The notes under the pieces are model-generated. The model was not told the origin of the DNA. It was given only the letters and a program-made list of their open reading frames with translations, and searched no databases. Source: a virus. Taken from it: 64,000 bases of DNA. Positions 1 to 64,000 of this stretch are shown piece by piece (within the stretch, counting starts at the first letter, position 1; every line of letters begins with the position of its first letter). Both the position numbers and the translations under genes were made by a program. The DNA lies in IMG/VR virus record IMGVR_UViG_3300025127_007327, positions 33,460 to 97,459 of that record; one strand, 5' to 3'.

Positions 1-450
1 TTTGACTTTTTTAACTCTGAAGAACTTGTTGGTAGTCTTACTGGTATTGATAAAGAAGCCATGGGCACTTTGTTTGATAAAAGAAATTACAAGCACGAAA
101 GCAATCAAGTACAGATATTTGGCGATTTTGTGAAAAGCTGTGGCTTTAAAGAACATGAGTTTGAGTTAGTTGCTGGTGATATTACTAAAACAGCGTATCA
201 ATATGCAAAAGAACGCCCCGGCTTCAGAATATCATTGTTATATATCGATCTAGACCTCGATGAGCCTACTTACGAAACTCTCAACGCTCTTTGGGATAGA
301 GTAGTAAAGGGAGGTATAGTAGTGTTTGATGAGTATGCTTTTCATAAGTGGTCTGAATCCGCAGGTGTGGATAGATTTTTTGCAGACAAAGATATTCAGC
401 TTAAAACTTTAAATTATATTTGCCCAACAGCATACGTGGTGAAAAAATGA
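1..450 (+). CDS. TylF/MycF-family SAM-dependent O-methyltransferase (5' partial)
   Basis: Frame open from base 1 (FDFF...). Motifs ISLLYIDLDLDEPT and VKGGIVVFDEY are typical of TylF-like sugar methyltransferases. Confidence 0.8.
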   Translation, partial: FDFFNSEELVGSLTGIDKEAMGTLFDKRNYKHESNQVQIFGDFVKSCGFKEHEFELVAGDITKTAYQYAKERPGFRISLLYIDLDLDEPTYETLNALWDRVVKGGIVVFDEYAFHKWSESAGVDRFFADKDIQLKTLNYICPTAYVVKK

Positions 451-1229
451 TAATTGATAGAAATAAAAAATTTATATTTATACACAACCCAAGAACTGGA
501 GGAACGGCAATATCTAAATCATTATTAAATACTGATAATGTAAAAGAACTTATTGATCATGATACTTATATACGTTTATTTAATATTAATGTCAGACCAC
601 GTAAACAATGCTATCAAGCGGACGGAGAACCTTCACTTGAGAGATTAGTTTCAGGCTTGTCAACAAGCACTAAATTTGATGCTCTTGAAACTGTGTATTC
701 GGATGTTCCAAATTTGTTTTTTAGCCATCACGATCATTTATCTTTATATTCGTGTACATCACAACGCTTATTAAAAGAATTCAAATATAAATTTGTATGT
801 GTAAGAGATCCTTGGAGTAGGATGCTGTCCTACTATAGCAAAATAAAAACGTATCATGAGCTTGATGGTAGCACCCACCCCAGCGCACTCGGCCGACCGT
901 TTACTTTTGATTTTTTTATAGATGAGATAACAAGGAATAGATTTGATAATAACTTAAATTATCTATACGAAGTACCACAAACATATTGGACTTATGGTGT
1001 AGATGAAGTTATACGTTATGATGAGCTTAATAAAAAATGGGAATATATATTGCAATCTTGCGGGCTGAGTTATCAACCACTTCTTGAAGCTAGTAAAGAA
1101 ACAAACACAAGTCAAAGAAAAAAATGCTCTGATTATTATGAGAACGGTAATCATCTAATTGAAAAAGTAGCACATTGTTTTGCTGAAGAAATAGCTTTAT
1201 TTAATTTTGATTACAATGGTGACCTATGA
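447..1229 (+). CDS. Sulfotransferase (Sulfotransfer_2-like)
   Basis: 5'-PSB motif FIFIHNPRTGGT and 3'-PB motif VRDPWSRMLSYY. ATG at 447 overlaps the previous stop (ATGA). Confidence 0.82.
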   Translation: MIIDRNKKFIFIHNPRTGGTAISKSLLNTDNVKELIDHDTYIRLFNINVRPRKQCYQADGEPSLERLVSGLSTSTKFDALETVYSDVPNLFFSHHDHLSLYSCTSQRLLKEFKYKFVCVRDPWSRMLSYYSKIKTYHELDGSTHPSALGRPFTFDFFIDEITRNRFDNNLNYLYEVPQTYWTYGVDEVIRYDELNKKWEYILQSCGLSYQPLLEASKETNTSQRKKCSDYYENGNHLIEKVAHCFAEEIALFNFDYNGDL

Positions 1230-1684
1230 ATTTTTTAATATCACATCGAGGTAACATGCTGGGCCCGAATCCAGAAATGGAGAATAACCCAACTTATATT
1301 GACAAAGCTCTTGAAAAAGGTTATGATGTTGAAGTAGACATCAGAGGTTCATTCTATACTAAATTTTACCTTGGTCATGACGAGCAACAGTATATGGTAT
1401 CACCGGAGTGGCTTTTTGCTAGAGCGCGAAAGCTTTGGTTACATGCTAAAGATATACAATCATTACATTCATTAATACATCAAGCGTCTGGATTTAATGT
1501 TTTTTGGCATCAAGATGATTTCTATACACTAACATCACAAGGTTTCATTTGGACATATCCGGGTCATACATTAACACCCGATTCTATATGCGTTATGCCA
1601 GAGAGTTTTAGTGGTTTTTATTCAGAGAATGAAATAAGAAACTCAGCCGGCGTCTGCTCTGATTTTATAGAAAAATATAAATGA
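1226..1684 (+). CDS. Short GDPD/PLC-like phosphodiesterase-fold protein
   Basis: ISHRGN...EN...GYDVEVDI...LGHD...WLHAK motifs of the short GDPD-like proteins found in glycan loci. Confidence 0.7.
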   Translation: MNFLISHRGNMLGPNPEMENNPTYIDKALEKGYDVEVDIRGSFYTKFYLGHDEQQYMVSPEWLFARARKLWLHAKDIQSLHSLIHQASGFNVFWHQDDFYTLTSQGFIWTYPGHTLTPDSICVMPESFSGFYSENEIRNSAGVCSDFIEKYK

Positions 1685-2364
1685 TTTTATCTTGGCAACA
1701 AATACCGTCAACAATTATTTCCGAAATGCTGTGCGAAGGTTTTGACGGAGTAGTACTAGATACAGAGCATGGGTGCTATAACAATGAAACCCTGTACAAC
1801 TGTATTCAAGTAATCACATCTCACAACAAAAAAGCATTTGTAAGATTAACTGAAATTAATAAGACACTCATTAGAATGAGTTTAGACGCTGGAGCTTCTG
1901 GATTAATATTTTCCACGGTTGAGAGCGCCGCACAAGCTCAAGAGATTAAAGATTTGTGTCTGTACCCCAAACAAGGTGGAAAGCGCGGTCTGGGGCTTGT
2001 GAGGCAGAATAAATGGGGTCTTAAACATTTAATACAAGAACCACCAATTATGATCGCTCAAATTGAAACAAAAGAGGCGGTGCAAAATATGGCTGAAATA
2101 TATGCATGTGGTTTAGATTTTTACATGATTGGACCCTATGATTTGTCAGCAAGTTTAGGAGATCCAGCTAATTTTGAAAATAGTGAATTTATCGAGGCTG
2201 TTGAGTCTATTAAGAGAGTAGTTACTAACCCAAATCAAATGGCTGTGCACATTCCAACAGACGTTAACAAATATATTGACAAATACCGTGACTATGCTAT
2301 AATAGCTGTGGGTATGGATACTACCATTTTATTAGAGGGTTATAGGGAGTTAAATAATGCTTAA
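1681..2364 (+). CDS. HpcH/HpaI-family class II aldolase
   Basis: FDGVVLDTEHG, LDAGASG, YPKQGGKRG, QIET and GPYDLSASLG motifs. Confidence 0.9.
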   Translation: MILSWQQIPSTIISEMLCEGFDGVVLDTEHGCYNNETLYNCIQVITSHNKKAFVRLTEINKTLIRMSLDAGASGLIFSTVESAAQAQEIKDLCLYPKQGGKRGLGLVRQNKWGLKHLIQEPPIMIAQIETKEAVQNMAEIYACGLDFYMIGPYDLSASLGDPANFENSEFIEAVESIKRVVTNPNQMAVHIPTDVNKYIDKYRDYAIIAVGMDTTILLEGYRELNNA

Positions 2365-3331
2365 TTTTGAAAATTTAGGTGACCTGTTTGTAAAAGTGGT
2401 TCAAACCCCTGAGTGGGATGAATTACAAGAAAAATTCAACAACTGCAATGATATCTACGTTTTAGGTCACGGCGGCAACCTTGCGGTTGCAGATCATGCT
2501 GCAGTTGATATGACAAGACTGTCAAATGGTACAAAGAATGCTATTTGTCCGGGCTCTGGAGTCGTAGCCACATCATACATTAATGATAGTAGTTTTGAAC
2601 AGTGGATGGTCAATTGGTTATCCGCAAGAACTTGCACTAGAACCGCAGAACAAATGAAAAACTCTTTGGTTCTTGGAATTTCATCGTCTGGTAATTCAAT
2701 GGATATTCTCAAGGCTTTGCAGTGGGCTACTGATAATGGTATGCAGATTGCAATGATGACATCGAAAGATATCAGTATGGAAATTAAAAATCTTACAAAA
2801 GTTGTTGTGGGTGCTCATTATTATCATACTGCTGAAGTTCTCACACTTTTGTTAACTTATCAGCTTACACATGGTTCAGGTAACGTATGTCCACCAATCG
2901 GTAAGAACGATCCTGATGCGCTTAAAACCCTTAATTGGAAGGGTGGCAAAATTCGTGAACACAGTTACCCCGATGAAGAAATCAATATCGGTATTGATTT
3001 TGATAAAGTTATTCACAAGTGTTCTAAAGGATATTATGATGGAACCATCTATGACGAGCCCGTTGAGGGTGCCTACGATGCTCTTGAAAGACTTTCAAAA
3101 GATTATACCGTCATTGTGTACACATGTAAGGCTAAGCCTGACCGGGGGTTAGTCAATGGCAAAACTGGAACTGAACTTGTTTGGGAATGGCTGAAAGAAC
3201 ATAACATGTCTCAATTTGTCAGTAAGGTTACTGCCGAGAAACCAAGAGCAAGATTCTATATTGATGATAAGGCAATTAGATTTACTGATTGGGAATCTGC
3301 TTTTGAAATGATTGAGGAAATAGATGGCTAG
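2357..3331 (+). CDS. SIS-domain sugar-phosphate isomerase (GmhA-like) fused to a HAD-family hydrolase
   Basis: N-terminal VLGHGGN...ADHAAVD...GISSSGNS (SIS). C-terminal IGIDFDKVIH...VYT...KP...YIDDKA (HAD motifs). Confidence 0.78.
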   Translation: MLNFENLGDLFVKVVQTPEWDELQEKFNNCNDIYVLGHGGNLAVADHAAVDMTRLSNGTKNAICPGSGVVATSYINDSSFEQWMVNWLSARTCTRTAEQMKNSLVLGISSSGNSMDILKALQWATDNGMQIAMMTSKDISMEIKNLTKVVVGAHYYHTAEVLTLLLTYQLTHGSGNVCPPIGKNDPDALKTLNWKGGKIREHSYPDEEINIGIDFDKVIHKCSKGYYDGTIYDEPVEGAYDALERLSKDYTVIVYTCKAKPDRGLVNGKTGTELVWEWLKEHNMSQFVSKVTAEKPRARFYIDDKAIRFTDWESAFEMIEEIDG

Positions 3332-4178
3332 ATGCTTGGTCACCGGGCATCTTGGTTATATCGGCTCTAAGGTTTATAAAGAGTTAATTGACCAAGGACA
3401 TGAAGTATATGGTGTTGATTTAAAACACAATACTGATATTAGGTACGACCTGTTCGATTTTGATAAATTGTGTAGGAACGTTCCCTTTGTGCCTGAGTAC
3501 ATTTTTCACTTAGCAGCAATGCCAAGTGTTCAGTGGTGTGTTGAAAATCCCTCTGAGGCTATGTCACATAACGTTCTTGGTTCATCTAGAGTATTAGAAT
3601 ATGCAAAGATTAACAATGTTAAAAGAGTGATCTTTGCTAGTTCTGCTGCAGCATCAAATCCTGTTAGTCCTTATGGACTGCACAAACTTTATACTGAAGG
3701 AGAATGCAAACTTTACGCTAGATTGTATGGCGTAGATACTGTTTGTTTACGATTCTTTAATGTTTATTCAGAGGATCAAGAAGCTAACGGACCATACTCA
3801 ACAGTAATCTCTGCTTGGCTAAACGGAATAAAAAATGATTCTAATTTGTTTATTGATGGCGACGGTAAACAAACTAGAGACTTTATTCATGTTGATGATA
3901 TTGTAAGTGCTAATATATTTTGTATGAATTATAAAAAACAATTTGGTGGTAATAATTTTGACGTTGCCACAGGTTTCTCGCATCCTTTAAATTATATAAA
4001 AGATTTATTTAGCAAAAGATTTGATATTGATTGGATTCATAGAGTAGCAAGAGTCGGCGATATTAAGTTTTCATCATCTGATTCGGCCGCATTGCGTCGG
4101 CTTGGATGGTCTGCATCTATTAAAATCGAAGAAGGTCTTGAAAGATGCTTTAATAATTTGGAGAATCTTGATGAATAA
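3324..4178 (+). CDS. NAD-dependent nucleotide-sugar epimerase/dehydratase
   Basis: LVTGHLGYIGS Rossmann motif, FHLAA, catalytic YGLHK (YxxxK), LRFFNVY, GDGKQTRDFIHVDD. Confidence 0.93.
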   Translation: MARCLVTGHLGYIGSKVYKELIDQGHEVYGVDLKHNTDIRYDLFDFDKLCRNVPFVPEYIFHLAAMPSVQWCVENPSEAMSHNVLGSSRVLEYAKINNVKRVIFASSAAASNPVSPYGLHKLYTEGECKLYARLYGVDTVCLRFFNVYSEDQEANGPYSTVISAWLNGIKNDSNLFIDGDGKQTRDFIHVDDIVSANIFCMNYKKQFGGNNFDVATGFSHPLNYIKDLFSKRFDIDWIHRVARVGDIKFSSSDSAALRRLGWSASIKIEEGLERCFNNLENLDE

Positions 4179-4395
4179 GTTTAAAGTTGGAGAAATGGTT
4201 AAGTGGTATCTAACATACGCTGATGTAAATATTGTTAAAGATTCTGGAATAGGTGTTATAATAAAAAAAGAAATAATACAAAATCCGTACACTCATGTTG
4301 ATAATCAACTTAAATACGAGATATTTTGTAATAAACTTAATCAAAAAGAATGGTTCGTAGAACCATACATAGAAAAATTTAATATGGAGAAATAA
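4171..4395 (+). CDS. Small hypothetical protein (SH3/KOW-like start)
   Basis: Starts MNKFKVGEMVKW...GIGVII. ATG at 4171 overlaps the upstream stop. Confidence 0.55.
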   Translation: MNKFKVGEMVKWYLTYADVNIVKDSGIGVIIKKEIIQNPYTHVDNQLKYEIFCNKLNQKEWFVEPYIEKFNMEK

Positions 4396-4396
4396 A

Positions 4397-4639
4397 ATGG
4401 ATTTTAATATTGATGAAGGACAGAATGTAAAAACATTCAAGCTTTCTAATCAGGCACTTGGGTCTGTTATGATGGCACTACAAGAGTCGCTACTTAACGA
4501 GTTGGATATTGTACCAATTTTGAAAAGTTTCGATTTGATTGAATCTGAAGATGGTTTGATTGTTGCAAACCCACCAACAATCAGAGTATCTAACGAAGCT
4601 CCAATTAGTGAAGAAGATATTCTTAATATGGTCAAGTAA
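4397..4639 (+). CDS. Hypothetical protein
   Basis: GGAG ribosome-binding site upstream; tightly packed in the operon. Confidence 0.65.
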   Translation: MDFNIDEGQNVKTFKLSNQALGSVMMALQESLLNELDIVPILKSFDLIESEDGLIVANPPTIRVSNEAPISEEDILNMVK

Positions 4640-4884
4640 TGCCCCGCTATCGATACTTTTGTAATGCTTGCAAAGAAGAATTTATATCCTTCCATGCTAT
4701 CAGTTATGAAAAAGATGACTGTGACTTATGTGGAGCATTGGATATCGAGAAAAGACTTACTAAACCAATTAAAAAAATTAAGAAACAACAAAATGTAAAA
4801 GTTGGTTCCTTGACTAACAAGTACATTGAAGAAAACAGAGAAATTTTAAAAACTTTAAAAGACAATAGAGAAGAATATGAGTGA
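4639..4884 (+). CDS. FmdB-family zinc-ribbon protein
   Basis: MPRYRYFCNAC...CDLCG matches the MPxYxYxCxxC...CxxCG signature. Confidence 0.85.
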   Translation: MPRYRYFCNACKEEFISFHAISYEKDDCDLCGALDIEKRLTKPIKKIKKQQNVKVGSLTNKYIEENREILKTLKDNREEYE

Positions 4885-5209
4885 ACTTGAAATAACATTA
4901 ATTGCTGTTTTAACAGTAGTAATGATTTTATCATTGTTTGTTTTTATGTATGCAAGAAGTGCTGTTTCTCGGTTGCTAACCGCTGCTGAAGAAATGGGAG
5001 ATCTTAAAATAATGATTGACAATTTTGATGAACATTTAAGAGAAGTATATTCTTTAGAAACTTTCTATGGCGACCAGACCTTACAGGGCTTAATGGATCA
5101 TAGTAGATCTCTTAGTGAACAATTGGAAAATTTTGAATTTTTATATTCTCTTGTTGAATTTGAAGAAGAGGATAACGAAGAAATTGACAATCAAGAAGAA
5201 GAGAACTAG
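4877..5209 (+). CDS. Membrane-anchored hypothetical protein
   Basis: N-terminal hydrophobic helix ITLIAVLTVVMILSLFVFMYA and an acidic tail. Confidence 0.65.
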   Translation: MSELEITLIAVLTVVMILSLFVFMYARSAVSRLLTAAEEMGDLKIMIDNFDEHLREVYSLETFYGDQTLQGLMDHSRSLSEQLENFEFLYSLVEFEEEDNEEIDNQEEEN

Positions 5210-5894
5210 AGCGAAAAAAGGCAGAAAAAAGAATCATTACTTTACACAAGTACATGAAGATGCAATAGTTCGCTACACTAAAACAGAATCATATCGAGAA
5301 AGAACTGATCTATATGTTCAACTTATTCAGCCAGCACTTAGTGAGATGGTTGATAAAATTGTATTTACATACAAATTTACAAACTTGCCAAACATAGACT
5401 ACCTAAGAGATGAATGTAAGATTTGGCTTGTTACGATATTAGATAAATATAATCCAGATAAAGGCTCAAAAGCCTTTTCATATTTTAGTGTTATTACTAA
5501 AAACTGGTTTATTAACAAAGTCAAAAAGCAACAAAAGAAACGCGAGCGTGAAGTTGATTATGATAATATAGCTAAGCACTACGAAGAAGAGTTTTTGTCA
5601 ACTGATGACTCATATCTTAAGGAACGTGAGGAACAAGAATTTTGGACTTTGTTTTATAAAGAAATAAGTTCATGGGACGAATCAACGATGAAAGATAATG
5701 ATTTGAAGGTCTATCGTGCGATTAAGGTTTTATTTGAATCAAAAGACGACATTGAAATTTTTAACAAGAAAGCTATTTATTTATACTTGCGTGAGATAAC
5801 TGGCTTGAACACTAAGCAAATAGTTAACTCACTTAAGAAATTCAAAAAAAGATATTACTCTTTTAAAACTGATTGGGAAAACGGTAACATATGA
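5184..5894 (+). CDS. Phage sigma factor (T4 gp55-like late sigma)
   Basis: NHYFT...IVFTYKFT...KYNPDKGSKAFSYFSVITKNWF resembles sigma region 2 of gp55-like factors. Probable TTG start at 5184 with GAGGA upstream (the ORF track starts at 5115). Confidence 0.72.
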   Translation: MTIKKKRTRAKKGRKKNHYFTQVHEDAIVRYTKTESYRERTDLYVQLIQPALSEMVDKIVFTYKFTNLPNIDYLRDECKIWLVTILDKYNPDKGSKAFSYFSVITKNWFINKVKKQQKKREREVDYDNIAKHYEEEFLSTDDSYLKEREEQEFWTLFYKEISSWDESTMKDNDLKVYRAIKVLFESKDDIEIFNKKAIYLYLREITGLNTKQIVNSLKKFKKRYYSFKTDWENGNI

Positions 5895-6187
5895 GTTCAA
5901 AAAATGATTTAGATTTATTAATAGGCGAAGCGTTAGAAAATATTAGAAATGATCGAAAGATAGCCAATGAATTTCTTAATGAGATCGCAAATCAAATCGC
6001 GGCAGACGCTGAGAATAATAGAAGCCTAAGTCCCGTTGCCGCCAAACATATTGAAACTATGCAGCGTTCAAACGAGCAGCTTGTAAAAATTATAGGTCTG
6101 AAACATAAAAATAAAAATGAGAGCTTTGAACTAACAGAATTAGATAAATCTAATATTTATGATATGATTCAAAATAAGGAATCTTAG
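5891..6187 (+). CDS. Hypothetical helical protein
   Basis: ATGA overlap with the sigma gene; predicted all-helical. Confidence 0.65.
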   Translation: MSSKNDLDLLIGEALENIRNDRKIANEFLNEIANQIAADAENNRSLSPVAAKHIETMQRSNEQLVKIIGLKHKNKNESFELTELDKSNIYDMIQNKES

Positions 6188-6192
6188 TTCAT

Positions 6193-7653
6193 ATGAGTTT
6201 AGAAGAGTTATTCAATTTTGACACAGATAATATAGGTGATTTCTTATCAGACCCTCTTGGCTCATTTAAAAAAATCATAAATTCTTTTTATGATGGCACT
6301 GGAATTTTTAGTTCAGATCAGTTTTTAGCAGTTGCTCTTACTAATGGTGTTGAGATCGATGCAGAAGAAGCTACACTTCTTGGCTACCCCGCCGGCGGCG
6401 ATGAAATGAGACAACAAACATTTTACAAGTTTAAGGCAAGAACCATTGCCAAAGACAGCCCGCATATAGTTTTAACTGATCCTTGCACATTAACTGATAA
6501 AGTAACTCCTGATGTGAAGTGCCTTAGAAATGCACTAATTGCTGCTCACTCCACTGTAGTTTATAGCACTAATAGCGGGCAAGTAAATATAGGAAATATT
6601 GTTACTGTTAAGTTTTCTAGAAATTCTGACGATACTTTAAATTTAAGGCAAGGTAACTTAGTTAATTTTATAGATCCAAACAGAGATTTTGAATCACTAA
6701 CTCCTGAAGCGTGTGAATTTATTGAATCTGTTTTTGAACTTGGTGATTCTTATGCCCCGCCACCACCAATTGTTATAAACAGTGAAATATTTCAATTGGC
6801 TGAGGAATATGACAGGTCAAGCAATATCCGCTTTAAACGTAAAAACAACACATTTATTAAAGACTTATTAAAGCCATTTGATTCGTATGTAAAAGCATTT
6901 ATAATGGAATCTAAAAATTTATACGATATTGATATTAATATTTATAGTGGTGTTAGAACTAAATCACACCAACAACAATTATACAACGATTACGTAAAAA
7001 ATGGCAGAAAAGGACCAGCACCTGCTGAACCTAGTGGAAATACATTTACATCTCTTCATCAAGTGGGATTAGCCATAGATTTCAATTTTTTTAAGGATGG
7101 TAAATTGTATATGTCTCAATTAAGGGATTCACCAATTACAGGCAGACCATATCCAACAGATGATAAGGGAAAAATAACTACTGCTGGCATTCAACAACAT
7201 AAAAGAGAATGGATGAATACTGGAATTTTCAATGTTATTGACCGTCTTGGTCTTCGTTGGGGCGGTAATTTTAAAAATAATTATGATCCAATACACGTTG
7301 ATTTACCATACGGAAAACTTGGTTTAACAAAAAATGGAGTTTTTACATCGTTTAAAACTAATCGAGGGCTTGATACATATACTACTGGCGCTGGAGATGT
7401 GAAAGAAATAGGCTATAATCAAGCGTCAAGTGAAACTCTCGAAGAGAATGTTCTAAATTCAGTTAAAGATAAGATCGATAGAGGTAAAGCTGTTGACTCC
7501 ACTGATGCCCGACTCGCTGCAATCAGCGACGATCCCGTCGCTCCGTTCGATTCCGGGGATCCATTGGCAGAGGTCATCGCTCTCTCCGACGCTGATCTTC
7601 CAATTGATCCATTTACAGGTGTGGTTGATGATGGAACTGAAGCAGTAGAATAA
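6193..7653 (+). CDS. Putative baseplate-hub protein with M15 (Zn) peptidoglycan peptidase domain (virion-associated lysin)
   Basis: SGVRTKSHQQQLY...SLHQVGLAIDF...LRWGGNF...DPIHVDL fits peptidase M15 (SxH-x6-D...H). It sits at the head of the baseplate module. Confidence 0.75.
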   Translation: MSLEELFNFDTDNIGDFLSDPLGSFKKIINSFYDGTGIFSSDQFLAVALTNGVEIDAEEATLLGYPAGGDEMRQQTFYKFKARTIAKDSPHIVLTDPCTLTDKVTPDVKCLRNALIAAHSTVVYSTNSGQVNIGNIVTVKFSRNSDDTLNLRQGNLVNFIDPNRDFESLTPEACEFIESVFELGDSYAPPPPIVINSEIFQLAEEYDRSSNIRFKRKNNTFIKDLLKPFDSYVKAFIMESKNLYDIDINIYSGVRTKSHQQQLYNDYVKNGRKGPAPAEPSGNTFTSLHQVGLAIDFNFFKDGKLYMSQLRDSPITGRPYPTDDKGKITTAGIQQHKREWMNTGIFNVIDRLGLRWGGNFKNNYDPIHVDLPYGKLGLTKNGVFTSFKTNRGLDTYTTGAGDVKEIGYNQASSETLEENVLNSVKDKIDRGKAVDSTDARLAAISDDPVAPFDSGDPLAEVIALSDADLPIDPFTGVVDDGTEAVE

Positions 7654-7713
7654 ATAACAAATCTTAGTTAACAGTTTTAAAAAATAGTGATAATTATTAT
7701 ATAAGGTCAAAAA

Positions 7714-8724
7714 ATGAGCAAAAAACAACCAGCCGGCGCACCATTGCCCGATGGAACTTTTCCAGCCGATCAATTTAAAAATCAAAAATATGACCGCATC
7801 CCAGATAATTCTGGTGTCGGTCAAACTCCTTTAAAGAGAAAACGTCCTAAATTAATAGAAGCTGCTAATAATCATATTCTTTCACACAATGGTGGTCAAA
7901 TTGTTTTTGGTGGAGATAGACCATCTAATTTAACATCTGGTGGAGGTGGTGCAGGTTTTTATAAAAACTCAACAATTGATATTGTTGTTGGCCGCGCATC
8001 TAAAAATATAGATGTTAACAAAGTTCGCAAAAACGATGATCCCATTGATGGTTTTGAGTATGTTGGTAACTTATTTACGCGCGATGCTGCAAGAGTTTAC
8101 ATTTCTGAAAGCACAGAATTAGATAAAAACTTTGGCTTAGCTTTTGGTCCGCGTAAACCCTCCGGTGGTAAAAATACACACCCCGTTTCAGGAGTTGCGG
8201 TTAAAGCAGATATTGTTAGAGTTATTGGTACCGAAGGTGTTAATATAGTTACAGGTCCAGCAAATAATTTTTCCGGCAAGAAAGAAACAAATGTTCATGG
8301 AGGTAAAGTTTCTAGTGCCGGCGCCATCAATTTAATAGCCGGAAACTATACTGATGAAAAAATATATCTCGGCTCGCCAAGGACACCGGGCACTTCACTC
8401 ATAAAAATGATTCCATATTTACAACCAGCAATTAAAGGAGACTTTTTAGTTGAGTGTTTGCACGAAGTCATTAATTACGTTGATACTATTGAGGCGGCAG
8501 TTTTTAACATGTGTTTAATTTTGTGTCAAAAAGATGCAACGTTGGCAGGGGCTCTGTTGAATCCACCAGCCGGCGCAGCGCTGCTAGGCTCAGCCGCACA
8601 GACTTCTATATGGGGAACTTCACACGCATATACAGGACGCATTGTTGGAAACTCACTCAGAAATAAATTTTTAACCTACGGTAAAGCGAAACACATTAGA
8701 AGTCCTAATGTTTACTTAACATAA
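7714..8724 (+). CDS. Putative baseplate spike/hub (gp5-like) protein
   Basis: Gly-rich beta-strand segments (DAARVYISE, SGVAVKADIVRVIG). Lies between the lysin and the wedge genes. Confidence 0.45.
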   Translation: MSKKQPAGAPLPDGTFPADQFKNQKYDRIPDNSGVGQTPLKRKRPKLIEAANNHILSHNGGQIVFGGDRPSNLTSGGGGAGFYKNSTIDIVVGRASKNIDVNKVRKNDDPIDGFEYVGNLFTRDAARVYISESTELDKNFGLAFGPRKPSGGKNTHPVSGVAVKADIVRVIGTEGVNIVTGPANNFSGKKETNVHGGKVSSAGAINLIAGNYTDEKIYLGSPRTPGTSLIKMIPYLQPAIKGDFLVECLHEVINYVDTIEAAVFNMCLILCQKDATLAGALLNPPAGAALLGSAAQTSIWGTSHAYTGRIVGNSLRNKFLTYGKAKHIRSPNVYLT

Positions 8725-8727
8725 ATT

Positions 8728-11700
8728 ATGTCAGAATCAAAATATTTAAAATTTCAAGATATCGACAACGACGGACTTATTGACGTTTGTGACGATGATT
8801 TAACAACACCAGAACTCCCTTGTAAGGGACCATGTGTACCTGATCCAAATTCATTTATTCCTGATTGGAAAAGTCAGAATATTAATAAACCTTTTTTAAA
8901 CACAAAAATATGTCATTATCAAGTTACAAAAGTTACATCATATAACGAAACTGCTCCCCGAAGCATTATTAATAGCGGAGATGAGGCGGCTGTTGAGCAA
9001 TCATTAGAAGAAAAATTTGAAGAGTTTGTAGATGAAGCAATTAGCAGTTTATTAGATTTTAATGGTAAGGTAAACAACAGAAAATCTAGAGAACATGTAC
9101 GCTCTGGTATAGAATTTAAAAAATTCGACTTAGCAGCAAGACCCGGTTCATTTTTAAAACTTCTGTATTCAGTGCCGTTTGATTTTATTTATTATCTTGC
9201 TGATGCTGAGTTAGAAGCCACCGAAGAAGAAGGTGAGGACGAAAACGGACCCGGCTGGGAAAATATAATGTTTAACGCTGAACATTTATCATCAAACATG
9301 ATTCGTGTTAGAAAAGCATTACGCTTATATTCTGACATGCTTAAAGTATCTGCTCAAATTGGTGAAGGCAATGCCTATGTATTTGATTCTAATAACAATC
9401 CATTAAGAATTTTCAGTCTTGAGGGTTACGGAGACAGGGCTTTTGTTGACTTTGGATCTTCTGGTATTCTACTAGAGATGATCAATGATCTAAAAACTTT
9501 TCTTATTTCAAAGGGTAAATCATTACCAGATGTTGGAGTTGGAGGAAATCCATTCGCGGGTGCTTTCAGAGAGCGAATTACTAAAATAAAGTTTGGTTTC
9601 AAAAATAAAGAACTCAGAGTAATCCGAGTTTGGACAGTTGAGTGTGGCAACAAACCTTCGTTATATAATAAAAAGAGTGGGTCTATAAAACTTTTACTTC
9701 TTTCAAGTGCATGGAATGATAAAACAGCAATTAATTACTTTTTAAATCTTAAAAAAATGTCTGATGCGCTTGAAGCTAGAGTGCAGATTCCTATTAAAGA
9801 TTTTGTTGAAACTTTTACATATGTGCCTGATGGTGTTGTAAAAATTAAATTTGTTCCAAATTATGAATTAACAAATAGTGCATGTCTCTTAAAAACTTTA
9901 TCTGACGGAGCATCAGAATTTGGTCAAGATTTGCTAGACGATGTGTTTGGCTTAGGTGAGCTAATACAATATATTTATCATGAAAGCTTATGTAGAAATA
10001 CGAACGAGGAAGTTTTAAAAGATAAAGAAAAACTTGGTGTTGGAACCGCAACCGCACCTCCTGATCCTAAAGGTAAAGGTATTAAACCTGACATGGGTGC
10101 GCTTAGTAAAGAAACTCAAATGATTATCGCTAGTAAGCTTGCCGCTTTACAAAAACAAAAGCAATTTGATGCAGATGATGATGCAATTGTTAGAGGATGT
10201 TTGGCAATTACAAACTCAGCAAGAAAATCATTCACATCGGCAGCAGGTGGGCTTTTAGGTGCCGATCTTCCTTTTACAGACATAACCTCAGCAGCCGGCG
10301 GCGCAGCAACATTGCCCGGAACAGAAGGATTATGGAAAGAATTTCTTCAAAGTTTAAAAATATGCGGACTTTTAGATTTAATTGTCGATTCTGTTGGCTG
10401 TTTATTTCAGGGATTATCATTAGATGATGCTCTGCCCGTTATAGTCAGAAATGCACTTAACGCATTAGGAATTGAAAGAATGGGTGACTTATTTGTTGGT
10501 TTGCCACCAGATAAGCAAGTACAGCTAGAGGCGTTAGTTAAGAAAAAGTTAGAGGATAGAGGAGAAATATATCCCGGTAAACCTTGGGAAAATAAAGCGT
10601 ATTTAGATGCAGCAGCTAGCATTCAAGATACTTCATCTTCAAAACCATATGATGCCAATAAACCACCAACACCAAAGGAAGTTGATGAAGAAATTAACAA
10701 AGCACAAGGTGGCACAATATTACCTGAATTAGCTTCGACATCATCTAATAAGGCAAATTCAGATAGCGTAATGTCAGTTTATATTGAAGCTTTAATTGAA
10801 GTTTATAGTGACAATTTAATTGAGATAGTTAATGAACTTAATAAATTTCCCGGTGCTCAGCTTATAAAACATGTACTAGCCTCAGTTACATGCCCAAGAC
10901 CTCCTTTATTTAATCCGGGTTTTGGTGATTTTATAAAAAGTTTAGATTTAGATTTTTGTAGAAAAGTTGATGAAATCGTATTACCAGATGGTCCTAGTGG
11001 TGTTATAAGTGAGTTAAAACTTATGTGGGGTGATTTAAAATTTGCTTTGGTTAACACAGCATCAATAATTCTTGGATTATTAATTGTTATACTTGTAGAA
11101 AGAATTTTCAGCAAGCTTTGCTCTTTAGCTTCAAGTGCAGTGTGTGCGGCTTTAGAAACAACAGGTGAGTTATTGGCTGCATTACCGGGAGCAATCGCTG
11201 GTAAAACTTCTCTAAGCGATGTTTTTAGAGAGGCAATCTGTGGACCTGATGCAAGTGACGAACAAGTTGATGCAGCAATTATAGATTTAATGGCGATTGT
11301 TGGATTAGGACCAACTGCTTTTGCAAATCCTGATAGAACAAAGGCTTTCGCCAATGATTTATCAATTTCACTAAGCAGAAAAGAATTTGGTGATTTACTT
11401 TTGGGAGAAGCTTCAGAAGAAGCATTAGAAATTGCAGAACAATTAATTGAGTTTGTTTATCCTGAATTTGGAGATGCTCTTACAAATAAAAATGCAATTG
11501 GTAGATTTTTCAAAGCTATCGGAAACTTTCTACCATTAGATTACCGAGAAATTTTAAATGAAGCTTCTAACAATTCTGCTGGAGAATTTGGAACCGCGAA
11601 CATTCCAGCAAATCCGTCAATTTGTGCATCGCCACAGCAGATAATAGATTTTAAAAATTTAAGAGCAGAAATTCTCAGTGGTAGAGTTTCTGAAGCACAA

Positions 11701-14700
11701 GCAGAAAAATTATATTGTGATTTAAGGGATGACACTTTGCAAGATTTAGAAGATCTCGCAGAACTTGGCGAAGACCCAGAGGAATATTTCAGAAAAAATC
11801 TTCCACCACTTACGGGTGAGCCGGGTTGTAGTGATGGCTTATTCCCATTTGAAACACCTGAGATGGCTCTTGTTAATAAAGGTTTAGTGGTTTCAAGCCT
11901 AAGAGCTTTAGAAAAAGAATATATTCAAGATATGTTTGGCACCGGTTTTACTTTTATGGGCTCTGGGGACAAAAACTTTGGATTTTTGAATATGATTTTG
12001 TGCGATACACAGGGTAATCCTTTATCAAATCATCATCGAAAAGCATATAATCGAGCACGATATGTTAATTTTGCAACTAATCTTCCTAATGGCGGTGAGG
12101 CAAAAACTGGTATTTTAGCAATATTTCAAAGAGATAAAGACTTCGGCCGCCAAAGAGGTCAATATCCATACTACGTTGGAGAATGGTTAAGAAGACAATA
12201 TCTAAACGCCGCTGAAGTTGATGGAATATTGACACCCGGTTTCGCTGAAATTAGTGACGGAGGTAAGGATCTTCAAAAGCATCTTGTATTTTCCTCAACC
12301 AATATGGCAATCGGTTCAAAAAAATATAAAGTAGACGCTGAAGAAATGGGATACGACAATCTTTTCGGCAAGCAAGGTAGAAGCACTTTTACATTACCTA
12401 GTTTTGGCTACAACACTGAAATTGGTGATTTTAGTAGAGAACTTAATGCACTGGGCTCCGTTGTTGCTGCGCCTGTGTCGGTCGTTACTTCTGCTGTTAC
12501 ATTCGGACTTGCTGATTCTCCAGTAGAAAGAACTATAGAAATTATAAGATTGCCAAGAAAAGGTGACCCAGATAATAAAAGAGCAGTGGGACCAAATGTA
12601 GCTCGAAATACCAACGGTGCAGATATCGTACTAAGTTTTAAAGATAATGCCATGGGAACTAGAAGAAGAATTGTAGGCATACCTATACAAAATTACGATG
12701 CTTTTGGTAGACTGGTTGAATACGAGGGCAACGAATGGGCTTACGGTTTTGAAGTTCAATGTTATTATTCTGACATTGAAACAGTTCCCAATACTCCACC
12801 AGACGAAGAAAGATTTAGAAATAGACCTGATGACAATATGCGCGTGCAAATTGTAGAAAAGTTAAATTTAGGATCTGATAGAAAATATGCTAGCCCAATT
12901 GCAAAAGATTTTTTTAGTGATGAAGTAGTACCAACCCCTGCTTTTGATTTACCTAATTGGATTGAAGATATTCCAATTGTTGGGTGGGTAACAGAAAAAA
13001 CTATTCAATTGATAATGTATCCTTTTACATGGATTACTAAACAAGCCATTTCGGCTATAAAGTGGGCAACATCAGAAAAAATATATCGCTCTAGAGGTAT
13101 GGAGTTTTTATCAATAGATGACACTTTAGACGTTTTTGCACCAGATCCCAGAGAATCTAATACAGATTCTAATAAAGTTAAATCACTTGACATTAATGAT
13201 TATTCACAATATCTAACAACAACGCAATATCATAGACCATTACCCCCACAAGTATACTTATTAGCTGATATGTTGGGAGAAACAGCTAGTGCTGAAATTA
13301 AAGTTCGATACGACAGTATAATGACGCAAGCGTACAAAGATTTTTGTAAAATTATTGGAGAAAATCAAAATGGATGGTTGTATGGTGCAAATTATGATTT
13401 CCTTACCCAAGACGATTTAGACTATGGATTTGATGATGATGGAACATTCGTGTCATATGATGATTTTCTTATTCCAGATGGTGACGGCGGAATGCGCGAA
13501 CTTGAAGATGAAGATATGCGTTTAGGTATTAGTTTTAATGAGTTCAGATTAGGAAAAGAAAACGCTAGAGTTTTATATTTAGATCCTACAGTTTTTGGAG
13601 GTTCTTACAGTAGTCCGGCTCTTTATATAAAACCTAAAAGGTTTGATGGTTGGTGGGGATTTGTTCAAGCATTCTTTCCAGACGAAACAGGCTGTAAGCC
13701 ATCTAACAAAAACATGATTGACTTTGATGAGCTTGAAAAATTTGTTAGTGATAACTACGCTAATTTTCCAGATGATGAAAGACTATACGATGATTTTGAG
13801 TGTGTAAGGCAAGTACCATTTGATAGAATATTGCCACGAACTGCTAAAATGTCCGTATTTGTTTTAATTCTAGCTGCTGTCAGAATTTATGTTAGCACTC
13901 ATGTCATGAAGACTATTGGCACATTTTCAGCAATCAAGCCAGATTTTACTAAAAACTTTAGTTCTGCTTACTCTGGTTACATAGTGGAAACTATGGAACA
14001 AGACTTTAAAGATGCACAAGGACCATTTTGGGAAGCTTTTAATACTTTTAAAGACGAGGAATTTTGGTATGGCTTTTTAGAACAGTCAGTTGAGGCTTAT
14101 AACTTCTTAGTTGAATCTGGGGCATTACCTATGCCTAAGCCGGGTGGTTATATTCAAGATGCCATTGACGAAATTAACACTTTACAAAAACGTTTTGCAT
14201 TTGCTTATCGTCCAGATACAACTCATACATATATAAATGACGTTGGTAATGAAACAGAACAAAGGGTACCCGGACTCTGGAGATCAAAATTGACAGGAGA
14301 TGCCGGCTTTTTTGAAACTCTTAAAGGTTATAGAGAGCGTAAAAATTTCGAGGGTGTCAAAGAAGTGGAAAGTTCTGCAAAAATTATTTTACAACAAATT
14401 GTTAATTTTGAATTAGCCAAAATGAGCGAGAAACTTGTTAATAACATGTATAATGTCGGATTTAATCCGCAAATTCATAATATGGATTATTGGATATTAA
14501 AAAATAAATGTGCCGGCTCTAGTTTAGACTATGCTAGTTCTAAAGTTGTTGAAACATCTGTTCAGGTGCCTACTAGATTAAATCCTGATCCGCTGGGAAT
14601 TGGTGCTACTTTCCCCGGACCTTATTTTACTAATGGCGGGCAGTTTAGGGTAGCAATTAACAATGATGATGATGAATTTAAATATGCTGATGAATATATT

Positions 14701-16011
14701 GGATATTATCACATTCATATCGATGACGATGGCGACGAAATTTATATGGCAGGCTCTGTACACAAGGAGGGCGAACCTCATGATGTAATTGTTCCAGTTG
14801 CTGATGTTGTCAAGCTTCAAACTGAAAGAATTAATGTAACAAAAGGTAGTACTGGTGATGATTACGAATCAATTAATGTTGATAGAGAGATGGTTGATAT
14901 AGGAGATGTTGCAGATTATGGGACCGCTGAATCTACCACTATTAATCAACCGTTCAAAATCGAAAAATATACATCTATCAACGGTACAAAATATAGTAAT
15001 TCAAATGCTGAAAGTCTTATGCGCTCTCAACCAAATCAAAATCTTAGAATTTCAGATGTTTTTCCGGGTACACTTAAGTTAATTGAAACTCCCGAAAGTT
15101 TAGGTTCTCCATCGCGAGTTGTTGGAATTGAAGGTAACATTGGTGTTCGACACGGCTTGATTTTTTATTATGATAATAAAGTTATTACCACTGTAGAAGT
15201 TGATGCATTAGATTTTAAAATAAGTCAATTTCAAACTGTGCAAGCGAACAGTAAGTTATTACATTGCTTAGTACAAAATTTGTTAAATGATCCAAAATAT
15301 AAATTATTGACAAGTTATATTTTCTCATTCAAGAAAGTAACATCTACATTAGCGATTTATAACGATTTAGCGTTTTTAGCATCTGTCGGAGAAGTTACAA
15401 CTGGGAAGGGAGATTATAATAGAAGAGTAAATGCTAACAAAAGTGGTAACTCATTTATCCCATGGAATAATCCTTTAAGTATTAATGATCCCGATGATTG
15501 GGGAGATAACGCAAAACATGTAAATGTTAAAGCCAAACCGGGCTCTCGCGCTTATATTTCAACAGAAACCACAACAGAATCTTTTCCAATTACTGACTCC
15601 CAAAAAGAGGCTTTAGGTCTTCCTGACTTTTTTGATGATGATATAGAACTTGAAAGAGAAGTTTTTATTCCACAAGAATCATTTGTAACTGGAAACGAAG
15701 GTTGGACACACGCTAAAGATAGACCTAATTTTACACCATTTACACTGCACTGGGACGAGTGGGATAGAGTTTTACTTAGAAACTCTAAGGGAATGATTAA
15801 AAGAATGTTTAAAAAGCTATACTACTCCTCTACCTCAAAACCGGGTGAGGGCGATGATTTTAACTCAGCTAAAATGACATTAAAAAACCTTAAAACAAGG
15901 CTTTTCCCAACTCCCGGTGCTGGTCTCCTACCATGGTATAAGAGAAGAAAATTACGAGATAACCCTATGGATGCTAACGGAAATATGTGTGATGGACCAG
16001 ATCTTGGTTAA
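8728..16011 (+). CDS. 2427-aa virion protein of the baseplate/tail module
   Basis: Long uninterrupted ORF directly upstream of the gp25-like gene. It has an N-terminal DxDxDGxxDxCD motif and internal hydrophobic helices. Confidence 0.6.
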   Translation: MSESKYLKFQDIDNDGLIDVCDDDLTTPELPCKGPCVPDPNSFIPDWKSQNINKPFLNTKICHYQVTKVTSYNETAPRSIINSGDEAAVEQSLEEKFEEFVDEAISSLLDFNGKVNNRKSREHVRSGIEFKKFDLAARPGSFLKLLYSVPFDFIYYLADAELEATEEEGEDENGPGWENIMFNAEHLSSNMIRVRKALRLYSDMLKVSAQIGEGNAYVFDSNNNPLRIFSLEGYGDRAFVDFGSSGILLEMINDLKTFLISKGKSLPDVGVGGNPFAGAFRERITKIKFGFKNKELRVIRVWTVECGNKPSLYNKKSGSIKLLLLSSAWNDKTAINYFLNLKKMSDALEARVQIPIKDFVETFTYVPDGVVKIKFVPNYELTNSACLLKTLSDGASEFGQDLLDDVFGLGELIQYIYHESLCRNTNEEVLKDKEKLGVGTATAPPDPKGKGIKPDMGALSKETQMIIASKLAALQKQKQFDADDDAIVRGCLAITNSARKSFTSAAGGLLGADLPFTDITSAAGGAATLPGTEGLWKEFLQSLKICGLLDLIVDSVGCLFQGLSLDDALPVIVRNALNALGIERMGDLFVGLPPDKQVQLEALVKKKLEDRGEIYPGKPWENKAYLDAAASIQDTSSSKPYDANKPPTPKEVDEEINKAQGGTILPELASTSSNKANSDSVMSVYIEALIEVYSDNLIEIVNELNKFPGAQLIKHVLASVTCPRPPLFNPGFGDFIKSLDLDFCRKVDEIVLPDGPSGVISELKLMWGDLKFALVNTASIILGLLIVILVERIFSKLCSLASSAVCAALETTGELLAALPGAIAGKTSLSDVFREAICGPDASDEQVDAAIIDLMAIVGLGPTAFANPDRTKAFANDLSISLSRKEFGDLLLGEASEEALEIAEQLIEFVYPEFGDALTNKNAIGRFFKAIGNFLPLDYREILNEASNNSAGEFGTANIPANPSICASPQQIIDFKNLRAEILSGRVSEAQAEKLYCDLRDDTLQDLEDLAELGEDPEEYFRKNLPPLTGEPGCSDGLFPFETPEMALVNKGLVVSSLRALEKEYIQDMFGTGFTFMGSGDKNFGFLNMILCDTQGNPLSNHHRKAYNRARYVNFATNLPNGGEAKTGILAIFQRDKDFGRQRGQYPYYVGEWLRRQYLNAAEVDGILTPGFAEISDGGKDLQKHLVFSSTNMAIGSKKYKVDAEEMGYDNLFGKQGRSTFTLPSFGYNTEIGDFSRELNALGSVVAAPVSVVTSAVTFGLADSPVERTIEIIRLPRKGDPDNKRAVGPNVARNTNGADIVLSFKDNAMGTRRRIVGIPIQNYDAFGRLVEYEGNEWAYGFEVQCYYSDIETVPNTPPDEERFRNRPDDNMRVQIVEKLNLGSDRKYASPIAKDFFSDEVVPTPAFDLPNWIEDIPIVGWVTEKTIQLIMYPFTWITKQAISAIKWATSEKIYRSRGMEFLSIDDTLDVFAPDPRESNTDSNKVKSLDINDYSQYLTTTQYHRPLPPQVYLLADMLGETASAEIKVRYDSIMTQAYKDFCKIIGENQNGWLYGANYDFLTQDDLDYGFDDDGTFVSYDDFLIPDGDGGMRELEDEDMRLGISFNEFRLGKENARVLYLDPTVFGGSYSSPALYIKPKRFDGWWGFVQAFFPDETGCKPSNKNMIDFDELEKFVSDNYANFPDDERLYDDFECVRQVPFDRILPRTAKMSVFVLILAAVRIYVSTHVMKTIGTFSAIKPDFTKNFSSAYSGYIVETMEQDFKDAQGPFWEAFNTFKDEEFWYGFLEQSVEAYNFLVESGALPMPKPGGYIQDAIDEINTLQKRFAFAYRPDTTHTYINDVGNETEQRVPGLWRSKLTGDAGFFETLKGYRERKNFEGVKEVESSAKIILQQIVNFELAKMSEKLVNNMYNVGFNPQIHNMDYWILKNKCAGSSLDYASSKVVETSVQVPTRLNPDPLGIGATFPGPYFTNGGQFRVAINNDDDEFKYADEYIGYYHIHIDDDGDEIYMAGSVHKEGEPHDVIVPVADVVKLQTERINVTKGSTGDDYESINVDREMVDIGDVADYGTAESTTINQPFKIEKYTSINGTKYSNSNAESLMRSQPNQNLRISDVFPGTLKLIETPESLGSPSRVVGIEGNIGVRHGLIFYYDNKVITTVEVDALDFKISQFQTVQANSKLLHCLVQNLLNDPKYKLLTSYIFSFKKVTSTLAIYNDLAFLASVGEVTTGKGDYNRRVNANKSGNSFIPWNNPLSINDPDDWGDNAKHVNVKAKPGSRAYISTETTTESFPITDSQKEALGLPDFFDDDIELEREVFIPQESFVTGNEGWTHAKDRPNFTPFTLHWDEWDRVLLRNSKGMIKRMFKKLYYSSTSKPGEGDDFNSAKMTLKNLKTRLFPTPGAGLLPWYKRRKLRDNPMDANGNMCDGPDLG

Positions 16012-16047
16012 TAATAAAATTATTACGTACATATTTACTAAAAGATT

Positions 16048-16416
16048 ATGTCTAGTTTAAACGTTAAATTGCCAATTACCAGAAACGATGTTGATGGTTT
16101 CACAATGATCAAAGATTTAAAATCACTCTTAAATCAAAATTTAAAAATGATTATTTTAACCAATCCCGGTGAAAGAGTTATGGATCCAAACTTTGGAGTT
16201 GGAATTAATGCATATTTATTTGAAAATTTTAATAACTCGATTTACACCGATATCCGAAATAGAATTTTAGAACAAGTATCAGTATATTTACCTGTTATCA
16301 CAATTGATTCAATTACTTTTGATGGAAGCAACGAAGAACAAAATCTTTTAGGTATTTCAATTTCATATTCAATACCTAGCATTGGTGTAAAAGATTTATT
16401 AGAATTCACTATTTAA
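16048..16416 (+). CDS. Baseplate wedge subunit, T4 gp25/GPW-like
   Basis: LKMIILTNPGERVMDPNFGVGI signature; 122 aa. Confidence 0.93.
   Translation: MSSLNVKLPITRNDVDGFTMIKDLKSLLNQNLKMIILTNPGERVMDPNFGVGINAYLFENFNNSIYTDIRNRILEQVSVYLPVITIDSITFDGSNEEQNLLGISISYSIPSIGVKDLLEFTI
16408..16415 (+). promoter_or_regulatory. Candidate late promoter ACTATTTA
   Basis: Lies just upstream of the gp6-like gene; the same motif recurs before many structural genes. Confidence 0.5.
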
Positions 16417-16431
16417 TGAAGAGGGATATAA

Positions 16432-18225
16432 ATGAGCGATAATCAAAAGAAAATAATTCCAATTAATTATACAAATCGAGACTTTACATCAATAAAGAAA
16501 GATTTATTAGATATCGCTGAAAGACTTTACCCGGATTCATTTCAAGATTTTAGTGATGCAGCTTTTTCATCACTCATGTTAGATGCAGTAGCGTATGTTG
16601 GTGATCAACTTTCATTTTACTTAGACTACAATGTTAATGAATCATTTTTAGATACATCATATCAATATAACAATATTCTTAGACATGGTAAAAGTTTAGG
16701 ATTCAAATTTACCGGCCGACCTTCAACCTATGGAAAAGCAGCCATTTACATTAGATTACCCGCAACAGGAGTTGGACTTGGAATTAATAGAAATTACGCG
16801 CCGATTCTTAAAGCTGGGACACAATTTAAAAGTTCCACGGGCTTAAATTTTACATTGGTAGATAATATAGACTTTTCAGACAACAGATTACCCGTTGTGC
16901 CCGTTGCAACTAATGCTAATGGGTCACCTACCTTCTACGGTGTTAAAGCTTACGGAACCGTTGTTTCTGGTCTTTTATTAACTGAAACAGTAAATGTTGG
17001 AAATTTTCAAAAATTCGCTAGAATTTCACTAAGTTCACAAAATGTGTCTGAAATTATTTCGGTTTTTGATAGTGACGGTAACGAATATTTTGAAGTGGAT
17101 TATTTAGCACAAGATATTGTTTATCGAGAAATTTCTAACACTAATTTTAAAAATGATAATGTGCCTTCAATTATAAAGCCGCACTTAGTTACTAGAAAGT
17201 TTACAGTAGAAACAAACAACAATAATACTATTTTACAATTTGGTAGTGGTAAAGCATCGGACACCAACATTGTAGCGGACCCTCAATCAGTTGCCATAAA
17301 TGTTCACGGAAAAACATATACTACCAGTAGGTCATTTGACCCAACGAGGCTTAGTCAAAATGAGTCACTTGGTATTGTACCAGAAAATACTACGTTAACA
17401 GTCACATTAAGAGCAACTAATCCCGGTAGTTCTAACCTTTCTGTAGGTCAATTAAATCAAGCAACGAACGTATTGTTAGATTTTACTGATAGAACTGTTT
17501 TGTCTGATTCAGTTATAGACGGTATTAGAACATCAGTTGAAGTTAATAATGAGCAACCAATTACCGGTGATGTTTCAAATGCTACATCAGACGAAATTAA
17601 ACAAAGAATATTTGATACTTTTCCAACTCAGAATAGAGCAGTTACACAGGCTGATTATGAAAATTTAGCATATCGCATGCATTCTAAGTTTGGCTCTGTT
17701 AAAAGAGTATCAGTGCAAAGAGATCCCGATTCTCAAAAAAGAAATTTGAACATGTACGTCATTTCTGAGGATAGTTTTGGAAAATTACAAAAAACAAACT
17801 CAACAATTAAAAGAAATTTAAAAATTTGGTTAAATGAGTATAGAATGATTAATGATACTATTGATATTCTTGACCCTTATATTTTGAATTTTGGTATTGA
17901 ATTTAGTATTAAAACAACTCCGGGTGCAGATAAAAGAACAACTATTTCTAGATGTGTTGCAGCACTTGCTCAAAAATTTAACAACAATTACTATATTGGT
18001 GAATCAATTGTGATATCTGATATTTATTCTACACTTAATGCTACAACAGGCGTCCAAGATGTGATCAAAGCTAGAGTTGTCAATAAAACAGGAACAAGTT
18101 ATTCCAGTTCAACAATTGATATTAACAGTAATTTATCTCCTGATGGAAACCAACTTATGATTCCTAAAAACGCAATCGTAGAATTTAAGTTTCCAGAGAC
18201 AGACTTTGTGGGAAAGGCTAAATAA
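16432..18225 (+). CDS. Baseplate wedge subunit, T4 gp6/baseplate-J-like
   Basis: NYTNRDFTSIK...AYVGDQLSFYLD...ESFLDT and QNRAVTQADYE motifs; follows gp25. Confidence 0.9.
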   Translation: MSDNQKKIIPINYTNRDFTSIKKDLLDIAERLYPDSFQDFSDAAFSSLMLDAVAYVGDQLSFYLDYNVNESFLDTSYQYNNILRHGKSLGFKFTGRPSTYGKAAIYIRLPATGVGLGINRNYAPILKAGTQFKSSTGLNFTLVDNIDFSDNRLPVVPVATNANGSPTFYGVKAYGTVVSGLLLTETVNVGNFQKFARISLSSQNVSEIISVFDSDGNEYFEVDYLAQDIVYREISNTNFKNDNVPSIIKPHLVTRKFTVETNNNNTILQFGSGKASDTNIVADPQSVAINVHGKTYTTSRSFDPTRLSQNESLGIVPENTTLTVTLRATNPGSSNLSVGQLNQATNVLLDFTDRTVLSDSVIDGIRTSVEVNNEQPITGDVSNATSDEIKQRIFDTFPTQNRAVTQADYENLAYRMHSKFGSVKRVSVQRDPDSQKRNLNMYVISEDSFGKLQKTNSTIKRNLKIWLNEYRMINDTIDILDPYILNFGIEFSIKTTPGADKRTTISRCVAALAQKFNNNYYIGESIVISDIYSTLNATTGVQDVIKARVVNKTGTSYSSSTIDINSNLSPDGNQLMIPKNAIVEFKFPETDFVGKAK

Positions 18226-20174
18226 TGATTAAAAATTATACCGCATCTGCAGATAATACAATTGTAAGTGCGTTTAAAGTAAATTTACAAACTCGTGGTA
18301 CTGGCTCTAATACTGGTCAAGCTGACGTTTTAGAGGTTTTTTCGATTTACGGTCGCCAAACCACTTCGTCACAAGAGCTTGCAAGAACACTGATACAATT
18401 TCCAATTGATCAAATTTCTAATGATCGAACCGCTGGTAGAATCCCTGCAAGTGGTAGCGTTAATTTTGTTTTAAATCTTTATAATGCAGAAACATCGAAA
18501 ACTGTTCCAAGAAATATGATCTTAGTTGTTAATCCTCTTTACAATAGTTGGCAGGAAGGAACTGGTCTTGATCTCGAAGGGTATAGAGACGAAACCAAGG
18601 GCGCTGAAGGCAGTAACTGGATGGTTAGAGCCAATACTCCCGGTGTTGCTGAAAAAACAAAATTCACTTTTACATCAGATACAAAAACAGAATACGGTGC
18701 TGGCTCTGGAGCTAACTATATAAAGCTCTATAACGGCACCACAAGATATAATATTTGGTTTAACGATGGCTCTGGCGACACCGCACCGGTTGCAGATGGG
18801 ACAGAAGTTCAAGTAAGTCTTGCTGCTGGTTCTGATGATACTGCTGCTGAGTTTGCAGAAAAATTTAAGGTTGCTGTAGATGGTCTCTCTGATTTCAGTG
18901 CGACTCGCGACGGTGCTGCTGTTACGGTGACAGCTACTGCTCTTGGTCCAACGTTAAATGCTGAAAAAGTGGGCACTATAAGCCCTATAACAATTGAGGT
19001 TACTCAAAATGGCACAAAAGAAACTCCATGGCACTCAGTCTCTGGCGGTGGCGATTTCTTATCTAGTTCCACCACGCCGGCAATATATGCAGACTATCAT
19101 TACACACAGCTTTTTGAGTCTGGTTTGGAAGATTTGGAAATTGATATTACCGCTTTGGTAGAAAGATGGATTGAAGGCGCCGGTGGTGGTGGTGATGCAG
19201 GTGGCATTGCCAACTATGGAATGGGAATTAAGTTAACTTCTAGTCAAGAAGCTTTCGGGGTTGCCCAATTGGTTCATGCTTCATCAGATAAACCAACACA
19301 AAACATACGTGATGGCGCCACAACATCTTTTTATACGAAAAGATTTTTCTCTCGCGGGACGCAATATTTCTTTAAGAGACCTTTAATTCAAGCAAAATGG
19401 GACTCAAGGCGTTTTGATCATAGGGGTCAATTCTTTATTAGTAGCTCACTGGCTAAATCTGAAAACATTAATGATTTATATTTTTACAACTATGTTAGAG
19501 GAAGATTAAGAAGTATTAATTCCAGTGATTCAGTAACAGTTTCTATTTACTCTAGCTCGGCTGGAGAGCCAGCCGGTGCAACTTTAAAAATTAAAAACAT
19601 TAATAATAATCTACAGTATGCAGTCTCTGCTAATGAAGTTTCCACTGGTGTCTATAAAGCTAGATTACAAGTTACTAGCTCGCTCACAAACTTACATGAT
19701 GTTTGGAGTTTAGGTAGCCAGCAAATATTTACCGGCTCAATTACATCGGTTCCTATGGGAAGCACAACACATCCAAGAGAGCCTGTTTACTTTACTAATA
19801 TTACTAATTTACAAAATTCTTATGCGCCTACACAAACAGCAAGATTTAATTTATATGTTAGAGAAAAAAACTGGAACCCAACAATTTTTACAAAAGCAAG
19901 AGCAAGTGCCCCTACTTTATCAATTGCAACAGCATCTTATCGTGTTATTAGAACGTTTGATGATTTAGAAGTAGTGGGACACGACACAGGCTCTGGCTTG
20001 CTTTCCACAGGTCTTTCTTTCGATGTATCAGGCAACTATTTTGACTTTGATATGAGATTATTGCAGCCCGGTTATGAATATGCGTTTAAGTTAGCTTTTT
20101 ATGATGATGAATTAAATTCATGGCAAGAACAAAAAAGAGAATTTAAATTCAGAGTAAGTGATTATGAGTATTAA
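18225..20174 (+). CDS. Baseplate/tail structural protein with an inserted beta-rich module
   Basis: Translationally coupled to the gp6-like gene; Ser/Thr/Gly-rich; DITALVERW motif. Confidence 0.6.
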   Translation: MIKNYTASADNTIVSAFKVNLQTRGTGSNTGQADVLEVFSIYGRQTTSSQELARTLIQFPIDQISNDRTAGRIPASGSVNFVLNLYNAETSKTVPRNMILVVNPLYNSWQEGTGLDLEGYRDETKGAEGSNWMVRANTPGVAEKTKFTFTSDTKTEYGAGSGANYIKLYNGTTRYNIWFNDGSGDTAPVADGTEVQVSLAAGSDDTAAEFAEKFKVAVDGLSDFSATRDGAAVTVTATALGPTLNAEKVGTISPITIEVTQNGTKETPWHSVSGGGDFLSSSTTPAIYADYHYTQLFESGLEDLEIDITALVERWIEGAGGGGDAGGIANYGMGIKLTSSQEAFGVAQLVHASSDKPTQNIRDGATTSFYTKRFFSRGTQYFFKRPLIQAKWDSRRFDHRGQFFISSSLAKSENINDLYFYNYVRGRLRSINSSDSVTVSIYSSSAGEPAGATLKIKNINNNLQYAVSANEVSTGVYKARLQVTSSLTNLHDVWSLGSQQIFTGSITSVPMGSTTHPREPVYFTNITNLQNSYAPTQTARFNLYVREKNWNPTIFTKARASAPTLSIATASYRVIRTFDDLEVVGHDTGSGLLSTGLSFDVSGNYFDFDMRLLQPGYEYAFKLAFYDDELNSWQEQKREFKFRVSDYEY

Positions 20175-23100
20175 GAAACTTTTTGAATCTACCAATAAAG
20201 TAGATAAATTTATTTCAGACACAAATAGTAAAGATGCTTTCAATTCAGAAGCTGAATCTCAATTTAATATTGAGCAAAAGACAATTGATCAAGAGCGTTA
20301 TGTACCACAAGTAGACTATTCACAGCCTGAAAATTTTGCTAAATATGGCTCTGCTCGATTGTATTATAAATCGGCGCTTACAAGAATATCTGAATTTTAT
20401 CCTTATGATGGCTCAGAGGGCGAGACTAACGAGTTTTTAAACGGATGTTTAGACATTGAAAGATATATCTTAGATAATCTTTACCCAAGAACAAACGGGT
20501 ATATTATCTTAAACAATGCAGGTCACACAACTAAAGTTATGCAAAATGGCTTTGGTTTCCCTAATAGCAATGAACATATTGATTTAAAAGGTGGACCCGG
20601 AGTTGGAAGGGTAACATCTGGTAAGCTTAGAGATTTATTACCAAATCCTAAAAATAGTAGTTATGATTACTCAAACATCTATGATGAAAATATTTATCAA
20701 ACTGCAGGTTTGCCTTCTGATTATGGACAAGGCACAAGAACGTCAAATTTAAGAAGTGATTTTAGTGATGGTGTTACGTTAGAGTTTTGGCTTAAAACAG
20801 GTTCAATTGACCCACTTATAACACAAAGACAAGTAGTATTTGATTTATGGAACAACGAGCATTCTTCAAGTGATAATTACGGCCGATTAACTTTAGAAGT
20901 TACTGGTGCTAACCACGCCCAGCCTTCAACATTCCGCCTTAGTATTGCTTCTGGTTCAACAGTTATAAATTCTTTGCCTCTTGGTGATTTTGCTGTCAGC
21001 CAGCTTGGTGATTGGGCACATTATGCAGTCGTTTTATCTGCACAGAGCGCGTCTTTATATATTAATGGTCAAAGAAATAGTATCGCAACTTATGGTACCG
21101 CGACAGCCACAATTACCACTACTGGCGGTCCTCTTAATAATGAAACCTTTACTCTTACAGATGCTGCAGGACTTTCAGTAGGTTTTATATTTAAGCACAG
21201 TGTCGCAACTGTGGATGGCTCCAAAGATGGAGATAATGTGATTATTGGTGTTGATGGTGCTTTAGGTAGCGCTGCAGCAGTAGGAGAGAGAATTAGAGAC
21301 GCTATCAACGCGTCCAGTCTTGCAATGGTTGCAGTTGAAAAAACTGGTCCTCTACGAATAGAACTTACACAAAATGGTATTGGAGCTTCTGGTAATACAA
21401 CTGTTGACATGTCTGGTGTTACTACTGTTACCGCAACTGATTTTACCGGTGGAAAAACACTTGGCGCTCTGTACGAGCCCAACACGATCGGTCGAATTGG
21501 GGCGCTTGTAACAAACTCAATTCCAGCATCTTCTGGCGCAGAAAGAACTGGCTCAGCCGGCAGCGGTAGATTATCAGGCTCACTGGATGAGTTTAGATTC
21601 TGGAAAACTGCGCGAGATGGAAAACAAATTGGTGAAAACTGGTTTACTCAAGTTCGTGGTGGCTCTAATAGTGATATATCAAACACCACTTTGGGTGTTT
21701 ACTATAAGTTCAACGAAGGTATTACAGGTGTTAATACCACTGATAATGTGGTGCTTGACTACGCCGGCCGTGTTACAAATGGCACATGGACTGGCTATAA
21801 TGCAGGAGCAAGAAATACTGGCTCTGCAATTGTCTCTGCCTCAGCAGCAACAGCAGAATTTTTAGATCCAATTATTAGAACTAACCATCCAAGTTATGTA
21901 AGTCTAAATACTGAACTTCTTTCTACCGGTTCTTATCACGATGGTAAAAACACAAATAAATTATTAAATCTTCTGCCATCTTGGATACTTCAAGAAAATG
22001 ATGAAGATGAAAATTTTGATTTAAATTATATTACTCATATTATGGGTACGTATTTTGATAAGTTATATTTACAAATTTCTGATTTACCAAACTTAAGGCA
22101 CCAAACACACACTAGCGGGACATTTAAGCCGATATCTTTTGCAGAGCACCTTCCACAATCTCTTGGATTATACAGTCCCGAAATTTTTATTGATTCCACT
22201 GTGTTAGAAAGATTTATGAATCGTAGTGCAGATGGTGTATTTGAAAATGAATTAGAAGAAGCTAAGAATTTAATTTATCAAAATCTTTATAACAACTTAG
22301 CAGAAATTTATAAAGCAAAAGGCACCGAACAGTCTATAAGAAATGTTCTTAAGTGCTTTAACATAAACGAAAATATTCTATCATTAAAAGTTAACTCAAA
22401 TAATTCAGAATTTATTTTAAGAAATAATCTGGAACAAAAACTGTTGAGAAAAAATTGCGCTAATTTTAACACAACAGATAACTCTACTGCCGTAATTTAT
22501 TCAAGAAAGCAAGACTCGGCTATTTTTAAAGGCGCTTCTTCGGAAATTTTGGGTTCTATAACGGGTAGTACAAGACAATATGGCTATGGTTTTACTTATG
22601 AAGGTAATGTAATTTTCCCCAATTTTGAACCCAGTGTTTTATCAAGTGTAACGCTAAGAGATTCTGGAGAAGTATCTTTATTTGGAACAGTCACGCCGCT
22701 TGACACAACTGCTGGGATAAACGGAACGGATACAACAGCCATAAACGCTACACTCGATTTTGGAAACTTTAAATTTTTTGCAGTTAGAGACAATCTTAAA
22801 TCAACCAATGCTTACTTTAAGCTAGTTGTAGCAAATCCTACAGGCGCCGATATAGTTTTAACAAGCTCAGTTTATAATGATATTTATAATGATGAGCCTT
22901 GGAATTTATCTGTTCGTGTACGACCAAAAAATTATCCATTAAGTTCTTTTGTTGACTCGACGACACACGAAGGCTACGATGTTATATTTACCGGCTTCAA
23001 TCCAAAAACAACAGACTTGTTTAATTCGTTTATTTTGTCTGCTTCAGTAGACGAGACTCTCGGTAAAAAGTATATTGAATCTAGAAAAAGAGCCTATGTT

Positions 23101-26100
23101 GGCGCTAACAGAGAAAATGTAACAGGTCCAGTTATTAATAAAAGTGATGTTTTAGTTTCATCTGTTGCATACTGGCTTAAGTCATTAGATGACACAGACC
23201 TTCAGCAGCATTCAGTTGATTTAGAAAATATAGGTCTTTCAGGTTCTTTTAGAAGCTTATCTGCACTTGACACCACAGATAGTAGTGTTGAAGTTTTAGG
23301 TAGAGATACATTAGCATTCAATTGGAATTTTAGAAACGTTGATAGCTCTGATAGTTCTGGTAATTTTGTTGTTGAAGATTTTAGCTCTGGTTCTACTGAC
23401 GTAATAAACAAGTTTGGTTGGGCTGGAGGAATATCTGGTTATTACTACACTGGTTATGGATTTGGTTTTGCTAATTCATCAACATCAGTTGTAAATAGGC
23501 AATCTGTAAACACTTATAAATTTATTGATCCAGAGAGACCCATTTCTTCTGATATGGTTCAGATTTTTAGTGATTCTGATGATTTAACTCCGAATTTAAG
23601 AAAAGAAGAAATAATTCCCAACTATGTTTATGCTTTAGAAAAAAGTGTATATGGTGCTATTTCTGAAGAAATGCTGGATTTCTTTGCGGGTGTGGTTGAT
23701 TTTAGATCAGTAATTGGTGCACCAGTTAACTACTATAGACACAGATATAAAGAAATGGAAAAACTTAGACAAACGTTCTTCCAAAGAGTATCTGAAGTTT
23801 CAACGGTTGAAAAGTATACAGAATATTATAAATGGTTTGATGATGCACTAACAACAATTATATCACAATTGATACCTGCTTCCGGTGAATATATTAATGA
23901 TGTTCAGAATGTTATTGAAAGTCACGTACTTGAAAGAAATAAATATCAAAATCGTTTGAATATAATCGATTCTAATACATTACCAGAATTTGAATCTGCC
24001 ACTGATTCTGGTGATCCGGGCGGCGATCTTTACGTAGAAGCATCATCGCCGCTTGAATCCTCTCCAAGACCAACAAATAGGCATCCAGTGTTTTGGCAAA
24101 AAAGAGCCGACAGGAGATCTTTAGAAATAAGAACTGGCACCTCATCTGCACAAGTTGCTATTGATACACAGAGAAATAAATTTAGAGACGTTATCTATTC
24201 TAACCCAGTACCATCATCGTCATTTAAAAAGCCGTTACTTGTTACATCAGGTGGCACAAAGTATAGATTAAATAATTTTAATAAAAGAACTCGATTACAA
24301 AAATTTAAATTTGATATTAATGTTGACGATGGTTTTTCTGGTAGACAAAGAGACAAAGGTGTTTCTCCTAGAGTAGTCAAAGCAGGTACTAATTTTGAAG
24401 AGATTAAGAGCTTTGATTACTTTAGATCGGCAGTTACTCCCGGCGGACCAATTAATTCCGAGGGTGGCAAGCTTGTTCCTGTAAACGTTTTATTGGGACT
24501 TGTTCAAGATTCAGTTGATTTACCTTATGTGATTGATCCACACAGACCGGCCGATGCAATTGTAAAAAGAAAGAAAGTTTTTAAAGTACAGCATGGTCGT
24601 GATTACGAGGATGGAATTGGATTTAAGAACGTAAAATCTTCATTAGGTTTCCCATTTAATGTTATTAGTTCCAGCGTTGAGGTTAACTCTGGTTACAATT
24701 CAGAAGTTGTGTCTAGGGTAGGTAACTACTTGATGATCACAAACGTCCACAACGACGTTTATGGAGATAATTTTGAAGTACCCATGCAAGGTGCTTTTAC
24801 TCGCGACGTTGTTGGTGGATTGCAGTATAGACATATTAGAGTAAATACAGGTAGCGATCAGCAAGATACAAGACCAGAGGGCTTTAGAATTCACCTTGGT
24901 ACATGTCCTCCTTCAACTGAAGGAGCGATTGGTATTGTTGGTCCTGATTATCCGCCGCCAAATTACAATCTTCCTGCGGGCTCAAGCACGAGACCTTATC
25001 CGTATCCACATACACCAAAAGCACATCTTTATCGTGATTTAACAGCCAAGAGGCCAGTTAACATTAAAAATATTGTAAATAATGATGGCAATGTAACTGT
25101 GCCCGGTAACTTTAAAGAAAATTATCAGGTTATTCATTCTGTTGGCTCATTTAATAATCCTAGAGCTTTTATTGACAGCCAACCAACACTGCCATCACAA
25201 TTATCAGATGTGAAATTTACAACAAATGTTAGAACACTTTTAGGAATTAAAAGAACAAACGATGCTCATACTGCTTTAGTTGATGAATATAGCACTTCAT
25301 ATCTTACTGGAACAACAAATAAATCAATTATTGTTTCTAGATTTAGCGCTCCCGGTGGTATTGAGGTAATGTCAAAAGGATATTTAGATTTTAAATCATC
25401 TGAATTAAGTCCATATAATTCCATACCATATCGCAATTTAACTGTTGTTAGACCATCACAGGGACCGAGTGGTACAATTTCTACCGCAGCTACCAATGGT
25501 GATACAACTGATATTCAAGTTTTCGACATACATGGTAGAGATTATGGTTTAAGATCTCATCTTTCTAGACATGCGAATAGATTTGGTAGAGATTCGTTAT
25601 TTGTAACGAATCCCGGTGATACGTATACTGAGCTTCCTAACTTTCACAAGATCAATAGAAATAATTTACAAAGAATTCAAATAGCTGGTTATAACAACCA
25701 ATTTGTAGATTTCTATGGTACAAGCTCTGTTAAAAACAATTACTTTGTACAACATCAGATTCCAAGATCTGACAGACAATATATGTGGCTTTCTAATTCT
25801 GTTCAAGATGTATCAGATATTAAATATTCAGGTTTCCAAAAAATCTTTAATGAACAATTAATGCCCTATAGAACATCTTCAAGTGGTCTTGAGTTTTATT
25901 GGACATTTGTGCAAATTGCAGACTCTAGAATTAATGGACTTTCACAGTCTACAAATGGCTTAAATATTCTGATCAACGATCCGATTACAGAGTCAGAGAA
26001 TACACTTGGTTATACATCTGATACAGATGTTAGCAACTATATGAACGCAGGTTTCTTTGCTAATCCCGCCGCGAGGAAAGCTGCTAGCACAAATTACTTA

Positions 26101-29100
26101 AATCAGCTTTTAACAAGCCGAGGAGCCACTTATGGCTGGGGCTGGAATAAACTTAGATTTAATAATAATAAAATTTTACGCAATGAAAGAACAAAGAATG
26201 AACTTACAATTGCAACAGGTAGTGACCAACATTTAAAAACATTTAGACTTGCGCCAGTATCGTTAAAAGGCAGAGAATCATTTATTAATTTTGATGCTAC
26301 AATTGCTTCTAATGGTACCGCTACAACTGAAAACATAACTCTCAAGTTCAGTAACACAAATGAAAGAATATTTTTCAATGAATTACCACTTAACAATCAA
26401 GCAGAAATTAATTATTCAGAAATTTCGACTCCATACAAAGATGCCATTGCTGCAGCTAACTCTAATTTAGCCACATTAAATTGGTTCCTATACAAACAAA
26501 ATATTTTCCCATCAAATCGTAATGAATTTAATACTTTTGTTACAAAACGTGTTGGGTATGACAACAAATATTGGAGAGATTCAAGAGCAGCAAGAGCAGT
26601 GCTTGGAAATACACTTAGTAGTTCTTTATTGGGCGCACCAGTAAATAAGAGTTCTTGGGTGCTTGACGCCCCTCAAAACTTCTTGAATCGAACATCAATT
26701 GTTGGTCTTAGCGGTGGAGTACAAGTGTCTGGATTTCCCAGTAATTTCTTAGTTGTTCAGCCATTTCAACCACTGCCATCCGGCACCGCCGGTTATAACA
26801 TATTCGTACCGTCTGCTGGAGAATTGCAAAACACATATTACTCATACTTTACATTAAACTCAACTAATGGTAAATTGGGAACAGTAGCATTAGCGCCACT
26901 TTATAATAGAAAACATGTTTTAGCTGGTCCAAGAACAGTTGTTTCCCCAGTCGGTATAACAATTCCTGAAACTGGTTCTGTAATGGGCTTGTTCCCGCTA
27001 GTATCTGGTTCAGGTAATCATGCTGTTGAGCCTTTCGCCGGCGAAGCACTTTGGGAAGCTGCCGATCAAGCAGGCATAGTTGTAACTACTACCTCATCCT
27101 CAACAGAAAAAATACTGAAGAGAGGCACTACTTCACAGTTTATTGCTTCTGCTTCTAACCCATGGTATAACGATTACGATGATTTTAAATCAGATTTAAA
27201 ATTAATGGCTAAAGGTTATTCAATCATTCCAGAATATAGAATGAGTGAGCACGTAAAGGATTATTTTAATTTTGGAATTAACAATAAATCTAAAACAAAC
27301 TTTTTTGAAATAGTAGGAACTAATTCATCAAGTGCAAATAGTAATTTTTATAAAGATTATTCTAATTCAGATTTCTTAGAAAACTTTATGGGTATTAAAA
27401 AAGAAAGCTTGCTTAACGCAAAAGAAATTAAACTTACATGTAAAGCAGCAATTAAATATAACGCTTATGACGGATTTTATCCTGCACAAAGGACAGTGAA
27501 TTTAGCGGAACAATTTGTAGATTCTTTTAAAGACTCTATCCAAGGCGCTACCTTTGATGAGACAAGGGGATCTACAACATTTAACAATAAAGGATTTCAA
27601 CAAGAGAATGCCGTCGGCGGTCAATCATTTTATAATGTCCCAAATCTTTTATATGAACGCATGCCGGCTGCAGCAAAACAAGCCTTTGATCCAATTTTCT
27701 CACCGGGTATTTTATATAACTCTATTAAAGCAGGTTTAGCTGTAGACTATCCAGTTGTATCAAACCATAGAAAACGACTTAGAAAGCCTTTTGGTACGAT
27801 TCATACTGCATCTACTGATAACTTTGCAATGACAATTACCGGCTCATCAACATTAGAAAACTTTATCTCTGGTTCTGGACAATATATTGGTGGTCAATTT
27901 TGGGATAAAAGAATTCCATTTGAAGCTATTATTGAGCCAACAAAATATATTTTAAATACAAACTTTACTGATTTAGAATCACATCCATCAATGAGTGTAG
28001 ATTGTTTTATCAGTGAGGTGGTAAAAGGTAAATCATACAATGAATGTTATGAAAAAAATGCGGTAACCGCTTCATATAATGACAATGCTGATGGAATTTA
28101 TACTTTAATGGCTCGTAATTTCTTTGGTGCATGCGGAGAATTTTTCTTAGATGGTGGTGAAATTTCAAAACTTGAATCAAAAACCGTTTTAAATGATTTA
28201 CAGTTTACTATTGATGAATCATTTTCTGATTTACGTCCAATATATATGGCAAGAGTCAAATTAAGAAGATCACACAACGGAGTCAGATCCTATCAATATG
28301 AAGTGGATTCTTTTGGAAATTCAGGAAGTGGTAGCTACTACGGAACTGTTGGAGCCCAAAGGACAATTAACGGTACCGCATCTTCTGGACAATACGCACT
28401 ACCACAAGACCCCATGCACAACCCTGCTTTCCAAGAAACATTTACCATGTATAGTAGACCGTCTGCGTTTGGTCCACCTATGGCTGGTCGCCCAACTGGC
28501 TCAAACGCCGCCTTAATGCCGTTTGTTAGTGCCTCAAAGGATAGTTTCAGTGGTTATAATCCAGCATTCACTCCACCTTACTATGACGGAGAAGCATGGG
28601 CGGACTTAATTTTCAGACCTCATGTTATGAACAGAGAAACCAGTAAGGGTGGTAATTTAACATCAACCCCAGAAGTTTACGATCTTAACAGAATCCTAAA
28701 CGAAACTCAGGTTGTTTGTTGGCGTTTTGATCCGGGCGAAGCCAGTACTTCGGGGTCAAATGCCGCCACACACGCACCAATGCCTGTGTTGATTCCAATT
28801 GAGCAAACTCAATTTGCAATGTTTACTGGAAGCACTCCCAATAACGATAAAACTGTACCGTCAATTTATGATGGAAAAAGAATTAATGTCAATTCAATGC
28901 AACTAACATCAAGTGTGCAAATATTTGGTACAGAAAGAGTATTAGAACAAGAAACAGACAAATTTGGAAATGTTGTCTCTAATAAAAATAAACCTGTTGG
29001 CACTAAATGGATTATTCAGCCTAAATGGGAAACACCTATGCTTAACTTTAATGATGCCGGTGTACACCCAATTGCTGCAGTTAGTGGTACGCTTACATTA

Positions 29101-30081
29101 CCAACATATGGGTCAGCCTCTGTTCCTAGAGGAATGTGGCACCAGTTTGGTGTAATTCCTGAAGATCCGAACACGGGTATATTCTTAGAAATTGGAGACA
29201 TTCCTGAAGACTGGTTAAAAAATCACTATGAGGTGCTTACTGGTGATAGAGTAACGCCTTATAATGGTGGTGCTATCGCTCGCAATGGCAGTCGAGGTTC
29301 AGAAATTGAGAATACAAATAGATATAACTTATATAAAAATGTTCGTTCTCTCTCGACACTTTGCGGTTTTGATAAGACAAATTCAAGATCAAGACTCGGC
29401 GGAATCAAGCAAAGTATGGCTGTACATGAAGCAGTTGTTGCTATCCCGTATATTATCGAGGAAGTAGATGAATTTGAAAATACCACTTTACCACCCGATT
29501 CAAAACTTAGAACTGAAAGAAAGAAATTTATTTCGATACCCAAAAAACGATTTGCTGCTGCCCGCGATGAAGCTGCTGGTTCGGCCGCAGGTGATAGTTT
29601 AACGGTGGCAGGTGAATCCATTAGAAAACTACGCAATGCTTTAGAAAAATTTGTATTTCCACCAGAGCTTGACTTTCTTAATAATAAAGAGGTTGATCCT
29701 TTTGCAATGTATGTGTTTGAGTTTAAATATGAATTTGATAGAGATGATTTATCGTATATTTGGCAAAACATAGCACCAAGAGATTTTGAAAAAGTAGAAT
29801 TCCAGAATGTTTCTGTTGCTCATAATCTTGCTAATAATGAATTAATTAATGAAGATGTCCTTGCAAACGAGAATTTACGTTGGATGGTTTTCAAAGTTAA
29901 ACAACGAGCACAAACTGATTACTTTGATTTGATTGCTGATCAAGCTAATGAGTCTACTACAAAGATTGATGAAAAGACAACCAAGATTAAAGATTACAAG
30001 TTTGGATTCAATTGGCCGTATGATTACTTATCTTTCGTTGAACTAGTTAAATTAGACACAGAAATACTGTTTAAGAAATAA
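20164..30081 (+). CDS. Giant baseplate wedge protein (gp7/P2-gpI-like motif) with LamG-like domain
   Basis: LamG features (TLEFWLK, WAHYAV, LYING, GSLDEFRFW, YYKFNEG) and IYKAKGTEQSIRNVL (KGT wedge motif); about 3305 aa. Confidence 0.72.
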   Translation: MSIKKLFESTNKVDKFISDTNSKDAFNSEAESQFNIEQKTIDQERYVPQVDYSQPENFAKYGSARLYYKSALTRISEFYPYDGSEGETNEFLNGCLDIERYILDNLYPRTNGYIILNNAGHTTKVMQNGFGFPNSNEHIDLKGGPGVGRVTSGKLRDLLPNPKNSSYDYSNIYDENIYQTAGLPSDYGQGTRTSNLRSDFSDGVTLEFWLKTGSIDPLITQRQVVFDLWNNEHSSSDNYGRLTLEVTGANHAQPSTFRLSIASGSTVINSLPLGDFAVSQLGDWAHYAVVLSAQSASLYINGQRNSIATYGTATATITTTGGPLNNETFTLTDAAGLSVGFIFKHSVATVDGSKDGDNVIIGVDGALGSAAAVGERIRDAINASSLAMVAVEKTGPLRIELTQNGIGASGNTTVDMSGVTTVTATDFTGGKTLGALYEPNTIGRIGALVTNSIPASSGAERTGSAGSGRLSGSLDEFRFWKTARDGKQIGENWFTQVRGGSNSDISNTTLGVYYKFNEGITGVNTTDNVVLDYAGRVTNGTWTGYNAGARNTGSAIVSASAATAEFLDPIIRTNHPSYVSLNTELLSTGSYHDGKNTNKLLNLLPSWILQENDEDENFDLNYITHIMGTYFDKLYLQISDLPNLRHQTHTSGTFKPISFAEHLPQSLGLYSPEIFIDSTVLERFMNRSADGVFENELEEAKNLIYQNLYNNLAEIYKAKGTEQSIRNVLKCFNINENILSLKVNSNNSEFILRNNLEQKLLRKNCANFNTTDNSTAVIYSRKQDSAIFKGASSEILGSITGSTRQYGYGFTYEGNVIFPNFEPSVLSSVTLRDSGEVSLFGTVTPLDTTAGINGTDTTAINATLDFGNFKFFAVRDNLKSTNAYFKLVVANPTGADIVLTSSVYNDIYNDEPWNLSVRVRPKNYPLSSFVDSTTHEGYDVIFTGFNPKTTDLFNSFILSASVDETLGKKYIESRKRAYVGANRENVTGPVINKSDVLVSSVAYWLKSLDDTDLQQHSVDLENIGLSGSFRSLSALDTTDSSVEVLGRDTLAFNWNFRNVDSSDSSGNFVVEDFSSGSTDVINKFGWAGGISGYYYTGYGFGFANSSTSVVNRQSVNTYKFIDPERPISSDMVQIFSDSDDLTPNLRKEEIIPNYVYALEKSVYGAISEEMLDFFAGVVDFRSVIGAPVNYYRHRYKEMEKLRQTFFQRVSEVSTVEKYTEYYKWFDDALTTIISQLIPASGEYINDVQNVIESHVLERNKYQNRLNIIDSNTLPEFESATDSGDPGGDLYVEASSPLESSPRPTNRHPVFWQKRADRRSLEIRTGTSSAQVAIDTQRNKFRDVIYSNPVPSSSFKKPLLVTSGGTKYRLNNFNKRTRLQKFKFDINVDDGFSGRQRDKGVSPRVVKAGTNFEEIKSFDYFRSAVTPGGPINSEGGKLVPVNVLLGLVQDSVDLPYVIDPHRPADAIVKRKKVFKVQHGRDYEDGIGFKNVKSSLGFPFNVISSSVEVNSGYNSEVVSRVGNYLMITNVHNDVYGDNFEVPMQGAFTRDVVGGLQYRHIRVNTGSDQQDTRPEGFRIHLGTCPPSTEGAIGIVGPDYPPPNYNLPAGSSTRPYPYPHTPKAHLYRDLTAKRPVNIKNIVNNDGNVTVPGNFKENYQVIHSVGSFNNPRAFIDSQPTLPSQLSDVKFTTNVRTLLGIKRTNDAHTALVDEYSTSYLTGTTNKSIIVSRFSAPGGIEVMSKGYLDFKSSELSPYNSIPYRNLTVVRPSQGPSGTISTAATNGDTTDIQVFDIHGRDYGLRSHLSRHANRFGRDSLFVTNPGDTYTELPNFHKINRNNLQRIQIAGYNNQFVDFYGTSSVKNNYFVQHQIPRSDRQYMWLSNSVQDVSDIKYSGFQKIFNEQLMPYRTSSSGLEFYWTFVQIADSRINGLSQSTNGLNILINDPITESENTLGYTSDTDVSNYMNAGFFANPAARKAASTNYLNQLLTSRGATYGWGWNKLRFNNNKILRNERTKNELTIATGSDQHLKTFRLAPVSLKGRESFINFDATIASNGTATTENITLKFSNTNERIFFNELPLNNQAEINYSEISTPYKDAIAAANSNLATLNWFLYKQNIFPSNRNEFNTFVTKRVGYDNKYWRDSRAARAVLGNTLSSSLLGAPVNKSSWVLDAPQNFLNRTSIVGLSGGVQVSGFPSNFLVVQPFQPLPSGTAGYNIFVPSAGELQNTYYSYFTLNSTNGKLGTVALAPLYNRKHVLAGPRTVVSPVGITIPETGSVMGLFPLVSGSGNHAVEPFAGEALWEAADQAGIVVTTTSSSTEKILKRGTTSQFIASASNPWYNDYDDFKSDLKLMAKGYSIIPEYRMSEHVKDYFNFGINNKSKTNFFEIVGTNSSSANSNFYKDYSNSDFLENFMGIKKESLLNAKEIKLTCKAAIKYNAYDGFYPAQRTVNLAEQFVDSFKDSIQGATFDETRGSTTFNNKGFQQENAVGGQSFYNVPNLLYERMPAAAKQAFDPIFSPGILYNSIKAGLAVDYPVVSNHRKRLRKPFGTIHTASTDNFAMTITGSSTLENFISGSGQYIGGQFWDKRIPFEAIIEPTKYILNTNFTDLESHPSMSVDCFISEVVKGKSYNECYEKNAVTASYNDNADGIYTLMARNFFGACGEFFLDGGEISKLESKTVLNDLQFTIDESFSDLRPIYMARVKLRRSHNGVRSYQYEVDSFGNSGSGSYYGTVGAQRTINGTASSGQYALPQDPMHNPAFQETFTMYSRPSAFGPPMAGRPTGSNAALMPFVSASKDSFSGYNPAFTPPYYDGEAWADLIFRPHVMNRETSKGGNLTSTPEVYDLNRILNETQVVCWRFDPGEASTSGSNAATHAPMPVLIPIEQTQFAMFTGSTPNNDKTVPSIYDGKRINVNSMQLTSSVQIFGTERVLEQETDKFGNVVSNKNKPVGTKWIIQPKWETPMLNFNDAGVHPIAAVSGTLTLPTYGSASVPRGMWHQFGVIPEDPNTGIFLEIGDIPEDWLKNHYEVLTGDRVTPYNGGAIARNGSRGSEIENTNRYNLYKNVRSLSTLCGFDKTNSRSRLGGIKQSMAVHEAVVAIPYIIEEVDEFENTTLPPDSKLRTERKKFISIPKKRFAAARDEAAGSAAGDSLTVAGESIRKLRNALEKFVFPPELDFLNNKEVDPFAMYVFEFKYEFDRDDLSYIWQNIAPRDFEKVEFQNVSVAHNLANNELINEDVLANENLRWMVFKVKQRAQTDYFDLIADQANESTTKIDEKTTKIKDYKFGFNWPYDYLSFVELVKLDTEILFKK

Positions 30082-30084
30082 AAA

Positions 30085-31881
30085 ATGGCTAAATTTTTAG
30101 ATAAAAAAGAAAGAGTAATTGATTTTCAGTTAACACCTTATGGTAAACATAGGTTGGCTGTTGGCAAACTTAAGCCAGCTTTCTATGCATTTTTTGATCA
30201 AGGTGTTTTATATGATAGTGAGTACGCCGGATTTAGTGAAGTACAAAACAATATCCACGAGAGAATCAAAAATAAAACTCAATTCATTGAAGGTATACTG
30301 TCATTTGAAGAACTAGAAAACTCAGTTCCACCAAGTACTTTTTTAGGAGGGCTCGAAACGTATAAATATGCAGTGTCCACCGGTGGACCTACAGCATTTT
30401 TAACGCTTGAGGAAATACGTGAGCTTGATGCTAGTTCTTCTGAATCCGAATTTGGTGGCATGACTGACGAAGAGCTTATAGCAGCTATAGAAGATACACC
30501 TGTAGTTGGTTTATATTCAGGTGTTTCATTATTTGATCTTGATATTGTACCACAAAAGTTTCTTCCAAAGCCTGAAGTACTTTCATTTGAGTCCGCTATT
30601 GGCGATGCAAAATTTGAAGGCAGCAATACTCAAGCAGCCCCTGCATGGAAGATTGTATCTTGTCAAGGTGAGATGAGTAACATTACTGCCAAAGATACAA
30701 CTAAATATAATTTTAGTTCAGCAAGTTTTGACAACGAAGAAACAGAATTTAATATTCCACAAATAAATGTTGATGCTTTCTATACTAAATTAATAACCAG
30801 AGATGATTTTAAACCTCCTTTCTACAATGGTGTTACAGAATTTACCTCTCAGACACCAACGTTTGCAGACGGTAATATTATTAAACTTATTAGAGATGAT
30901 ATTGTAATTTACGGTGAAGAAGTAAACACTGAATTACTAAACGAAAACTTTGATGTCGAAGTTTTTGAAATGGAAGAAGACAACGGAGTTGAAACTAAGG
31001 CTGCTGGTTTTATAAATATTGTTAATGATCCTGATGCTGGTGATACAATTACAATCAGTGATGGACTTACTACCGCAACTTTTGAATTTGTTAATTCAGG
31101 TGATGATGCAACCGGACTTGGTAACATTGCTGTTGTAAGAAGTTCAAATTATACATTATTAGGAGCAGCAAGTCAAAACAAAAAAGGTTCATTTCTTAAT
31201 TTAATTTCTGCTATTAATCAAGATAGTGGTGAAAAATCATTGGGATATCCAACGGATCCGTATTTTGGTTCAACAGGCGCCGGCGGAAATATAATAGATA
31301 GGGGTCGGTGTTCAAGTGATGATGATCCAGTTGGCTGCTATAAAGGCAATCACAACTTAAAAGTTAGAATTAATAGTTCTGGGGATGATGGATTCGCATC
31401 AGTAGCATCACAAACGGGAACATTAACAGTAAAAATAATTAATGATAATGTGGTAGGAAATGTTAATCAAACCATTTTAAAAAGTGATGCTGATAACGAT
31501 ATAACTGTGGAAGGTTTTTCTGGAGGCTTTATAGCAAAAGGCGCCCAACTAAAAAGAAAGTTTTTTGCCAACGATAACCCTCAAATTGTTGATGGATTAA
31601 TGCTATCAAATAATCCCCAAGCAGCAGAAACTAAAAATTTTACAGCAGATGATGTTAATTATTTCTTTAATATCTTAACTGATTCTAAAGTTAATGCTAG
31701 AATAGCGTGTGCATGTGCAAATGCTTTTAATAAAAATTCCTATTATGTGGATATTGATTTTGAGTGTGACGAAGAAATTATTCCTGAAGTTTTTTACGAT
31801 ATTTACGGTTCTGCAACATCACCTGAGATTTGTGAACCTGTTGAAGAACCAGCCGAAAACTGTAGTGATTTAGAAAAGTAA
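30085..31881 (+). CDS. Tail/baseplate protein with tail-collar-like N-terminus
   Basis: N-terminus (IDFQLTPYGKHRL...FYAFFD) is paralogous to the 40875 and 42031 proteins. Confidence 0.55.
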   Translation: MAKFLDKKERVIDFQLTPYGKHRLAVGKLKPAFYAFFDQGVLYDSEYAGFSEVQNNIHERIKNKTQFIEGILSFEELENSVPPSTFLGGLETYKYAVSTGGPTAFLTLEEIRELDASSSESEFGGMTDEELIAAIEDTPVVGLYSGVSLFDLDIVPQKFLPKPEVLSFESAIGDAKFEGSNTQAAPAWKIVSCQGEMSNITAKDTTKYNFSSASFDNEETEFNIPQINVDAFYTKLITRDDFKPPFYNGVTEFTSQTPTFADGNIIKLIRDDIVIYGEEVNTELLNENFDVEVFEMEEDNGVETKAAGFINIVNDPDAGDTITISDGLTTATFEFVNSGDDATGLGNIAVVRSSNYTLLGAASQNKKGSFLNLISAINQDSGEKSLGYPTDPYFGSTGAGGNIIDRGRCSSDDDPVGCYKGNHNLKVRINSSGDDGFASVASQTGTLTVKIINDNVVGNVNQTILKSDADNDITVEGFSGGFIAKGAQLKRKFFANDNPQIVDGLMLSNNPQAAETKNFTADDVNYFFNILTDSKVNARIACACANAFNKNSYYVDIDFECDEEIIPEVFYDIYGSATSPEICEPVEEPAENCSDLEK

Positions 31882-31896
31882 TTATAAGGATTTTAA

Positions 31897-34800
31897 ATGA
31901 GTAAAGTAAATTTAAATATACCGTCTCCACAGGTATTTGGTAAAAAGCTACCAAGAGTTTTTATTGATAAAATAGAAATTCAAGATTTTTCTAAGTCGGA
32001 TGGCGATTTTCGTGCAGGTTATGAATATTATGACCACGCAAAAATAGTTGTATATTTAAATATTAGATTTTCAAAACCAGCACATATTCAATATGCTACG
32101 ACCCGTGATTTTATAACTAATCAACTTGATGGCTTGTATTTACATGCTTACACTTCATTTTTAAATCAGTTTAATGATAAATTAGAAAATAATATTTTTA
32201 ATCTCAAAGATTTTTTAGATTGGCGCGAAGGTAAAAATGAATCGGAAGTTAGAAGTAGAATTAATCTTGCTGAAGAATATGGACAACAATTTTCAGATGA
32301 GTGGTTTTTAGGTACTAGCGAACGTTATCGCAACGAGTCTGCAGTGGGTGTAAGTGGCCACGAAATCAAATTATCAGATTTAGTTTCAGAGGACGAAGTA
32401 AATACATATAATTCATCAATTTCCTTTACTAATTCATTTGATTCTGAAGGTAACGAAATTGTTCAGATTTCTAATATTGTTTTAACATTTACGCATAAAC
32501 CATTTTTTGCTGAAGACGTAGCTGTTGCGCTGGGACATGTACTACCAAAAATAGGCAATATTGATCGATTATTTGGTCTTTTTACGGTTGGACCAAAACT
32601 AGAAACTCTTGATACTCCAACTTTCGACGAAACTGTTTCGCAAACTACAAGTATTAATACTTTTAATTCTTATTTTGGCGATATAACGTATTACCAACTC
32701 TTACAAAATGGTAAAATACCTAATAGGTTTTACAGTTCATATTTTGAACAAGACTCAGATGTTCCGTATTATGGTCCTGTATTTATGGGATTAAATGGTG
32801 ATTTTTACAAAACCGAATCTTTTTCAATTCAATCTTTAAGAACACGATTTCAAGAGCTTATAACTAAATATGAGCCATTAAGAGAAACTGATAGTCGCTT
32901 AAACAGTAATATTTCTTCACTTGAAGCAATAATATACGCCGATAATAATACATCAAATGTTTTAGGTGAACTTTCAAATTACCGATCTGTATACCCTGAT
33001 AAATCGCAAGAATTCAAATCAGGCGAATTTTACAATGAATTTGTAATCTTGTTTTCTGATATTGTTTTATTAATACAAAGTATGCCAAAATTAGTTGAAA
33101 AGGTTTTATACGATTCTTTAGTTATTGACACAAGAGCGCGCCAAGGTTTATATGACCCAGAAGTTTTTCGACGGGCAGGAATTCCAGCAAGTGCTCTAGT
33201 TACTGGGGCTGGTGATGATCGCGACTCTGATGATTACATTTCAAAAAACTGGTTTCAAATTTCAAGAAGAGCCTATATTAGAGATACTGCGCCGGGCGCC
33301 GGCGCTACGTCTGCTGGTGGTGCTTTTGGTGATCTTCTTGATGATTTGTTTCCAAGTGAGGGTCCCGATGACTTTTATTCTGAGCGACGACGCGCACTTG
33401 ACGCTGAACGTCGTGCTGGCGAAGGTACAGCCGACCGACCCGCCTCCGGTGCTGAGTATACAGACTTATTAAATCAATTTGTTGAAGTATATGAAGCCGC
33501 AGGATATAGTTCTGCAGATGCTTTAGAATTAGCAGAATCTGAATTAGAATTTCAACTAAGAGCCCCAACCGAAGATTCATTTGGCGGCACCGAGCGAGGA
33601 CTATTTGACCTTACTCGTGCAGAATCATCGACGATTTATACCGCGTTAACTGATGAAGATTTTGTTGTTAATAATTTTGGATATTTTTTCTTTGATTATG
33701 AAAAAGCTGTAAGGACTAGAGCCAATATTTCTCATTTCTTAAATCTTTCTAAATTACAAAAATATTTTAGGTTTAATGTTCCTTACAGAGATTTTCAAAT
33801 TAAAAAAGTTACGTTAAGTAGAAATGAGCTTCTTTTAGAAGCTGATGATATCATAGCTTCTGAAGCTGCTGAAAAAACTGTTAACTTTAAGATAGAAACG
33901 ACCATGCTCAACGGCCCCGCCGGTACAATTCCTAAAAGTAAATTTGCTAAGTATTCGCTTGATGCATCAAACGCAGCTAATGAAGCCGGCGCCGGTGCTG
34001 ACCCAATATCAAAATTAAGATATGGTAGACCAATTGTAAGTATTAATAATCAGCTTAGGTATAGTTACGTAAAATTTATTAATTTTGATGTTGCCAATTC
34101 AGATATATCACGCAGACTTGAAGGTGTTGGTAGAATACCTGATGAGATTAATTATACTGATACTCAAACAGTGGGAGATGGATACAGATTAGCGTGTTTT
34201 GAATTTTCGGACTTTATGGACGACAATGTGGCTTACAAAAACACAATTTTTGATTTAGATGATGCCCTTGGTTTTAGCATTCTTTCAAATAGGCAAGAAG
34301 CATTAAAAATTGTTAATAATGATAGTCCGGTAACTAATTACAAAGTTTTGATTGAATGTGAAGATTCTACTTTAGAAACGTATAAAAATTTTAGAAATGA
34401 AATTAGAAATGTATATGAACGTTTTAGAGCATATGCAGAATTATCTGACGAAATTTGTTCTTACAATAATATCACTAACTCATTCAATCAATTTTTTATT
34501 GATGGTATTACTGAAGCCTATGGTGATAGTAGACCTTGGATTGAGGCTGCTTATGTATATGTTGCAATGAGAGATTTACTATTTGGGGACCTGCAAGCTC
34601 TAGAACCCTCAAAGTTGGATAATCAAGTAAGCGCACAATTGATAACAATAGCTCCTGAAACTGGAACAATTGAAGGTGTACGCTCTATGCTTAAAGAATT
34701 TTGTACAATTATGAGAAGCATGTATTCAAGTGCTGCATATGCTCCTGCAGATGAAGATAAACCCGATTTAGTTGAAGGTGCTCAATCAGGCTTTGATGGA

Positions 34801-36054
34801 ATAGAACCTAGCAGAATCATTTTTAATGATTATTACTATAGCAATGTAAAATCTTTTAGAAATAGAATACCAATAAAAGCAAAAATTGCTGGTGAATATT
34901 TTCCAGATGATACTCCTTTGGAAATATTTGAGGTTCGCGGACCTCCTCCAACTCCATTATTTTCCTCATATAGTTTTGATTGTTATTTTGATGGCGCGGA
35001 GCCAATTGAACGAAGAATGGGTATAAATAACCCATATGTTAGAATACCTACCGGCGAGGGAGCGTATCCCAATCAGTACATAGCATATGCATTTGAAGAA
35101 ATATTTTATCCTGTTGACGGCTTGGGTTCTTTTTTAGATAATATATATGCATTTGATATCAGAGCCGGACGAATAACAGATAGGTTTACACCGCCCTCTA
35201 CATATGGATATCCGCCTGATACTGAAATAACATATATAAAATTTATATTAGATCGAATCTTTCAAAGAAGCACTGTTGATGCTAATGTTGAAGAGAGCAG
35301 TCCATATTACTTAGCAAGTGCAAAGGCTGACGGTAGGTCTATTGAAGCGCGAAGGGCTTTTAGAACATTAAACGCAGCTATTTCGCTTTTAGAAGTATAT
35401 GAAGATGAAGTAGATCGCCGGCTTCTGGATCCAAGCACTCGGTTTGGACCAGTTAATGAGAAAGTCAAAGACCGTAAAGATGCCGCCTACGAGTCCGGTA
35501 CTTACACGACATTGGAACGGGGATCGTGGACCGACGGCTTTTACTACGGCAACAATCCATTCTCCGGCCGCAGTAAAGAATTTATTCTTAGTTCAATAAA
35601 GCAAAGAATCAGAGAATGTATAGCACTGCTTAAAAACTACAAATCGTTTTATACTACATCAGAATATATTGGTGATCTTACTGAATATGCTGGTATTGGC
35701 GGTTTACGTACTGAAGATCGCGAAAGGGTTAGAGTTGCTGACCACGGTTTCGGCTACTATGAAGGAGAAAGGGAAGATCGCGATGGTGATGGTTTATACG
35801 ACACCTACTCTGATGGCACTTATATCTATTATGGTGGCGAAGCACGTTATGATACATATGCGACTGTAGCACTTGGTACAAGAGCAGTAAGGGAATCTGG
35901 AGCCACACTTGGTGATCGTTTTGATCCAACAATTTATGTTGATACTTTTAGAGTTTTTAACGAAGATGATCCAATTGGAGGTGTTTTTAATGATGCTGTG
36001 TTTGATGAAGGTTCAGACCCCTTATTTACAGTAGATGAAGACTCTGGCGAATGA
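31897..36054 (+). CDS. 1385-aa hypothetical virion protein
   Basis: Long acidic ORF in the structural module with an AAGGA ribosome-binding site. Confidence 0.6.
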   Translation: MSKVNLNIPSPQVFGKKLPRVFIDKIEIQDFSKSDGDFRAGYEYYDHAKIVVYLNIRFSKPAHIQYATTRDFITNQLDGLYLHAYTSFLNQFNDKLENNIFNLKDFLDWREGKNESEVRSRINLAEEYGQQFSDEWFLGTSERYRNESAVGVSGHEIKLSDLVSEDEVNTYNSSISFTNSFDSEGNEIVQISNIVLTFTHKPFFAEDVAVALGHVLPKIGNIDRLFGLFTVGPKLETLDTPTFDETVSQTTSINTFNSYFGDITYYQLLQNGKIPNRFYSSYFEQDSDVPYYGPVFMGLNGDFYKTESFSIQSLRTRFQELITKYEPLRETDSRLNSNISSLEAIIYADNNTSNVLGELSNYRSVYPDKSQEFKSGEFYNEFVILFSDIVLLIQSMPKLVEKVLYDSLVIDTRARQGLYDPEVFRRAGIPASALVTGAGDDRDSDDYISKNWFQISRRAYIRDTAPGAGATSAGGAFGDLLDDLFPSEGPDDFYSERRRALDAERRAGEGTADRPASGAEYTDLLNQFVEVYEAAGYSSADALELAESELEFQLRAPTEDSFGGTERGLFDLTRAESSTIYTALTDEDFVVNNFGYFFFDYEKAVRTRANISHFLNLSKLQKYFRFNVPYRDFQIKKVTLSRNELLLEADDIIASEAAEKTVNFKIETTMLNGPAGTIPKSKFAKYSLDASNAANEAGAGADPISKLRYGRPIVSINNQLRYSYVKFINFDVANSDISRRLEGVGRIPDEINYTDTQTVGDGYRLACFEFSDFMDDNVAYKNTIFDLDDALGFSILSNRQEALKIVNNDSPVTNYKVLIECEDSTLETYKNFRNEIRNVYERFRAYAELSDEICSYNNITNSFNQFFIDGITEAYGDSRPWIEAAYVYVAMRDLLFGDLQALEPSKLDNQVSAQLITIAPETGTIEGVRSMLKEFCTIMRSMYSSAAYAPADEDKPDLVEGAQSGFDGIEPSRIIFNDYYYSNVKSFRNRIPIKAKIAGEYFPDDTPLEIFEVRGPPPTPLFSSYSFDCYFDGAEPIERRMGINNPYVRIPTGEGAYPNQYIAYAFEEIFYPVDGLGSFLDNIYAFDIRAGRITDRFTPPSTYGYPPDTEITYIKFILDRIFQRSTVDANVEESSPYYLASAKADGRSIEARRAFRTLNAAISLLEVYEDEVDRRLLDPSTRFGPVNEKVKDRKDAAYESGTYTTLERGSWTDGFYYGNNPFSGRSKEFILSSIKQRIRECIALLKNYKSFYTTSEYIGDLTEYAGIGGLRTEDRERVRVADHGFGYYEGEREDRDGDGLYDTYSDGTYIYYGGEARYDTYATVALGTRAVRESGATLGDRFDPTIYVDTFRVFNEDDPIGGVFNDAVFDEGSDPLFTVDEDSGE

Positions 36055-36122
36055 TTTTAATTAAGGAATATATTTCTTTTTCAATAAACTTTTGTAGCTT
36101 ATAATTATTACAGGTAAATTAA

Positions 36123-36746
36123 ATGTCTGATTATACAAGAAATATGACAACTCCGGGCTCTGGAGCCAGCCCCGGTGGTACTGGTAATAACACAACAACA
36201 CGAATTGATCCTACAAATCGTAAGCCACTTATTTTATCAAGTGATGGATTTCTCGATCCAATAACTAGAAGTAGTGAAAGTACAATAAAGTCTGCAATTA
36301 AAGATCTTAAAAGTGATTCAATTCTAACTGACTTTACAGAGAATGATGATATAGGCTTTCTTTCGGAAGCAGCTTTAAGCGGGATTGGCTTTACCATGGT
36401 TAAAACAGAAGAATTAACAACAACTGGTGGTTCATTAAAAGACTTTACTCTTATTAATACTAAAAACGATGAGACTATAATTCAAAATTCTAAAATTGTT
36501 GATCCTAATATAAGAACAATAAGTCCAGAAAAAGTAAAGGTAACAGAAAAATTTAAATCTGAAACAGATAAATTTTATGAGCTTGATGATGAGCGCCCCA
36601 TTAAAATAAAAGAAGAATCTAAAATTGTTGAAAAAAGTCTTAGTGATAGAAAAAAAGTTTTTGTAGCTAAGAAGATTATTCCAAAAGTTAGGCGTTCTAA
36701 AAACACTCATTTACCAAAGTTATCTAGAGCTAGGAGAAGAAGATAA
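36123..36746 (+). CDS. Hypothetical protein with Arg/Lys-rich C-terminus
   Basis: Ends KLSRARRRR and abuts the next gene. Confidence 0.6.
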   Translation: MSDYTRNMTTPGSGASPGGTGNNTTTRIDPTNRKPLILSSDGFLDPITRSSESTIKSAIKDLKSDSILTDFTENDDIGFLSEAALSGIGFTMVKTEELTTTGGSLKDFTLINTKNDETIIQNSKIVDPNIRTISPEKVKVTEKFKSETDKFYELDDERPIKIKEESKIVEKSLSDRKKVFVAKKIIPKVRRSKNTHLPKLSRARRRR

Positions 36747-37814
36747 ATGTCATTTTCATATGAAATAAATGATTTTTTTATTTATTCTGGATTTAATGCC
36801 AACATTGCCCAAATAGATTCAAGTGTAGAATCTTTTGACCCAGAAGCGCCGGTGTTCGGTGTCCCCGGATACCTTAGTTCATTTTTGAGTAGTGATATGT
36901 TGCCGTACCCGATGTATACATTAACAGGGCTTTCTAATTTAAACACTGAACTTAGGTTACAAATGCGTAAAAGAAGTGAAGGATACACAAGACTAAGACA
37001 AACTGGTGTTTTAAGAGATTTGCCACCCATGGACGATTTTGGATTTTTAGATAAAGATAAATATTTTTCACAAACTGTACAAAGGACTGCTTATAACTAT
37101 AATTCTGCTGGTGAGTTCATAAATAGATTACCCTCAGATCCTTTAAAGCCGGTTAATGATCTTATTGGTCCTATAGAAAATTTAGAAAGTTTTTTTAATG
37201 AATATAAAAACTATAATTTTACTACTATTTTTAATGTAGTTGAAACTGCTGCAGTTATTGAACCAGATTCCACGAGCAGTATAATTGATAATGAAATAGT
37301 TGAAGTATTGAGTTTCGTAAGTCTAAATAATCTTAAGTTATATGATGAGATTTTAGATAGTAATCTTAATATTATGGATCCATATGGTACGGCCTTACAA
37401 GAAGCATCAAAACATATTCCACAAATCATTCCCAATGATATATCAGATATTGATGATGATTCCGGTATAGTTTTTAGTGTCTCCCTAGCATTTTTTAATT
37501 ACTACTATACAACTTACACAGGTGTAAAAGAAGATTTAGAAAATCGATATCATTTACGTGAAAAAAATTCTGCTCTTTTTGAAAATTTATTGGTTGAAAA
37601 AAATAAACAATATTCCCAATTTTTAGAGAATTTTTTAAACGTTGAAAAAGCATATCGTGTCAAAATTCAATTATCTCCTGATCTAGATATGAAAAAATTA
37701 TCACTTTATGGTACAATGGATGAAGGGACTTCAACGCCTGAGTCCACTACAAGCACCAGCGTGACATCAACAGGAATGTCCAGTGGTGGTGGTACCGGAG
37801 GATATAGTTATTAA
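36747..37814 (+). CDS. Hypothetical structural-module protein
   Basis: Ser/Thr/Gly tail ending SSGGGTGGYSY; coupled to both neighbours. Confidence 0.6.
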   Translation: MSFSYEINDFFIYSGFNANIAQIDSSVESFDPEAPVFGVPGYLSSFLSSDMLPYPMYTLTGLSNLNTELRLQMRKRSEGYTRLRQTGVLRDLPPMDDFGFLDKDKYFSQTVQRTAYNYNSAGEFINRLPSDPLKPVNDLIGPIENLESFFNEYKNYNFTTIFNVVETAAVIEPDSTSSIIDNEIVEVLSFVSLNNLKLYDEILDSNLNIMDPYGTALQEASKHIPQIIPNDISDIDDDSGIVFSVSLAFFNYYYTTYTGVKEDLENRYHLREKNSALFENLLVEKNKQYSQFLENFLNVEKAYRVKIQLSPDLDMKKLSLYGTMDEGTSTPESTTSTSVTSTGMSSGGGTGGYSY

Positions 37815-40800
37815 TGGCTAAAATTAAGTTCTTTTCAACTGACATGATGATGAATGGGGATCCACTTAGAACTGAAATAGGAAATTATTTTTCTATAAGT
37901 CAGATCGAAGATTCAACGTTTAAGCGCATTCAGCCCGAATTAAAATTAGAAACTGAAAGTGTTACGGATCTTAGAGGTTTTAGAGTAAAAAGAGCACAAA
38001 CTAATTCTGATAAAATTGAATTTATTCAAACAAATCCGGTAAATATTCGGCCGGTAAACTCAAATTTATATACTCCAAATTTTATAATTCCTTTTAGACT
38101 TTATGCAAATCGCGATGGGGCAGTGTTTGGAGATACAGATTGGCTACAATTCTTTACAGGTGGCTCAATCGCAGATAAAAATTATAAAAATTTAATTAAT
38201 ACTGAAACAGTATTTTATGATACTACTTTTGACACGGACATATTTGATAAATTTAGAAATATTAAAACTATCGAGTATTATGATTTTGATGATGGAACTT
38301 TTGATGAAGATCCGCTGCTGCCATGTTCTATCGTGACAAATTATTTAGATTACGATGATTTAGTTCAAAGCTATCAGAATTGGTCTAGTGGTCTACAATC
38401 TGAACTTTTGATTCCTAATATTAACATTATTAGTGAATATGTTTATTCTCTATCTGTATCTGATTCTGTTAGAGGAACTGAAGAAATTCAACAAGGTTTT
38501 TCTAAAAACAAAGCAAAGTTAATTAATTATCATTTCCCAGATGATGACTATTATGTGAGCTTATCTAAAAATCAATACTTTGGAAATTTTTTCATTAATT
38601 ATCAGCCTATAGTAAACATTAATGATGTTATCAGACACCAAGAAAACATAATTTTTGATCATCGCTACTTTGCTGATTATCAAGACGATATTACCTCCCT
38701 ATCGCCCGATGCAGAAGAAAGCACTGATTTAACAATTCAAACTCAACTGTCAACATTTTACAATGTTAATATTAATTTTAAAAGACATATAAATTCATTT
38801 GGAGGAGCTTTCACCACTGAATATGATTTTACAAGAATAAATGGTGATTTTCCTCCTGTATTAAAAGAATCATCTATTTGTGAACAAATTCAAGAGCACA
38901 ATTTTTCTTCCAAATTTTTAGAACTACTTAAAGATATTGATGAAGGCAGTATACCTCAATTGATGCAAAAAGAAAGGAGATTTAATTATGAATATAAATT
39001 TCCTAAACCAAAATATGATACTTCGGGTGATTATGAATTTAGTGAATTAATTTATGATACACCGAATACTCCAATAAAATTAAAAAGTCTAAATATGTTA
39101 AATATGCTAGCATATGCATACAATAATCCAGAAGCTGGTCTAAATGATAATTATACTTTTATGGGATTTAATCATCCTGAACAAGTGGCTACTTTTTCAA
39201 ATGATACACTTTATAGAACTTTAAACGCACAAAATACATCAAAAGTTATAGATTCTATTATAGATCTAATGAATAGTTATTTTTCTGATTTATCTAATGT
39301 ATTACCCGGCGCTACAACTATAGAGGAGGTAACTGATTTAAGTGACGATATAATTGAAAGAATTTATGGTTCAACTTATAAATTTACTGAAGTCTTAGCT
39401 TATAAAATAGAAAAAATTGGTGGACCTATAGACAACGATAATAGTGAACAAAATATAATCCAAAAATTCTGGGTCTTTAATTCAACTGATGCTCCAGATA
39501 ATATTTCAATTATGGATAGCCAAGTAAAGTATGGAGAAAACTACACGTATAAAATATCTGCTTATGTTTGTGTAATGAGTCATAAATACAAATACGGAGA
39601 TTTTAGACTTACTAAACAAATAGGCACTGATAATTTGACTCTTGAGGGCTTCCCAATCGGTGGAGACATAGAATACTGCGTAGAATTTTACGATCCTATT
39701 ACTAAAGAAAGAATGAACCAAATTTTTCAAGCTTCGACTGACGCGGAAGCGCTTGGTCTTATAGGTTCCCTCACCTCTGGACCCGGCAGCTTGGATGCAA
39801 CAACCTTGTCAGTATTCAATCAATTCGCAAACTTATCTGCGGATATTTCTGAATATCCACAATTAGCTGAGTTTAATATGTACCTTGAGCCATGTTTAGA
39901 AATTTTAGAAATACCATTACTAACCAAAGATGTAAAAGTTTTAGATAATCCACCAAATCAAATAAATGTGGTGCCATTTCATTTTATTGACACATCTAAT
40001 AGAGTTGGATTCAAAATCGGACAAGATAGCTTTATTTCCAAACCTTTCCCAACATTAATAACAGGCGCTGATTTAGCTCTAAAAAATGATTATTTAAAAT
40101 CCAAAGAGCTAATCCCAATTCAAAATATTAATAAAATGTCTGAATCCCCAGCACGTTTTATTGAAATGTATAGAATAAAGGAAAAGCCTAATTCATTTGC
40201 GGACTTTAGTAATGAATCTTTAGCAGAAGGTGGATTAGTTTCTAGAATTGATTTAAGAATTCCTGATGACATATATAATTATTCTGATTTTATTGTTAGT
40301 GATCAAATACTAACTAATACAAAATATTACTATGTCTTTAGATTAATTAATGAAAATGGTCTTTATGGTCCTTTATCTCAAATAATTGAATGTGAACTGA
40401 TAAATGATGGTGGATATGTTTACGCTTTGTTCGACACAGTTGATTCTTCAGAATTTAATCCCGATAAAACTACAAAAACAACTACATCATTTAAAAAAAT
40501 AATGCAACTTGAACCTAACATTGATCAAATGGTTTTTGATTTATCAGATGTAGACCTTAATGATTTAGCTAAAAATCAAATTTCTAATGTTAAAGTTGGC
40601 ATATCTGATAATAAAATATGGAACGAAGATTCTTCAACAGGTGGAAAAAAGTTTAAAATCAGACTTACATCTAAAAAAACCTCTAAAAAGTTAGATTTAA
40701 ATGTTAGATTCAATTTAAGAGATAGAGACTTGACTAAAACTATACATGATTTGCCCGTGTTTGATGCTGAGCCTGTCCCCGGTGCAACTGTGCCCTTTGA

Positions 40801-40843
40801 TCCAAGTTTAGATAAACCACCGAGTGAGGAGGAAGTTGGATAA
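37814..40843 (+). CDS. 1009-aa hypothetical virion protein (possible FN3-like C-terminal domains)
   Basis: DSQVKYGENYTYKISAY and TNTKYYYVFRLIN...GPLS resemble FN3/Ig-like strands. Confidence 0.55.
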   Translation: MAKIKFFSTDMMMNGDPLRTEIGNYFSISQIEDSTFKRIQPELKLETESVTDLRGFRVKRAQTNSDKIEFIQTNPVNIRPVNSNLYTPNFIIPFRLYANRDGAVFGDTDWLQFFTGGSIADKNYKNLINTETVFYDTTFDTDIFDKFRNIKTIEYYDFDDGTFDEDPLLPCSIVTNYLDYDDLVQSYQNWSSGLQSELLIPNINIISEYVYSLSVSDSVRGTEEIQQGFSKNKAKLINYHFPDDDYYVSLSKNQYFGNFFINYQPIVNINDVIRHQENIIFDHRYFADYQDDITSLSPDAEESTDLTIQTQLSTFYNVNINFKRHINSFGGAFTTEYDFTRINGDFPPVLKESSICEQIQEHNFSSKFLELLKDIDEGSIPQLMQKERRFNYEYKFPKPKYDTSGDYEFSELIYDTPNTPIKLKSLNMLNMLAYAYNNPEAGLNDNYTFMGFNHPEQVATFSNDTLYRTLNAQNTSKVIDSIIDLMNSYFSDLSNVLPGATTIEEVTDLSDDIIERIYGSTYKFTEVLAYKIEKIGGPIDNDNSEQNIIQKFWVFNSTDAPDNISIMDSQVKYGENYTYKISAYVCVMSHKYKYGDFRLTKQIGTDNLTLEGFPIGGDIEYCVEFYDPITKERMNQIFQASTDAEALGLIGSLTSGPGSLDATTLSVFNQFANLSADISEYPQLAEFNMYLEPCLEILEIPLLTKDVKVLDNPPNQINVVPFHFIDTSNRVGFKIGQDSFISKPFPTLITGADLALKNDYLKSKELIPIQNINKMSESPARFIEMYRIKEKPNSFADFSNESLAEGGLVSRIDLRIPDDIYNYSDFIVSDQILTNTKYYYVFRLINENGLYGPLSQIIECELINDGGYVYALFDTVDSSEFNPDKTTKTTTSFKKIMQLEPNIDQMVFDLSDVDLNDLAKNQISNVKVGISDNKIWNEDSSTGGKKFKIRLTSKKTSKKLDLNVRFNLRDRDLTKTIHDLPVFDAEPVPGATVPFDPSLDKPPSEEEVG

Positions 40844-40862
40844 GTTTAGAATAAACATTATC

Positions 40863-40870
40863 ACTATTTA
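40863..40870 (+). promoter_or_regulatory. Candidate late promoter ACTATTTA
   Basis: Intergenic, 4 nt before ATG 40875. Confidence 0.5.
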
Positions 40871-40874
40871 AATT

Positions 40875-41957
40875 ATGGCATATCAAAAAACAAGCGACAC
40901 TATTTTAATCACCGCCACCTTAACAGATAAAGGCAAAAAACTTTTATCTAGAGGTAAATTTAAAGTTGCTAAATTTGCTTTAGGTGATGATGAAATTGAT
41001 TATGAGCTATTCAGAGGTGAAAGTGCTGATGATGTAACCTACTTCCCAGCGCTTTTGAATACTGAGATTATGGAAGCATTTAAAGATAAAAATAAAAATT
41101 TACAATTCGGATTGAATTCATTTGATGCAGGTATATTATATTTAACGAAAGAAGAAATTGATCAATTTAATGATGAGGGTAAGGCTTTACATGCGCTGAT
41201 TGAATACTTGCCGATTCTTACTAAAAACACTAAAACACAATACGCACCAACAACAAGGGTTGACAAATATTATTTATCTGTAAATGATGAAACAACAAAA
41301 ATTATTAATGATGGTTTACCTAATTTTAATTTTTTACAAACAAATAATTTTGATTTAACAAAAATTATTGTTGAGTCTGGAATTTTTGTATTTGATAGTG
41401 ATGCTGTGCCATTTCCGTCTTTGGATAATAGAGAACAATTAATCGTTAAGAAGTTTTTGCTTGATAACGATTTTCTCATTCAGGCGGATAATAGGTTTAT
41501 ATCTAGTATTATTAACATGAATACAAATTCAAAATTTGAAAACTTTGCTAGTGGTGAAAAAATCGTCAATTTCAAAACAGGTATTGAAACTGTCGCTGTA
41601 TCAATTGAATCAGAATTTGAATATTTTGCATCTTATTTTTTGAGATCAATTCCAAACATGGTAGCGGATTATGATATTACTACGCCAGAATCCATTAGCA
41701 CAAATATATCTAATTTGAACGGTCCCAGAGGCTCTGTAGTATCATTTAATCCAGTTGTGGATAACGAACTTAAAGTAAATTCTACTGGAACAAGAGATGT
41801 AAGATTTACTAATTTTGGAGTTACAGATAACACACTATTTAGCGAATTAGCAAGTAGTAAGTTCGATTATATAGACACGACTATTTATGTTATGGGAGTT
41901 ACTAGTAACGCGAGATTACAAATACCTATAAGAATTGTAAGATATGCGGGTACTTAA
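40875..41957 (+). CDS. Tail-collar-like structural protein (paralogue of 42031)
   Basis: LTDKGKKLL...KFALGDDEIDY at the N-terminus; GPRGS...YIDT...IPIRIV at the C-terminus. Confidence 0.6.
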   Translation: MAYQKTSDTILITATLTDKGKKLLSRGKFKVAKFALGDDEIDYELFRGESADDVTYFPALLNTEIMEAFKDKNKNLQFGLNSFDAGILYLTKEEIDQFNDEGKALHALIEYLPILTKNTKTQYAPTTRVDKYYLSVNDETTKIINDGLPNFNFLQTNNFDLTKIIVESGIFVFDSDAVPFPSLDNREQLIVKKFLLDNDFLIQADNRFISSIINMNTNSKFENFASGEKIVNFKTGIETVAVSIESEFEYFASYFLRSIPNMVADYDITTPESISTNISNLNGPRGSVVSFNPVVDNELKVNSTGTRDVRFTNFGVTDNTLFSELASSKFDYIDTTIYVMGVTSNARLQIPIRIVRYAGT

Positions 41958-42001
41958 TTTGATAAAACAATAATTATTATTGTATTCTCCTGCACAAAAC
42001 A

Positions 42002-42009
42002 ACTAATTA
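42002..42009 (+). promoter_or_regulatory. Candidate late promoter ACTAATTA
   Basis: Intergenic, upstream of the ribosome-binding site of 42031. Confidence 0.5.
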
Positions 42010-42030
42010 TTTTAACAAAGAGGAAAATAA

Positions 42031-43017
42031 ATGGCTTTTTTAGATAATTCTGGCGACATCATCCTTGATGCGGTATTGACTGAGGTCGGAAGAAAAAGAA
42101 TGGCAAACGGAAACTTTAGAATTTCCAAGTTTGCATTAGGCGATGATGAAATCAACTATAAGAGTTATAATAAAAATCACCGCTCCGGGTCTGCTTACTA
42201 CGATTTAGAAATTTTACAAACACCCATTTTTGAGGCTTCAACTGGAACTAACGCTGCGATTAATAATGGCTTGTTGTCTATTAATAACCCATCATTATTG
42301 TATTTGCCGACAATTAAAAGAAACGATCTTGTCACAAATTCAGCGGTCACTGTTAATAATGTTTACTATCTCGCACTCAATGATGGTGTGACCGCTGACG
42401 CTCTTGTTGCAGCTTTTGGTGGCAAAACTGGCGGAGGACCACGAAAGGTCTTACGTGCAGGAAAAAGAGACGGAACCGCTATTGTGTTAGAAACTGGTCT
42501 TGAAACGCAAGAGATTGCTGCAACTAGAACTAACAAAACAACATTTATTACCTCTAATGGTTTACAAGAATCTTCGTTTGATGTTTCTGTTGATGAAAGA
42601 TTTATATCATCAGTTTTAGGACCGGGTACTGGCACACTTTTTAACAATGGTGGAGCCTCCGGTGAATCACAAGTTAGATTTTCTTTAAATACATTGCCAG
42701 CTTCTAGACCAGATAGAGATCTCAAAAATTATGTAAAAGCTTCTGTGAGCGCAGTAAATAACGGTGTCGAAAAAAGACTTACAGATAGCAAAGCCGATAC
42801 TTCTACATCTGTTATCTCTGGTCCAAGAGCTTCGGCCGTAATGCTTAATTTTGATGTTAGGTTACTTACAACAGATGATTTTACTCGATATGGAAAAACT
42901 GGTCAGTCTGTAGCAGGCGCAGCCGGTACTTATCGTTTTATCGATACCAATGTTTTAGTAGTTGGCTCTACTGGAACTACAGAACAATTACCAATTAGAA
43001 TTATACAAAAAGAATAA
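42031..43017 (+). CDS. Tail-collar-like structural protein
   Basis: LTEVGRKRMA...ISKFALGDDEINY; GAGG ribosome-binding site and candidate late-promoter motif upstream. Confidence 0.6.
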   Translation: MAFLDNSGDIILDAVLTEVGRKRMANGNFRISKFALGDDEINYKSYNKNHRSGSAYYDLEILQTPIFEASTGTNAAINNGLLSINNPSLLYLPTIKRNDLVTNSAVTVNNVYYLALNDGVTADALVAAFGGKTGGGPRKVLRAGKRDGTAIVLETGLETQEIAATRTNKTTFITSNGLQESSFDVSVDERFISSVLGPGTGTLFNNGGASGESQVRFSLNTLPASRPDRDLKNYVKASVSAVNNGVEKRLTDSKADTSTSVISGPRASAVMLNFDVRLLTTDDFTRYGKTGQSVAGAAGTYRFIDTNVLVVGSTGTTEQLPIRIIQKE

Positions 43018-43029
43018 CGGAGTTTATAA

Positions 43030-44091
43030 ATGCCAGTAAAAAGTTTTGAACCAATTAATCCATCAGCAGATGTTACCACTACAAGAACATTTCTCCATGA
43101 AGTGATTCCTATTACTGGTTCCATCATCAGTGGTACGTATTCAGATAATAACATCAAAAACTATACACATGGAATGTTTCAGAGTGTTTTTGATTATCCA
43201 TTCCTGAGTTCTTCAGCTAACCATATCTTTGATATAAGTATGGGCTATGCTGGTACCTCTGCAATTTCAGCATCAGCTAATGTGCAGGGTGTTAAAAAAG
43301 TTAACATGTATACGGAATTTGCACAAGTGCTTTTGGGATACACAGGCTCCGACAATTCCATTAGAGTTTTTGAATCAGACTTATTGCTCGATCAAACAGG
43401 ATCTATGCGTGAATGCTTTTTTGTTAACTTTTCCAGACTATTAACGAAAGATGAAATTAAGAAAAACTCATTTAGCATCACTCTAGGATCTGGTTCATAC
43501 GGCGGAAACTCAGCGCCCGGTAATGCAACCTTTTCTCCAACCGTTACCTTGCAAGATGCAAAGGCTCGAATTAATGGTGATGGCGTTACTAATACCGTTG
43601 GGGGTGATTATGGTGTACTTTTTTCTAACTCTGCTGGCACCGGCGACGGTCTTGGTGTAGTTTTCTATCAAGCAGGAATTGCAGTCATTACAGCTTCTGT
43701 TTTTGGAACTATGGCAGACTTTGCGAAACACCCAACTCACGGTAACCAAACAACCCAGCAAGCCTTTACTGGCTCATCTATGACTGGTTCAATTGAAGCC
43801 TTCCGCAGAAGAATACAAAACATTAGCTTCAATAACACAACTGAAGTTAACTCTACAATTTACTTCTGTCGAGCACCAGCTAATAAATTTAATTATAGTT
43901 CTAACCCAACGTATGTGTCAGGCAGTAAGATTAGAGTTAAGAACGTTGCATCTGATAATCCGGTGTCTTACGTAACAACCGTTGGGCTTTATAACTCTTC
44001 TAATGAATTGTTGGCAGTTGCAAAACTTTCAGAGCCTCTTAAGAAAAGTGTAGACAACGAGCTTACAATTAGAGTAAGATTGGACTACTAA
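43030..44091 (+). CDS. Tail/baseplate structural protein
   Basis: C-terminal YVTTVGLYNSSNELLAVAKLSEP resembles the GLYD-x-G-x-LIAVA motif of tail-collar domains. Confidence 0.6.
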   Translation: MPVKSFEPINPSADVTTTRTFLHEVIPITGSIISGTYSDNNIKNYTHGMFQSVFDYPFLSSSANHIFDISMGYAGTSAISASANVQGVKKVNMYTEFAQVLLGYTGSDNSIRVFESDLLLDQTGSMRECFFVNFSRLLTKDEIKKNSFSITLGSGSYGGNSAPGNATFSPTVTLQDAKARINGDGVTNTVGGDYGVLFSNSAGTGDGLGVVFYQAGIAVITASVFGTMADFAKHPTHGNQTTQQAFTGSSMTGSIEAFRRRIQNISFNNTTEVNSTIYFCRAPANKFNYSSNPTYVSGSKIRVKNVASDNPVSYVTTVGLYNSSNELLAVAKLSEPLKKSVDNELTIRVRLDY

Positions 44092-44092
44092 A

Positions 44093-45343
44093 ATGTCTTA
44101 CCGTAAGTTCGGTAAAAATGATGTTTTAATAAACACACTCAAAGCTAATCCTGAGAGTGAGTTTATAATTTACGATAGTAATATATTTTACAACGATAGA
44201 GTTGCTCAAGTAGGACAGTTCCAGTCGGCTTCTGCAAATCCCGGCAATATCTATATGACTCCATCAGGTCATATAAATTTGTATGAATATAATATTGACA
44301 GACTTAGCGGCTCTAATAACTTAATACTCCCTTACTTATCAAAAGATAGCACTCGTGTAAGTTTACACATGACCTCTTCTGCTTTTACTGTAGAAGAACT
44401 TGCAACTGAGTTTGCTTTTGGTGACAGAATTAATGGTGTTTATCCACAAAACACTAGTATACGCAGACAGTTTATTGCAACACCGTCTGGTAGTTGCGAT
44501 GCTCGTAGTAAAGCCACTTGTGGGCACAACATGTACTACTGGTCTTTACGGCCGCTACTTAATCACTATGGTACGCTAAGCGAACATTATAAGGTCACGT
44601 CTTCATTTGGAAACAAAGATGAGCAAAAAATAAATCTAATTCATATACCATCAATCTTTTATGGAAATAGAATTAAACCCGGTACTGTATCATTGCGTTG
44701 GCACGTAACAGGCACTTTGTTGGCTGAAATTACGGATAGCAAACAAAATGGTGAGCTTATACAAAACACTGCTGGTGCTAGCACAGGCTCTAACGTTAGC
44801 GCTGTTCAGGGTGTTGTTATGTATGATGAAGGGTTTATCATTTTAACTGGTTCAGAAAATTTATTTAAAAATTCAAAATTTGGTCTGGAAGCTGATGAAG
44901 CAGATCAATTTCCAAAGTGGATTTACTGGGGTGCTGGCGCAAGAGACGGCGTTACGACCACTAATACAAGCGCTACGTATAAGAACGCATCGTTTGCAAT
45001 GAGCTTTGAGGCAGAAACTACCACTGAAACAATTACAATGTATGCTAGAGCCCATAGGGGGCAAGTAAACTACTCTAATAACCCTACGTTTATTAGTTCT
45101 AGTCAACAACTAATTCAATTTACATCATCGCATGTATACGAAGAGAATCAAGAAAGACTATTAAAAAACATTGTTTCGTCCAGCCACATTGGATATAATG
45201 AAAAATTCAGAAGACAAGTTTACATTTCTAAGGTTGCGGTGTATGATGAAGAAAAAAATCTTATTGGTATTGCAACATTAGCTGATCCGATATTAAAAGA
45301 TGAAGATCAAGATTATGTTTTTAAACTAAAAATGGATTTATAG
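44093..45343 (+). CDS. Tail/baseplate structural protein (paralogue of 43030)
   Basis: Shares NYSxNPT and YISKVAVYDEEKNLIGIATLADP with the 43030 protein. Confidence 0.6.
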   Translation: MSYRKFGKNDVLINTLKANPESEFIIYDSNIFYNDRVAQVGQFQSASANPGNIYMTPSGHINLYEYNIDRLSGSNNLILPYLSKDSTRVSLHMTSSAFTVEELATEFAFGDRINGVYPQNTSIRRQFIATPSGSCDARSKATCGHNMYYWSLRPLLNHYGTLSEHYKVTSSFGNKDEQKINLIHIPSIFYGNRIKPGTVSLRWHVTGTLLAEITDSKQNGELIQNTAGASTGSNVSAVQGVVMYDEGFIILTGSENLFKNSKFGLEADEADQFPKWIYWGAGARDGVTTTNTSATYKNASFAMSFEAETTTETITMYARAHRGQVNYSNNPTFISSSQQLIQFTSSHVYEENQERLLKNIVSSSHIGYNEKFRRQVYISKVAVYDEEKNLIGIATLADPILKDEDQDYVFKLKMDL

Positions 45344-45349
45344 TATAAT
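45344..45349 (+). promoter_or_regulatory. Candidate -10 box (TATAAT), possibly a leaderless transcript for the resolvase
   Basis: Perfect TATAAT 6 nt before the ATG at 45356. The -35 position is poor (TTAAAC at 45321) and no ribosome-binding site is present. Confidence 0.4.
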
Positions 45350-45355
45350 AACAAC

Positions 45356-45916
45356 ATGATTTTAGGCGTAGATGTATCAACCAGCATTACTGGTTTTGCA
45401 GTTGTATCCGATGGACAATTGCTTTATTATGATTCAATTGATTTGAGAAGACATAAAAATATTTTTGACAAAACAATTGCAATTAAAGAAAAGATATTAG
45501 ACTTGTACGAGATGTATCAGTTAAATAATGATGATAGCTCTTCAGCAGGATTTGGCGACTCTAAGTTTCCTATTGAACACATATACATTGAACAGCCATT
45601 TACGTTCTTTAATTCAGGTGGCTCCTCCGCTAAAACGATGGCTGCACTACAAAAATTTAATGGTATTGTGTCGTGGTTATTGTTTGAAGTATTTGAAATA
45701 CGTCCAGAGTTTATTGGAGCTACTGCTGCCAGAAAGCAAGCAGGAATAAAAGTGCCTCGCGGACAAAAAGCAAAACAAGTTGTTTTACAGCATTTACTTG
45801 ACACTGAGCCAGCTTTTACAATAGAATATACTAGACATGGAAATCCTAAGCCTGAAAGTTATGATAGGGCTGATGCAATAGTAATTGCGAAGGCAGGATG
45901 GGAAATAGAAAAGTAA
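45356..45916 (+). CDS. ruvC: RuvC-like Holliday junction resolvase
   Basis: ILGVDVSTSITGFA, IYIEQP and DRADAIVIA provide the RNase H-fold D/E/D/D catalytic set. Confidence 0.85.
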   Translation: MILGVDVSTSITGFAVVSDGQLLYYDSIDLRRHKNIFDKTIAIKEKILDLYEMYQLNNDDSSSAGFGDSKFPIEHIYIEQPFTFFNSGGSSAKTMAALQKFNGIVSWLLFEVFEIRPEFIGATAARKQAGIKVPRGQKAKQVVLQHLLDTEPAFTIEYTRHGNPKPESYDRADAIVIAKAGWEIEK

Positions 45917-45918
45917 CA

Positions 45919-45926
45919 ACTATTTA
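45919..45926 (+). promoter_or_regulatory. Candidate late promoter ACTATTTA
   Basis: Intergenic, between the resolvase and the small virion gene. Confidence 0.55.
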
Positions 45927-45954
45927 TATGTGCATATTCAAGGAGAACCATTAA

Positions 45955-46320
45955 ATGGCCGTCACAGTAACAAATCAATCAAACCCTTTAGGTAGCAAAA
46001 TCGTTCAAGATACAGGCGCTACCGGCACAGCAGTTAACAATACGACTGGTGCAAGTGGAACCTTGTTTATGGTAGAAATTGATAATTCTGGTTTTGGAAC
46101 AGCGGTATATTTCAAATTAGCAAATACAGCTAGCGCTACTGCCGGTACCACAGCAGCCGACATCGTTTTGCTTTGCCCAGCTTCCACAAAAAGAAGTTAT
46201 GTATTTCCAGAGGGTATAGCATTCTCTGCTGGCTTTAGTCATTGGTGTGTCACGGGTGCCGCACAAGATAATACATCAGTTCCCGGTACACCACCTACAG
46301 TTCGTTACGTCACTAGCTAA
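45955..46320 (+). CDS. Small beta-rich virion protein (decoration-like)
   Basis: Thr/Ala/Gly-rich; AGGAG ribosome-binding site; ACTATTTA motif at 45919. Confidence 0.55.
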   Translation: MAVTVTNQSNPLGSKIVQDTGATGTAVNNTTGASGTLFMVEIDNSGFGTAVYFKLANTASATAGTTAADIVLLCPASTKRSYVFPEGIAFSAGFSHWCVTGAAQDNTSVPGTPPTVRYVTS

Positions 46321-46323
46321 TAC

Positions 46324-46352
46324 TTGACACGAATTACACAATGTGTTATTCT
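46324..46352 (+). promoter_or_regulatory. Sigma70-type promoter for the primase gene
   Basis: TTGACA (46324-29), 17-bp spacer, TGn-TATTCT (46347-52). Confidence 0.8.
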
Positions 46353-46368
46353 TAGTTCGTGAGGGATC

Positions 46369-47307
46369 GTGAACAAAAAAGAAGCGAAGAAAATACTACA
46401 TGAAACGCTTGGAAACCACTTTGACAAAGGACACGAGCTTCTTTTTACGTGTCCGGCATGCGGTCACCACAAACGTAAGTTTTCTGTTAACCTTGATAAA
46501 AATGTATTTAAGTGTTGGGTTTGTGATTATCGGGGTCGTAATATTAGGCGCGTTATACGCCGTTTTGGTTCTTATCTCCAATTACAAAAATGGGACTCAA
46601 TATCGGGTCGTGCAGACTTGGAAAGATTTGCTGACCTTTTTAGTGAGGAGGAGTCTGAAGCAGGGAGTCAAAAAATACAACTCCCAGAGGAATTCATAAG
46701 CCTAACTAGCGATAAGGCTCCTGCAACTGGACGTTATGCAATGAAATATTTGCAGTCTAGAGGTGTTTCAAAACAAGATATTCTCAAATGGAAAATTGGC
46801 TACTGTTTCGACGGAGAATATCGTAATAGAATAATTATACCATCTTTTGACGAGGATGGCGATTGTAGCTACTTTATCGCTAGATCCTATACTGGAGACT
46901 CTTATAAGTATAAAAACCCGAGAGCGTCGAAGGATATAGTGTTTAACGACCTATTTATTGACTGGAATGATGATTTAGTATTAGTAGAAGGAGTTTTTGA
47001 TGCACTGGTCGCCGGAAATGCTGTTCCTATATTGGGTTCAACCCTACGGTCGGGGTCCGACTTATTACGAAAGATTGTACGGAACGACACCCCAATCTAC
47101 ATTGCCCTCGACCCCGACGCCGCGAAAAAAGAGCGTAGGATTATTGACATGTTGCTTCGTTACGATATCGAGCTTTATAAAATCGATGTTACCGGATACG
47201 AAGACGTAGGCTCAATGCCTAAAGAGGTATTTGCACAAAGAAAAGAAAACGCATCGTTTATCGACAGAGATAACTATTTATTGTTAGATTTGCTTACGGC
47301 GGTGTAA
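46369..47307 (+). CDS. dnaG: DNA primase (DnaG/gp61-like)
   Basis: Zn finger CPACGHHK...CWVC, YLQSRG, RIIIP, KYKNP, and TOPRIM motifs LVEGVFDAL and LDPDA. Confidence 0.9.
   Translation: MNKKEAKKILHETLGNHFDKGHELLFTCPACGHHKRKFSVNLDKNVFKCWVCDYRGRNIRRVIRRFGSYLQLQKWDSISGRADLERFADLFSEEESEAGSQKIQLPEEFISLTSDKAPATGRYAMKYLQSRGVSKQDILKWKIGYCFDGEYRNRIIIPSFDEDGDCSYFIARSYTGDSYKYKNPRASKDIVFNDLFIDWNDDLVLVEGVFDALVAGNAVPILGSTLRSGSDLLRKIVRNDTPIYIALDPDAAKKERRIIDMLLRYDIELYKIDVTGYEDVGSMPKEVFAQRKENASFIDRDNYLLLDLLTAV
47273..47280 (+). promoter_or_regulatory. Candidate late promoter ACTATTTA
   Basis: In the primase 3' end, upstream of the putative head-protein genes. Confidence 0.5.
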
Positions 47308-47308
47308 A

Positions 47309-48079
47309 ATGAATAACAATCAAAAGTTTATCAACGAAAATTTTAAGCGTTGGGTTAATGAGACAGATAAGTACGCGCACATTGATGAAATAATTGCAGA
47401 GTATGATTTATTAGAGGAATCTTCTGCTCAAGAGCTTCATGAATTACAAATACCCGGTCTCTCTTTTGTTGTTAGATCATGGAGATGGCTTATACCTTTA
47501 ATGAATGTTGTAGCGAGTCATCCAAAAACTCCTGAATCTTTGCGAAAGTTGGCTTATGAGCCAGCTAGAACTGCAAACGAAATGGAAAATAAACTTAATA
47601 AATTTGCGAAAGAGTACCCTACGATTTGGAATAGTGTTCAAGGTGTATTGGGGGTTTCTGATATTTTAGGAACTATAAAGGGAGAAGCACTTCGCTCGAT
47701 TTTAATTAAAGTGCAGGATTCTCTTTATCAAGGGCCCGAATATAATGCTAAGCTGGCAGCGCAAGATAAACAAAAGCGCAAAGCTGCTGCTAAAAAAGCG
47801 GGACCAACTCCCAAGGTTAAGGATATCGACACCAGTCAGCCTCCCGCGCCTCCACCGGGTCGCGAAGATGATGAAGAACTTTCACAATCAATTCCATTTG
47901 TTCCAAGACCACCTAGGACTCCGAAGCGCGTTCAAATTCAAAAAGAGAAAGAAAGAAAAGAAAAAGAAAAAAGAGCACAACAAATTCGCCAAGCTCAACG
48001 CATGCGTGATGCACAGAGGGCTGCCAGAGCACGAACTATGCGTGATTTAGGTGATGATTTTAATGAATCGAAAAAGTAA
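47309..48079 (+). CDS. Putative internal head protein with basic C-terminal helix
   Basis: Leader KFINENFKRWVNE, an amphipathic middle and a Lys/Arg-rich tail; late-type motif upstream. Confidence 0.5.
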   Translation: MNNNQKFINENFKRWVNETDKYAHIDEIIAEYDLLEESSAQELHELQIPGLSFVVRSWRWLIPLMNVVASHPKTPESLRKLAYEPARTANEMENKLNKFAKEYPTIWNSVQGVLGVSDILGTIKGEALRSILIKVQDSLYQGPEYNAKLAAQDKQKRKAAAKKAGPTPKVKDIDTSQPPAPPPGREDDEELSQSIPFVPRPPRTPKRVQIQKEKERKEKEKRAQQIRQAQRMRDAQRAARARTMRDLGDDFNESKK

Positions 48080-48086
48080 TTGAACA

Positions 48087-48896
48087 ATGATTATTAATGA
48101 AACTAGATTGAACCAAATCATACGTGAAGAGATAGAGCTTCGTATTGTTAAGGAAACAATTACTGAAGTAATATCAGAAATGCAACTTGATCTTACCGAA
48201 GAACGAAGATTAATTATTGAAAAATCACTACTTGATAGTATAAAAAGTGCGGCTAGAAAAGCAGGCGTTTCAATAAGTGTTATGGCTGCGTTGGCGTTTG
48301 GCACACAGGTTGCGTCAAATGTTCAAGAATTAGAAGGTGTTGGTACTACACCGGCCGCCGCAGAACAGTTACAAAACGCAATTGAAGCTGGTCAAAATAT
48401 ATCAGATGCACGCGCTGAATTTATTGAAGATGCCATTGCTTCTAGTAGCCGTGAAGGCGAAATTCCTGCAGATTTAGAACAAGGTGTTGGTGCTGATGAT
48501 GCTAAAGATATTGCAATGGATCGTCTTGAAGCTGAGTTTGCTTCCAGAGGTGAAATTGAAAGCACTGGCAAAATGCAACAAACCGCGCGCGGAGGAGTTT
48601 ATATTACGTATGTCCCATACGATAGTCTTCCAAAGGGATTTAAGGACACGTTTACTCGCGGTGCCGAAAAGGAAGACCTTAAACAATACTATCAGACTAT
48701 GGATATACAAGAATTAGCAGATCTTGTGAGGGATTTTAATAAGTGGGGCTCGGAAGGTCAAGGGAGTTTTTACAAGTCTGAGTCAACCGGAACAAGGCTT
48801 TTACCTTCATCTTGGTCAATTGCATATAAAGCTTGGCAAGACAAAACTGCAGAACGGGGCGCCAAAGGAAAAAGCTTAGCTAAAGAAAATGCTTGA
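48087..48896 (+). CDS. Putative internal head protein (shared-leader family)
   Basis: Leader MIINETRLNQIIREE. Confidence 0.55.
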   Translation: MIINETRLNQIIREEIELRIVKETITEVISEMQLDLTEERRLIIEKSLLDSIKSAARKAGVSISVMAALAFGTQVASNVQELEGVGTTPAAAEQLQNAIEAGQNISDARAEFIEDAIASSSREGEIPADLEQGVGADDAKDIAMDRLEAEFASRGEIESTGKMQQTARGGVYITYVPYDSLPKGFKDTFTRGAEKEDLKQYYQTMDIQELADLVRDFNKWGSEGQGSFYKSESTGTRLLPSSWSIAYKAWQDKTAERGAKGKSLAKENA

Positions 48897-48921
48897 CAGT
48901 TACACTGTGTAATGATATAGT
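48893..48921 (+). promoter_or_regulatory. Sigma70-type promoter for the sbcDC fusion
   Basis: TTGACA (48893-98), 17-bp spacer, TGn-TATAGT (48916-21); AGGAG ribosome-binding site before GTG 48943. Confidence 0.85.
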
Positions 48922-48942
48922 AAATGTTATAGGAGTGTATTT

Positions 48943-51900
48943 GTGACCATTAAGATAGCGCACGTTTCCGATATTCATGTGCGAAAATTAAAATATCATA
49001 AAGAATATCGAGCAGTATTTGAGCAGCTTTACGAAAAGCTGAGAGAAGAAAAGCCCGACATTATTGTGAACACGGGTGACACCTTTCATACAAAGCTCGA
49101 CATGTCACCAGAAGCAATTAAAATGATGAGCGAGTTGTTTGTTGGCTTAGCCGACATTGCACCTTATCATATGATTCTCGGTAATCATGATATGAATCTT
49201 AAGAATAGTGGTAGGCTTGATGCCATATCACCTATTGTTGACTACCTTGAACACCCTAATATACACTTTCATAAGTATGCATCAGTGGTAGAGGTCGCAC
49301 CCGGTATTGATCTGCACGTCTTGTCTATTGTTGACCCTGAGAATTGGCAAAAGGAATTACCTCAAGATCGTGTCAATATTGCCCTGTATCACGGCTCTGT
49401 TGTGGGCTCAGTCACAGATAGCGGCTGGATGATGACACACGGTGATATTTCTCTTGACGAGCTTGAAAAGTATGATTATGCTATGCTTGGAGATATCCAC
49501 AAGACAGATCAAAAAGTAGATAATCATGGAAGAGCCAAGTATCCCGGCTCACTAGTTCAGCAGAATCATGGAGAGTCAAATGATAAAGGCTATCTTATAT
49601 GGGATATTGAAGATAAAAATACTTGGACTACGAGACATGTTTCCCTTACGAATCCAAAGCCTTTTATCACGATTGAGCTTACTCGTAAAGGACGAATGCC
49701 AAAGAATATTTCTATTCCGTTTGGTGCTCGTTTGCGGCTCGTTAGTAATAACAATTTGCCGCTGGATACCATGAAGCGTGCGGTGGATATCGCAAAGCAT
49801 CGATTTAAGCCAGAAACAATATCATTCCTTAACCGAGCATCAGGTGAGCGAGGCTCTGTTGAATCATTGACTGATGGTTTACAAACAGAAAACTTACGGG
49901 ACATAAAAGTACAAGAAGAATTAATTGATGAATATCTGGTTGATTATGAAGTACCAGAAAAGACGCTTGAGAAAGTTTACGAACTAAATAAGAAGTATAA
50001 TAAAATTGTTGAGGACAATGAAGATGTATCGCGGAATATTAACTGGAAACTTGTTGACTTTGAGTTTGACAATCTGTTTAATTACGGGGATGGTAATAAT
50101 GTTAGCTTTGAAGAGCTAAGTGGCATTATTGGAATCTTTGGTAAAAACTTTTCTGGTAAAAGCAGTATTATTGATGGTATCCTGTGGACACTATTCAATA
50201 CAACATCCAAGAACGAACGAAAGAACTTGAATGTTATTAATCAAAATAAAGAGTTTTGTCGAGGTAAGGTAAAAATACAGATTGGTGATAAAACGTACAC
50301 TGTTGAAAGATCGGCTAAGAAATACGTTAAAAGACTGAAAGGTGAAGAAACATTAGAAGCCAAAACTGAGTTGAACTTTGAAGTGTTTGACCCTGTAATG
50401 GGCGAAACAACTTCTTTAAATGGTCTTACTAGAACGCTAACGGACGCAAATATAAGAAAGCAGTTTGGTACACTTGATGACTTTTCAGTGTCGTCTCTGT
50501 CCTCTCAACATGGAGCACTAGCTTTTATCGATGAAGGCTCGACACGCCGTAAAGAAATCATTGCAAAGTTTTTGGACCTTGAATTGTTTGATCGTAAGTT
50601 CAAATTAGCCAAAGAAGATTCTGTTGATTTAAAGGGTGCCTTAAAAAGATTAGAAAGCAAAAACTATGATGAAGACCTTGAAACTGCGACAGCACTATTG
50701 TCTGAAGCGCGCACTGGGCTAACCGAACGTAAAGAACTGTGTGATTCACTTAAGTCTGCATTGTCAGAATTAAGAGATGTTGATTCAGAAATACAAAATA
50801 AAATCAATTCTATCCCGGCCGAAATTATTGATATTTCAACAGTTAGAAAACAAATCGCTGCTAAACAGAATCAAATCATTTCGTTGGAATCGAGAAATAA
50901 TGAAATCAATTCTGACTTGAAATTTAAACAGCAGCTTTATAAAAAAGTTAATGATTTTGTAAATGAGTTCGATTTGGAACATTATACAAAACTGCAAAAT
51001 GAAATTAACACAAAAAATAGTGAGCTTTCTGATAAAGAAAAGCAAATAGATAAGTTATCTGACGATTACGAAAACGTAATCAACAAAGAAAAACTATTAA
51101 ATAATATTCCATGCGGTACATCTTATCCTACATGCAAATTTATTAGAGACGCACATATAGCTGTGGCAAACAAAACCACAATTGAAGCCGAGCAAAACAG
51201 TGTTTTAAATTCTATTGAAGAATTAAAAAACTTAATTAATGATTTTAATCCTGATGAAGTTGACGAGCAACTTGAAAAATATCGCAACATTGAAAACAGT
51301 AAGCACGAGATATCTTCTAGTATTGCTGATATGAATCTAGAGCTTGAAAAAAATAAAAATTTGATTCATACAATCACAAATAAACTTGACGAACTACAAA
51401 CAAAGCACGACGAGTATGAGCTTAATAAAGAAGCAATTGAAAACTTAGAACTGTTGGTTGCTCAGCTTAATAAGTGTCACTATAAGATTGAACAAACAGA
51501 AAAAAGAATTAATGATTGTGATACAGCAACATTAGAGCTTGTAAAATCAGTTGGCTCATACGAACAAAAGATTGAAACAATCAAAGAACAAAAACAAGAG
51601 TATCAAGATTTGCAGACAGAGTTTGCGGCGTTTGATTTGTTTATGCAATGTATGCATCCTAACGGTATTGCTTACGATGTTATTAAGAAGAAGATACCAG
51701 TAATCAACGAAGAGATTGCGAAGGTGCTTGCTAATATTGTTGACTTTGAAGTATTCTTTGAAGCTGCAGGTAATAAGTTTGATATCAACATCAAGCATCC
51801 AAAGTATGAAGAGCGACCGATAGAGATGGCATCAGGTGCCGAGAAATCACTGTCAGCAATGGCTATCCGTTTAGCATTGTTGGGAGTTTCATCACTGCCA

Positions 51901-52101
51901 AAGTCAGACTTGTTTATCCTTGATGAGCCGGGTACAGCACTGGACGAAGATAATATGTCGGGTTTTATTCAGATTTTGGAACTAATTAAAGTGTATTTCA
52001 AGAATGTTTTGTTAATCTCACACCTTGACTCACTTAAAGATTGTGTAGATATGCAAATCGTGATTGATAAAAAAGCAGGATATGCAAAGGTTAACCAATA
52101 A
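48943..52101 (+). CDS. Fused SbcD/Mre11 nuclease - SbcC/Rad50 ATPase (gp47-gp46 fusion)
   Basis: Phosphoesterase motifs SDIH, GDTFH, GNHD and LGDIH; Walker A GKNFSGKS; long coiled coil; signature ASGAE; Walker B FILDEP; H-loop ISH. Confidence 0.93.
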   Translation: MTIKIAHVSDIHVRKLKYHKEYRAVFEQLYEKLREEKPDIIVNTGDTFHTKLDMSPEAIKMMSELFVGLADIAPYHMILGNHDMNLKNSGRLDAISPIVDYLEHPNIHFHKYASVVEVAPGIDLHVLSIVDPENWQKELPQDRVNIALYHGSVVGSVTDSGWMMTHGDISLDELEKYDYAMLGDIHKTDQKVDNHGRAKYPGSLVQQNHGESNDKGYLIWDIEDKNTWTTRHVSLTNPKPFITIELTRKGRMPKNISIPFGARLRLVSNNNLPLDTMKRAVDIAKHRFKPETISFLNRASGERGSVESLTDGLQTENLRDIKVQEELIDEYLVDYEVPEKTLEKVYELNKKYNKIVEDNEDVSRNINWKLVDFEFDNLFNYGDGNNVSFEELSGIIGIFGKNFSGKSSIIDGILWTLFNTTSKNERKNLNVINQNKEFCRGKVKIQIGDKTYTVERSAKKYVKRLKGEETLEAKTELNFEVFDPVMGETTSLNGLTRTLTDANIRKQFGTLDDFSVSSLSSQHGALAFIDEGSTRRKEIIAKFLDLELFDRKFKLAKEDSVDLKGALKRLESKNYDEDLETATALLSEARTGLTERKELCDSLKSALSELRDVDSEIQNKINSIPAEIIDISTVRKQIAAKQNQIISLESRNNEINSDLKFKQQLYKKVNDFVNEFDLEHYTKLQNEINTKNSELSDKEKQIDKLSDDYENVINKEKLLNNIPCGTSYPTCKFIRDAHIAVANKTTIEAEQNSVLNSIEELKNLINDFNPDEVDEQLEKYRNIENSKHEISSSIADMNLELEKNKNLIHTITNKLDELQTKHDEYELNKEAIENLELLVAQLNKCHYKIEQTEKRINDCDTATLELVKSVGSYEQKIETIKEQKQEYQDLQTEFAAFDLFMQCMHPNGIAYDVIKKKIPVINEEIAKVLANIVDFEVFFEAAGNKFDINIKHPKYEERPIEMASGAEKSLSAMAIRLALLGVSSLPKSDLFILDEPGTALDEDNMSGFIQILELIKVYFKNVLLISHLDSLKDCVDMQIVIDKKAGYAKVNQ
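51981..51988 (+). promoter_or_regulatory. Candidate late promoter ACTAATTA
   Basis: In the sbcDC 3' end, upstream of the cargo/tubulin/lysis cassette. Confidence 0.4.
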
Positions 52102-52352
52102 TGAGAATTACTAAACAACAACTTAAACAAATTATCATGGAAGAAATTGATAATAAAACGGAAATAACTGAAAACTCTATAGTTTCAGAAACTCTTAATT
52201 CTTTAGAATCAACTACTGATATGGTCTTATCTCTGGATGAAGAACAATTAAATGAAGTTTTGCCAGCTTTAATGCCAATAATTACCAAAGCTCTCGCAAA
52301 CCCTGCTGTGTTACAAGCTATATTGGGTGCCCTTACTGGTGGCGGTAAATAA
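52101..52352 (+). CDS. Small shared-leader protein with hydrophobic C-terminal peptide
   Basis: Leader MRITKQQLKQIIMEE. Confidence 0.6.
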   Translation: MRITKQQLKQIIMEEIDNKTEITENSIVSETLNSLESTTDMVLSLDEEQLNEVLPALMPIITKALANPAVLQAILGALTGGGK

Positions 52353-52353
52353 A

Positions 52354-52827
52354 GTGAAAATGAAAAGGTCAGAACTTAAGCAGGTCATTAAAGAAGAACT
52401 CGAAACTGCAATAGACGAGGGCTTCCTTGATAGAATGATGGGTCGCGACAAAAAGGATAAACCAAAGAGCACATTAATCTATATGCCGGGTAAATCTATT
52501 CTTGAATTCTACAAGACCGGCTACGCCAACGTGATGGGCGCAGTTGTTAAATTGTTTGCACCAAAGGGCGCCGCTCTCGATCCCAATGATTTTTCTCAAG
52601 AAACAACAATTGAATTTGAATTTGACTTTCAGCACGGTGATGAATTCCTCGAACCGCGCTCGACATACGGAAATAGAATAAGGCGAAAGATTAAAAATGC
52701 TGCTTCTAATTTCTTAATAGACGCTCCAAACAAACCCGGCGGCTTTGAAAAAATTAAAGCCGAAGATCTGGCTAATAAAATCTATCAAGATGCACAAAAC
52801 CAAGCGCTGTACGGCACAAAGGAATAA
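52354..52827 (+). CDS. Putative internal head protein (shared-leader family)
   Basis: GTG at 52354, just after the upstream stop, gives MKMKRSELKQVIKEE. Confidence 0.6.
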   Translation: MKMKRSELKQVIKEELETAIDEGFLDRMMGRDKKDKPKSTLIYMPGKSILEFYKTGYANVMGAVVKLFAPKGAALDPNDFSQETTIEFEFDFQHGDEFLEPRSTYGNRIRRKIKNAASNFLIDAPNKPGGFEKIKAEDLANKIYQDAQNQALYGTKE

Positions 52828-52830
52828 ATA

Positions 52831-53967
52831 ATGAACGACAACGATAACAATGAGTTTGATTTTCTGCCGCCCGCAGAACCACCACCCTCTTTTAATCAGG
52901 AGAAAGATCACTATCACGAAGAAGTAGATGCTGAAGATTTCGGTATGGTCGAGGATTTCGGATTACAGATGGAATACTCTGATGAAGATCTACTCCCAGA
53001 GAACACGGCTCCTTCTTCAATAAACGTTGGCTTCGTTGGTGTTGGTGGCGGCGGTAACAAGATGGCTAACGCATTTCTTGAATTAGGTTTTAATAAAACA
53101 CTGCTTGTCAATACAACAGGCAAGGACATTCCAAAAAATGTCGAAGAGGATCACGTTGTCCTTATCCCCGATTCTGATGGAATTGGTAAAAACGTAGAAT
53201 ATGGAAAAGAGGTTTTAGCACAAAATGGAGCGATTGTCGAAGATGCTCTCCGCATCAAGTTTGGGAAAGTTGATTGGTTATTCGTCCTTGCTGGTGGCGG
53301 TGGCGGTACCGGTAGTAGCGTCACTGCTCTTCATCCTGTTTTTGAGCGCTACCTTCGCTCTGTTCAAGCTGCTGGACAAGTAGTATACATTACTTCATGG
53401 CCAACCGCACAAGAGAACCTAAACCCCACTATCGCTCGTAATGCGTTGGCGCTTGCTAACGATGTGTCAAGACACCCGCACATTATTCTTGACAACGAGC
53501 GTTCTACACGATTACTTCGCGGCCGGATTGGTATGCTTGGCATGTACCCTGTCGCAAACACACAATTTGCTAAGTCTTTCGCACAAATACTAAAGCTCTC
53601 CAGTGAGGATTCACCGATTCAATCTTTTGATAGTAAAGACTTAGAAACCTGTTTAGATCAGACCGGTCGAGCCTTTGTTGGCTCTACCATGATAAAAGAT
53701 CCAAATACAGGAAAGCTTGGATCGGTGATCCTTCACAACTGCATGAATCGTTCTGCATGTCCTCCACCCAAGGGTAAGGCTGCTGCTGGTTCGTTAGTGT
53801 TGGTTGTGTCAGAAGAGATGGTAGCAGACCCGAAGGTTAGCAAGAATATTGAGTCGGCAATCGCTTATGTCGGCGGTCGATGCGAGACACTTTTCTCTGG
53901 TGTTTACGTCAGAAAGAATGTGCCCGGATTGATTGCGATACTAAGTATGAATGGATTAGCGACATAG
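52831..53967 (+). CDS. FtsZ/tubulin-superfamily GTPase
   Basis: GFVGVGGGGNK (T1), VNT, DGIGKN (T3), AGGGGGTGS (T4 signature), LDNE, and SFDSKDL (T7-like loop). Confidence 0.9.
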   Translation: MNDNDNNEFDFLPPAEPPPSFNQEKDHYHEEVDAEDFGMVEDFGLQMEYSDEDLLPENTAPSSINVGFVGVGGGGNKMANAFLELGFNKTLLVNTTGKDIPKNVEEDHVVLIPDSDGIGKNVEYGKEVLAQNGAIVEDALRIKFGKVDWLFVLAGGGGGTGSSVTALHPVFERYLRSVQAAGQVVYITSWPTAQENLNPTIARNALALANDVSRHPHIILDNERSTRLLRGRIGMLGMYPVANTQFAKSFAQILKLSSEDSPIQSFDSKDLETCLDQTGRAFVGSTMIKDPNTGKLGSVILHNCMNRSACPPPKGKAAAGSLVLVVSEEMVADPKVSKNIESAIAYVGGRCETLFSGVYVRKNVPGLIAILSMNGLAT

Positions 53968-53976
53968 GAGATTATA

Positions 53977-54393
53977 ATGGCTAGACAAAAAAACACAAAA
54001 AGAATTGACCCTCGTTACTTTTTGAACGAGACAACATATAGGGACTTAAACGAACAAGAAGCACAAGTCCTTGATATGAGCAACCCCAGAGAATTCCGTA
54101 GCGCATATGTCGCCTTGAGACAAAAGCTTGGAAGGGAACCTGTTTTAAAGAATCCCGGCGAAGTAGAATATTATCAATTGAGATCTCTTGTAAAGACCAC
54201 TAGAACCTCTACGGGAGATTACGATAATAAATTTGGATACGCGCTGGATTATTCGACGGTGCCAAATATGACGCAATCTGCATACATTGATATGATTGAA
54301 CCGGGTGATAGAGCCGCCACAGATCCAGCAGTTTGGCTAGCACAAACTTTATTAAAGAGTAGAGGTATTAACAAAGTAGAAGTTGTTGGATAG
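53977..54393 (+). CDS. Hypothetical protein, possible head protein
   Basis: AGGAG ribosome-binding site; N-terminal ...YFLNE...DLNE repeats. Confidence 0.6.
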   Translation: MARQKNTKRIDPRYFLNETTYRDLNEQEAQVLDMSNPREFRSAYVALRQKLGREPVLKNPGEVEYYQLRSLVKTTRTSTGDYDNKFGYALDYSTVPNMTQSAYIDMIEPGDRAATDPAVWLAQTLLKSRGINKVEVVG

Positions 54394-54397
54394 TAAA

Positions 54398-54697
54398 ATG
54401 ATTAATTTATTAAACAAACTTTGGAATTTTTTAGTATCAAAAACATCACATGCTATTGCAGCAACACCAGTACTTGTAGAAGATACAACAGAAGAAATCG
54501 ATCTGCGCGCCTTATTTGTGCAAGTTTGCGTAAGCAAAGGTATGGGTGATAGACCTCTAAGAGAATCAAATGCAGTAGAATTATTTCTCGAATGGTATGA
54601 TGGGGAGCCTACTCACGATGCTATACTCGCATGTATGCCTGAATTTATGGCGCAAAATAATATAGTCAACGCTAAGTTTCAAAGGTTCTTTGGATGA
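54398..54697 (+). CDS. Hypothetical protein
   Basis: ATG at 54398 follows the upstream stop; amphipathic N-terminus. Confidence 0.55.
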   Translation: MINLLNKLWNFLVSKTSHAIAATPVLVEDTTEEIDLRALFVQVCVSKGMGDRPLRESNAVELFLEWYDGEPTHDAILACMPEFMAQNNIVNAKFQRFFG

Positions 54698-55542
54698 AAA
54701 TTAGTAAATCCAATCTTAAACAAATGATCAACGAAGAAATTGAACTTTTTCGGCATGAGCAAATAATGTTGCAAGAGCAGAGGCGAATTGACTTACTGCA
54801 TAATCAAATGCGACAAGAGGTGTTATCTGAAGATTGGAAAAAAGAATTACCGCACATAGGTCTTGATGTTCTTGGTCTTATTCCCGGCATCGGTGAAGCA
54901 GCAGATTTAACAAATGCAGCATTGTATGCCAAAAAAGGAGAACATTTAATGGCTGCGTTGTCAGTTATATCAATGATTCCTGCAGTTGGAGATGCTATTG
55001 GTAAAGGCGGCAAGATAGGAGTTTATCTTAGTAAGTTTGGGGCTAAGGGTGGAACAAGAGCCGGCACCTATTTGGGCAAGCTACTCTCTAAGCAAATGCC
55101 AAAAATTACTAAAACTCTTAACGCACTTAAATCAAATAAACTGATTGGTCAATATGTTGACGACATGGCTAAAGCTGTTACAAAATATGTTGACGATGTT
55201 GGTGCTGGAGTAGCAGATAAAATTTTGCCCCAAGTCCAGAAGGCAGTCGGCGTAGCGCCAACACAAACAGTTAGTAAAAACAAGTATGTTGCGCTGGCAC
55301 AGCAAGCTCAAGGCAAAACAATAGCACGTCAAAATAGACAGAAAATAGCGCAAGACTTATCTGGTGAAGAAGAATTAGATCAAGTCGCTGAAAGATCCCT
55401 GACTAAATCAGAAAAGAAAGAAAAAGAAAAAGTTGTTAAGGGCATGAAGAAATCTAAGAAAGATTTTAAACGTCGCTATGGTGACGATGCAGAATCAGTG
55501 ATGTACGCAACTGCAACTAAAATAGCAAAAGAAAAAGGGTGA
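54694..55542 (+). CDS. Shared-leader protein with pre-toxin-TG-like domain and basic C-terminal module
   Basis: Leader MKISKSNLKQMINEE; HIGLDVLGLIPGIGEAADLTNAALY...AALSVISMIPAVGD; C-terminal ...RYGDDAESVMYATATKIAK. Confidence 0.65.
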   Translation: MKISKSNLKQMINEEIELFRHEQIMLQEQRRIDLLHNQMRQEVLSEDWKKELPHIGLDVLGLIPGIGEAADLTNAALYAKKGEHLMAALSVISMIPAVGDAIGKGGKIGVYLSKFGAKGGTRAGTYLGKLLSKQMPKITKTLNALKSNKLIGQYVDDMAKAVTKYVDDVGAGVADKILPQVQKAVGVAPTQTVSKNKYVALAQQAQGKTIARQNRQKIAQDLSGEEELDQVAERSLTKSEKKEKEKVVKGMKKSKKDFKRRYGDDAESVMYATATKIAKEKG

Positions 55543-55543
55543 G

Positions 55544-55750
55544 GTGATTGTGTCTGCAAAAGCACAAGCATTTTTAGATACATGGTTAGCAAAACTTACG
55601 TCTAGAAAACTAATGGTGTGGTTGACGGCCACAGGGCTTACCTTAGCTGGGCACGTAACTAGCGAAGACTGGGTAATTATTTCAGCAATCTATATCGGAG
55701 GTCAGACAGTTATTGATGGCATCGCTAGATTGCGAGGTTATAATGACTAA
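55544..55750 (+). CDS. Putative holin
   Basis: 68 aa; SRK followed by two hydrophobic segments; YIGGQTVID motif. Confidence 0.65.
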   Translation: MIVSAKAQAFLDTWLAKLTSRKLMVWLTATGLTLAGHVTSEDWVIISAIYIGGQTVIDGIARLRGYND

Positions 55751-56126
55751 AAAGCTTATACTTGAATTTGCTTTGAAAAACTGGAAAACAATAACCATAG
55801 TGTTTTTATGTCTTGCTTTGGCTTTAAAAAGTCGATATGACTATCATCTTATGCAAAAGGCATATCAAATTCAGTCTGATTCAGTTCAAGCTCAGATTGA
55901 AGGTTTAAAAGAAATTCACAAACAAGAAATACAAAAGAAGCAATTACTCATGGAAAGTCATTTAGAATCTATTGCTGTTATTGAGCAAGAGTACGAAGAT
56001 GCACGTAAAGAACTAGAAGAGCTTAAATTAAATAAAACAAAAGAGTATACTAGAAAATATAGAGATGATAAGCAACAGCTTATTAAGGATATAGAAAACA
56101 AATTCGGAGTCGAATATGTTCCTTAG
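55743..56126 (+). CDS. Putative i-spanin (Rz-like)
   Basis: N-terminal transmembrane segment followed by coiled coil, directly after the holin. ATG 55743 is the more likely start than 55713. Confidence 0.55.
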   Translation: MTKKLILEFALKNWKTITIVFLCLALALKSRYDYHLMQKAYQIQSDSVQAQIEGLKEIHKQEIQKKQLLMESHLESIAVIEQEYEDARKELEELKLNKTKEYTRKYRDDKQQLIKDIENKFGVEYVP

Positions 56127-56535
56127 TTTATTGTTAATGTTAACATCAACTGTTTATGCGACTGAGCCACCAAAGTTTACAATACTTGAATACAAGGCAC
56201 CAGCACCCTTCGAGGGTGTTTTGTTTGACGAGAACGCAATGTCAAAGATCTTATCTGAGTATGATATTGCTTTGTACGCATGTGAAATAAGAACTGATTA
56301 TCAACTTAAAATACTCCGAGAAGAATATGAATACAAATTAGAAAATATTAAAATTGAACACGATTCCTTGACTAGAGAATACGATTTATTTATAATGCAA
56401 AAAGATAAAGAAATACAAGCTTTATCTAGCTCTTTGAAAAAAACTTCTCCGCAATATAAATGGTTGTGGTTTATTGGTGGCGTTGCACTTGGTGGTGCTA
56501 GTTATTATGCAATCGACAAGGAACTATCAAAATGA
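56116..56535 (+). CDS. Putative spanin partner: signal peptide, coiled coil and C-terminal TM
   Basis: Signal-like MFLSLLLMLTSTVYA, PAPFEGVL, coiled coil, then WLWFIGGVALGGASYYA. Confidence 0.5.
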   Translation: MFLSLLLMLTSTVYATEPPKFTILEYKAPAPFEGVLFDENAMSKILSEYDIALYACEIRTDYQLKILREEYEYKLENIKIEHDSLTREYDLFIMQKDKEIQALSSSLKKTSPQYKWLWFIGGVALGGASYYAIDKELSK

Positions 56536-57080
56536 AACACGCTAACTTACCACATCACTTTTATGTATGGGTCAACAATTCTTACTTGGGCCCAAACATG
56601 CCGGAAGGTTATACCTACGCTTTATGGCATGGTATACATTCTAGAGAGGGTCAGATTCCAATGGCACATGTCTTATTAGAGTCAGGCGCTCACTGGTCAG
56701 GCTTGCCTTTGCATGCAATGTCAGACTTTCACGGACCTGAATCGTGGGAAGAAAAACCATATTTAGATTTGTGTCCTTGGGCTGCTATGGGTCCAGATAT
56801 CGAAGCTTATGGCGCAAAGTATCTTGAAGGTCTTGAAGTCGAATTATTTAGATTTGGTTGGAAAGGCAGACACACAGGTATTATGATTGATTGGACAAAT
56901 GGCTTTGACCGCTATCCACAAGAGCATAAACCTTTGAACCTTGTATCGCTTGATGATGGACAGTTCGCCCTGCAGCCAAACAATTATTGCAGATTCAGAG
57001 ACGATCATCTTGTCAATAAAGATAAATTCAAAGAAACTAAAAATTACCGACGCGGCGAAGATGTTTGGTGGGGTGTATGA
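56532..57080 (+). CDS. Conserved hypothetical phage protein
   Basis: LESGAHWSGLPLHA...EHK...GQFALQPNN motifs; function unknown. Confidence 0.65.
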   Translation: MKHANLPHHFYVWVNNSYLGPNMPEGYTYALWHGIHSREGQIPMAHVLLESGAHWSGLPLHAMSDFHGPESWEEKPYLDLCPWAAMGPDIEAYGAKYLEGLEVELFRFGWKGRHTGIMIDWTNGFDRYPQEHKPLNLVSLDDGQFALQPNNYCRFRDDHLVNKDKFKETKNYRRGEDVWWGV

Positions 57081-57466
57081 GCGAAAAAGATTTTGATAAA
57101 ATCGCATCTATCGAAAAAGCGATTAAAGAAAAGTATGGAGAAGAAGCAATTGCCAATCCACATGCTGGCTGGGATGAAGAAAAAGAAAAATTATATCTTA
57201 ACCAGATGAAAGAAATGTACGATAAGATTAAAAGAAATGAAGAGTACGTTGAGAAAATTGATATAAATGGTATAAAGGTTTCAAAAAAACTACTTAATAG
57301 AGAACATTTACGTTCTTGCCCGGTTTGTTCTTCATTCCCAAGTGGTGTTAAAGATGATGTTTGTATAACAAAATTTAAATGTTGTCACAAATGTTATATT
57401 CAATACGTTGATGGAAGAGAAGAAAGATGGGAGCAAGGATGGCGACCACAAATTAAAAAAGGATAA
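57077..57466 (+). CDS. Zn-finger protein upstream of the terminase
   Basis: CPVC...C...CCHKC and C-terminal WEQGWRP; ATGA overlap at 57077. Confidence 0.65.
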   Translation: MSEKDFDKIASIEKAIKEKYGEEAIANPHAGWDEEKEKLYLNQMKEMYDKIKRNEEYVEKIDINGIKVSKKLLNREHLRSCPVCSSFPSGVKDDVCITKFKCCHKCYIQYVDGREERWEQGWRPQIKKG

Positions 57467-57471
57467 TTATA

Positions 57472-58020
57472 ATGGCTACAGTTTACGAAATCGTTCAGGG
57501 CTTGTCACAAGCAGCAGCTAACGCTTATGATGGCGCCCTTGATGAAAATGGGGAACCACTCTTGGTTGGATTGCAAAGAGAGGAGGGAGATCCCATTTTA
57601 GACAAAAGAGTTATGGATGGATTTAATGTCCGCTTTAGTGGAAACATGATGACTCTTTCCTACATGTCAGAAGTGCAATTAAAGGAAGTTTATGCTAGCG
57701 GTTTTGAAACAAGAGTTGAAGAACAGATTGCTGAAATAGCTGCTTTCCTTAAAAAAGAATATCGAAAGATTCGTGGTGAATCAGTTGCTCTTACTAAAGA
57801 AGGAGAGTTGGATGTGCGTGTCGAAAACTCCACTAGAGTGCGCTCATGGGTAACAGCCGTTTGCAATTATAGAGTTGGTGGTCTTAATGAAGATATGGCA
57901 GTAGCTGCTGAAGCCGACACTAAACCTGAAGATAGCTTTAGAAAGTTTATTGATCAAGGTGGCTGGACTGGCGATGGCGGAAAGCGTCCACAAAACGATA
58001 CCAGAAAAAAGGAATCGTAA
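57472..58020 (+). CDS. Hypothetical protein (head module)
   Basis: AAGGA ribosome-binding site; ACTACTTA motif upstream. Confidence 0.65.
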   Translation: MATVYEIVQGLSQAAANAYDGALDENGEPLLVGLQREEGDPILDKRVMDGFNVRFSGNMMTLSYMSEVQLKEVYASGFETRVEEQIAEIAAFLKKEYRKIRGESVALTKEGELDVRVENSTRVRSWVTAVCNYRVGGLNEDMAVAAEADTKPEDSFRKFIDQGGWTGDGGKRPQNDTRKKES

Positions 58021-58021
58021 A

Positions 58022-58483
58022 ATGAAAATCACCGAAGATCAATTAAGACGCATTATAGTTGAAGAATATATTAAAGAAGAAAATTTGGATGAGTATAGCG
58101 AGGAAGCTGAAAAGCTCATTAAGAAAATGGTTGGCGACAAAGAGTACGCACGTCGAAGAGCTTTAGAAAATCCAAAAACCTCTGAGCCCTCTGACACTGC
58201 ACCAATGGAAAAGCCACATTCTGATTCCGATGATGATGTCGTTATGTCTGGTAATATTGAAGATGCAATTTATGATATGGTCAAAGGTGCTGATACAGGC
58301 GAAGTAGCAGAAATCTTTAATGCTGTGTTTTCGCGTTTTGAACCTGAAGCGGCCGAAGAAATTATGACTTCCTTGTACGGTGGCAAAGAAATGGATGCAA
58401 GACAGCAGCAAGGTAGACAAGTTGGGTTCAAGCTTGAAGAACTCAAATTTTTAATTAAAAAAGTTTTAGCTGAGAGTGTATGA
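58022..58483 (+). CDS. Putative internal head/scaffold-associated protein (shared-leader family)
   Basis: ATG 58022 gives MKITEDQLRRIIVEE; a leader-like helix also occurs at the C-terminus. Confidence 0.6.
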   Translation: MKITEDQLRRIIVEEYIKEENLDEYSEEAEKLIKKMVGDKEYARRRALENPKTSEPSDTAPMEKPHSDSDDDVVMSGNIEDAIYDMVKGADTGEVAEIFNAVFSRFEPEAAEEIMTSLYGGKEMDARQQQGRQVGFKLEELKFLIKKVLAESV

Positions 58484-60063
58484 GCTTTGAACTCACCAAA
58501 AAACAAAAAGTTCAAGAAATCTTAAAGTGCGGAGCAGACCCTGCTTACTTCTTAAGAAACTATGCCCGTATATCTCACCCGATGCACGGGCTTATACTTT
58601 TTAATACTTATGACTTTCAGGACGTATTGCTGAATGATTTTAATGATCACAGATTTAATGTAATTTTAAAAGCAAGACAGTTGGGTATTTCAACGATTAC
58701 AGCCGGGTATATTTCTTGGTTAATGCTGTTCCACAAAGACAAGTCTATTCTTGTTATGGCAACAAAATTCGCCACAGCAGGAAACCTTGTAAAGAAAGTC
58801 AAAAGTATTATGAAGAACCTTCCAGAGTGGATTCGTATTGCTACTATCTCGGTTGATAACAGAACATCTTTTGAGTTGTCAAATGGCTCAACAATTAAGG
58901 CAGCATCTACATCTGGGGATGCTGGTCGTTCTGAAGCACTGTCACTGTTGGTGCTTGATGAGGCTGCACATATTGAGGGCTTAGAAGAGTTGTGGACTGG
59001 TCTGTATCCTACACTGTCTACTGGTGGTCGCTGTATTGCACTATCTACTCCTAACGGTGTTGGAAATTGGTTTCATAAAACTTGCGCTGATGCCGAATCG
59101 GGAGCAAACAACTTTAATCTAACAACGTTACCGTGGGACGTGCATCCTGATAGAGATGAAGAATGGTACAAAAAAGAAACTAGAAACATGTCCAAGCGTC
59201 AGATTGCACAAGAGCTTGAGTGTAACTTCAACACATCTGGCGAAACTGTAATTGATCCTGACTGTATGGAATGGCTTTTATCAAATGTACGTGAACCGAA
59301 ATACAGAACAGGATTTGACAGAAATATTTGGATGTGGGAAGAGTACGATCCATCTTGTAACTATCTGATGGTAGCTGATGTAGCCAGAGGCGATGGTGCT
59401 GACTACTCTACATTTCACATTGTAAAACTTGAGACACTAGAAGTTGTGGTAGAATATCAAGGAAAACCAACTCTTGATATGTACGCGAATGTGCTCAATC
59501 AAGTTGGTAGAGAATTTGGAGAGTGCTTATTGGTTGTCGAAAACAACAATGTTGGATATTCAGTATTGGATAAACTTTTAGAGATGGAATATCCTAATTT
59601 GTATCATTCGATAAAGTCAACCCATGAATATATTGATCAGTATATGGCTGAAAGTATGAATTCTGCAGTGCCCGGTTTTACCACTTCTATGAAGACTAGA
59701 CCTCTTATCATAGCGAAATTAGAAGAGTTTATCAGAAATAAACTAATTACGGTATATTCATCTCGCACTATAAGTGAAATGAAGACTTTTATTTGGAGGA
59801 ACGGTAAACCACAAGCAATGAAAGGCTACCATGATGATTTAATTATGGCGTTGGCAATTGCATGTTGGGTTAGGGATACAGCACTTCAGGCTAGTGCCAG
59901 AGACTTAAACTACAAAGAAGCTTTCGCTAAAGCTGTTTATACCACAAAAACTGTTATGAATACACAAATTAAGGGTCAACACGGCTACAAAGAAAAAGAA
60001 ATATTTGATAAAATTAGTGAAGCAAAAAGCTTATACGAACAATACAAATGGATTATAAAGTGA
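58480..60063 (+). CDS. terL: Terminase large subunit (T4 gp17-like)
   Basis: LKARQLGIST (Walker A-like), LVLDEAA (Walker B), STPNG, and nuclease motifs ADVARGDGADYS and HDDLIMA. Confidence 0.96.
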   Translation: MSFELTKKQKVQEILKCGADPAYFLRNYARISHPMHGLILFNTYDFQDVLLNDFNDHRFNVILKARQLGISTITAGYISWLMLFHKDKSILVMATKFATAGNLVKKVKSIMKNLPEWIRIATISVDNRTSFELSNGSTIKAASTSGDAGRSEALSLLVLDEAAHIEGLEELWTGLYPTLSTGGRCIALSTPNGVGNWFHKTCADAESGANNFNLTTLPWDVHPDRDEEWYKKETRNMSKRQIAQELECNFNTSGETVIDPDCMEWLLSNVREPKYRTGFDRNIWMWEEYDPSCNYLMVADVARGDGADYSTFHIVKLETLEVVVEYQGKPTLDMYANVLNQVGREFGECLLVVENNNVGYSVLDKLLEMEYPNLYHSIKSTHEYIDQYMAESMNSAVPGFTTSMKTRPLIIAKLEEFIRNKLITVYSSRTISEMKTFIWRNGKPQAMKGYHDDLIMALAIACWVRDTALQASARDLNYKEAFAKAVYTTKTVMNTQIKGQHGYKEKEIFDKISEAKSLYEQYKWIIK

Positions 60064-60071
60064 GAATATAA

Positions 60072-62087
60072 ATGGCAGATAATAAGAAAAAAGGTAGAAA
60101 CCCAGCGAATCAACAATCTGAGTTGTTTAAAGCGCTTACTAGATTGTTCTCTGGTCCAATAATAAACTATAGATCGCAGTCTGGTACAAAAATTAGAAGA
60201 CAACATTTAGATAAGTATTCTTCACGTTTTCGCACCGCGTCTGGTCAGCAGTTCAAAAAAGCGCTGTCATCGCCACTTGATAATATTGCATATAATGCTA
60301 TGCAGAGCCAGCGCCGCGTTGAACGGTATGTAGACTTTGACCAAATGGAATACATGCCAGAGATTGCATCGGCACTTGATATTTATGCTGATGAGATGTC
60401 AACATATTCTGACCTAAGACCAATGCTTAACATCAAATGTGGCAACGAAGAAATTAAAGCTGTGCTACATAACCTTTATTCTAAGGTTCTTAACTTAGAG
60501 CACAATTTATTTTCTTGGGCACGGACAATGTGTAAATACGGAGATTTTTTCTTGTACTTAGATATTGATGACAACTTTGGTATTCAGTCTGTTATTTCTA
60601 TTCCTATTGGAGAAGTCGAAAGACTTGAAGGGCAAGATTCTACTAACCCTAACTATATTCAGTATCAGTGGAACTCCGCCGGTATGACATTTGAAAACTG
60701 GCAAATCGCGCACTTTAGAGTTCTTGGTAATGATAAGCACGCACCATACGGTACATCTGTTTTAGATCCTGCTCGACGTATTTTTAGGCAGCTTACGCTT
60801 GTTGAAGATGCTATGATGGCTTATCGAGTTATTCGCTCATCTGAGAGAAGATTATTTAAGATTGACGTTGGTGGTATTCCGCCAAATGATATCGAACAAT
60901 ACATGGAAAAGATTGTTACACAGCTAAAAAGACATACCGTGATTGATCAACAAACTGGTCGAGTTGATTTGCGCTATAACCCAATGAGTATTGAAGAAGA
61001 TTACTTTATTCCAGTTCGTCCCGGTTCCGTAACCGATGTTACAAACTTAGCTGGTGGACAAAACACAACTGCTGTTGAGGATGTTAAGTATCTTAGAGAC
61101 AAGCTGTTCTCCGCTCTGAAAATTCCACAGCCATACTTAGCGATGGGCGAAGGTGCGGCCGAAGATAAAACAACACTTGCTCAGAAAGATATTCGTTTTG
61201 CAAGAACTATTCAAAGGCTTCAAAGAATTCTTACTTCTGAATTAGAAAAGATTGGTATTATCCACTTGTATACTCTTGGTTTTCGTGGCGACGATCTTCT
61301 TTCGTTTGCGCTTAGCCTCAATAACCCGTCAAAGATTGCAGAGCTTCAAGAAATTGAATTTTGGAAATCTAAGTTTGATATTGCTGCTTCTGCAACAGAG
61401 GGATACTTTTCTCGACGTTGGGTTGGCGAGCATATCTTTGGTATGTCTAACGAAGAGTTTGTTCGCAATCAAAGAGAAATTTACTATGACCGCAAATATG
61501 ATGCATCACTTCAACAAGTTGCTGAAGCTGCTGCTGCCGGCGGTGCAGCCGCTGGAGGCTTAGGTGGTGACGCCCTTGGTGGAGGACTCGGAGGTGGTGA
61601 CTTAGCTGGTGCTCTGACTGGTGATACTACAACAACTCCTCCGGCCGACGATGCGGCTCAAACACCTGCTGAAATACCCGCCGCTGATGCAGGTGCTGGT
61701 GGCGCTGATGATTCAGCACTTCTTGCAGTACCGCCCGGCTCTCGAAACGATAAAGTTAGAGAATATGAAAAGAGCACTTACATTGCAAAAGATGGTACAA
61801 ATGACAAGAGAGATATGGGCGCCCGCACTCGCTCTACACATGCCTTATATAACAGAGAAAAAGGTGGTAGAGCCAATAGAGCAAAGTTTCCCGGCGCCCG
61901 TGACCTTGCTACATCACCAATTCCAAATATAGCAAATGGTATTTATGAAGAAGAAGAACCTATTTATAAATTGAAAGAGACTAATGAAGAACAAAAACTT
62001 TTTCAAGTAAACGAATCATTAGATCATTTAATTAAAAGTTTAGAAGATAAAAAAGAAATCATAACGGAGCAAAATGATGAAAACTAA
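60072..62087 (+). CDS. Portal protein (T4 gp20-like) with long C-terminal extension
   Basis: PEIASALDIYADE, YGTSVL, EDAMMAYRVIRSSERRLFKIDVG, EEDYFIP and EDVKYLRDKLFSALKIP. Confidence 0.95.
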   Translation: MADNKKKGRNPANQQSELFKALTRLFSGPIINYRSQSGTKIRRQHLDKYSSRFRTASGQQFKKALSSPLDNIAYNAMQSQRRVERYVDFDQMEYMPEIASALDIYADEMSTYSDLRPMLNIKCGNEEIKAVLHNLYSKVLNLEHNLFSWARTMCKYGDFFLYLDIDDNFGIQSVISIPIGEVERLEGQDSTNPNYIQYQWNSAGMTFENWQIAHFRVLGNDKHAPYGTSVLDPARRIFRQLTLVEDAMMAYRVIRSSERRLFKIDVGGIPPNDIEQYMEKIVTQLKRHTVIDQQTGRVDLRYNPMSIEEDYFIPVRPGSVTDVTNLAGGQNTTAVEDVKYLRDKLFSALKIPQPYLAMGEGAAEDKTTLAQKDIRFARTIQRLQRILTSELEKIGIIHLYTLGFRGDDLLSFALSLNNPSKIAELQEIEFWKSKFDIAASATEGYFSRRWVGEHIFGMSNEEFVRNQREIYYDRKYDASLQQVAEAAAAGGAAAGGLGGDALGGGLGGGDLAGALTGDTTTTPPADDAAQTPAEIPAADAGAGGADDSALLAVPPGSRNDKVREYEKSTYIAKDGTNDKRDMGARTRSTHALYNREKGGRANRAKFPGARDLATSPIPNIANGIYEEEEPIYKLKETNEEQKLFQVNESLDHLIKSLEDKKEIITEQNDEN

Positions 62088-62889
62088 ATATAACAAAAAA
62101 AGAAATACTGCTTTTGTTTACGAGGCGTTGATTAGAGAAGGAACGTCCGCAATTTTACAAGGTGACCACGATAGAAAAAATACCGTTGTCAAATTGATTA
62201 AAAAACATTTTGCACCTGATTCCATACTTTATAAAGATTTACAGTGTTATCAATCTCTTTATGAATCTCAGGGTTTAGATAAAGATATTTGTGAAAAAAT
62301 TATGAAAGAGGCGAAATTAGGACATCGTGTTTTGGATCCGCATGGTTTATTTATAAGCCAAACAGATTTGATTAAAGATGTAAATAAAGAATTAGAGCCT
62401 GCAGTGTTTAATAATTTTGTCCCAAATTACAAATCGTTAGCTAACATTCATAAAATGTTTAATTCTATGAGTAGCCCTAAAGAGTCTGTAATTTTAGAAC
62501 AAGCTGTTCTTAAGCAAATGGCTGCTTCTGCAGATTCAACAAGCGATTTTGATGTTGACAACTTAGTTGTCGAAGAGTTTGTTAAAAAGTTTAACAACAA
62601 ATACGATAGTGTTCTTTTGCAGGAGCAAAAGCAATTACTTAGCTTATACATCAGTTCCTTTGTTGATAATGCACTTGAATTTAAAATGTTTTTAAATGAA
62701 GAATTGGCACGTTTAAAAGCAGAGCTTGTAAACTCTAAAGGTAGTGAAGAAATTTCTGCTGATGATGAAATGATTAGTAAAACAAATACAATTATAGAAA
62801 AATTAGAAACCTTTTCAAAAGGTGAGGCAGATACAAACATGTTGCTCACAGTTTTAAAGGTGCAAGAACTTGTAAAGGAACTTAATTAA
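62074..62889 (+). CDS. Putative prohead core/assembly protein
   Basis: Immediately after the portal; starts KYNKKRNTAFVYEAL; helical. Confidence 0.5.
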   Translation: MMKTKYNKKRNTAFVYEALIREGTSAILQGDHDRKNTVVKLIKKHFAPDSILYKDLQCYQSLYESQGLDKDICEKIMKEAKLGHRVLDPHGLFISQTDLIKDVNKELEPAVFNNFVPNYKSLANIHKMFNSMSSPKESVILEQAVLKQMAASADSTSDFDVDNLVVEEFVKKFNNKYDSVLLQEQKQLLSLYISSFVDNALEFKMFLNEELARLKAELVNSKGSEEISADDEMISKTNTIIEKLETFSKGEADTNMLLTVLKVQELVKELN

Positions 62890-62890
62890 A

Positions 62891-63430
62891 ATGCCCGTCG
62901 TTATTCGTGTTGGTAAAAAAGCTAATGAAAAGAAAGTTAGACTTGAGCTTAACGCTCGTCAGGCGCTTAACGGCGACGTTATGATTTTTGATCATGGTGA
63001 TATTGATATTGTTTTATCGCCATCAACTAAAAAAGTAGTAGCATTTCCCAAAGAAACATTATCAGATTTAGTATATGGTGCTCAAAATAGGCTAATGACT
63101 GTGCTGATGAAAAAAGGAATTATTAAGGCTGAAAGTATTCAAGCTGGTTCTTACTTTGGAGCGCTTGAAGGTCAGATACTTGAATCAACAAACCCTGATA
63201 TAAACGGTGCTAAACTTGCTTTAATTAATATATCGCAGTTCATTGAGGAAGAAAGACCATACTTTGAAAACACTGAAGCTGTTATTTCCAAGTCTGAAAA
63301 GGACTTAGTACATCCTGATAAAGAAGACTCAACAGAACTTGGTGAAGTTCCACAGGCAACTGAGAAGGGTTCGCTTAGACACACGTATGTGAAGGACCCT
63401 TACGCATTAAACTACATGTATACTATTTGA
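62891..63430 (+). CDS. Hypothetical protein (head module)
   Basis: Tightly coupled ORF. Confidence 0.6.
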   Translation: MPVVIRVGKKANEKKVRLELNARQALNGDVMIFDHGDIDIVLSPSTKKVVAFPKETLSDLVYGAQNRLMTVLMKKGIIKAESIQAGSYFGALEGQILESTNPDINGAKLALINISQFIEEERPYFENTEAVISKSEKDLVHPDKEDSTELGEVPQATEKGSLRHTYVKDPYALNYMYTI

Positions 63431-63437
63431 GGAATTA

Positions 63438-63800
63438 ATGGAACTATTAACATTTATACTGTGTGCCTACGGGCTGACACAAATTATTGTTTACGGAAAG
63501 ATTTTTAAAGATATTAGACCAACCGAAGGTAGACTTGGAGAACTATTCAGATGTCCAATGTGCATGGGATTCCATGTAGGCTGGTTTTTAATGTTACTTT
63601 CTCCGTTTACAGAACTATTTAATTTTGACGTAACTGTGGCTAATTTTTTGATCTTAGGTTGGTTATCGTCAGGAACATCATATGTTTTAAATATGATTTT
63701 TGGAGATGAAGGAATTAAGCATGAACACAAACAATCAAACCCAGACTCTTGTCACTTGGACAAACAAGTGGATGTTGCAGCCAGTGAGACGCTGCTGTAA
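63438..63800 (+). CDS. DUF1360-like membrane protein with CxxC
   Basis: Hydrophobic helices and GELFRCPMCMGFHVG; GAGGA ribosome-binding site. Confidence 0.7.
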   Translation: MELLTFILCAYGLTQIIVYGKIFKDIRPTEGRLGELFRCPMCMGFHVGWFLMLLSPFTELFNFDVTVANFLILGWLSSGTSYVLNMIFGDEGIKHEHKQSNPDSCHLDKQVDVAASETLL

Positions 63801-63810
63801 AGGGTCTTAG
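63721..63810 (+). CDS. Candidate 29-aa peptide ending RRCCKGS (overlapping ORF)
   Basis: My translation: MNTNNQTQTLVTWTNKWMLQPVRRCCKGS*. AAGGA lies upstream, and its stop is 2 nt before the next ATG. Confidence 0.45.
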   Translation: MNTNNQTQTLVTWTNKWMLQPVRRCCKGS

Positions 63811-63812
63811 CT

Positions 63813-64000
63813 ATGAACATTACTGTAGAAGAATTAAAGTCGATTATTGCTGAAGAAATTCAGTCTATGGTTGAAGATGGTACCATTGATGAGAATATTT
63901 TAGATCGTCTTAAAGCTCAAACAAAAGGAATCGGTTCCGGTTTAGCCGGTGCTGCATTATCAAAACTTGGTGCTAAGGGTGCCGGCGCTGAATTAATGAG
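63813..64000 (+). CDS. Shared-leader head protein (3' partial, not in the ORF track)
   Basis: MNITVEELKSIIAEEIQSMVEDGTIDENILDRLK..., open to the window end. Confidence 0.7.
   Translation, partial: MNITVEELKSIIAEEIQSMVEDGTIDENILDRLKAQTKGIGSGLAGAALSKLGAKGAGAELM

Follow-up and report, generated by a model that had tools for sequence, protein, structure and literature searches.

An uncultured marine T4-like phage carries the same short leader, ~15–22 residues long, at the N-terminus of seven otherwise unrelated proteins encoded on one contig. Judging from its sequence and genomic setting, we think that this leader is probably a propeptide for capsid targeting, acting in the manner of the capsid-targeting sequence (CTS) on the T4 internal proteins. 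Six of the seven genes lie in the window, by which we mean the whole 64,000-nucleotide stretch analysed here (positions 33,460 to 97,459 of IMG/VR record IMGVR_UViG_3300025127_007327). These genes and the neighbouring head genes are listed below; sites are Phi-x-E motifs (hydrophobic residue, any residue, Glu).

48087..48896, + strand: leader protein, 269 aa; the leader is residues 1–15; leader HMM match
52101..52352, + strand: leader protein, 83 aa; sites E14 (I-M-E) and E24 (I-T-E); leader HMM match
52354..52827, + strand: leader protein, 157 aa, GTG start; sites E14 and I-D-E22, the latter followed by GFLDRM; leader HMM match
54694..55542, + strand: leader protein, 282 aa; Gly-rich hydrophobic middle and basic C-terminal module; leader HMM match
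58022..58483, + strand: leader protein, 153 aa, acidic; in a conserved slot flanked by a 182-aa gene and the large terminase gene
58480..60063, + strand: large terminase subunit (TerL), T4 type (PF03237, E 7.6e-8)
60072..62087, + strand: portal, T4 gp20 type (PF07230, E 4.6e-75)
62074..63800, + strand: three conserved head-module genes (271, 179 and 120 aa)
63813..64000, + strand: leader protein, 62 aa visible, its ORF cut by the contig end; leader HMM match

The first-pass annotation had described an ungapped 15-aa leader on six proteins, and all six N-termini were confirmed on the + strand. They read MIINETRLNQIIREE at 48087, MRITKQQLKQIIMEE at 52101, MKMKRSELKQVIKEE at 52354 (where the start codon is GTG), MKISKSNLKQMINEE at 54694, MKITEDQLRRIIVEE at 58022 and MNITVEELKSIIAEE at 63813. 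A seventh copy, MSVTEENLKQIVMEE, starts at base 557 of the same contig, beyond the window. When all six frames of the whole 97,459-bp contig were scanned with a PSSM, seven leader matches scored 34–41 bits and the runner-up ~10; an HMM trained on 163 leaders found seven copies at 21.6–31.7 bits, far above the runner-up at 6.7. Chance is excluded as the source of the seven matches. Every one of them begins on a start codon, which places the tag at the extreme N-terminus. The window copies have the form M-x-I-T-x-x-x-L-K-Q-I-I-x-E-E, and the overall consensus is MKITKSQLKQIIKEEL..VL.E, in which E14 is invariant and L8, I11, I12 and E15 are each conserved in at least 90%. The same annotation had called the downstream bodies unrelated. 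This holds for all seven: with residues 1–23 removed, BLASTP gave no significant pair, the best (E 0.017) being confined to a 14-residue Gly-rich stretch.

The window's TerL is 48% identical to that of Flavobacterium phage immuto, its best isolate match, and 83–90% identical to TerL at 46–47 leader-bearing IMG/VR loci. In relatives the head module runs in the order TerL, portal, the 271-, 179- and 120-aa genes, zero to three leader genes, prohead protease, zero to three leader genes and a conserved small protein, with the scaffold and major capsid protein further along. The three conserved genes thus lie between the portal gene and the slot that holds leader genes and the protease, and the leader genes concentrate in variable slots flanking the protease gene on both sides. 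Pfam and PHROG searches with the conserved head-module neighbours gave no informative match. A Peptidase_S77 (gp21-type) protease is present in 5/5 and 27/42 leader-bearing contigs of at least 30 kb, among them all three with a completeness of 95% or more. The window's own contig, in which protease and capsid genes were not found, is 53% complete and ends just before the expected protease position.

The relatives' protease aligns with T4 gp21, with H85, S140 and D168 invariant, and the T4 gp23 site L-T-E65↓A66 aligns with L-R/K-E↓A-S in their capsid proteins. Because this L-x-E↓A maturation site is conserved, the specificity of the protease has probably been kept in the relatives. Every leader carrier seen is T4-like, so the association between leader and S77 protease is inseparable from shared ancestry. 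The conserved small protein adjoining the protease begins MKKSELKQLIKP..., resembling a 13-residue form of the leader; in an hhalign comparison its residues 1–27 matched the leader with an E-value of 0.0011 and a probability of only 20%. Counting against a capsid-targeting role, the N-terminal helix of TerL from immuto-like phages is weakly leader-like (11 bits).

We propose that the leader would fold into an amphipathic helix through which newly made proteins dock on the prohead scaffolding core. After closure of the shell, the gp21-type (Peptidase_S77) prohead protease would remove it after a Glu in a hydrophobic-x-Glu context. The cut would fall at E14, at a second site near residue 22, or at both, and some proteins would be cut further downstream as well. 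The freed and diverse cargo would remain in the head with the DNA, and some of it may enter the host on infection; by analogy, we infer that leader proteins could serve in effector delivery.

The distribution of candidate cleavage sites is consistent with such processing, with one reservation. All seven contig leaders have I/V-x-E14, and six of the seven have an additional Phi-x-E at residues 19–28. Across relatives, Phi-x-E positions peak at residue 14 and again at residues 20–22, the second peak involving about half of the leaders; Gly follows this second motif at 2.8 times its background frequency. The residue after E14, however, is Glu in 188 of 195 leaders, whereas Ala or Ser follows the cleaved Glu at the T4 sites read from NC_000866; the cut may therefore fall elsewhere than at E14. 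A second site that had been claimed for three of the window's proteins proved partly real. Among 240 leader proteins, 7 contain the motif DE[GN][FIL]LD[KR], including those at 52354 and 63813. The third protein, encoded at 48087, has sites at E14 (I-R-E), E23 (V-K-E) and E45 (I-I-E, then KSLLDSIK), and its orthologues keep IIE-KSLLD, with E45 and D50 invariant.

The seven cargo proteins gave no informative family in Pfam and PHROGs, and the ESM Atlas returned viral hypothetical clusters only, with scores <0.9. Beyond its sites, the 48087 protein consists of a hydrophobic segment followed by a conserved C-terminal domain. Its homologues fall into more than 141 clusters from marine metagenomes, including Tara, at 59–97% identity, and the leader is kept in all of them. 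The gene is a stable neighbour of replication genes and evolves at the same rate as they do. Its product had no match in Pfam or PHROG, and an AlphaFold2 model of the family, of mediocre confidence (pLDDT 61.7), had no Foldseek match in the PDB at E ≤0.001. The start of the 52101 gene overlaps the stop of the SbcD-SbcC gene, and the similarity of its product to the closest relatives is confined to the leader (16–21 residues). Likewise, only residues 1–23 to 1–30 of the 52354 protein match relatives; an alternative ATG at 52360 would give this protein the 13-residue form of the leader. The basic C-terminal module of the 54694 protein is common to the largest cargo cluster (12 members), and residues 242–280 match phrog_12788 (E 8e-8). 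A PT-TG (PF14449) polymorphic-toxin module in this protein is unsupported: the PF14449 profile gave no match up to E 10, and the sole trace of it was an ESM Atlas feature similarity of 0.77. The 58022 gene lies where the small terminase would be expected. It has positional homologues in nine relatives (28–51% identity), and the occupants of its slot range from ~75 to 312 aa. In the truncated 63813 protein the sites are E14, M-V-E21 and I-D-E27; NILDRLK and a stretch rich in Gly and Ala come after the last of these. Its slot in relatives is directly ahead of the prohead protease; in one of them the orthologue, 153 aa long and 50% identical, has the 120-aa gene on one side and the S77 protease gene on the other.

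The leader could instead be a docking helix for a partner other than the capsid, such as a chaperone of phage or host origin, the membrane, the phage tubulin or some complex of the host, with the Glu-ending motif being just part of an amphipathic helix. Several leader genes do lie among replication genes or adjoin the tubulin gene, 11 of 244 motif matches in relatives' DNA are internal or C-terminal, and the Glu after E14 is atypical of T4 sites. Late timing is also unsupported, since the candidate late-promoter motif ACTANTTA is not enriched upstream of leader genes (23/233 versus 81/1068). Yet scattered genes and C-terminal tags occur in T4 as well, where internal-protein genes are spread around the genome and the propeptide of Alt is C-terminal (PMC9026906). 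Moreover, the leader genes crowd the slots on either side of the prohead protease gene, and a conserved head-module protein has an N-terminus similar to the leader. In a complete relative of 185.5 kb (G045), five leader genes occur without any tubulin match, and we reject a tubulin-adaptor role on this ground. Overall, we regard docking to a non-capsid partner as rather unlikely.

The evidence partly supports the T4-style address tag that the first-pass annotation had proposed. The T4-like lineage, the relatives' intact gp21-type protease, their capsid L-x-E↓A site, the leader genes around the protease gene and a residue spacing like that of the CTS all speak for it. The lack of detectable homology to the T4 tag, the Glu after E14, and the placement of one leader gene upstream of the large terminase and another beside replication genes speak against it.

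The same annotation had suggested a leader HMM scan for copy number and cargo diversity. Besides the seven copies in the contig, the scan found 244 matches in 1.05 Mb of relatives' DNA, of which 233 begin on a start codon. The relatives came from a pattern scan of IMG/VR that matched at least 120 contigs; the pattern permitted every synonymous codon and left K2, T4, K5 and L16 unconstrained. Their genomes carry 3–7 or more leader genes each, and tandem arrays of up to five occur. At an E-value of 1e-3, 216 cargo bodies fell into 182 clusters, 167 of them singletons. The bodies are ~20 to >400 aa long, and in a few of them known domains occur that are unrelated to one another (pentapeptide repeat, GNAT, FliG_C). 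A RiPP-type leader was set aside on account of the length and protein-like character of the bodies, some few of which have ordinary enzyme domains. Cassette exchange is evident among close relatives. In relatives whose TerL and tubulin are 90–95% identical to the window's, three of the window's leader genes match in the leader only, which implies that the cargo turns over fast. T-even internal proteins have likewise been described as fast-turnover (PMC3012670). A tblastn search of 50,697 isolate phage records with one short leader protein as query returned nothing up to E 10, and megablast of the region against isolate phages returned nothing. Among cultured phages, Flavobacterium phage vB_FspM_immuto has the 13-residue form of the leader on its gp080, gp094 and gp095, and its gp072 is located between the genes for portal and protease. 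When the leader region was searched against 5.8 billion proteins by word index, 10 of 1,551 candidates were significant, which is not a usable count because the motif is too short for a database of that size.

This diversity bears on whether the leader genes are simply a fast-diverging paralogous family, the N-terminal helix being its last conserved remnant with no address function. The majority of the bodies are indeed small orphans in which no known domain is seen, and the tandem arrays suggest duplication. A single family, however, fits poorly with the wide range of body lengths, the unrelated Pfam folds, the preponderance of singletons, and a leader that stays near-invariant while the rest is replaced, even at 90% identical TerL. 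We consider this explanation improbable. Conservation at the level of the nucleic acid, as a translation-initiation region or as a homology patch for cassette recombination between phages, is very improbable: the leader is A/T-rich, lies at the 5' end of genes and accompanies exchanged cassettes, but 56 of 137 identical leader residues (41%) are encoded by different codons, mean nucleotide identity is just 62%, and K2, T4, K5 and L16 are conserved although the pattern left them free. The leader is thus conserved as protein, and the same codon differences led us to reject a recent DNA duplication as its origin.

If the leader does act as a T4-like tag, it marks packaged and possibly injected proteins of widespread uncultured marine phages in any metagenome, assigns hundreds of orphan genes to one functional class, and shows the reach of the T4 head-loading principle past the T-even phages. 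A broader scenario is possible, though we hold it only tentatively: that an abundant marine T4-like group loads and injects hundreds of unrelated, rapidly exchanged families by means of the leader and at least one other (MKLLLENWR), and that in a subset cleavage exposes an amphipathic N-terminus, rich in Gly and Ala (GFLDKIKG...-type), with a potential action on membranes. Were this so, the leader sequence would offer a way of picking out injected proteins for anti-defence and host takeover straight from metagenomes.

Phage T4 loads three internal proteins and Alt by way of a 10-residue tag, and at least one of them, IPI*, disarms a host restriction enzyme. The CTS of IPII and IPIII is MKTYQEFIAE↓A, which is removed by the prohead protease gp21, and the N-terminal propeptide of gp24 is MAKINELLRE↓S. 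Like them, the leader is short, lies at the extreme N-terminus and follows a Phi-x-x-Phi-Phi-x-E pattern, the last part of which is the gp21 motif L/I-x-E. The spacing of its L8, I11, I12 and E14 equals that of T4 Y4, F7, I8 and E10 (NC_000866), of which residues 4 and 7 have been mapped to targeting and 8 and 10 to processing (PMC9026906). The two systems also share unrelated, fast-evolving small cargo with scattered genes, a gp21-family protease, a gp20-type portal and a gp23-type capsid protein, the protease and capsid protein being known from the relatives. They differ in several respects. The leader HMM had no N-terminal match in T4 IPII, IPIII, gp22 or gp24 (NC_000866), and homology to the T4 tag is thus not detectable. 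The leader is four residues longer than the CTS (two in the 13-residue form), often has a second Phi-x-E near residue 22, and has Glu rather than Ala or Ser after its first site. It is also found on far more cargo, with at least 182 clusters in ~1 Mb. A second parallel is offered by the phiKZ-like giants (201phi2-1, SPN3US), in which many head-internal and ejection proteins are cut after S/A-x-E by diverged gp21 homologues, with redundant propeptide sites (PMC9026906). Their propeptides, though, are long and have no single shared short tag, their S/A-x-E site contrasts with the hydrophobic P3 residue in the leader, and they belong to a lineage other than that of the leader carriers. Literature searches on the motif string and on propeptides of marine T4-like phages returned no description of the leader. 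The comparison suggests that the leader is a variant of a tagging concept already known for the T-even internal proteins.

Seven genes on this phage contig share an N-terminal leader, which the first-pass annotation had read as a capsid-loading tag. Six start in the window (48087, 52101, 52354, 54694, 58022 and 63813, all + strand), where that annotation had placed them, and the seventh at contig base 557, outside the window. The 52354 copy starts with GTG; a relative with a matching leader has ATG at the same position, so reading it as a 15-residue leader is reasonable. When all six frames of the full contig were scanned, a position matrix made from the copies gave each 34-41 bits and the runner-up ~10; an HMM trained on 163 leaders, most of them off other contigs, gave the seven copies 21.6-31.7 bits and the runner-up 6.7. 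Each match on the contig sat on the start codon of a + strand gene. The motif might have scored equally well on unrelated N-termini, as the annotation itself had cautioned; none of the other ~100 contig ORFs carries it.

The window forms the final two thirds of a linear 97,459-bp IMG/VR contig, rated 53% complete by CheckV, whose genes lie almost all on the + strand.

Window genes in the region of the leader genes
48943-52101, + strand: SbcD-SbcC fusion, 1052 aa (SbcD as Metallophos and SbcC as SMC/AAA_23, one polypeptide)
52831-53967, + strand: tubulin/FtsZ-like gene (PF00091 at 32.7 bits; cut-off, 33)
Region of the leader genes: DnaG-type primase
Region of the leader genes: T4-type large terminase (TerL)
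Region of the leader genes: portal, T4 gp20-type (PF07230, E 4.6e-75)

TerL and portal are both T4-type. In a comparison of TerL, Flavobacterium phage immuto (48% identity) came out as the nearest isolate, ahead of a Microcystis phage and T4-like cyanophages. Judged by its sequence, the source phage therefore belongs to the T4-like myoviruses as a distant, uncultured member. Tara and other ocean datasets supplied most of the homologues of one of its proteins. The stop codon of the SbcD-SbcC gene coincides with the start of the next leader gene. The tubulin/FtsZ-like gene, here in a T4-like phage, is 87-95% identical in nine relatives with full-length matches, more conserved than TerL (83-90%); it had no match in one complete, more distant relative, where leader genes are present.

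When IMG/VR was scanned for ATG and L-K-Q-I-I-x-E-E separated by 4-6 codons, written as a degenerate DNA pattern, the leader turned up on at least 120 contigs, with 15- or 13-codon spacing in 163 of the 168 matches listed. Residues left unconstrained by the pattern were conserved too (K2 in 120 of 131, T4 in 110, K5 in 102, L/I16 in 106), and the consensus is MKITKSQLKQIIKEEL..VL.E. The leader HMM was also run, as the annotation had suggested, over the contig, with its seven copies, and 1.05 Mb of relatives' DNA, where 233 of 244 matches of at least 12 bits fell at a start codon (at most seven per locus). The other 11 were internal or C-terminal; examples of C-terminal leader-like helices lie in relatives at L032:5442, L031:11976, L110:2883(-) and L049:6414(-), and a C-terminal propeptide is reported for T4 Alt (PMC9026906). 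The 216 bodies of at least 30 residues fell into 182 BLASTP clusters, 167 of them singletons, and only ~6 of 148 leader proteins had a Pfam domain (pentapeptide-repeat, GNAT acetyltransferase, FliG_C, DUF6321, DUF3008). One complete relative has three leader genes and another has five. By isoelectric point the cargo is a mixture (57% acidic, 33% basic), which we counted against a capsid role. A second shared leader, MKLLLENWR-x-Y-L-x-E, begins four adjacent, otherwise different genes of the same contig outside the window (2835, 3259, 3630 and 3977) and occurs seven times in relatives' loci (e.g. L026:6169, L112:5724(-), L039:11081), sometimes inside the head module; it too ends in a hydrophobic-x-Glu motif.

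The gp21-type (S77) prohead protease and capsid genes are missing from the window's own contig because it is a fragment, which also weighs against the capsid reading. Among the 120 loci listed, with a few kilobases taken per locus, TerL 83-90% identical to the window's was present in 46-47, the portal in 43 and a Peptidase_S77 protease in 32. Whole-record searches found the protease in all five large contigs and in 27 of another 42 that measure at least 30 kb, all three contigs at least 95% complete among them; contigs without it are fragments. This co-occurrence is inseparable from common descent, and was likewise counted against the capsid reading. The relatives' protease is 26-33% identical to T4 gp21, with H85, S140 and D168 invariant, and its near-N-terminal L-x-E aligns with gp21 L-I-E9. 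Cleavage by gp21 at L/I-x-E is established (PMC9026906). Since the relatives' major capsid protein has L-R/K-E↓A-S under the T4 gp23 maturation site L-T-E65↓A66, their protease very probably retains this specificity.

Within the leaders, Phi-x-E motifs (Phi, hydrophobic) peak at residue 14 (12 in the short form) and, in about half, at residues 20-22, against 1-8 per position further along. Glu follows E14 in 188 of 195 leaders, whereas T4 sites have Ala or Ser, and Gly is enriched 2.8-fold after the second site; we therefore think the latter at least as likely to be cut. The annotation had already pointed to a second site, and it is a real, recurrent element: a subgroup of 7 of 240, including 52354 and 63813, has I-D-E, then G/N-[FIL]-L-D-[KR] and a Gly/Ala-rich stretch, and in the 48087 family L-[IL]-L-E45 and D50, upstream of a hydrophobic segment, are invariant in 25 orthologues. 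A cut at this second site would leave the protein with an amphipathic N-terminus. The start predicted after an I-D-E cut reads G/N-[FIL]-[LW]-D-[KR]-[IL]-K plus a Gly/Ala/Ser/Lys-rich stretch (window 52354-52827 and 63813-64000; in relatives L085:4194, L092:2261 and L045:6573-7031(-)); by eye such N-termini look amphipathic, and are possibly membrane-active peptides.

The relatives' head module runs TerL, portal, conserved genes of 271, 179 and 120 aa, 0-3 leader genes, protease, 0-3 leader genes, and then a 130-150-aa conserved protein, an S21-like protein, further genes, scaffold and capsid protein. The window keeps this order through the 120-aa gene, after which leader gene 63813 begins and the contig stops; in relative L045 its orthologue immediately precedes the protease. 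The 120-aa protein (63438-63800, +), between portal-side genes and protease, has hydrophobic segments, a CPMCMGF motif and 64-86% identity across about 30 relatives' head modules; its sole match, a weak one, is DUF1360 / phrog_781. The ribosomal protein S21 homologue (L045:3496-3744(-), PF01165, E 4.5e-9; equivalents in relatives) lies a few genes past the protease. Beside the protease, a conserved small protein starts MKKSELKQLIKP..., matching the 13-residue leader through residue 11, so the tag may be a copy of a core component's N-terminus, a tentative idea; hhalign of its first 27 residues against the leader gave E 0.0011 and a probability of only 20%. The TerL of immuto-like phages starts MSQ-D-I-K-Q-I-I-R-E-E-Y-L-K-C, a weak look-alike at 11 bits (L001:20001, the immuto TerL; G002 ~2187(-); L094:3622(-)); the window's TerL starts MSFELTKKQKVQEILKC.

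Between SbcD-SbcC and tubulin lie two leader genes that match their counterparts in the closest relatives over the leader only, with TerL and tubulin 90-95% identical. The exception is 48087, whose conservation (67-75%) resembles that of the replication genes around it. Positional homologues of 58022 directly upstream of TerL in nine relatives are merely 28-51% identical, and the genes found in that slot encode from about 75 to 312 aa. This is the expected small terminase position, which counts against a capsid role; Pfam and PHROGs searches recognised no small terminase. A candidate late-promoter motif was not enriched upstream of leader genes, a further point against.

We nonetheless favour a T4-like capsid-targeting and processing tag as the best explanation, and by analogy a rather probable one; ejection of the cargo into the host as effectors, also proposed at first pass, is less certain. 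The leader could instead be a docking helix for another partner, which we consider unlikely. Descent of the leader proteins from diverged paralogues is still less probable. Beyond the first 23 residues, the seven proteins have no significant mutual similarity, as the earlier description of unrelated bodies had it. A nucleic-acid-level signal is highly improbable, since codons differ at 56 of 137 identical leader residues and selection has therefore acted on the peptide.

The targeting tag proposed here is closest in layout to that of T4. E14 is invariant in the leader, and conservation reaches 90% or more at L8, I11, I12 and E15; L8, I11, I12 and E14 have the same spacing as T4 Y4, F7, I8 and E10. 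In the T4 record itself the N-termini are MKTYQEFIAE↓A (IPII, IPIII), MAKINELLRE↓S (gp24) and MLKEQLIAEA (gp22). In T4, residues 4 and 7 serve targeting and 8 and 10 processing, and ten N-terminal residues are enough to package foreign proteins (PMC9026906). Because the leader HMM gave the T4 N-termini no score, the relation is best described as functional analogy, or homology too old to detect, and membership is not demonstrable. T-even internal proteins are highly diverse defence proteins with the tag as their sole common part (PMC3012670). The principle is already known in T-even phages, and the leader would be a variant of it; our literature search found no paper describing the motif. What stands out against the T-even tags is the different sequence, the two-site layout, the very large cargo repertoire and the abundance in marine phages.

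What the first reader, a model, noticed from the sequence alone, without database searches (positions are those of the whole stretch)
54694..55542. Leader-tagged protein carries a polymorphic-toxin pre-toxin (PT-TG-like) domain
Seen: after the leader and a VLSE site comes HIGLDVLGLIPGIGEAADLTNAALYAKKGEHLMAALSVISMIPAVGDAIGK (about 54850-55010), then a helical region and a basic C-terminal module (SLTKSEKKEKEKVVKGMKK...RYGDDAESVMYATATKIAK). Established: LDxxGxIPxxGExAD...NAxxY..G....AAxS....IP..G is the hydrophobic hairpin that precedes toxin tips in Rhs/LXG-type polymorphic toxins. Inference: a membrane-translocation module is reused in a head-packaged phage protein, a capsid-delivered analogue of MuF-type toxins. 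I cannot identify a catalytic toxin tip or an immunity gene, so it could instead be an ejection-channel component.
Basis: partly seen in the sequence, partly recalled or inferred. Interest (0 to 1): 0.75.

Follow-up and report, generated by a model that had tools for sequence, protein, structure and literature searches.

The report
Toxin-style hairpin module in phage protein
A late protein of an uncultured marine T4-like phage carries, behind a probable head-loading tag, the same ~120-residue helical module that opens the released killing fragment of many bacterial Rhs/VgrG-type toxins. The module is not the catalogued PT-TG domain but an uncatalogued relative of the DUF4112 membrane hairpin, so phages and toxins probably share a membrane-entry device (inferred, not shown).

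Summary
The ORF (54694-55542, 282 aa) and its motif are real. The motif is extremely conserved: G61, D71, S90, G99 and D100 are invariant in 132 representatives that are 23-46% identical to the window protein.

A profile of the core finds 5,188 protein clusters. In bacteria the same module sits 11-20 residues after the Rhs DPxGL cleavage motif, or after VgrG-like, LysM or giant Pirellulaceae proteins. It lies in front of PT-HINT and real toxin tips: deaminase, EndoU, barnase-type RNase, HNH/WHH, colicin DNase, TNT.

The name does not:
- Pfam PT-TG never matches.
- Profile-profile comparison with 15 genuine PT-TG segments is at noise level (2.6%, the same as a reversed control).
- The hairpin does match the two-transmembrane family DUF4112 (hhalign 89.5%, E 2e-6).

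The phage protein itself has no toxin tip. It is a mosaic of portable leader, core, and a basic C-terminal tag shared with 31 unrelated leader proteins.

Three things make head packaging likely but unproven: [LIVM]xE sites, T4-type prohead protease genes in 4/4 related phage records, and a fixed position upstream of terminase and portal.

This scan reached the same reading before on other phage DNA (e1-5893460, e1-5364788, e1-5403402). The DUF4112 link, the controlled rejection of PT-TG and the C-tag are new here.

The parts
54694..55542 (+). Whole gene, 282 aa plus stop. Mosaic of leader, propiece, core module, linker and C-terminal tag. Single copy in the 97-kb contig.
54694..54744 (+). Portable N-terminal leader, MKISKSNLKQMINEEIE (residues 1-17). 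Contains I12-N-E14.
   Evidence: Seven ORFs of the 97-kb contig start with this pattern. 53 of 78 core-bearing near homologues, and 31 of 34 proteins that have the C-tag but no core, also carry it.
54745..54831 (+). Helical propiece (residues 18-46) ending in V-L-S-E46. Candidate prohead-protease site directly before the module. A further L26-Q-E28 lies inside it.
   Evidence: An [LIVM]xE lies within 18 aa upstream of the hairpin in 41/46 leader-bearing homologues (28 expected from shuffles) and in 1/11 bacterial copies. Helix predicted.
54832..55203 (+). Conserved core module (residues 47-170): W48/H54 pre-motif, hairpin and three amphipathic helices.
   Evidence: Profile positions about 45-175 match in 5,188 clusters. 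AF2 domain model of a short family member (P0258) has pLDDT 80 and pTM 0.68. Conservation table.
54853..55014 (+). Hairpin proper (residues 54-107): LDxxGLIPGxGExAD...NA..Y..G / ..AALSxISMIPxxGDxIGKGGK. It holds two copies of an IPxxG[DE] motif.
   Evidence: hhalign to DUF4112: 89.5%, E 2e-6, 49 columns. My own run with a reversed control gives 2%. Only the second arm is TM-like (Kyte-Doolittle hydropathy averaged over 19 residues, KD19, 1.74).
55204..55383 (+). Variable helical/low-complexity linker (residues 171-230). In homologues it is absent, or expanded by acidic or Pro/Ala-rich inserts of more than 100 aa.
55384..55392 (+). V231-A-E233: second candidate [LIVM]xE processing site, directly before the C-terminal tag.
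   Evidence: The same position reads VAE, VME, LQE, LSE, IEE or LDE in unrelated tag-bearing proteins.
55396..55539 (+). Basic C-terminal tag (residues 235-282), ...KKEKEKVVKGMKKSKKDFKRRYGDDAESVMYATATKIAKEKG. Residues 238-282 hold 16 K/R and 8 D/E.
   Evidence: PHROG 12788, E 8e-8, function unknown. Five Synechococcus phages carry it. It sits on 34 proteins without the core, 31 of them with the leader. No Pfam, PDB or Atlas identity.
53977..54393 (+). Neighbour gene whose N-terminus MARQKNTKRIDPRYFLNET is a second portable leader. In other phages this leader is fused directly to the core module.
   Evidence: P0099, P0101, P0148, P0163. L084 and L102.
58480..62087 (+). Terminase large subunit and portal. 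The core gene keeps a position 0.1-7 kb upstream of them (downstream of portal in three loci) in about 30 related virus contigs.

Best explanation
The gene encodes a virion-carried (head-internal, ejected) protein of a marine T4-like phage.

Proposed steps, all inferred:
1. The N-terminal leader loads the protein into the prohead.
2. A T4-type prohead protease cuts after Glu in [LIVM]xE sites. Cutting at VLSE46 would leave the conserved module at the very N-terminus of the mature protein. Cutting at VAE233 may free the basic C-terminal tag.
3. The mature protein is ejected with the DNA.

The module (residues 47-170) is a DUF4112-like helical hairpin packed against amphipathic helices. Its most likely job is to engage or insert into the target cell's cytoplasmic membrane and help whatever is attached behind it to reach the cytoplasm.

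Bacterial polymorphic toxins use the same module in the same position, at the N-terminus of the fragment released from Rhs cages or carried on VgrG-type spikes, ahead of enzymes that act in the cytoplasm. In this phage the attached part is not a toxin but a helical linker plus a Lys-rich tag. The protein is therefore more likely an ejection or entry helper, or a DNA-associated internal protein, than a killer.

Shown here: the homology relations, the architectures, the synteny, and the protease genes in relatives.
Inferred: packaging, cleavage, ejection and membrane action.
For: 1. Module identity. The profile finds 5,188 clusters.
- Bacterial copies lie 11-20 residues after the Rhs C-terminal DPxGL-type motif (Treponema, Phycisphaerales). 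DPxGL motifs are required for the autoproteolysis that releases the toxin (PMC11606950).
- Other copies lie after a VgrG-like N-terminal region (weak Phage_GPD match, E 5.6e-4) with a PAAR-like DUF4280 gene upstream, ahead of a deaminase (Lacrimispora); after LysM, ahead of HNH or a nucleotidyltransferase; and ahead of PT-HINT in 7 of 22 bacterial proteins.

2. Every identified tip acts on cytoplasmic targets: deaminase, EndoU, barnase-type RNase, RNase A-like, WHH/HNH, colicin DNase, GIY-YIG, VRR-NUC, TNT, NTP transferase.

3. The hairpin matches DUF4112 at 89.5%, E 2e-6, against 2% for a reversed control. DUF4112 is described as holding two transmembrane helices (PMC10033685). Pfam DUF4112 gives sub-threshold hits in 16/17 and 25/132 family members.

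4. Phage side.
- The leader is shared by 7 ORFs of the contig.
- [LIVM]xE is enriched just before the hairpin in leader-bearing copies only.
- Peptidase_S77 (T4 gp21 family) is present in 4 of 4 longer related virus records, E 1e-15 to 1e-32.
- The gene keeps its place beside terminase and portal in about 30 virus contigs, down to about 58-60% TerL identity.
- 73 IMG/VR loci carry the module.

5. After the proposed cut at E46 the mature N-terminus (DWKKELPHIGLD...) parallels the GW.W.D.GH..LD start of Rhs-released fragments and of short orphan toxins.
Against: - No virion proteomics, cleavage data or membrane assay exists. None of the cultured-phage records carries the module: three relatives searched by profile (immuto, Mel-JY01, S-B05) lack it, and tblastn of 50,697 phage records found only the C-tag.
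- The protease gene is not on this contig, which ends 8.5 kb after the gene.
- Only the second arm reaches a TM-like hydropathy (KD19 1.74; 58% of family members reach 1.6). The first arm carries invariant D58, E68, D71 and N74. Together with the GKGGK motif, this looks more like a specific binding site than a generic membrane anchor.
- The DUF4112 match covers 49 columns, is below Pfam's cut-off (15.3 against 23.3 bits), and could be motif convergence.
- Nucleases and deaminases dominate polymorphic toxins anyway, so point 2 is weak.
- The residues after the candidate cut sites (E, Q, D, R) are not the small residues usual at T4 sites (my own knowledge).
- Fold searches found nothing (Z<=5.5).
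Confidence: 0.45

Rival explanations
1. Loading or threading adaptor. The module does not touch membranes. It docks cargo to a conserved part of phage-tail-like injection machines (capsid or portal interior, Rhs cage plug, VgrG/PAAR spike, tail-tube lumen), or it leads the unfolded chain through the tube.
For: - The carriers identified are mostly phage-tail-related or encapsulating devices: Rhs cage, VgrG-like with a PAAR-like neighbour, phage head.
- Near-invariant polar residues (D58, E68, D71, N74, D100, K104, K107) suggest a specific protein contact.
- The most conserved first arm is modelled with low confidence, like an exposed loop.
Against: - Short orphan toxins with the module at residue ~25 lie between housekeeping genes with no machine nearby (Tsuneonella).
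- The carriers are too different to share one docking surface.
- The DUF4112 relation points to membranes.
Confidence: 0.2
2. Internal head or scaffold-like protein with no role in the host. The leader and the C-tag simply place a helical filler or DNA-condensing protein in the capsid. The hairpin is an assembly contact.
For: - The leader and the basic C-tag co-occur on 31 unrelated proteins.
- The gene lies in the head/packaging module.
- There is no enzymatic tip.
Against: This does not explain why the identical module heads released toxin fragments in bacteria that have no capsid. It also does not explain why the hairpin is far more conserved than the rest of the protein.
Confidence: 0.15
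3. Lysis or membrane-remodelling protein made late and acting from inside the infected cell (holin/antiholin-like partner). It is not packaged.
For: - In close relatives the gene is followed by a 68-aa TM protein and two coiled-coil membrane proteins that the first stage read as a lysis-like cassette (note e1-6062949).
- Weak PHROG holin hit, E 0.31.
Against: - In more distant phages the gene sits directly before TerL or after portal, without those neighbours (L064-L066, L073, L084, L097).
- There is no signal peptide or clear TM topology.
- The leader is shared with many non-membrane proteins.
Confidence: 0.08
4. It is a true but divergent member of Pfam PT-TG (PF14449).
For: - ESM Atlas feature search lists a PT-TG cluster at rank 5 (score 0.90, 134 shared features), which is a lead only.
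- Both modules carry a hydrophobic-x-P-x-x-G...D motif and sit before toxin tips.
Against: - No hmmscan hit at E<=10 in 150 family members or in the six-frame genome.
- hhalign 2.6%, indistinguishable from a reversed PT-TG control.
- The defining TG / Gly-Asp-Arg loop (PMC13483458) is absent.
Confidence: 0.03

Closest known systems
DUF4112 (Pfam PF13430), an uncharacterised two-transmembrane-helix family
   Same: The double G-L-I-P-x-x-G-D motif and its spacing. Profile-profile match of 89.5%, E 2e-6, over 49 columns. Sub-threshold Pfam hits across the family.
   Different: - Below Pfam's gathering score, and only about half of the 105-position model aligns.
- The phage/toxin module has a polar first arm, a GKGGK motif and three extra amphipathic helices.
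- It is a domain inside delivered proteins, not a stand-alone membrane protein.
PT-TG pre-toxin domain (Pfam PF14449) of polymorphic toxins
   Same: Position just upstream of toxin tips in polymorphic toxins. A short hydrophobic-P-x-x-G...D element. A conserved segment modelled with low confidence (PMC13483458).
   Different: No sequence-profile or profile-profile similarity above a reversed control. It lacks the TG / G-D-R loop. I saw no LXG/WXG partners; the partners found here are Rhs, VgrG-like, LysM and PT-HINT.
Phage T4 internal proteins (IPI-III, Alt) with a capsid targeting sequence removed by prohead protease gp21
   Same: A short N-terminal tag shared by unrelated proteins, [LI]xE-type sites, an S77 protease in related genomes, and a gene beside the head genes. 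T4 biology is from my own knowledge and PMC9026906 (listed).
   Different: - The tag sequence is unrelated to the T4 CTS and longer.
- A second tag type and a C-terminal tag exist.
- Nothing has been measured.
- T4 internal proteins have no toxin-type module.
MuF-fused toxins and polyvalent proteins of phages (Jamet et al. 2017 and Iyer et al. 2017, both from my own knowledge)
   Same: The idea of phage-particle-delivered effector proteins built from a delivery part plus exchangeable cargo.
   Different: No MuF or LPD domain was detected. Here the shared part is a small hairpin module, and the cargo of this protein is not an enzyme.
Membrane-entry parts of contact-dependent toxins: CdiA-CT cytoplasm-entry domains, prePAAR transmembrane helices of T6SS Rhs effectors (my own knowledge)
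   Same: The proposed job: help a delivered toxin cross or engage the target's inner membrane.
   Different: No sequence relation was tested or seen. prePAAR helices are N-terminal to the Rhs cage, whereas this module follows the cage's C-terminal cleavage site.

Membership tests
PT-TG (PF14449) | Match to the Pfam model above the gathering score (23.5 bits) | tested here: not met
   No hit at E<=10 for P0001, for 17 close homologues, or in the six-frame own genome; none among the families listed at E<=0.01 for 132 diverse homologues. The same model scores 47-76 bits on real members.
PT-TG (PF14449) | Profile-profile similarity to genuine PT-TG segments | tested here: not met
   hhalign of A4 against A6 gives 2.6%, E 0.017. 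My own runs give 2.9-6.7%, against 2.5-3.9% for the reversed control.
PT-TG (PF14449) | Conserved TG / Gly-Asp-Arg loop of about 15 residues (PMC13483458) | tested here: not met
   Real members read ..TG.D..TGE.LS..ER... The window protein has NAALYAKKGEHLMAALS at that place.
PT-TG (PF14449) | Sits between a trafficking part and a toxin tip in polymorphic toxins | tested here: met
   True of the module's bacterial homologues. Not true of the window protein itself, which has no tip.
DUF4112 (PF13430) | Match to the Pfam model above the gathering score (23.3 bits) | tested here: not met
   15.3 bits, E 0.023, residues 55-81. Best family member E 2.7e-5.
DUF4112 (PF13430) | Profile-profile similarity to genuine members | tested here: met
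   89.5%, E 2e-6, 49 columns, both IPxxGD motifs in register. Reversed control 2%.
DUF4112 (PF13430) | Two transmembrane helices | tested here: inconclusive
   Second arm KD19 1.74. The first arm holds invariant D58, E68 and D71. 58% of family members reach 1.6. No dedicated TM predictor was available.
T4-type capsid-targeted internal protein | N-terminal tag shared by otherwise unrelated proteins of the phage | tested here: met
   Seven ORFs in the 97-kb contig. The tag occurs on dozens of unrelated bodies in metagenomes.
T4-type capsid-targeted internal protein | Prohead protease of the gp21/S77 family in the genome, and [LI]xE cleavage sites | tested here: inconclusive
   The own contig is 53% complete and has no S77 match. 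4/4 longer related virus records have one. Candidate sites at E14, E28, E46 and E233, with enrichment shown.
T4-type capsid-targeted internal protein | Protein present, processed, in the mature head | not testable with these tools
   None of the cultured-phage records searched carries the module. Needs virion mass spectrometry.
Polymorphic toxin | C-terminal toxin domain with an adjacent immunity gene | tested here: not met
   No toxin family in P0001. The neighbours are a 104-aa unknown and a 68-aa TM protein conserved with the head module.
Polymorphic toxin | Conserved N-terminal part with swapped C-termini among homologues | tested here: met
   After the core come: nothing, the C-tag, long linkers plus the C-tag, other tails, or many different enzymes.

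The most novel reading that the evidence does not exclude
The module is a self-sufficient, portable 'entry hairpin' derived from a DUF4112-type membrane protein. Placed at the N-terminus of any delivered polypeptide, it inserts into the target's cytoplasmic membrane and carries the attached cargo across. Phage heads, Rhs cages, VgrG spikes and free orphan toxins would all exploit this one mechanism. Marine T4-like phages would then run a large, exchangeable capsid-cargo system (two N-terminal leaders plus a C-terminal tag) that borrows it.
Probability: 0.25. Interest if true: 0.8.

Novelty: new variant of a known kind. Interest (0 to 1): 0.6.

Why it matters
How toxins delivered into the periplasm by Rhs, T6SS or eCIS-type devices reach the cytoplasm is largely unsolved. 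So is how proteins ejected by phages do it. A single very conserved module with about 5,000 clusters, absent from Pfam and NCBIfam, sits at the N-terminus of the delivered fragment in both worlds. That gives a concrete, testable candidate for this step.

It also gives a search handle for finding new toxin tips and new phage-delivered cargo. The DUF4112 link offers a first functional hint for that orphan membrane family as well.

For annotation, the result warns that this motif should not be labelled PT-TG.

Tried and rejected
- **PT-TG membership.** Rejected by hmmscan, by a six-frame search and by controlled hhalign. The Atlas PT-TG lead did not survive.
- **SPbeta YokI as a PT-TG source.** It has LXG and Tox-SHH but no PT-TG.
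- **Word-indexed search for long proteins with the hairpin.** Found none. This was a false negative, since profile and genome scans later found them.
- **Fold searches.** Foldseek PDB and BFVD on the full model, and VIA-wide on the domain model, gave only generic helical bundles (E>=0.06, Z<=5.5). I did not collect the Foldseek PDB job on the domain model.
- **Sequence search of PDB with the profile.** Only designed helical bundles at E>=0.04.
- **C-terminal tag.** No Pfam, NCBIfam or PDB match, and the Atlas gave 0.75 to DUF5824. A resemblance to ChaB that I recalled was not supported by Pfam.
- **T4 late promoter TATAAATA.** 11 sites against 8.7 expected, none before the gene.
- **S77 protease on the own contig.** Absent, but the contig ends soon after portal.
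- **Module in cultured relatives.** Absent.
- **Domain tree.** P0001 falls in a well-supported phage clade, and phage versus bacterial labels need only 4 changes. With 131 columns the tree cannot give a donor or a direction.
- **RNA evidence.** Two metatranscriptome runs hold 151-base pieces inside the gene. DNA carry-over cannot be excluded.
- **The look-up of encoding contigs.** I used genome loci instead.
Full report
**The observation**

ORF 54694-55542 (+) is open and gives 282 aa.

The window is the 3' two-thirds of a 97,459-base IMG/VR virus record estimated 53% complete. Its large terminase is 48% identical to that of Flavobacterium phage immuto, 44% to Microcystis phage Mel-JY01 and about 34% to T4-like cyanophages. 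A portal gene follows. This is an uncultured marine T4-like myophage. Near-identical DNA occurs in seawater metagenomes of 16 studies.

**The protein is a mosaic**

A word-indexed search gave 495 homologues, all from metagenomes. Their sequences show four separable parts.
- A leader, MKITKxQLKQIIxEE. It is also on six other ORFs of this contig.
- A conserved core.
- A variable linker, which can be absent or expanded by acidic or Pro/Ala-rich inserts.
- A Lys-rich C-terminal tag.

Among the 120 listed hits, 78 have the core, and 53 of those also have the leader. Thirty-four have the C-tag without the core, and 31 of those carry the leader. The leader and the C-tag therefore travel together on unrelated bodies.

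Other phages put a second leader, MARRKNxKRIDPRYFL, directly in front of the core (P0099, L084, L102). In this window that leader heads a different gene, 53977-54393.

**The core is a large, uncatalogued family**

A profile of 17 homologues searched against 1.84 billion representatives found 5,188 clusters at E<=1e-3 and 1,244 at E<=1e-10. The match covers profile positions about 45-175, which is residues about 47-170 of the window protein.

In 132 representatives only 23-46% identical to it, G61, D71, S90, G99 and D100 are invariant. L57, D58, P64, G67, E68, N74, S93, P96, G103, K104, G105 and K107 are at least 90% conserved. The per-column table for 86 members is.

Pfam, NCBIfam and PHROGs have no family for the core.

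**Is it a pre-toxin module? In substance, yes**

Among the 132 representatives, Pfam finds these tips behind the core: RNAse_A_bac (1e-27), TNT (3e-27), WHH (5e-18), Colicin-DNase (1e-15), HNH, VRR_NUC and DUF4258. Two proteins of about 1,500 aa read LysM-core-HNH and LysM-core-nucleotidyltransferase.

A scan of one genome per prokaryote species, using one back-translated motif, returned 26 loci. They lie in Planctomycetota (three copies in one Pirellulaceae genome), Treponema, Clostridia, Alphaproteobacteria, Bacteroidota and others.

Of 22 of these proteins, 7 carry PT-HINT behind the core. Single proteins carry Toxin-deaminase, EndoU, barnase-type Ribonuclease, GIY-YIG, NTP_transf_2, RHS, DUF6443 and Phage_GPD.

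In the Rhs-type proteins the module's LD motif lies 11-20 residues after the C-terminal DPxGL-type motif. DPxGL motifs are required for the autoproteolysis that releases the toxin (PMC11606950). The module therefore heads the released fragment.

In Lacrimispora the gene reads VgrG-like-core-deaminase, the VgrG-like part resting on a weak Phage_GPD match (E 5.6e-4), with a PAAR-like DUF4280 gene upstream.

In Tsuneonella a 319-aa protein starts MASSPPDDGW...GWTWSDVGH, then core, then a 186-aa tail. A 103-aa ORF overlaps its end. The pair lies between a gene I read as bamD-like and a lepA-like gene (read by eye from the translations), with no secretion genes nearby.

Some Planctomycete, Bacteroidota and other copies match only the hairpin (about 58 aa). 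The hairpin is therefore itself separable from the helical extension.

**Is it PT-TG? No**

PF14449 gave no hit at E<=10 for the protein, for 17 close homologues or for the six-frame genome; a scan of 132 diverse homologues at E<=0.01 did not list it either. An ESM Atlas feature search listed a PT-TG cluster at rank 5 (score 0.90), which I treated as a lead.

To test it I fetched 15 genuine PT-TG segments, scoring 27-76 bits, from Bacillota genomes. They read ..TG.D..TGE.LS..ER.., the loop that defines the family (PMC13483458).
- hhalign of the core family against them gives 2.6%, E 0.017.
- My own runs give 2.9-6.7%, against 2.5-3.9% for the reversed PT-TG alignment.

That is noise.

**What is it related to?**

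Pfam DUF4112 gave sub-threshold hits in 16/17 and 25/132 members. I fetched 16 genuine DUF4112 members, scoring 63-128 bits, from Pseudomonadota.
- hhalign gives 89.5%, E 2e-6, over 49 columns.
- It aligns LDxxGLIPGxGE with GLDxxxGLxPxxGD, and SxISMIPxxGD with xGxVPLxGD.
- The reversed control gives 2%.

DUF4112 is described as holding two transmembrane helices (PMC10033685).

In the phage/toxin module only the second arm is TM-like (Kyte-Doolittle hydropathy averaged over 19 residues, KD19, 1.74). The first arm keeps invariant acidic and polar residues.

AF2 models are all-helical. Residues 67-170 are confident and the first arm is not. No solved or viral predicted fold matches.

**The phage side**

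Seventy-three IMG/VR loci encode relatives, on contigs up to 395 kb.

In about 30 of them the gene lies on the same strand 0.1-7 kb upstream of terminase and portal, or just after portal. This holds down to about 58-60% TerL identity, and in several loci the gene directly abuts TerL.

Four of four longer related records carry a T4 gp21-type prohead protease, Peptidase_S77, at E 1e-15 to 1e-32. The own contig ends 8.5 kb after the gene and shows none.

[LIVM]xE, the T4 protease site type (my own knowledge), occurs at E14, E28, E46 and E233. Within 18 residues before the hairpin it is present in 41/46 leader-bearing homologues (28 expected) and in 1/11 bacterial copies.

A cut at VLSE46 would expose DWKKELPHIGLD... 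This mirrors the GW.W.D.GH..LD start of Rhs-released fragments and of the orphan toxins. A second site, VAE233, directly precedes the C-tag, as it does in unrelated tag-bearing proteins.

The module is not found in immuto, Mel-JY01 or S-B05 by profile search. tblastn of 50,697 phage records found only the C-tag, in five Synechococcus phages.

A domain tree puts the window protein in a well-supported clade of 31 phage or phage-like rows. Phage versus bacterial labels need only four changes, but 131 columns cannot give a direction of transfer.

**Reading**

The most likely account (0.45) has two parts.
- The protein is a leader-loaded, protease-trimmed head-internal protein that is ejected into the host.
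- The module is a DUF4112-like hairpin that engages the cytoplasmic membrane for the benefit of whatever follows it. In bacteria that is a cytoplasm-acting toxin. Here it is a helical linker and a basic tag.

The rivals are:
- a docking or threading adaptor for injection machines (0.2);
- a purely structural internal protein (0.15);
- a lysis-associated membrane protein (0.08);
- true PT-TG membership (0.03).

Packaging, cleavage, ejection and membrane action are all inferred. Only the homology, the architectures, the synteny and the protease genes in relatives are shown.

**Relation to earlier notes of this scan**

Follow-ups on other phage DNA (e1-5893460, e1-5364788, e1-5403402) reached the same core conclusion: an unnamed pre-toxin module of Rhs/VgrG-type toxins in leader-bearing phage proteins. 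I reproduced that independently here.

New in this report:
- the controlled rejection of PT-TG;
- the DUF4112 relation;
- the family size;
- the position of the module right after the Rhs cleavage motif;
- the synteny and S77 evidence;
- the leader-linked C-terminal tag.

Noticed in passing
window 55396-55539; also L049:3611-4420: The Lys-rich C-terminal tag (..KKEKEKVVKGMKKSKKDFKRRYGDDAESVMYATATKIAKEKG) sits on 34 proteins that lack the core, 31 of them with the N-terminal leader. An [LIVM]xE always precedes it. In Synechococcus phage S-B05 it lies inside a 269-aa protein. It has no known family and may be a second head-cargo or DNA-binding tag.
   Followed up: partly
window 53977-54393: A second portable leader, MARQKNTKRIDPRYFLNET, heads this 138-aa protein. 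In other phages the same leader is fused directly to the hairpin module (P0099, P0148, L084, L102).
   Followed up: partly
window 53979-55667: One DNA contig of run X2 joins 53979 to 55667, skipping 1,687 bases that hold three genes including this one. Several contigs diverge just after the leader-coding starts (loose ends at 54041-54060, 54398, 55558-55640). This suggests cassette replacement at conserved leaders. The joint has only 36 letters on its shorter side, so it is weak.
   Followed up: no
L019:5965-7225 (Tsuneonella sediminis): An orphan short toxin, MASSPPDDGW..GWTWSDVGH + module + 186-aa unknown tail, with an overlapping 103-aa downstream ORF. It lies between genes I read by eye as bamD-like and lepA-like. 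The same conserved N-terminus heads HNH, TNT, VRR-NUC and a tail I read by eye as RelA/SpoT-like in metagenomic proteins (P0254, P0229, P0238, P0255). The export route is unknown.
   Followed up: partly
L023:3044-7292 (Lacrimispora xylanisolvens): A PAAR-like DUF4280 gene, then a 916-aa protein reading VgrG-like (weak Phage_GPD match)-module-BURPS668_1122 deaminase, then a 108-aa ORF. This is a spike-borne deaminase toxin locus in a Clostridium-group bacterium.
   Followed up: partly
P0122 (732 aa, metagenome): Carries two tandem copies of the whole core module (about residues 96-220 and 345-496), separated by a Lys/Glu-rich linker.
   Followed up: no
window 52831-53967: Tubulin/FtsZ-like GTPase (Pfam Tubulin E 1.2e-7, just below the cut-off). 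It is conserved upstream of the core gene in several related virus contigs (L050, L051, L055, L056, L078, L080).
   Followed up: no
window 55544-58020: The block tm68-cc137-cc139-orf133-orf182b travels with TerL and portal across about 25 related contigs. It may be head or packaging accessory genes rather than a lysis cassette. ORF 56532-57080 matches PHROG 3704, annotated 'ferredoxin' (3e-16).
   Followed up: partly
literature, PMC13694042: [quoted passage not shown] DUF4112-like segments in T6SS FIX/Rhs effectors have therefore been auto-annotated before, apparently without comment. This may be the same hairpin.
   Followed up: no
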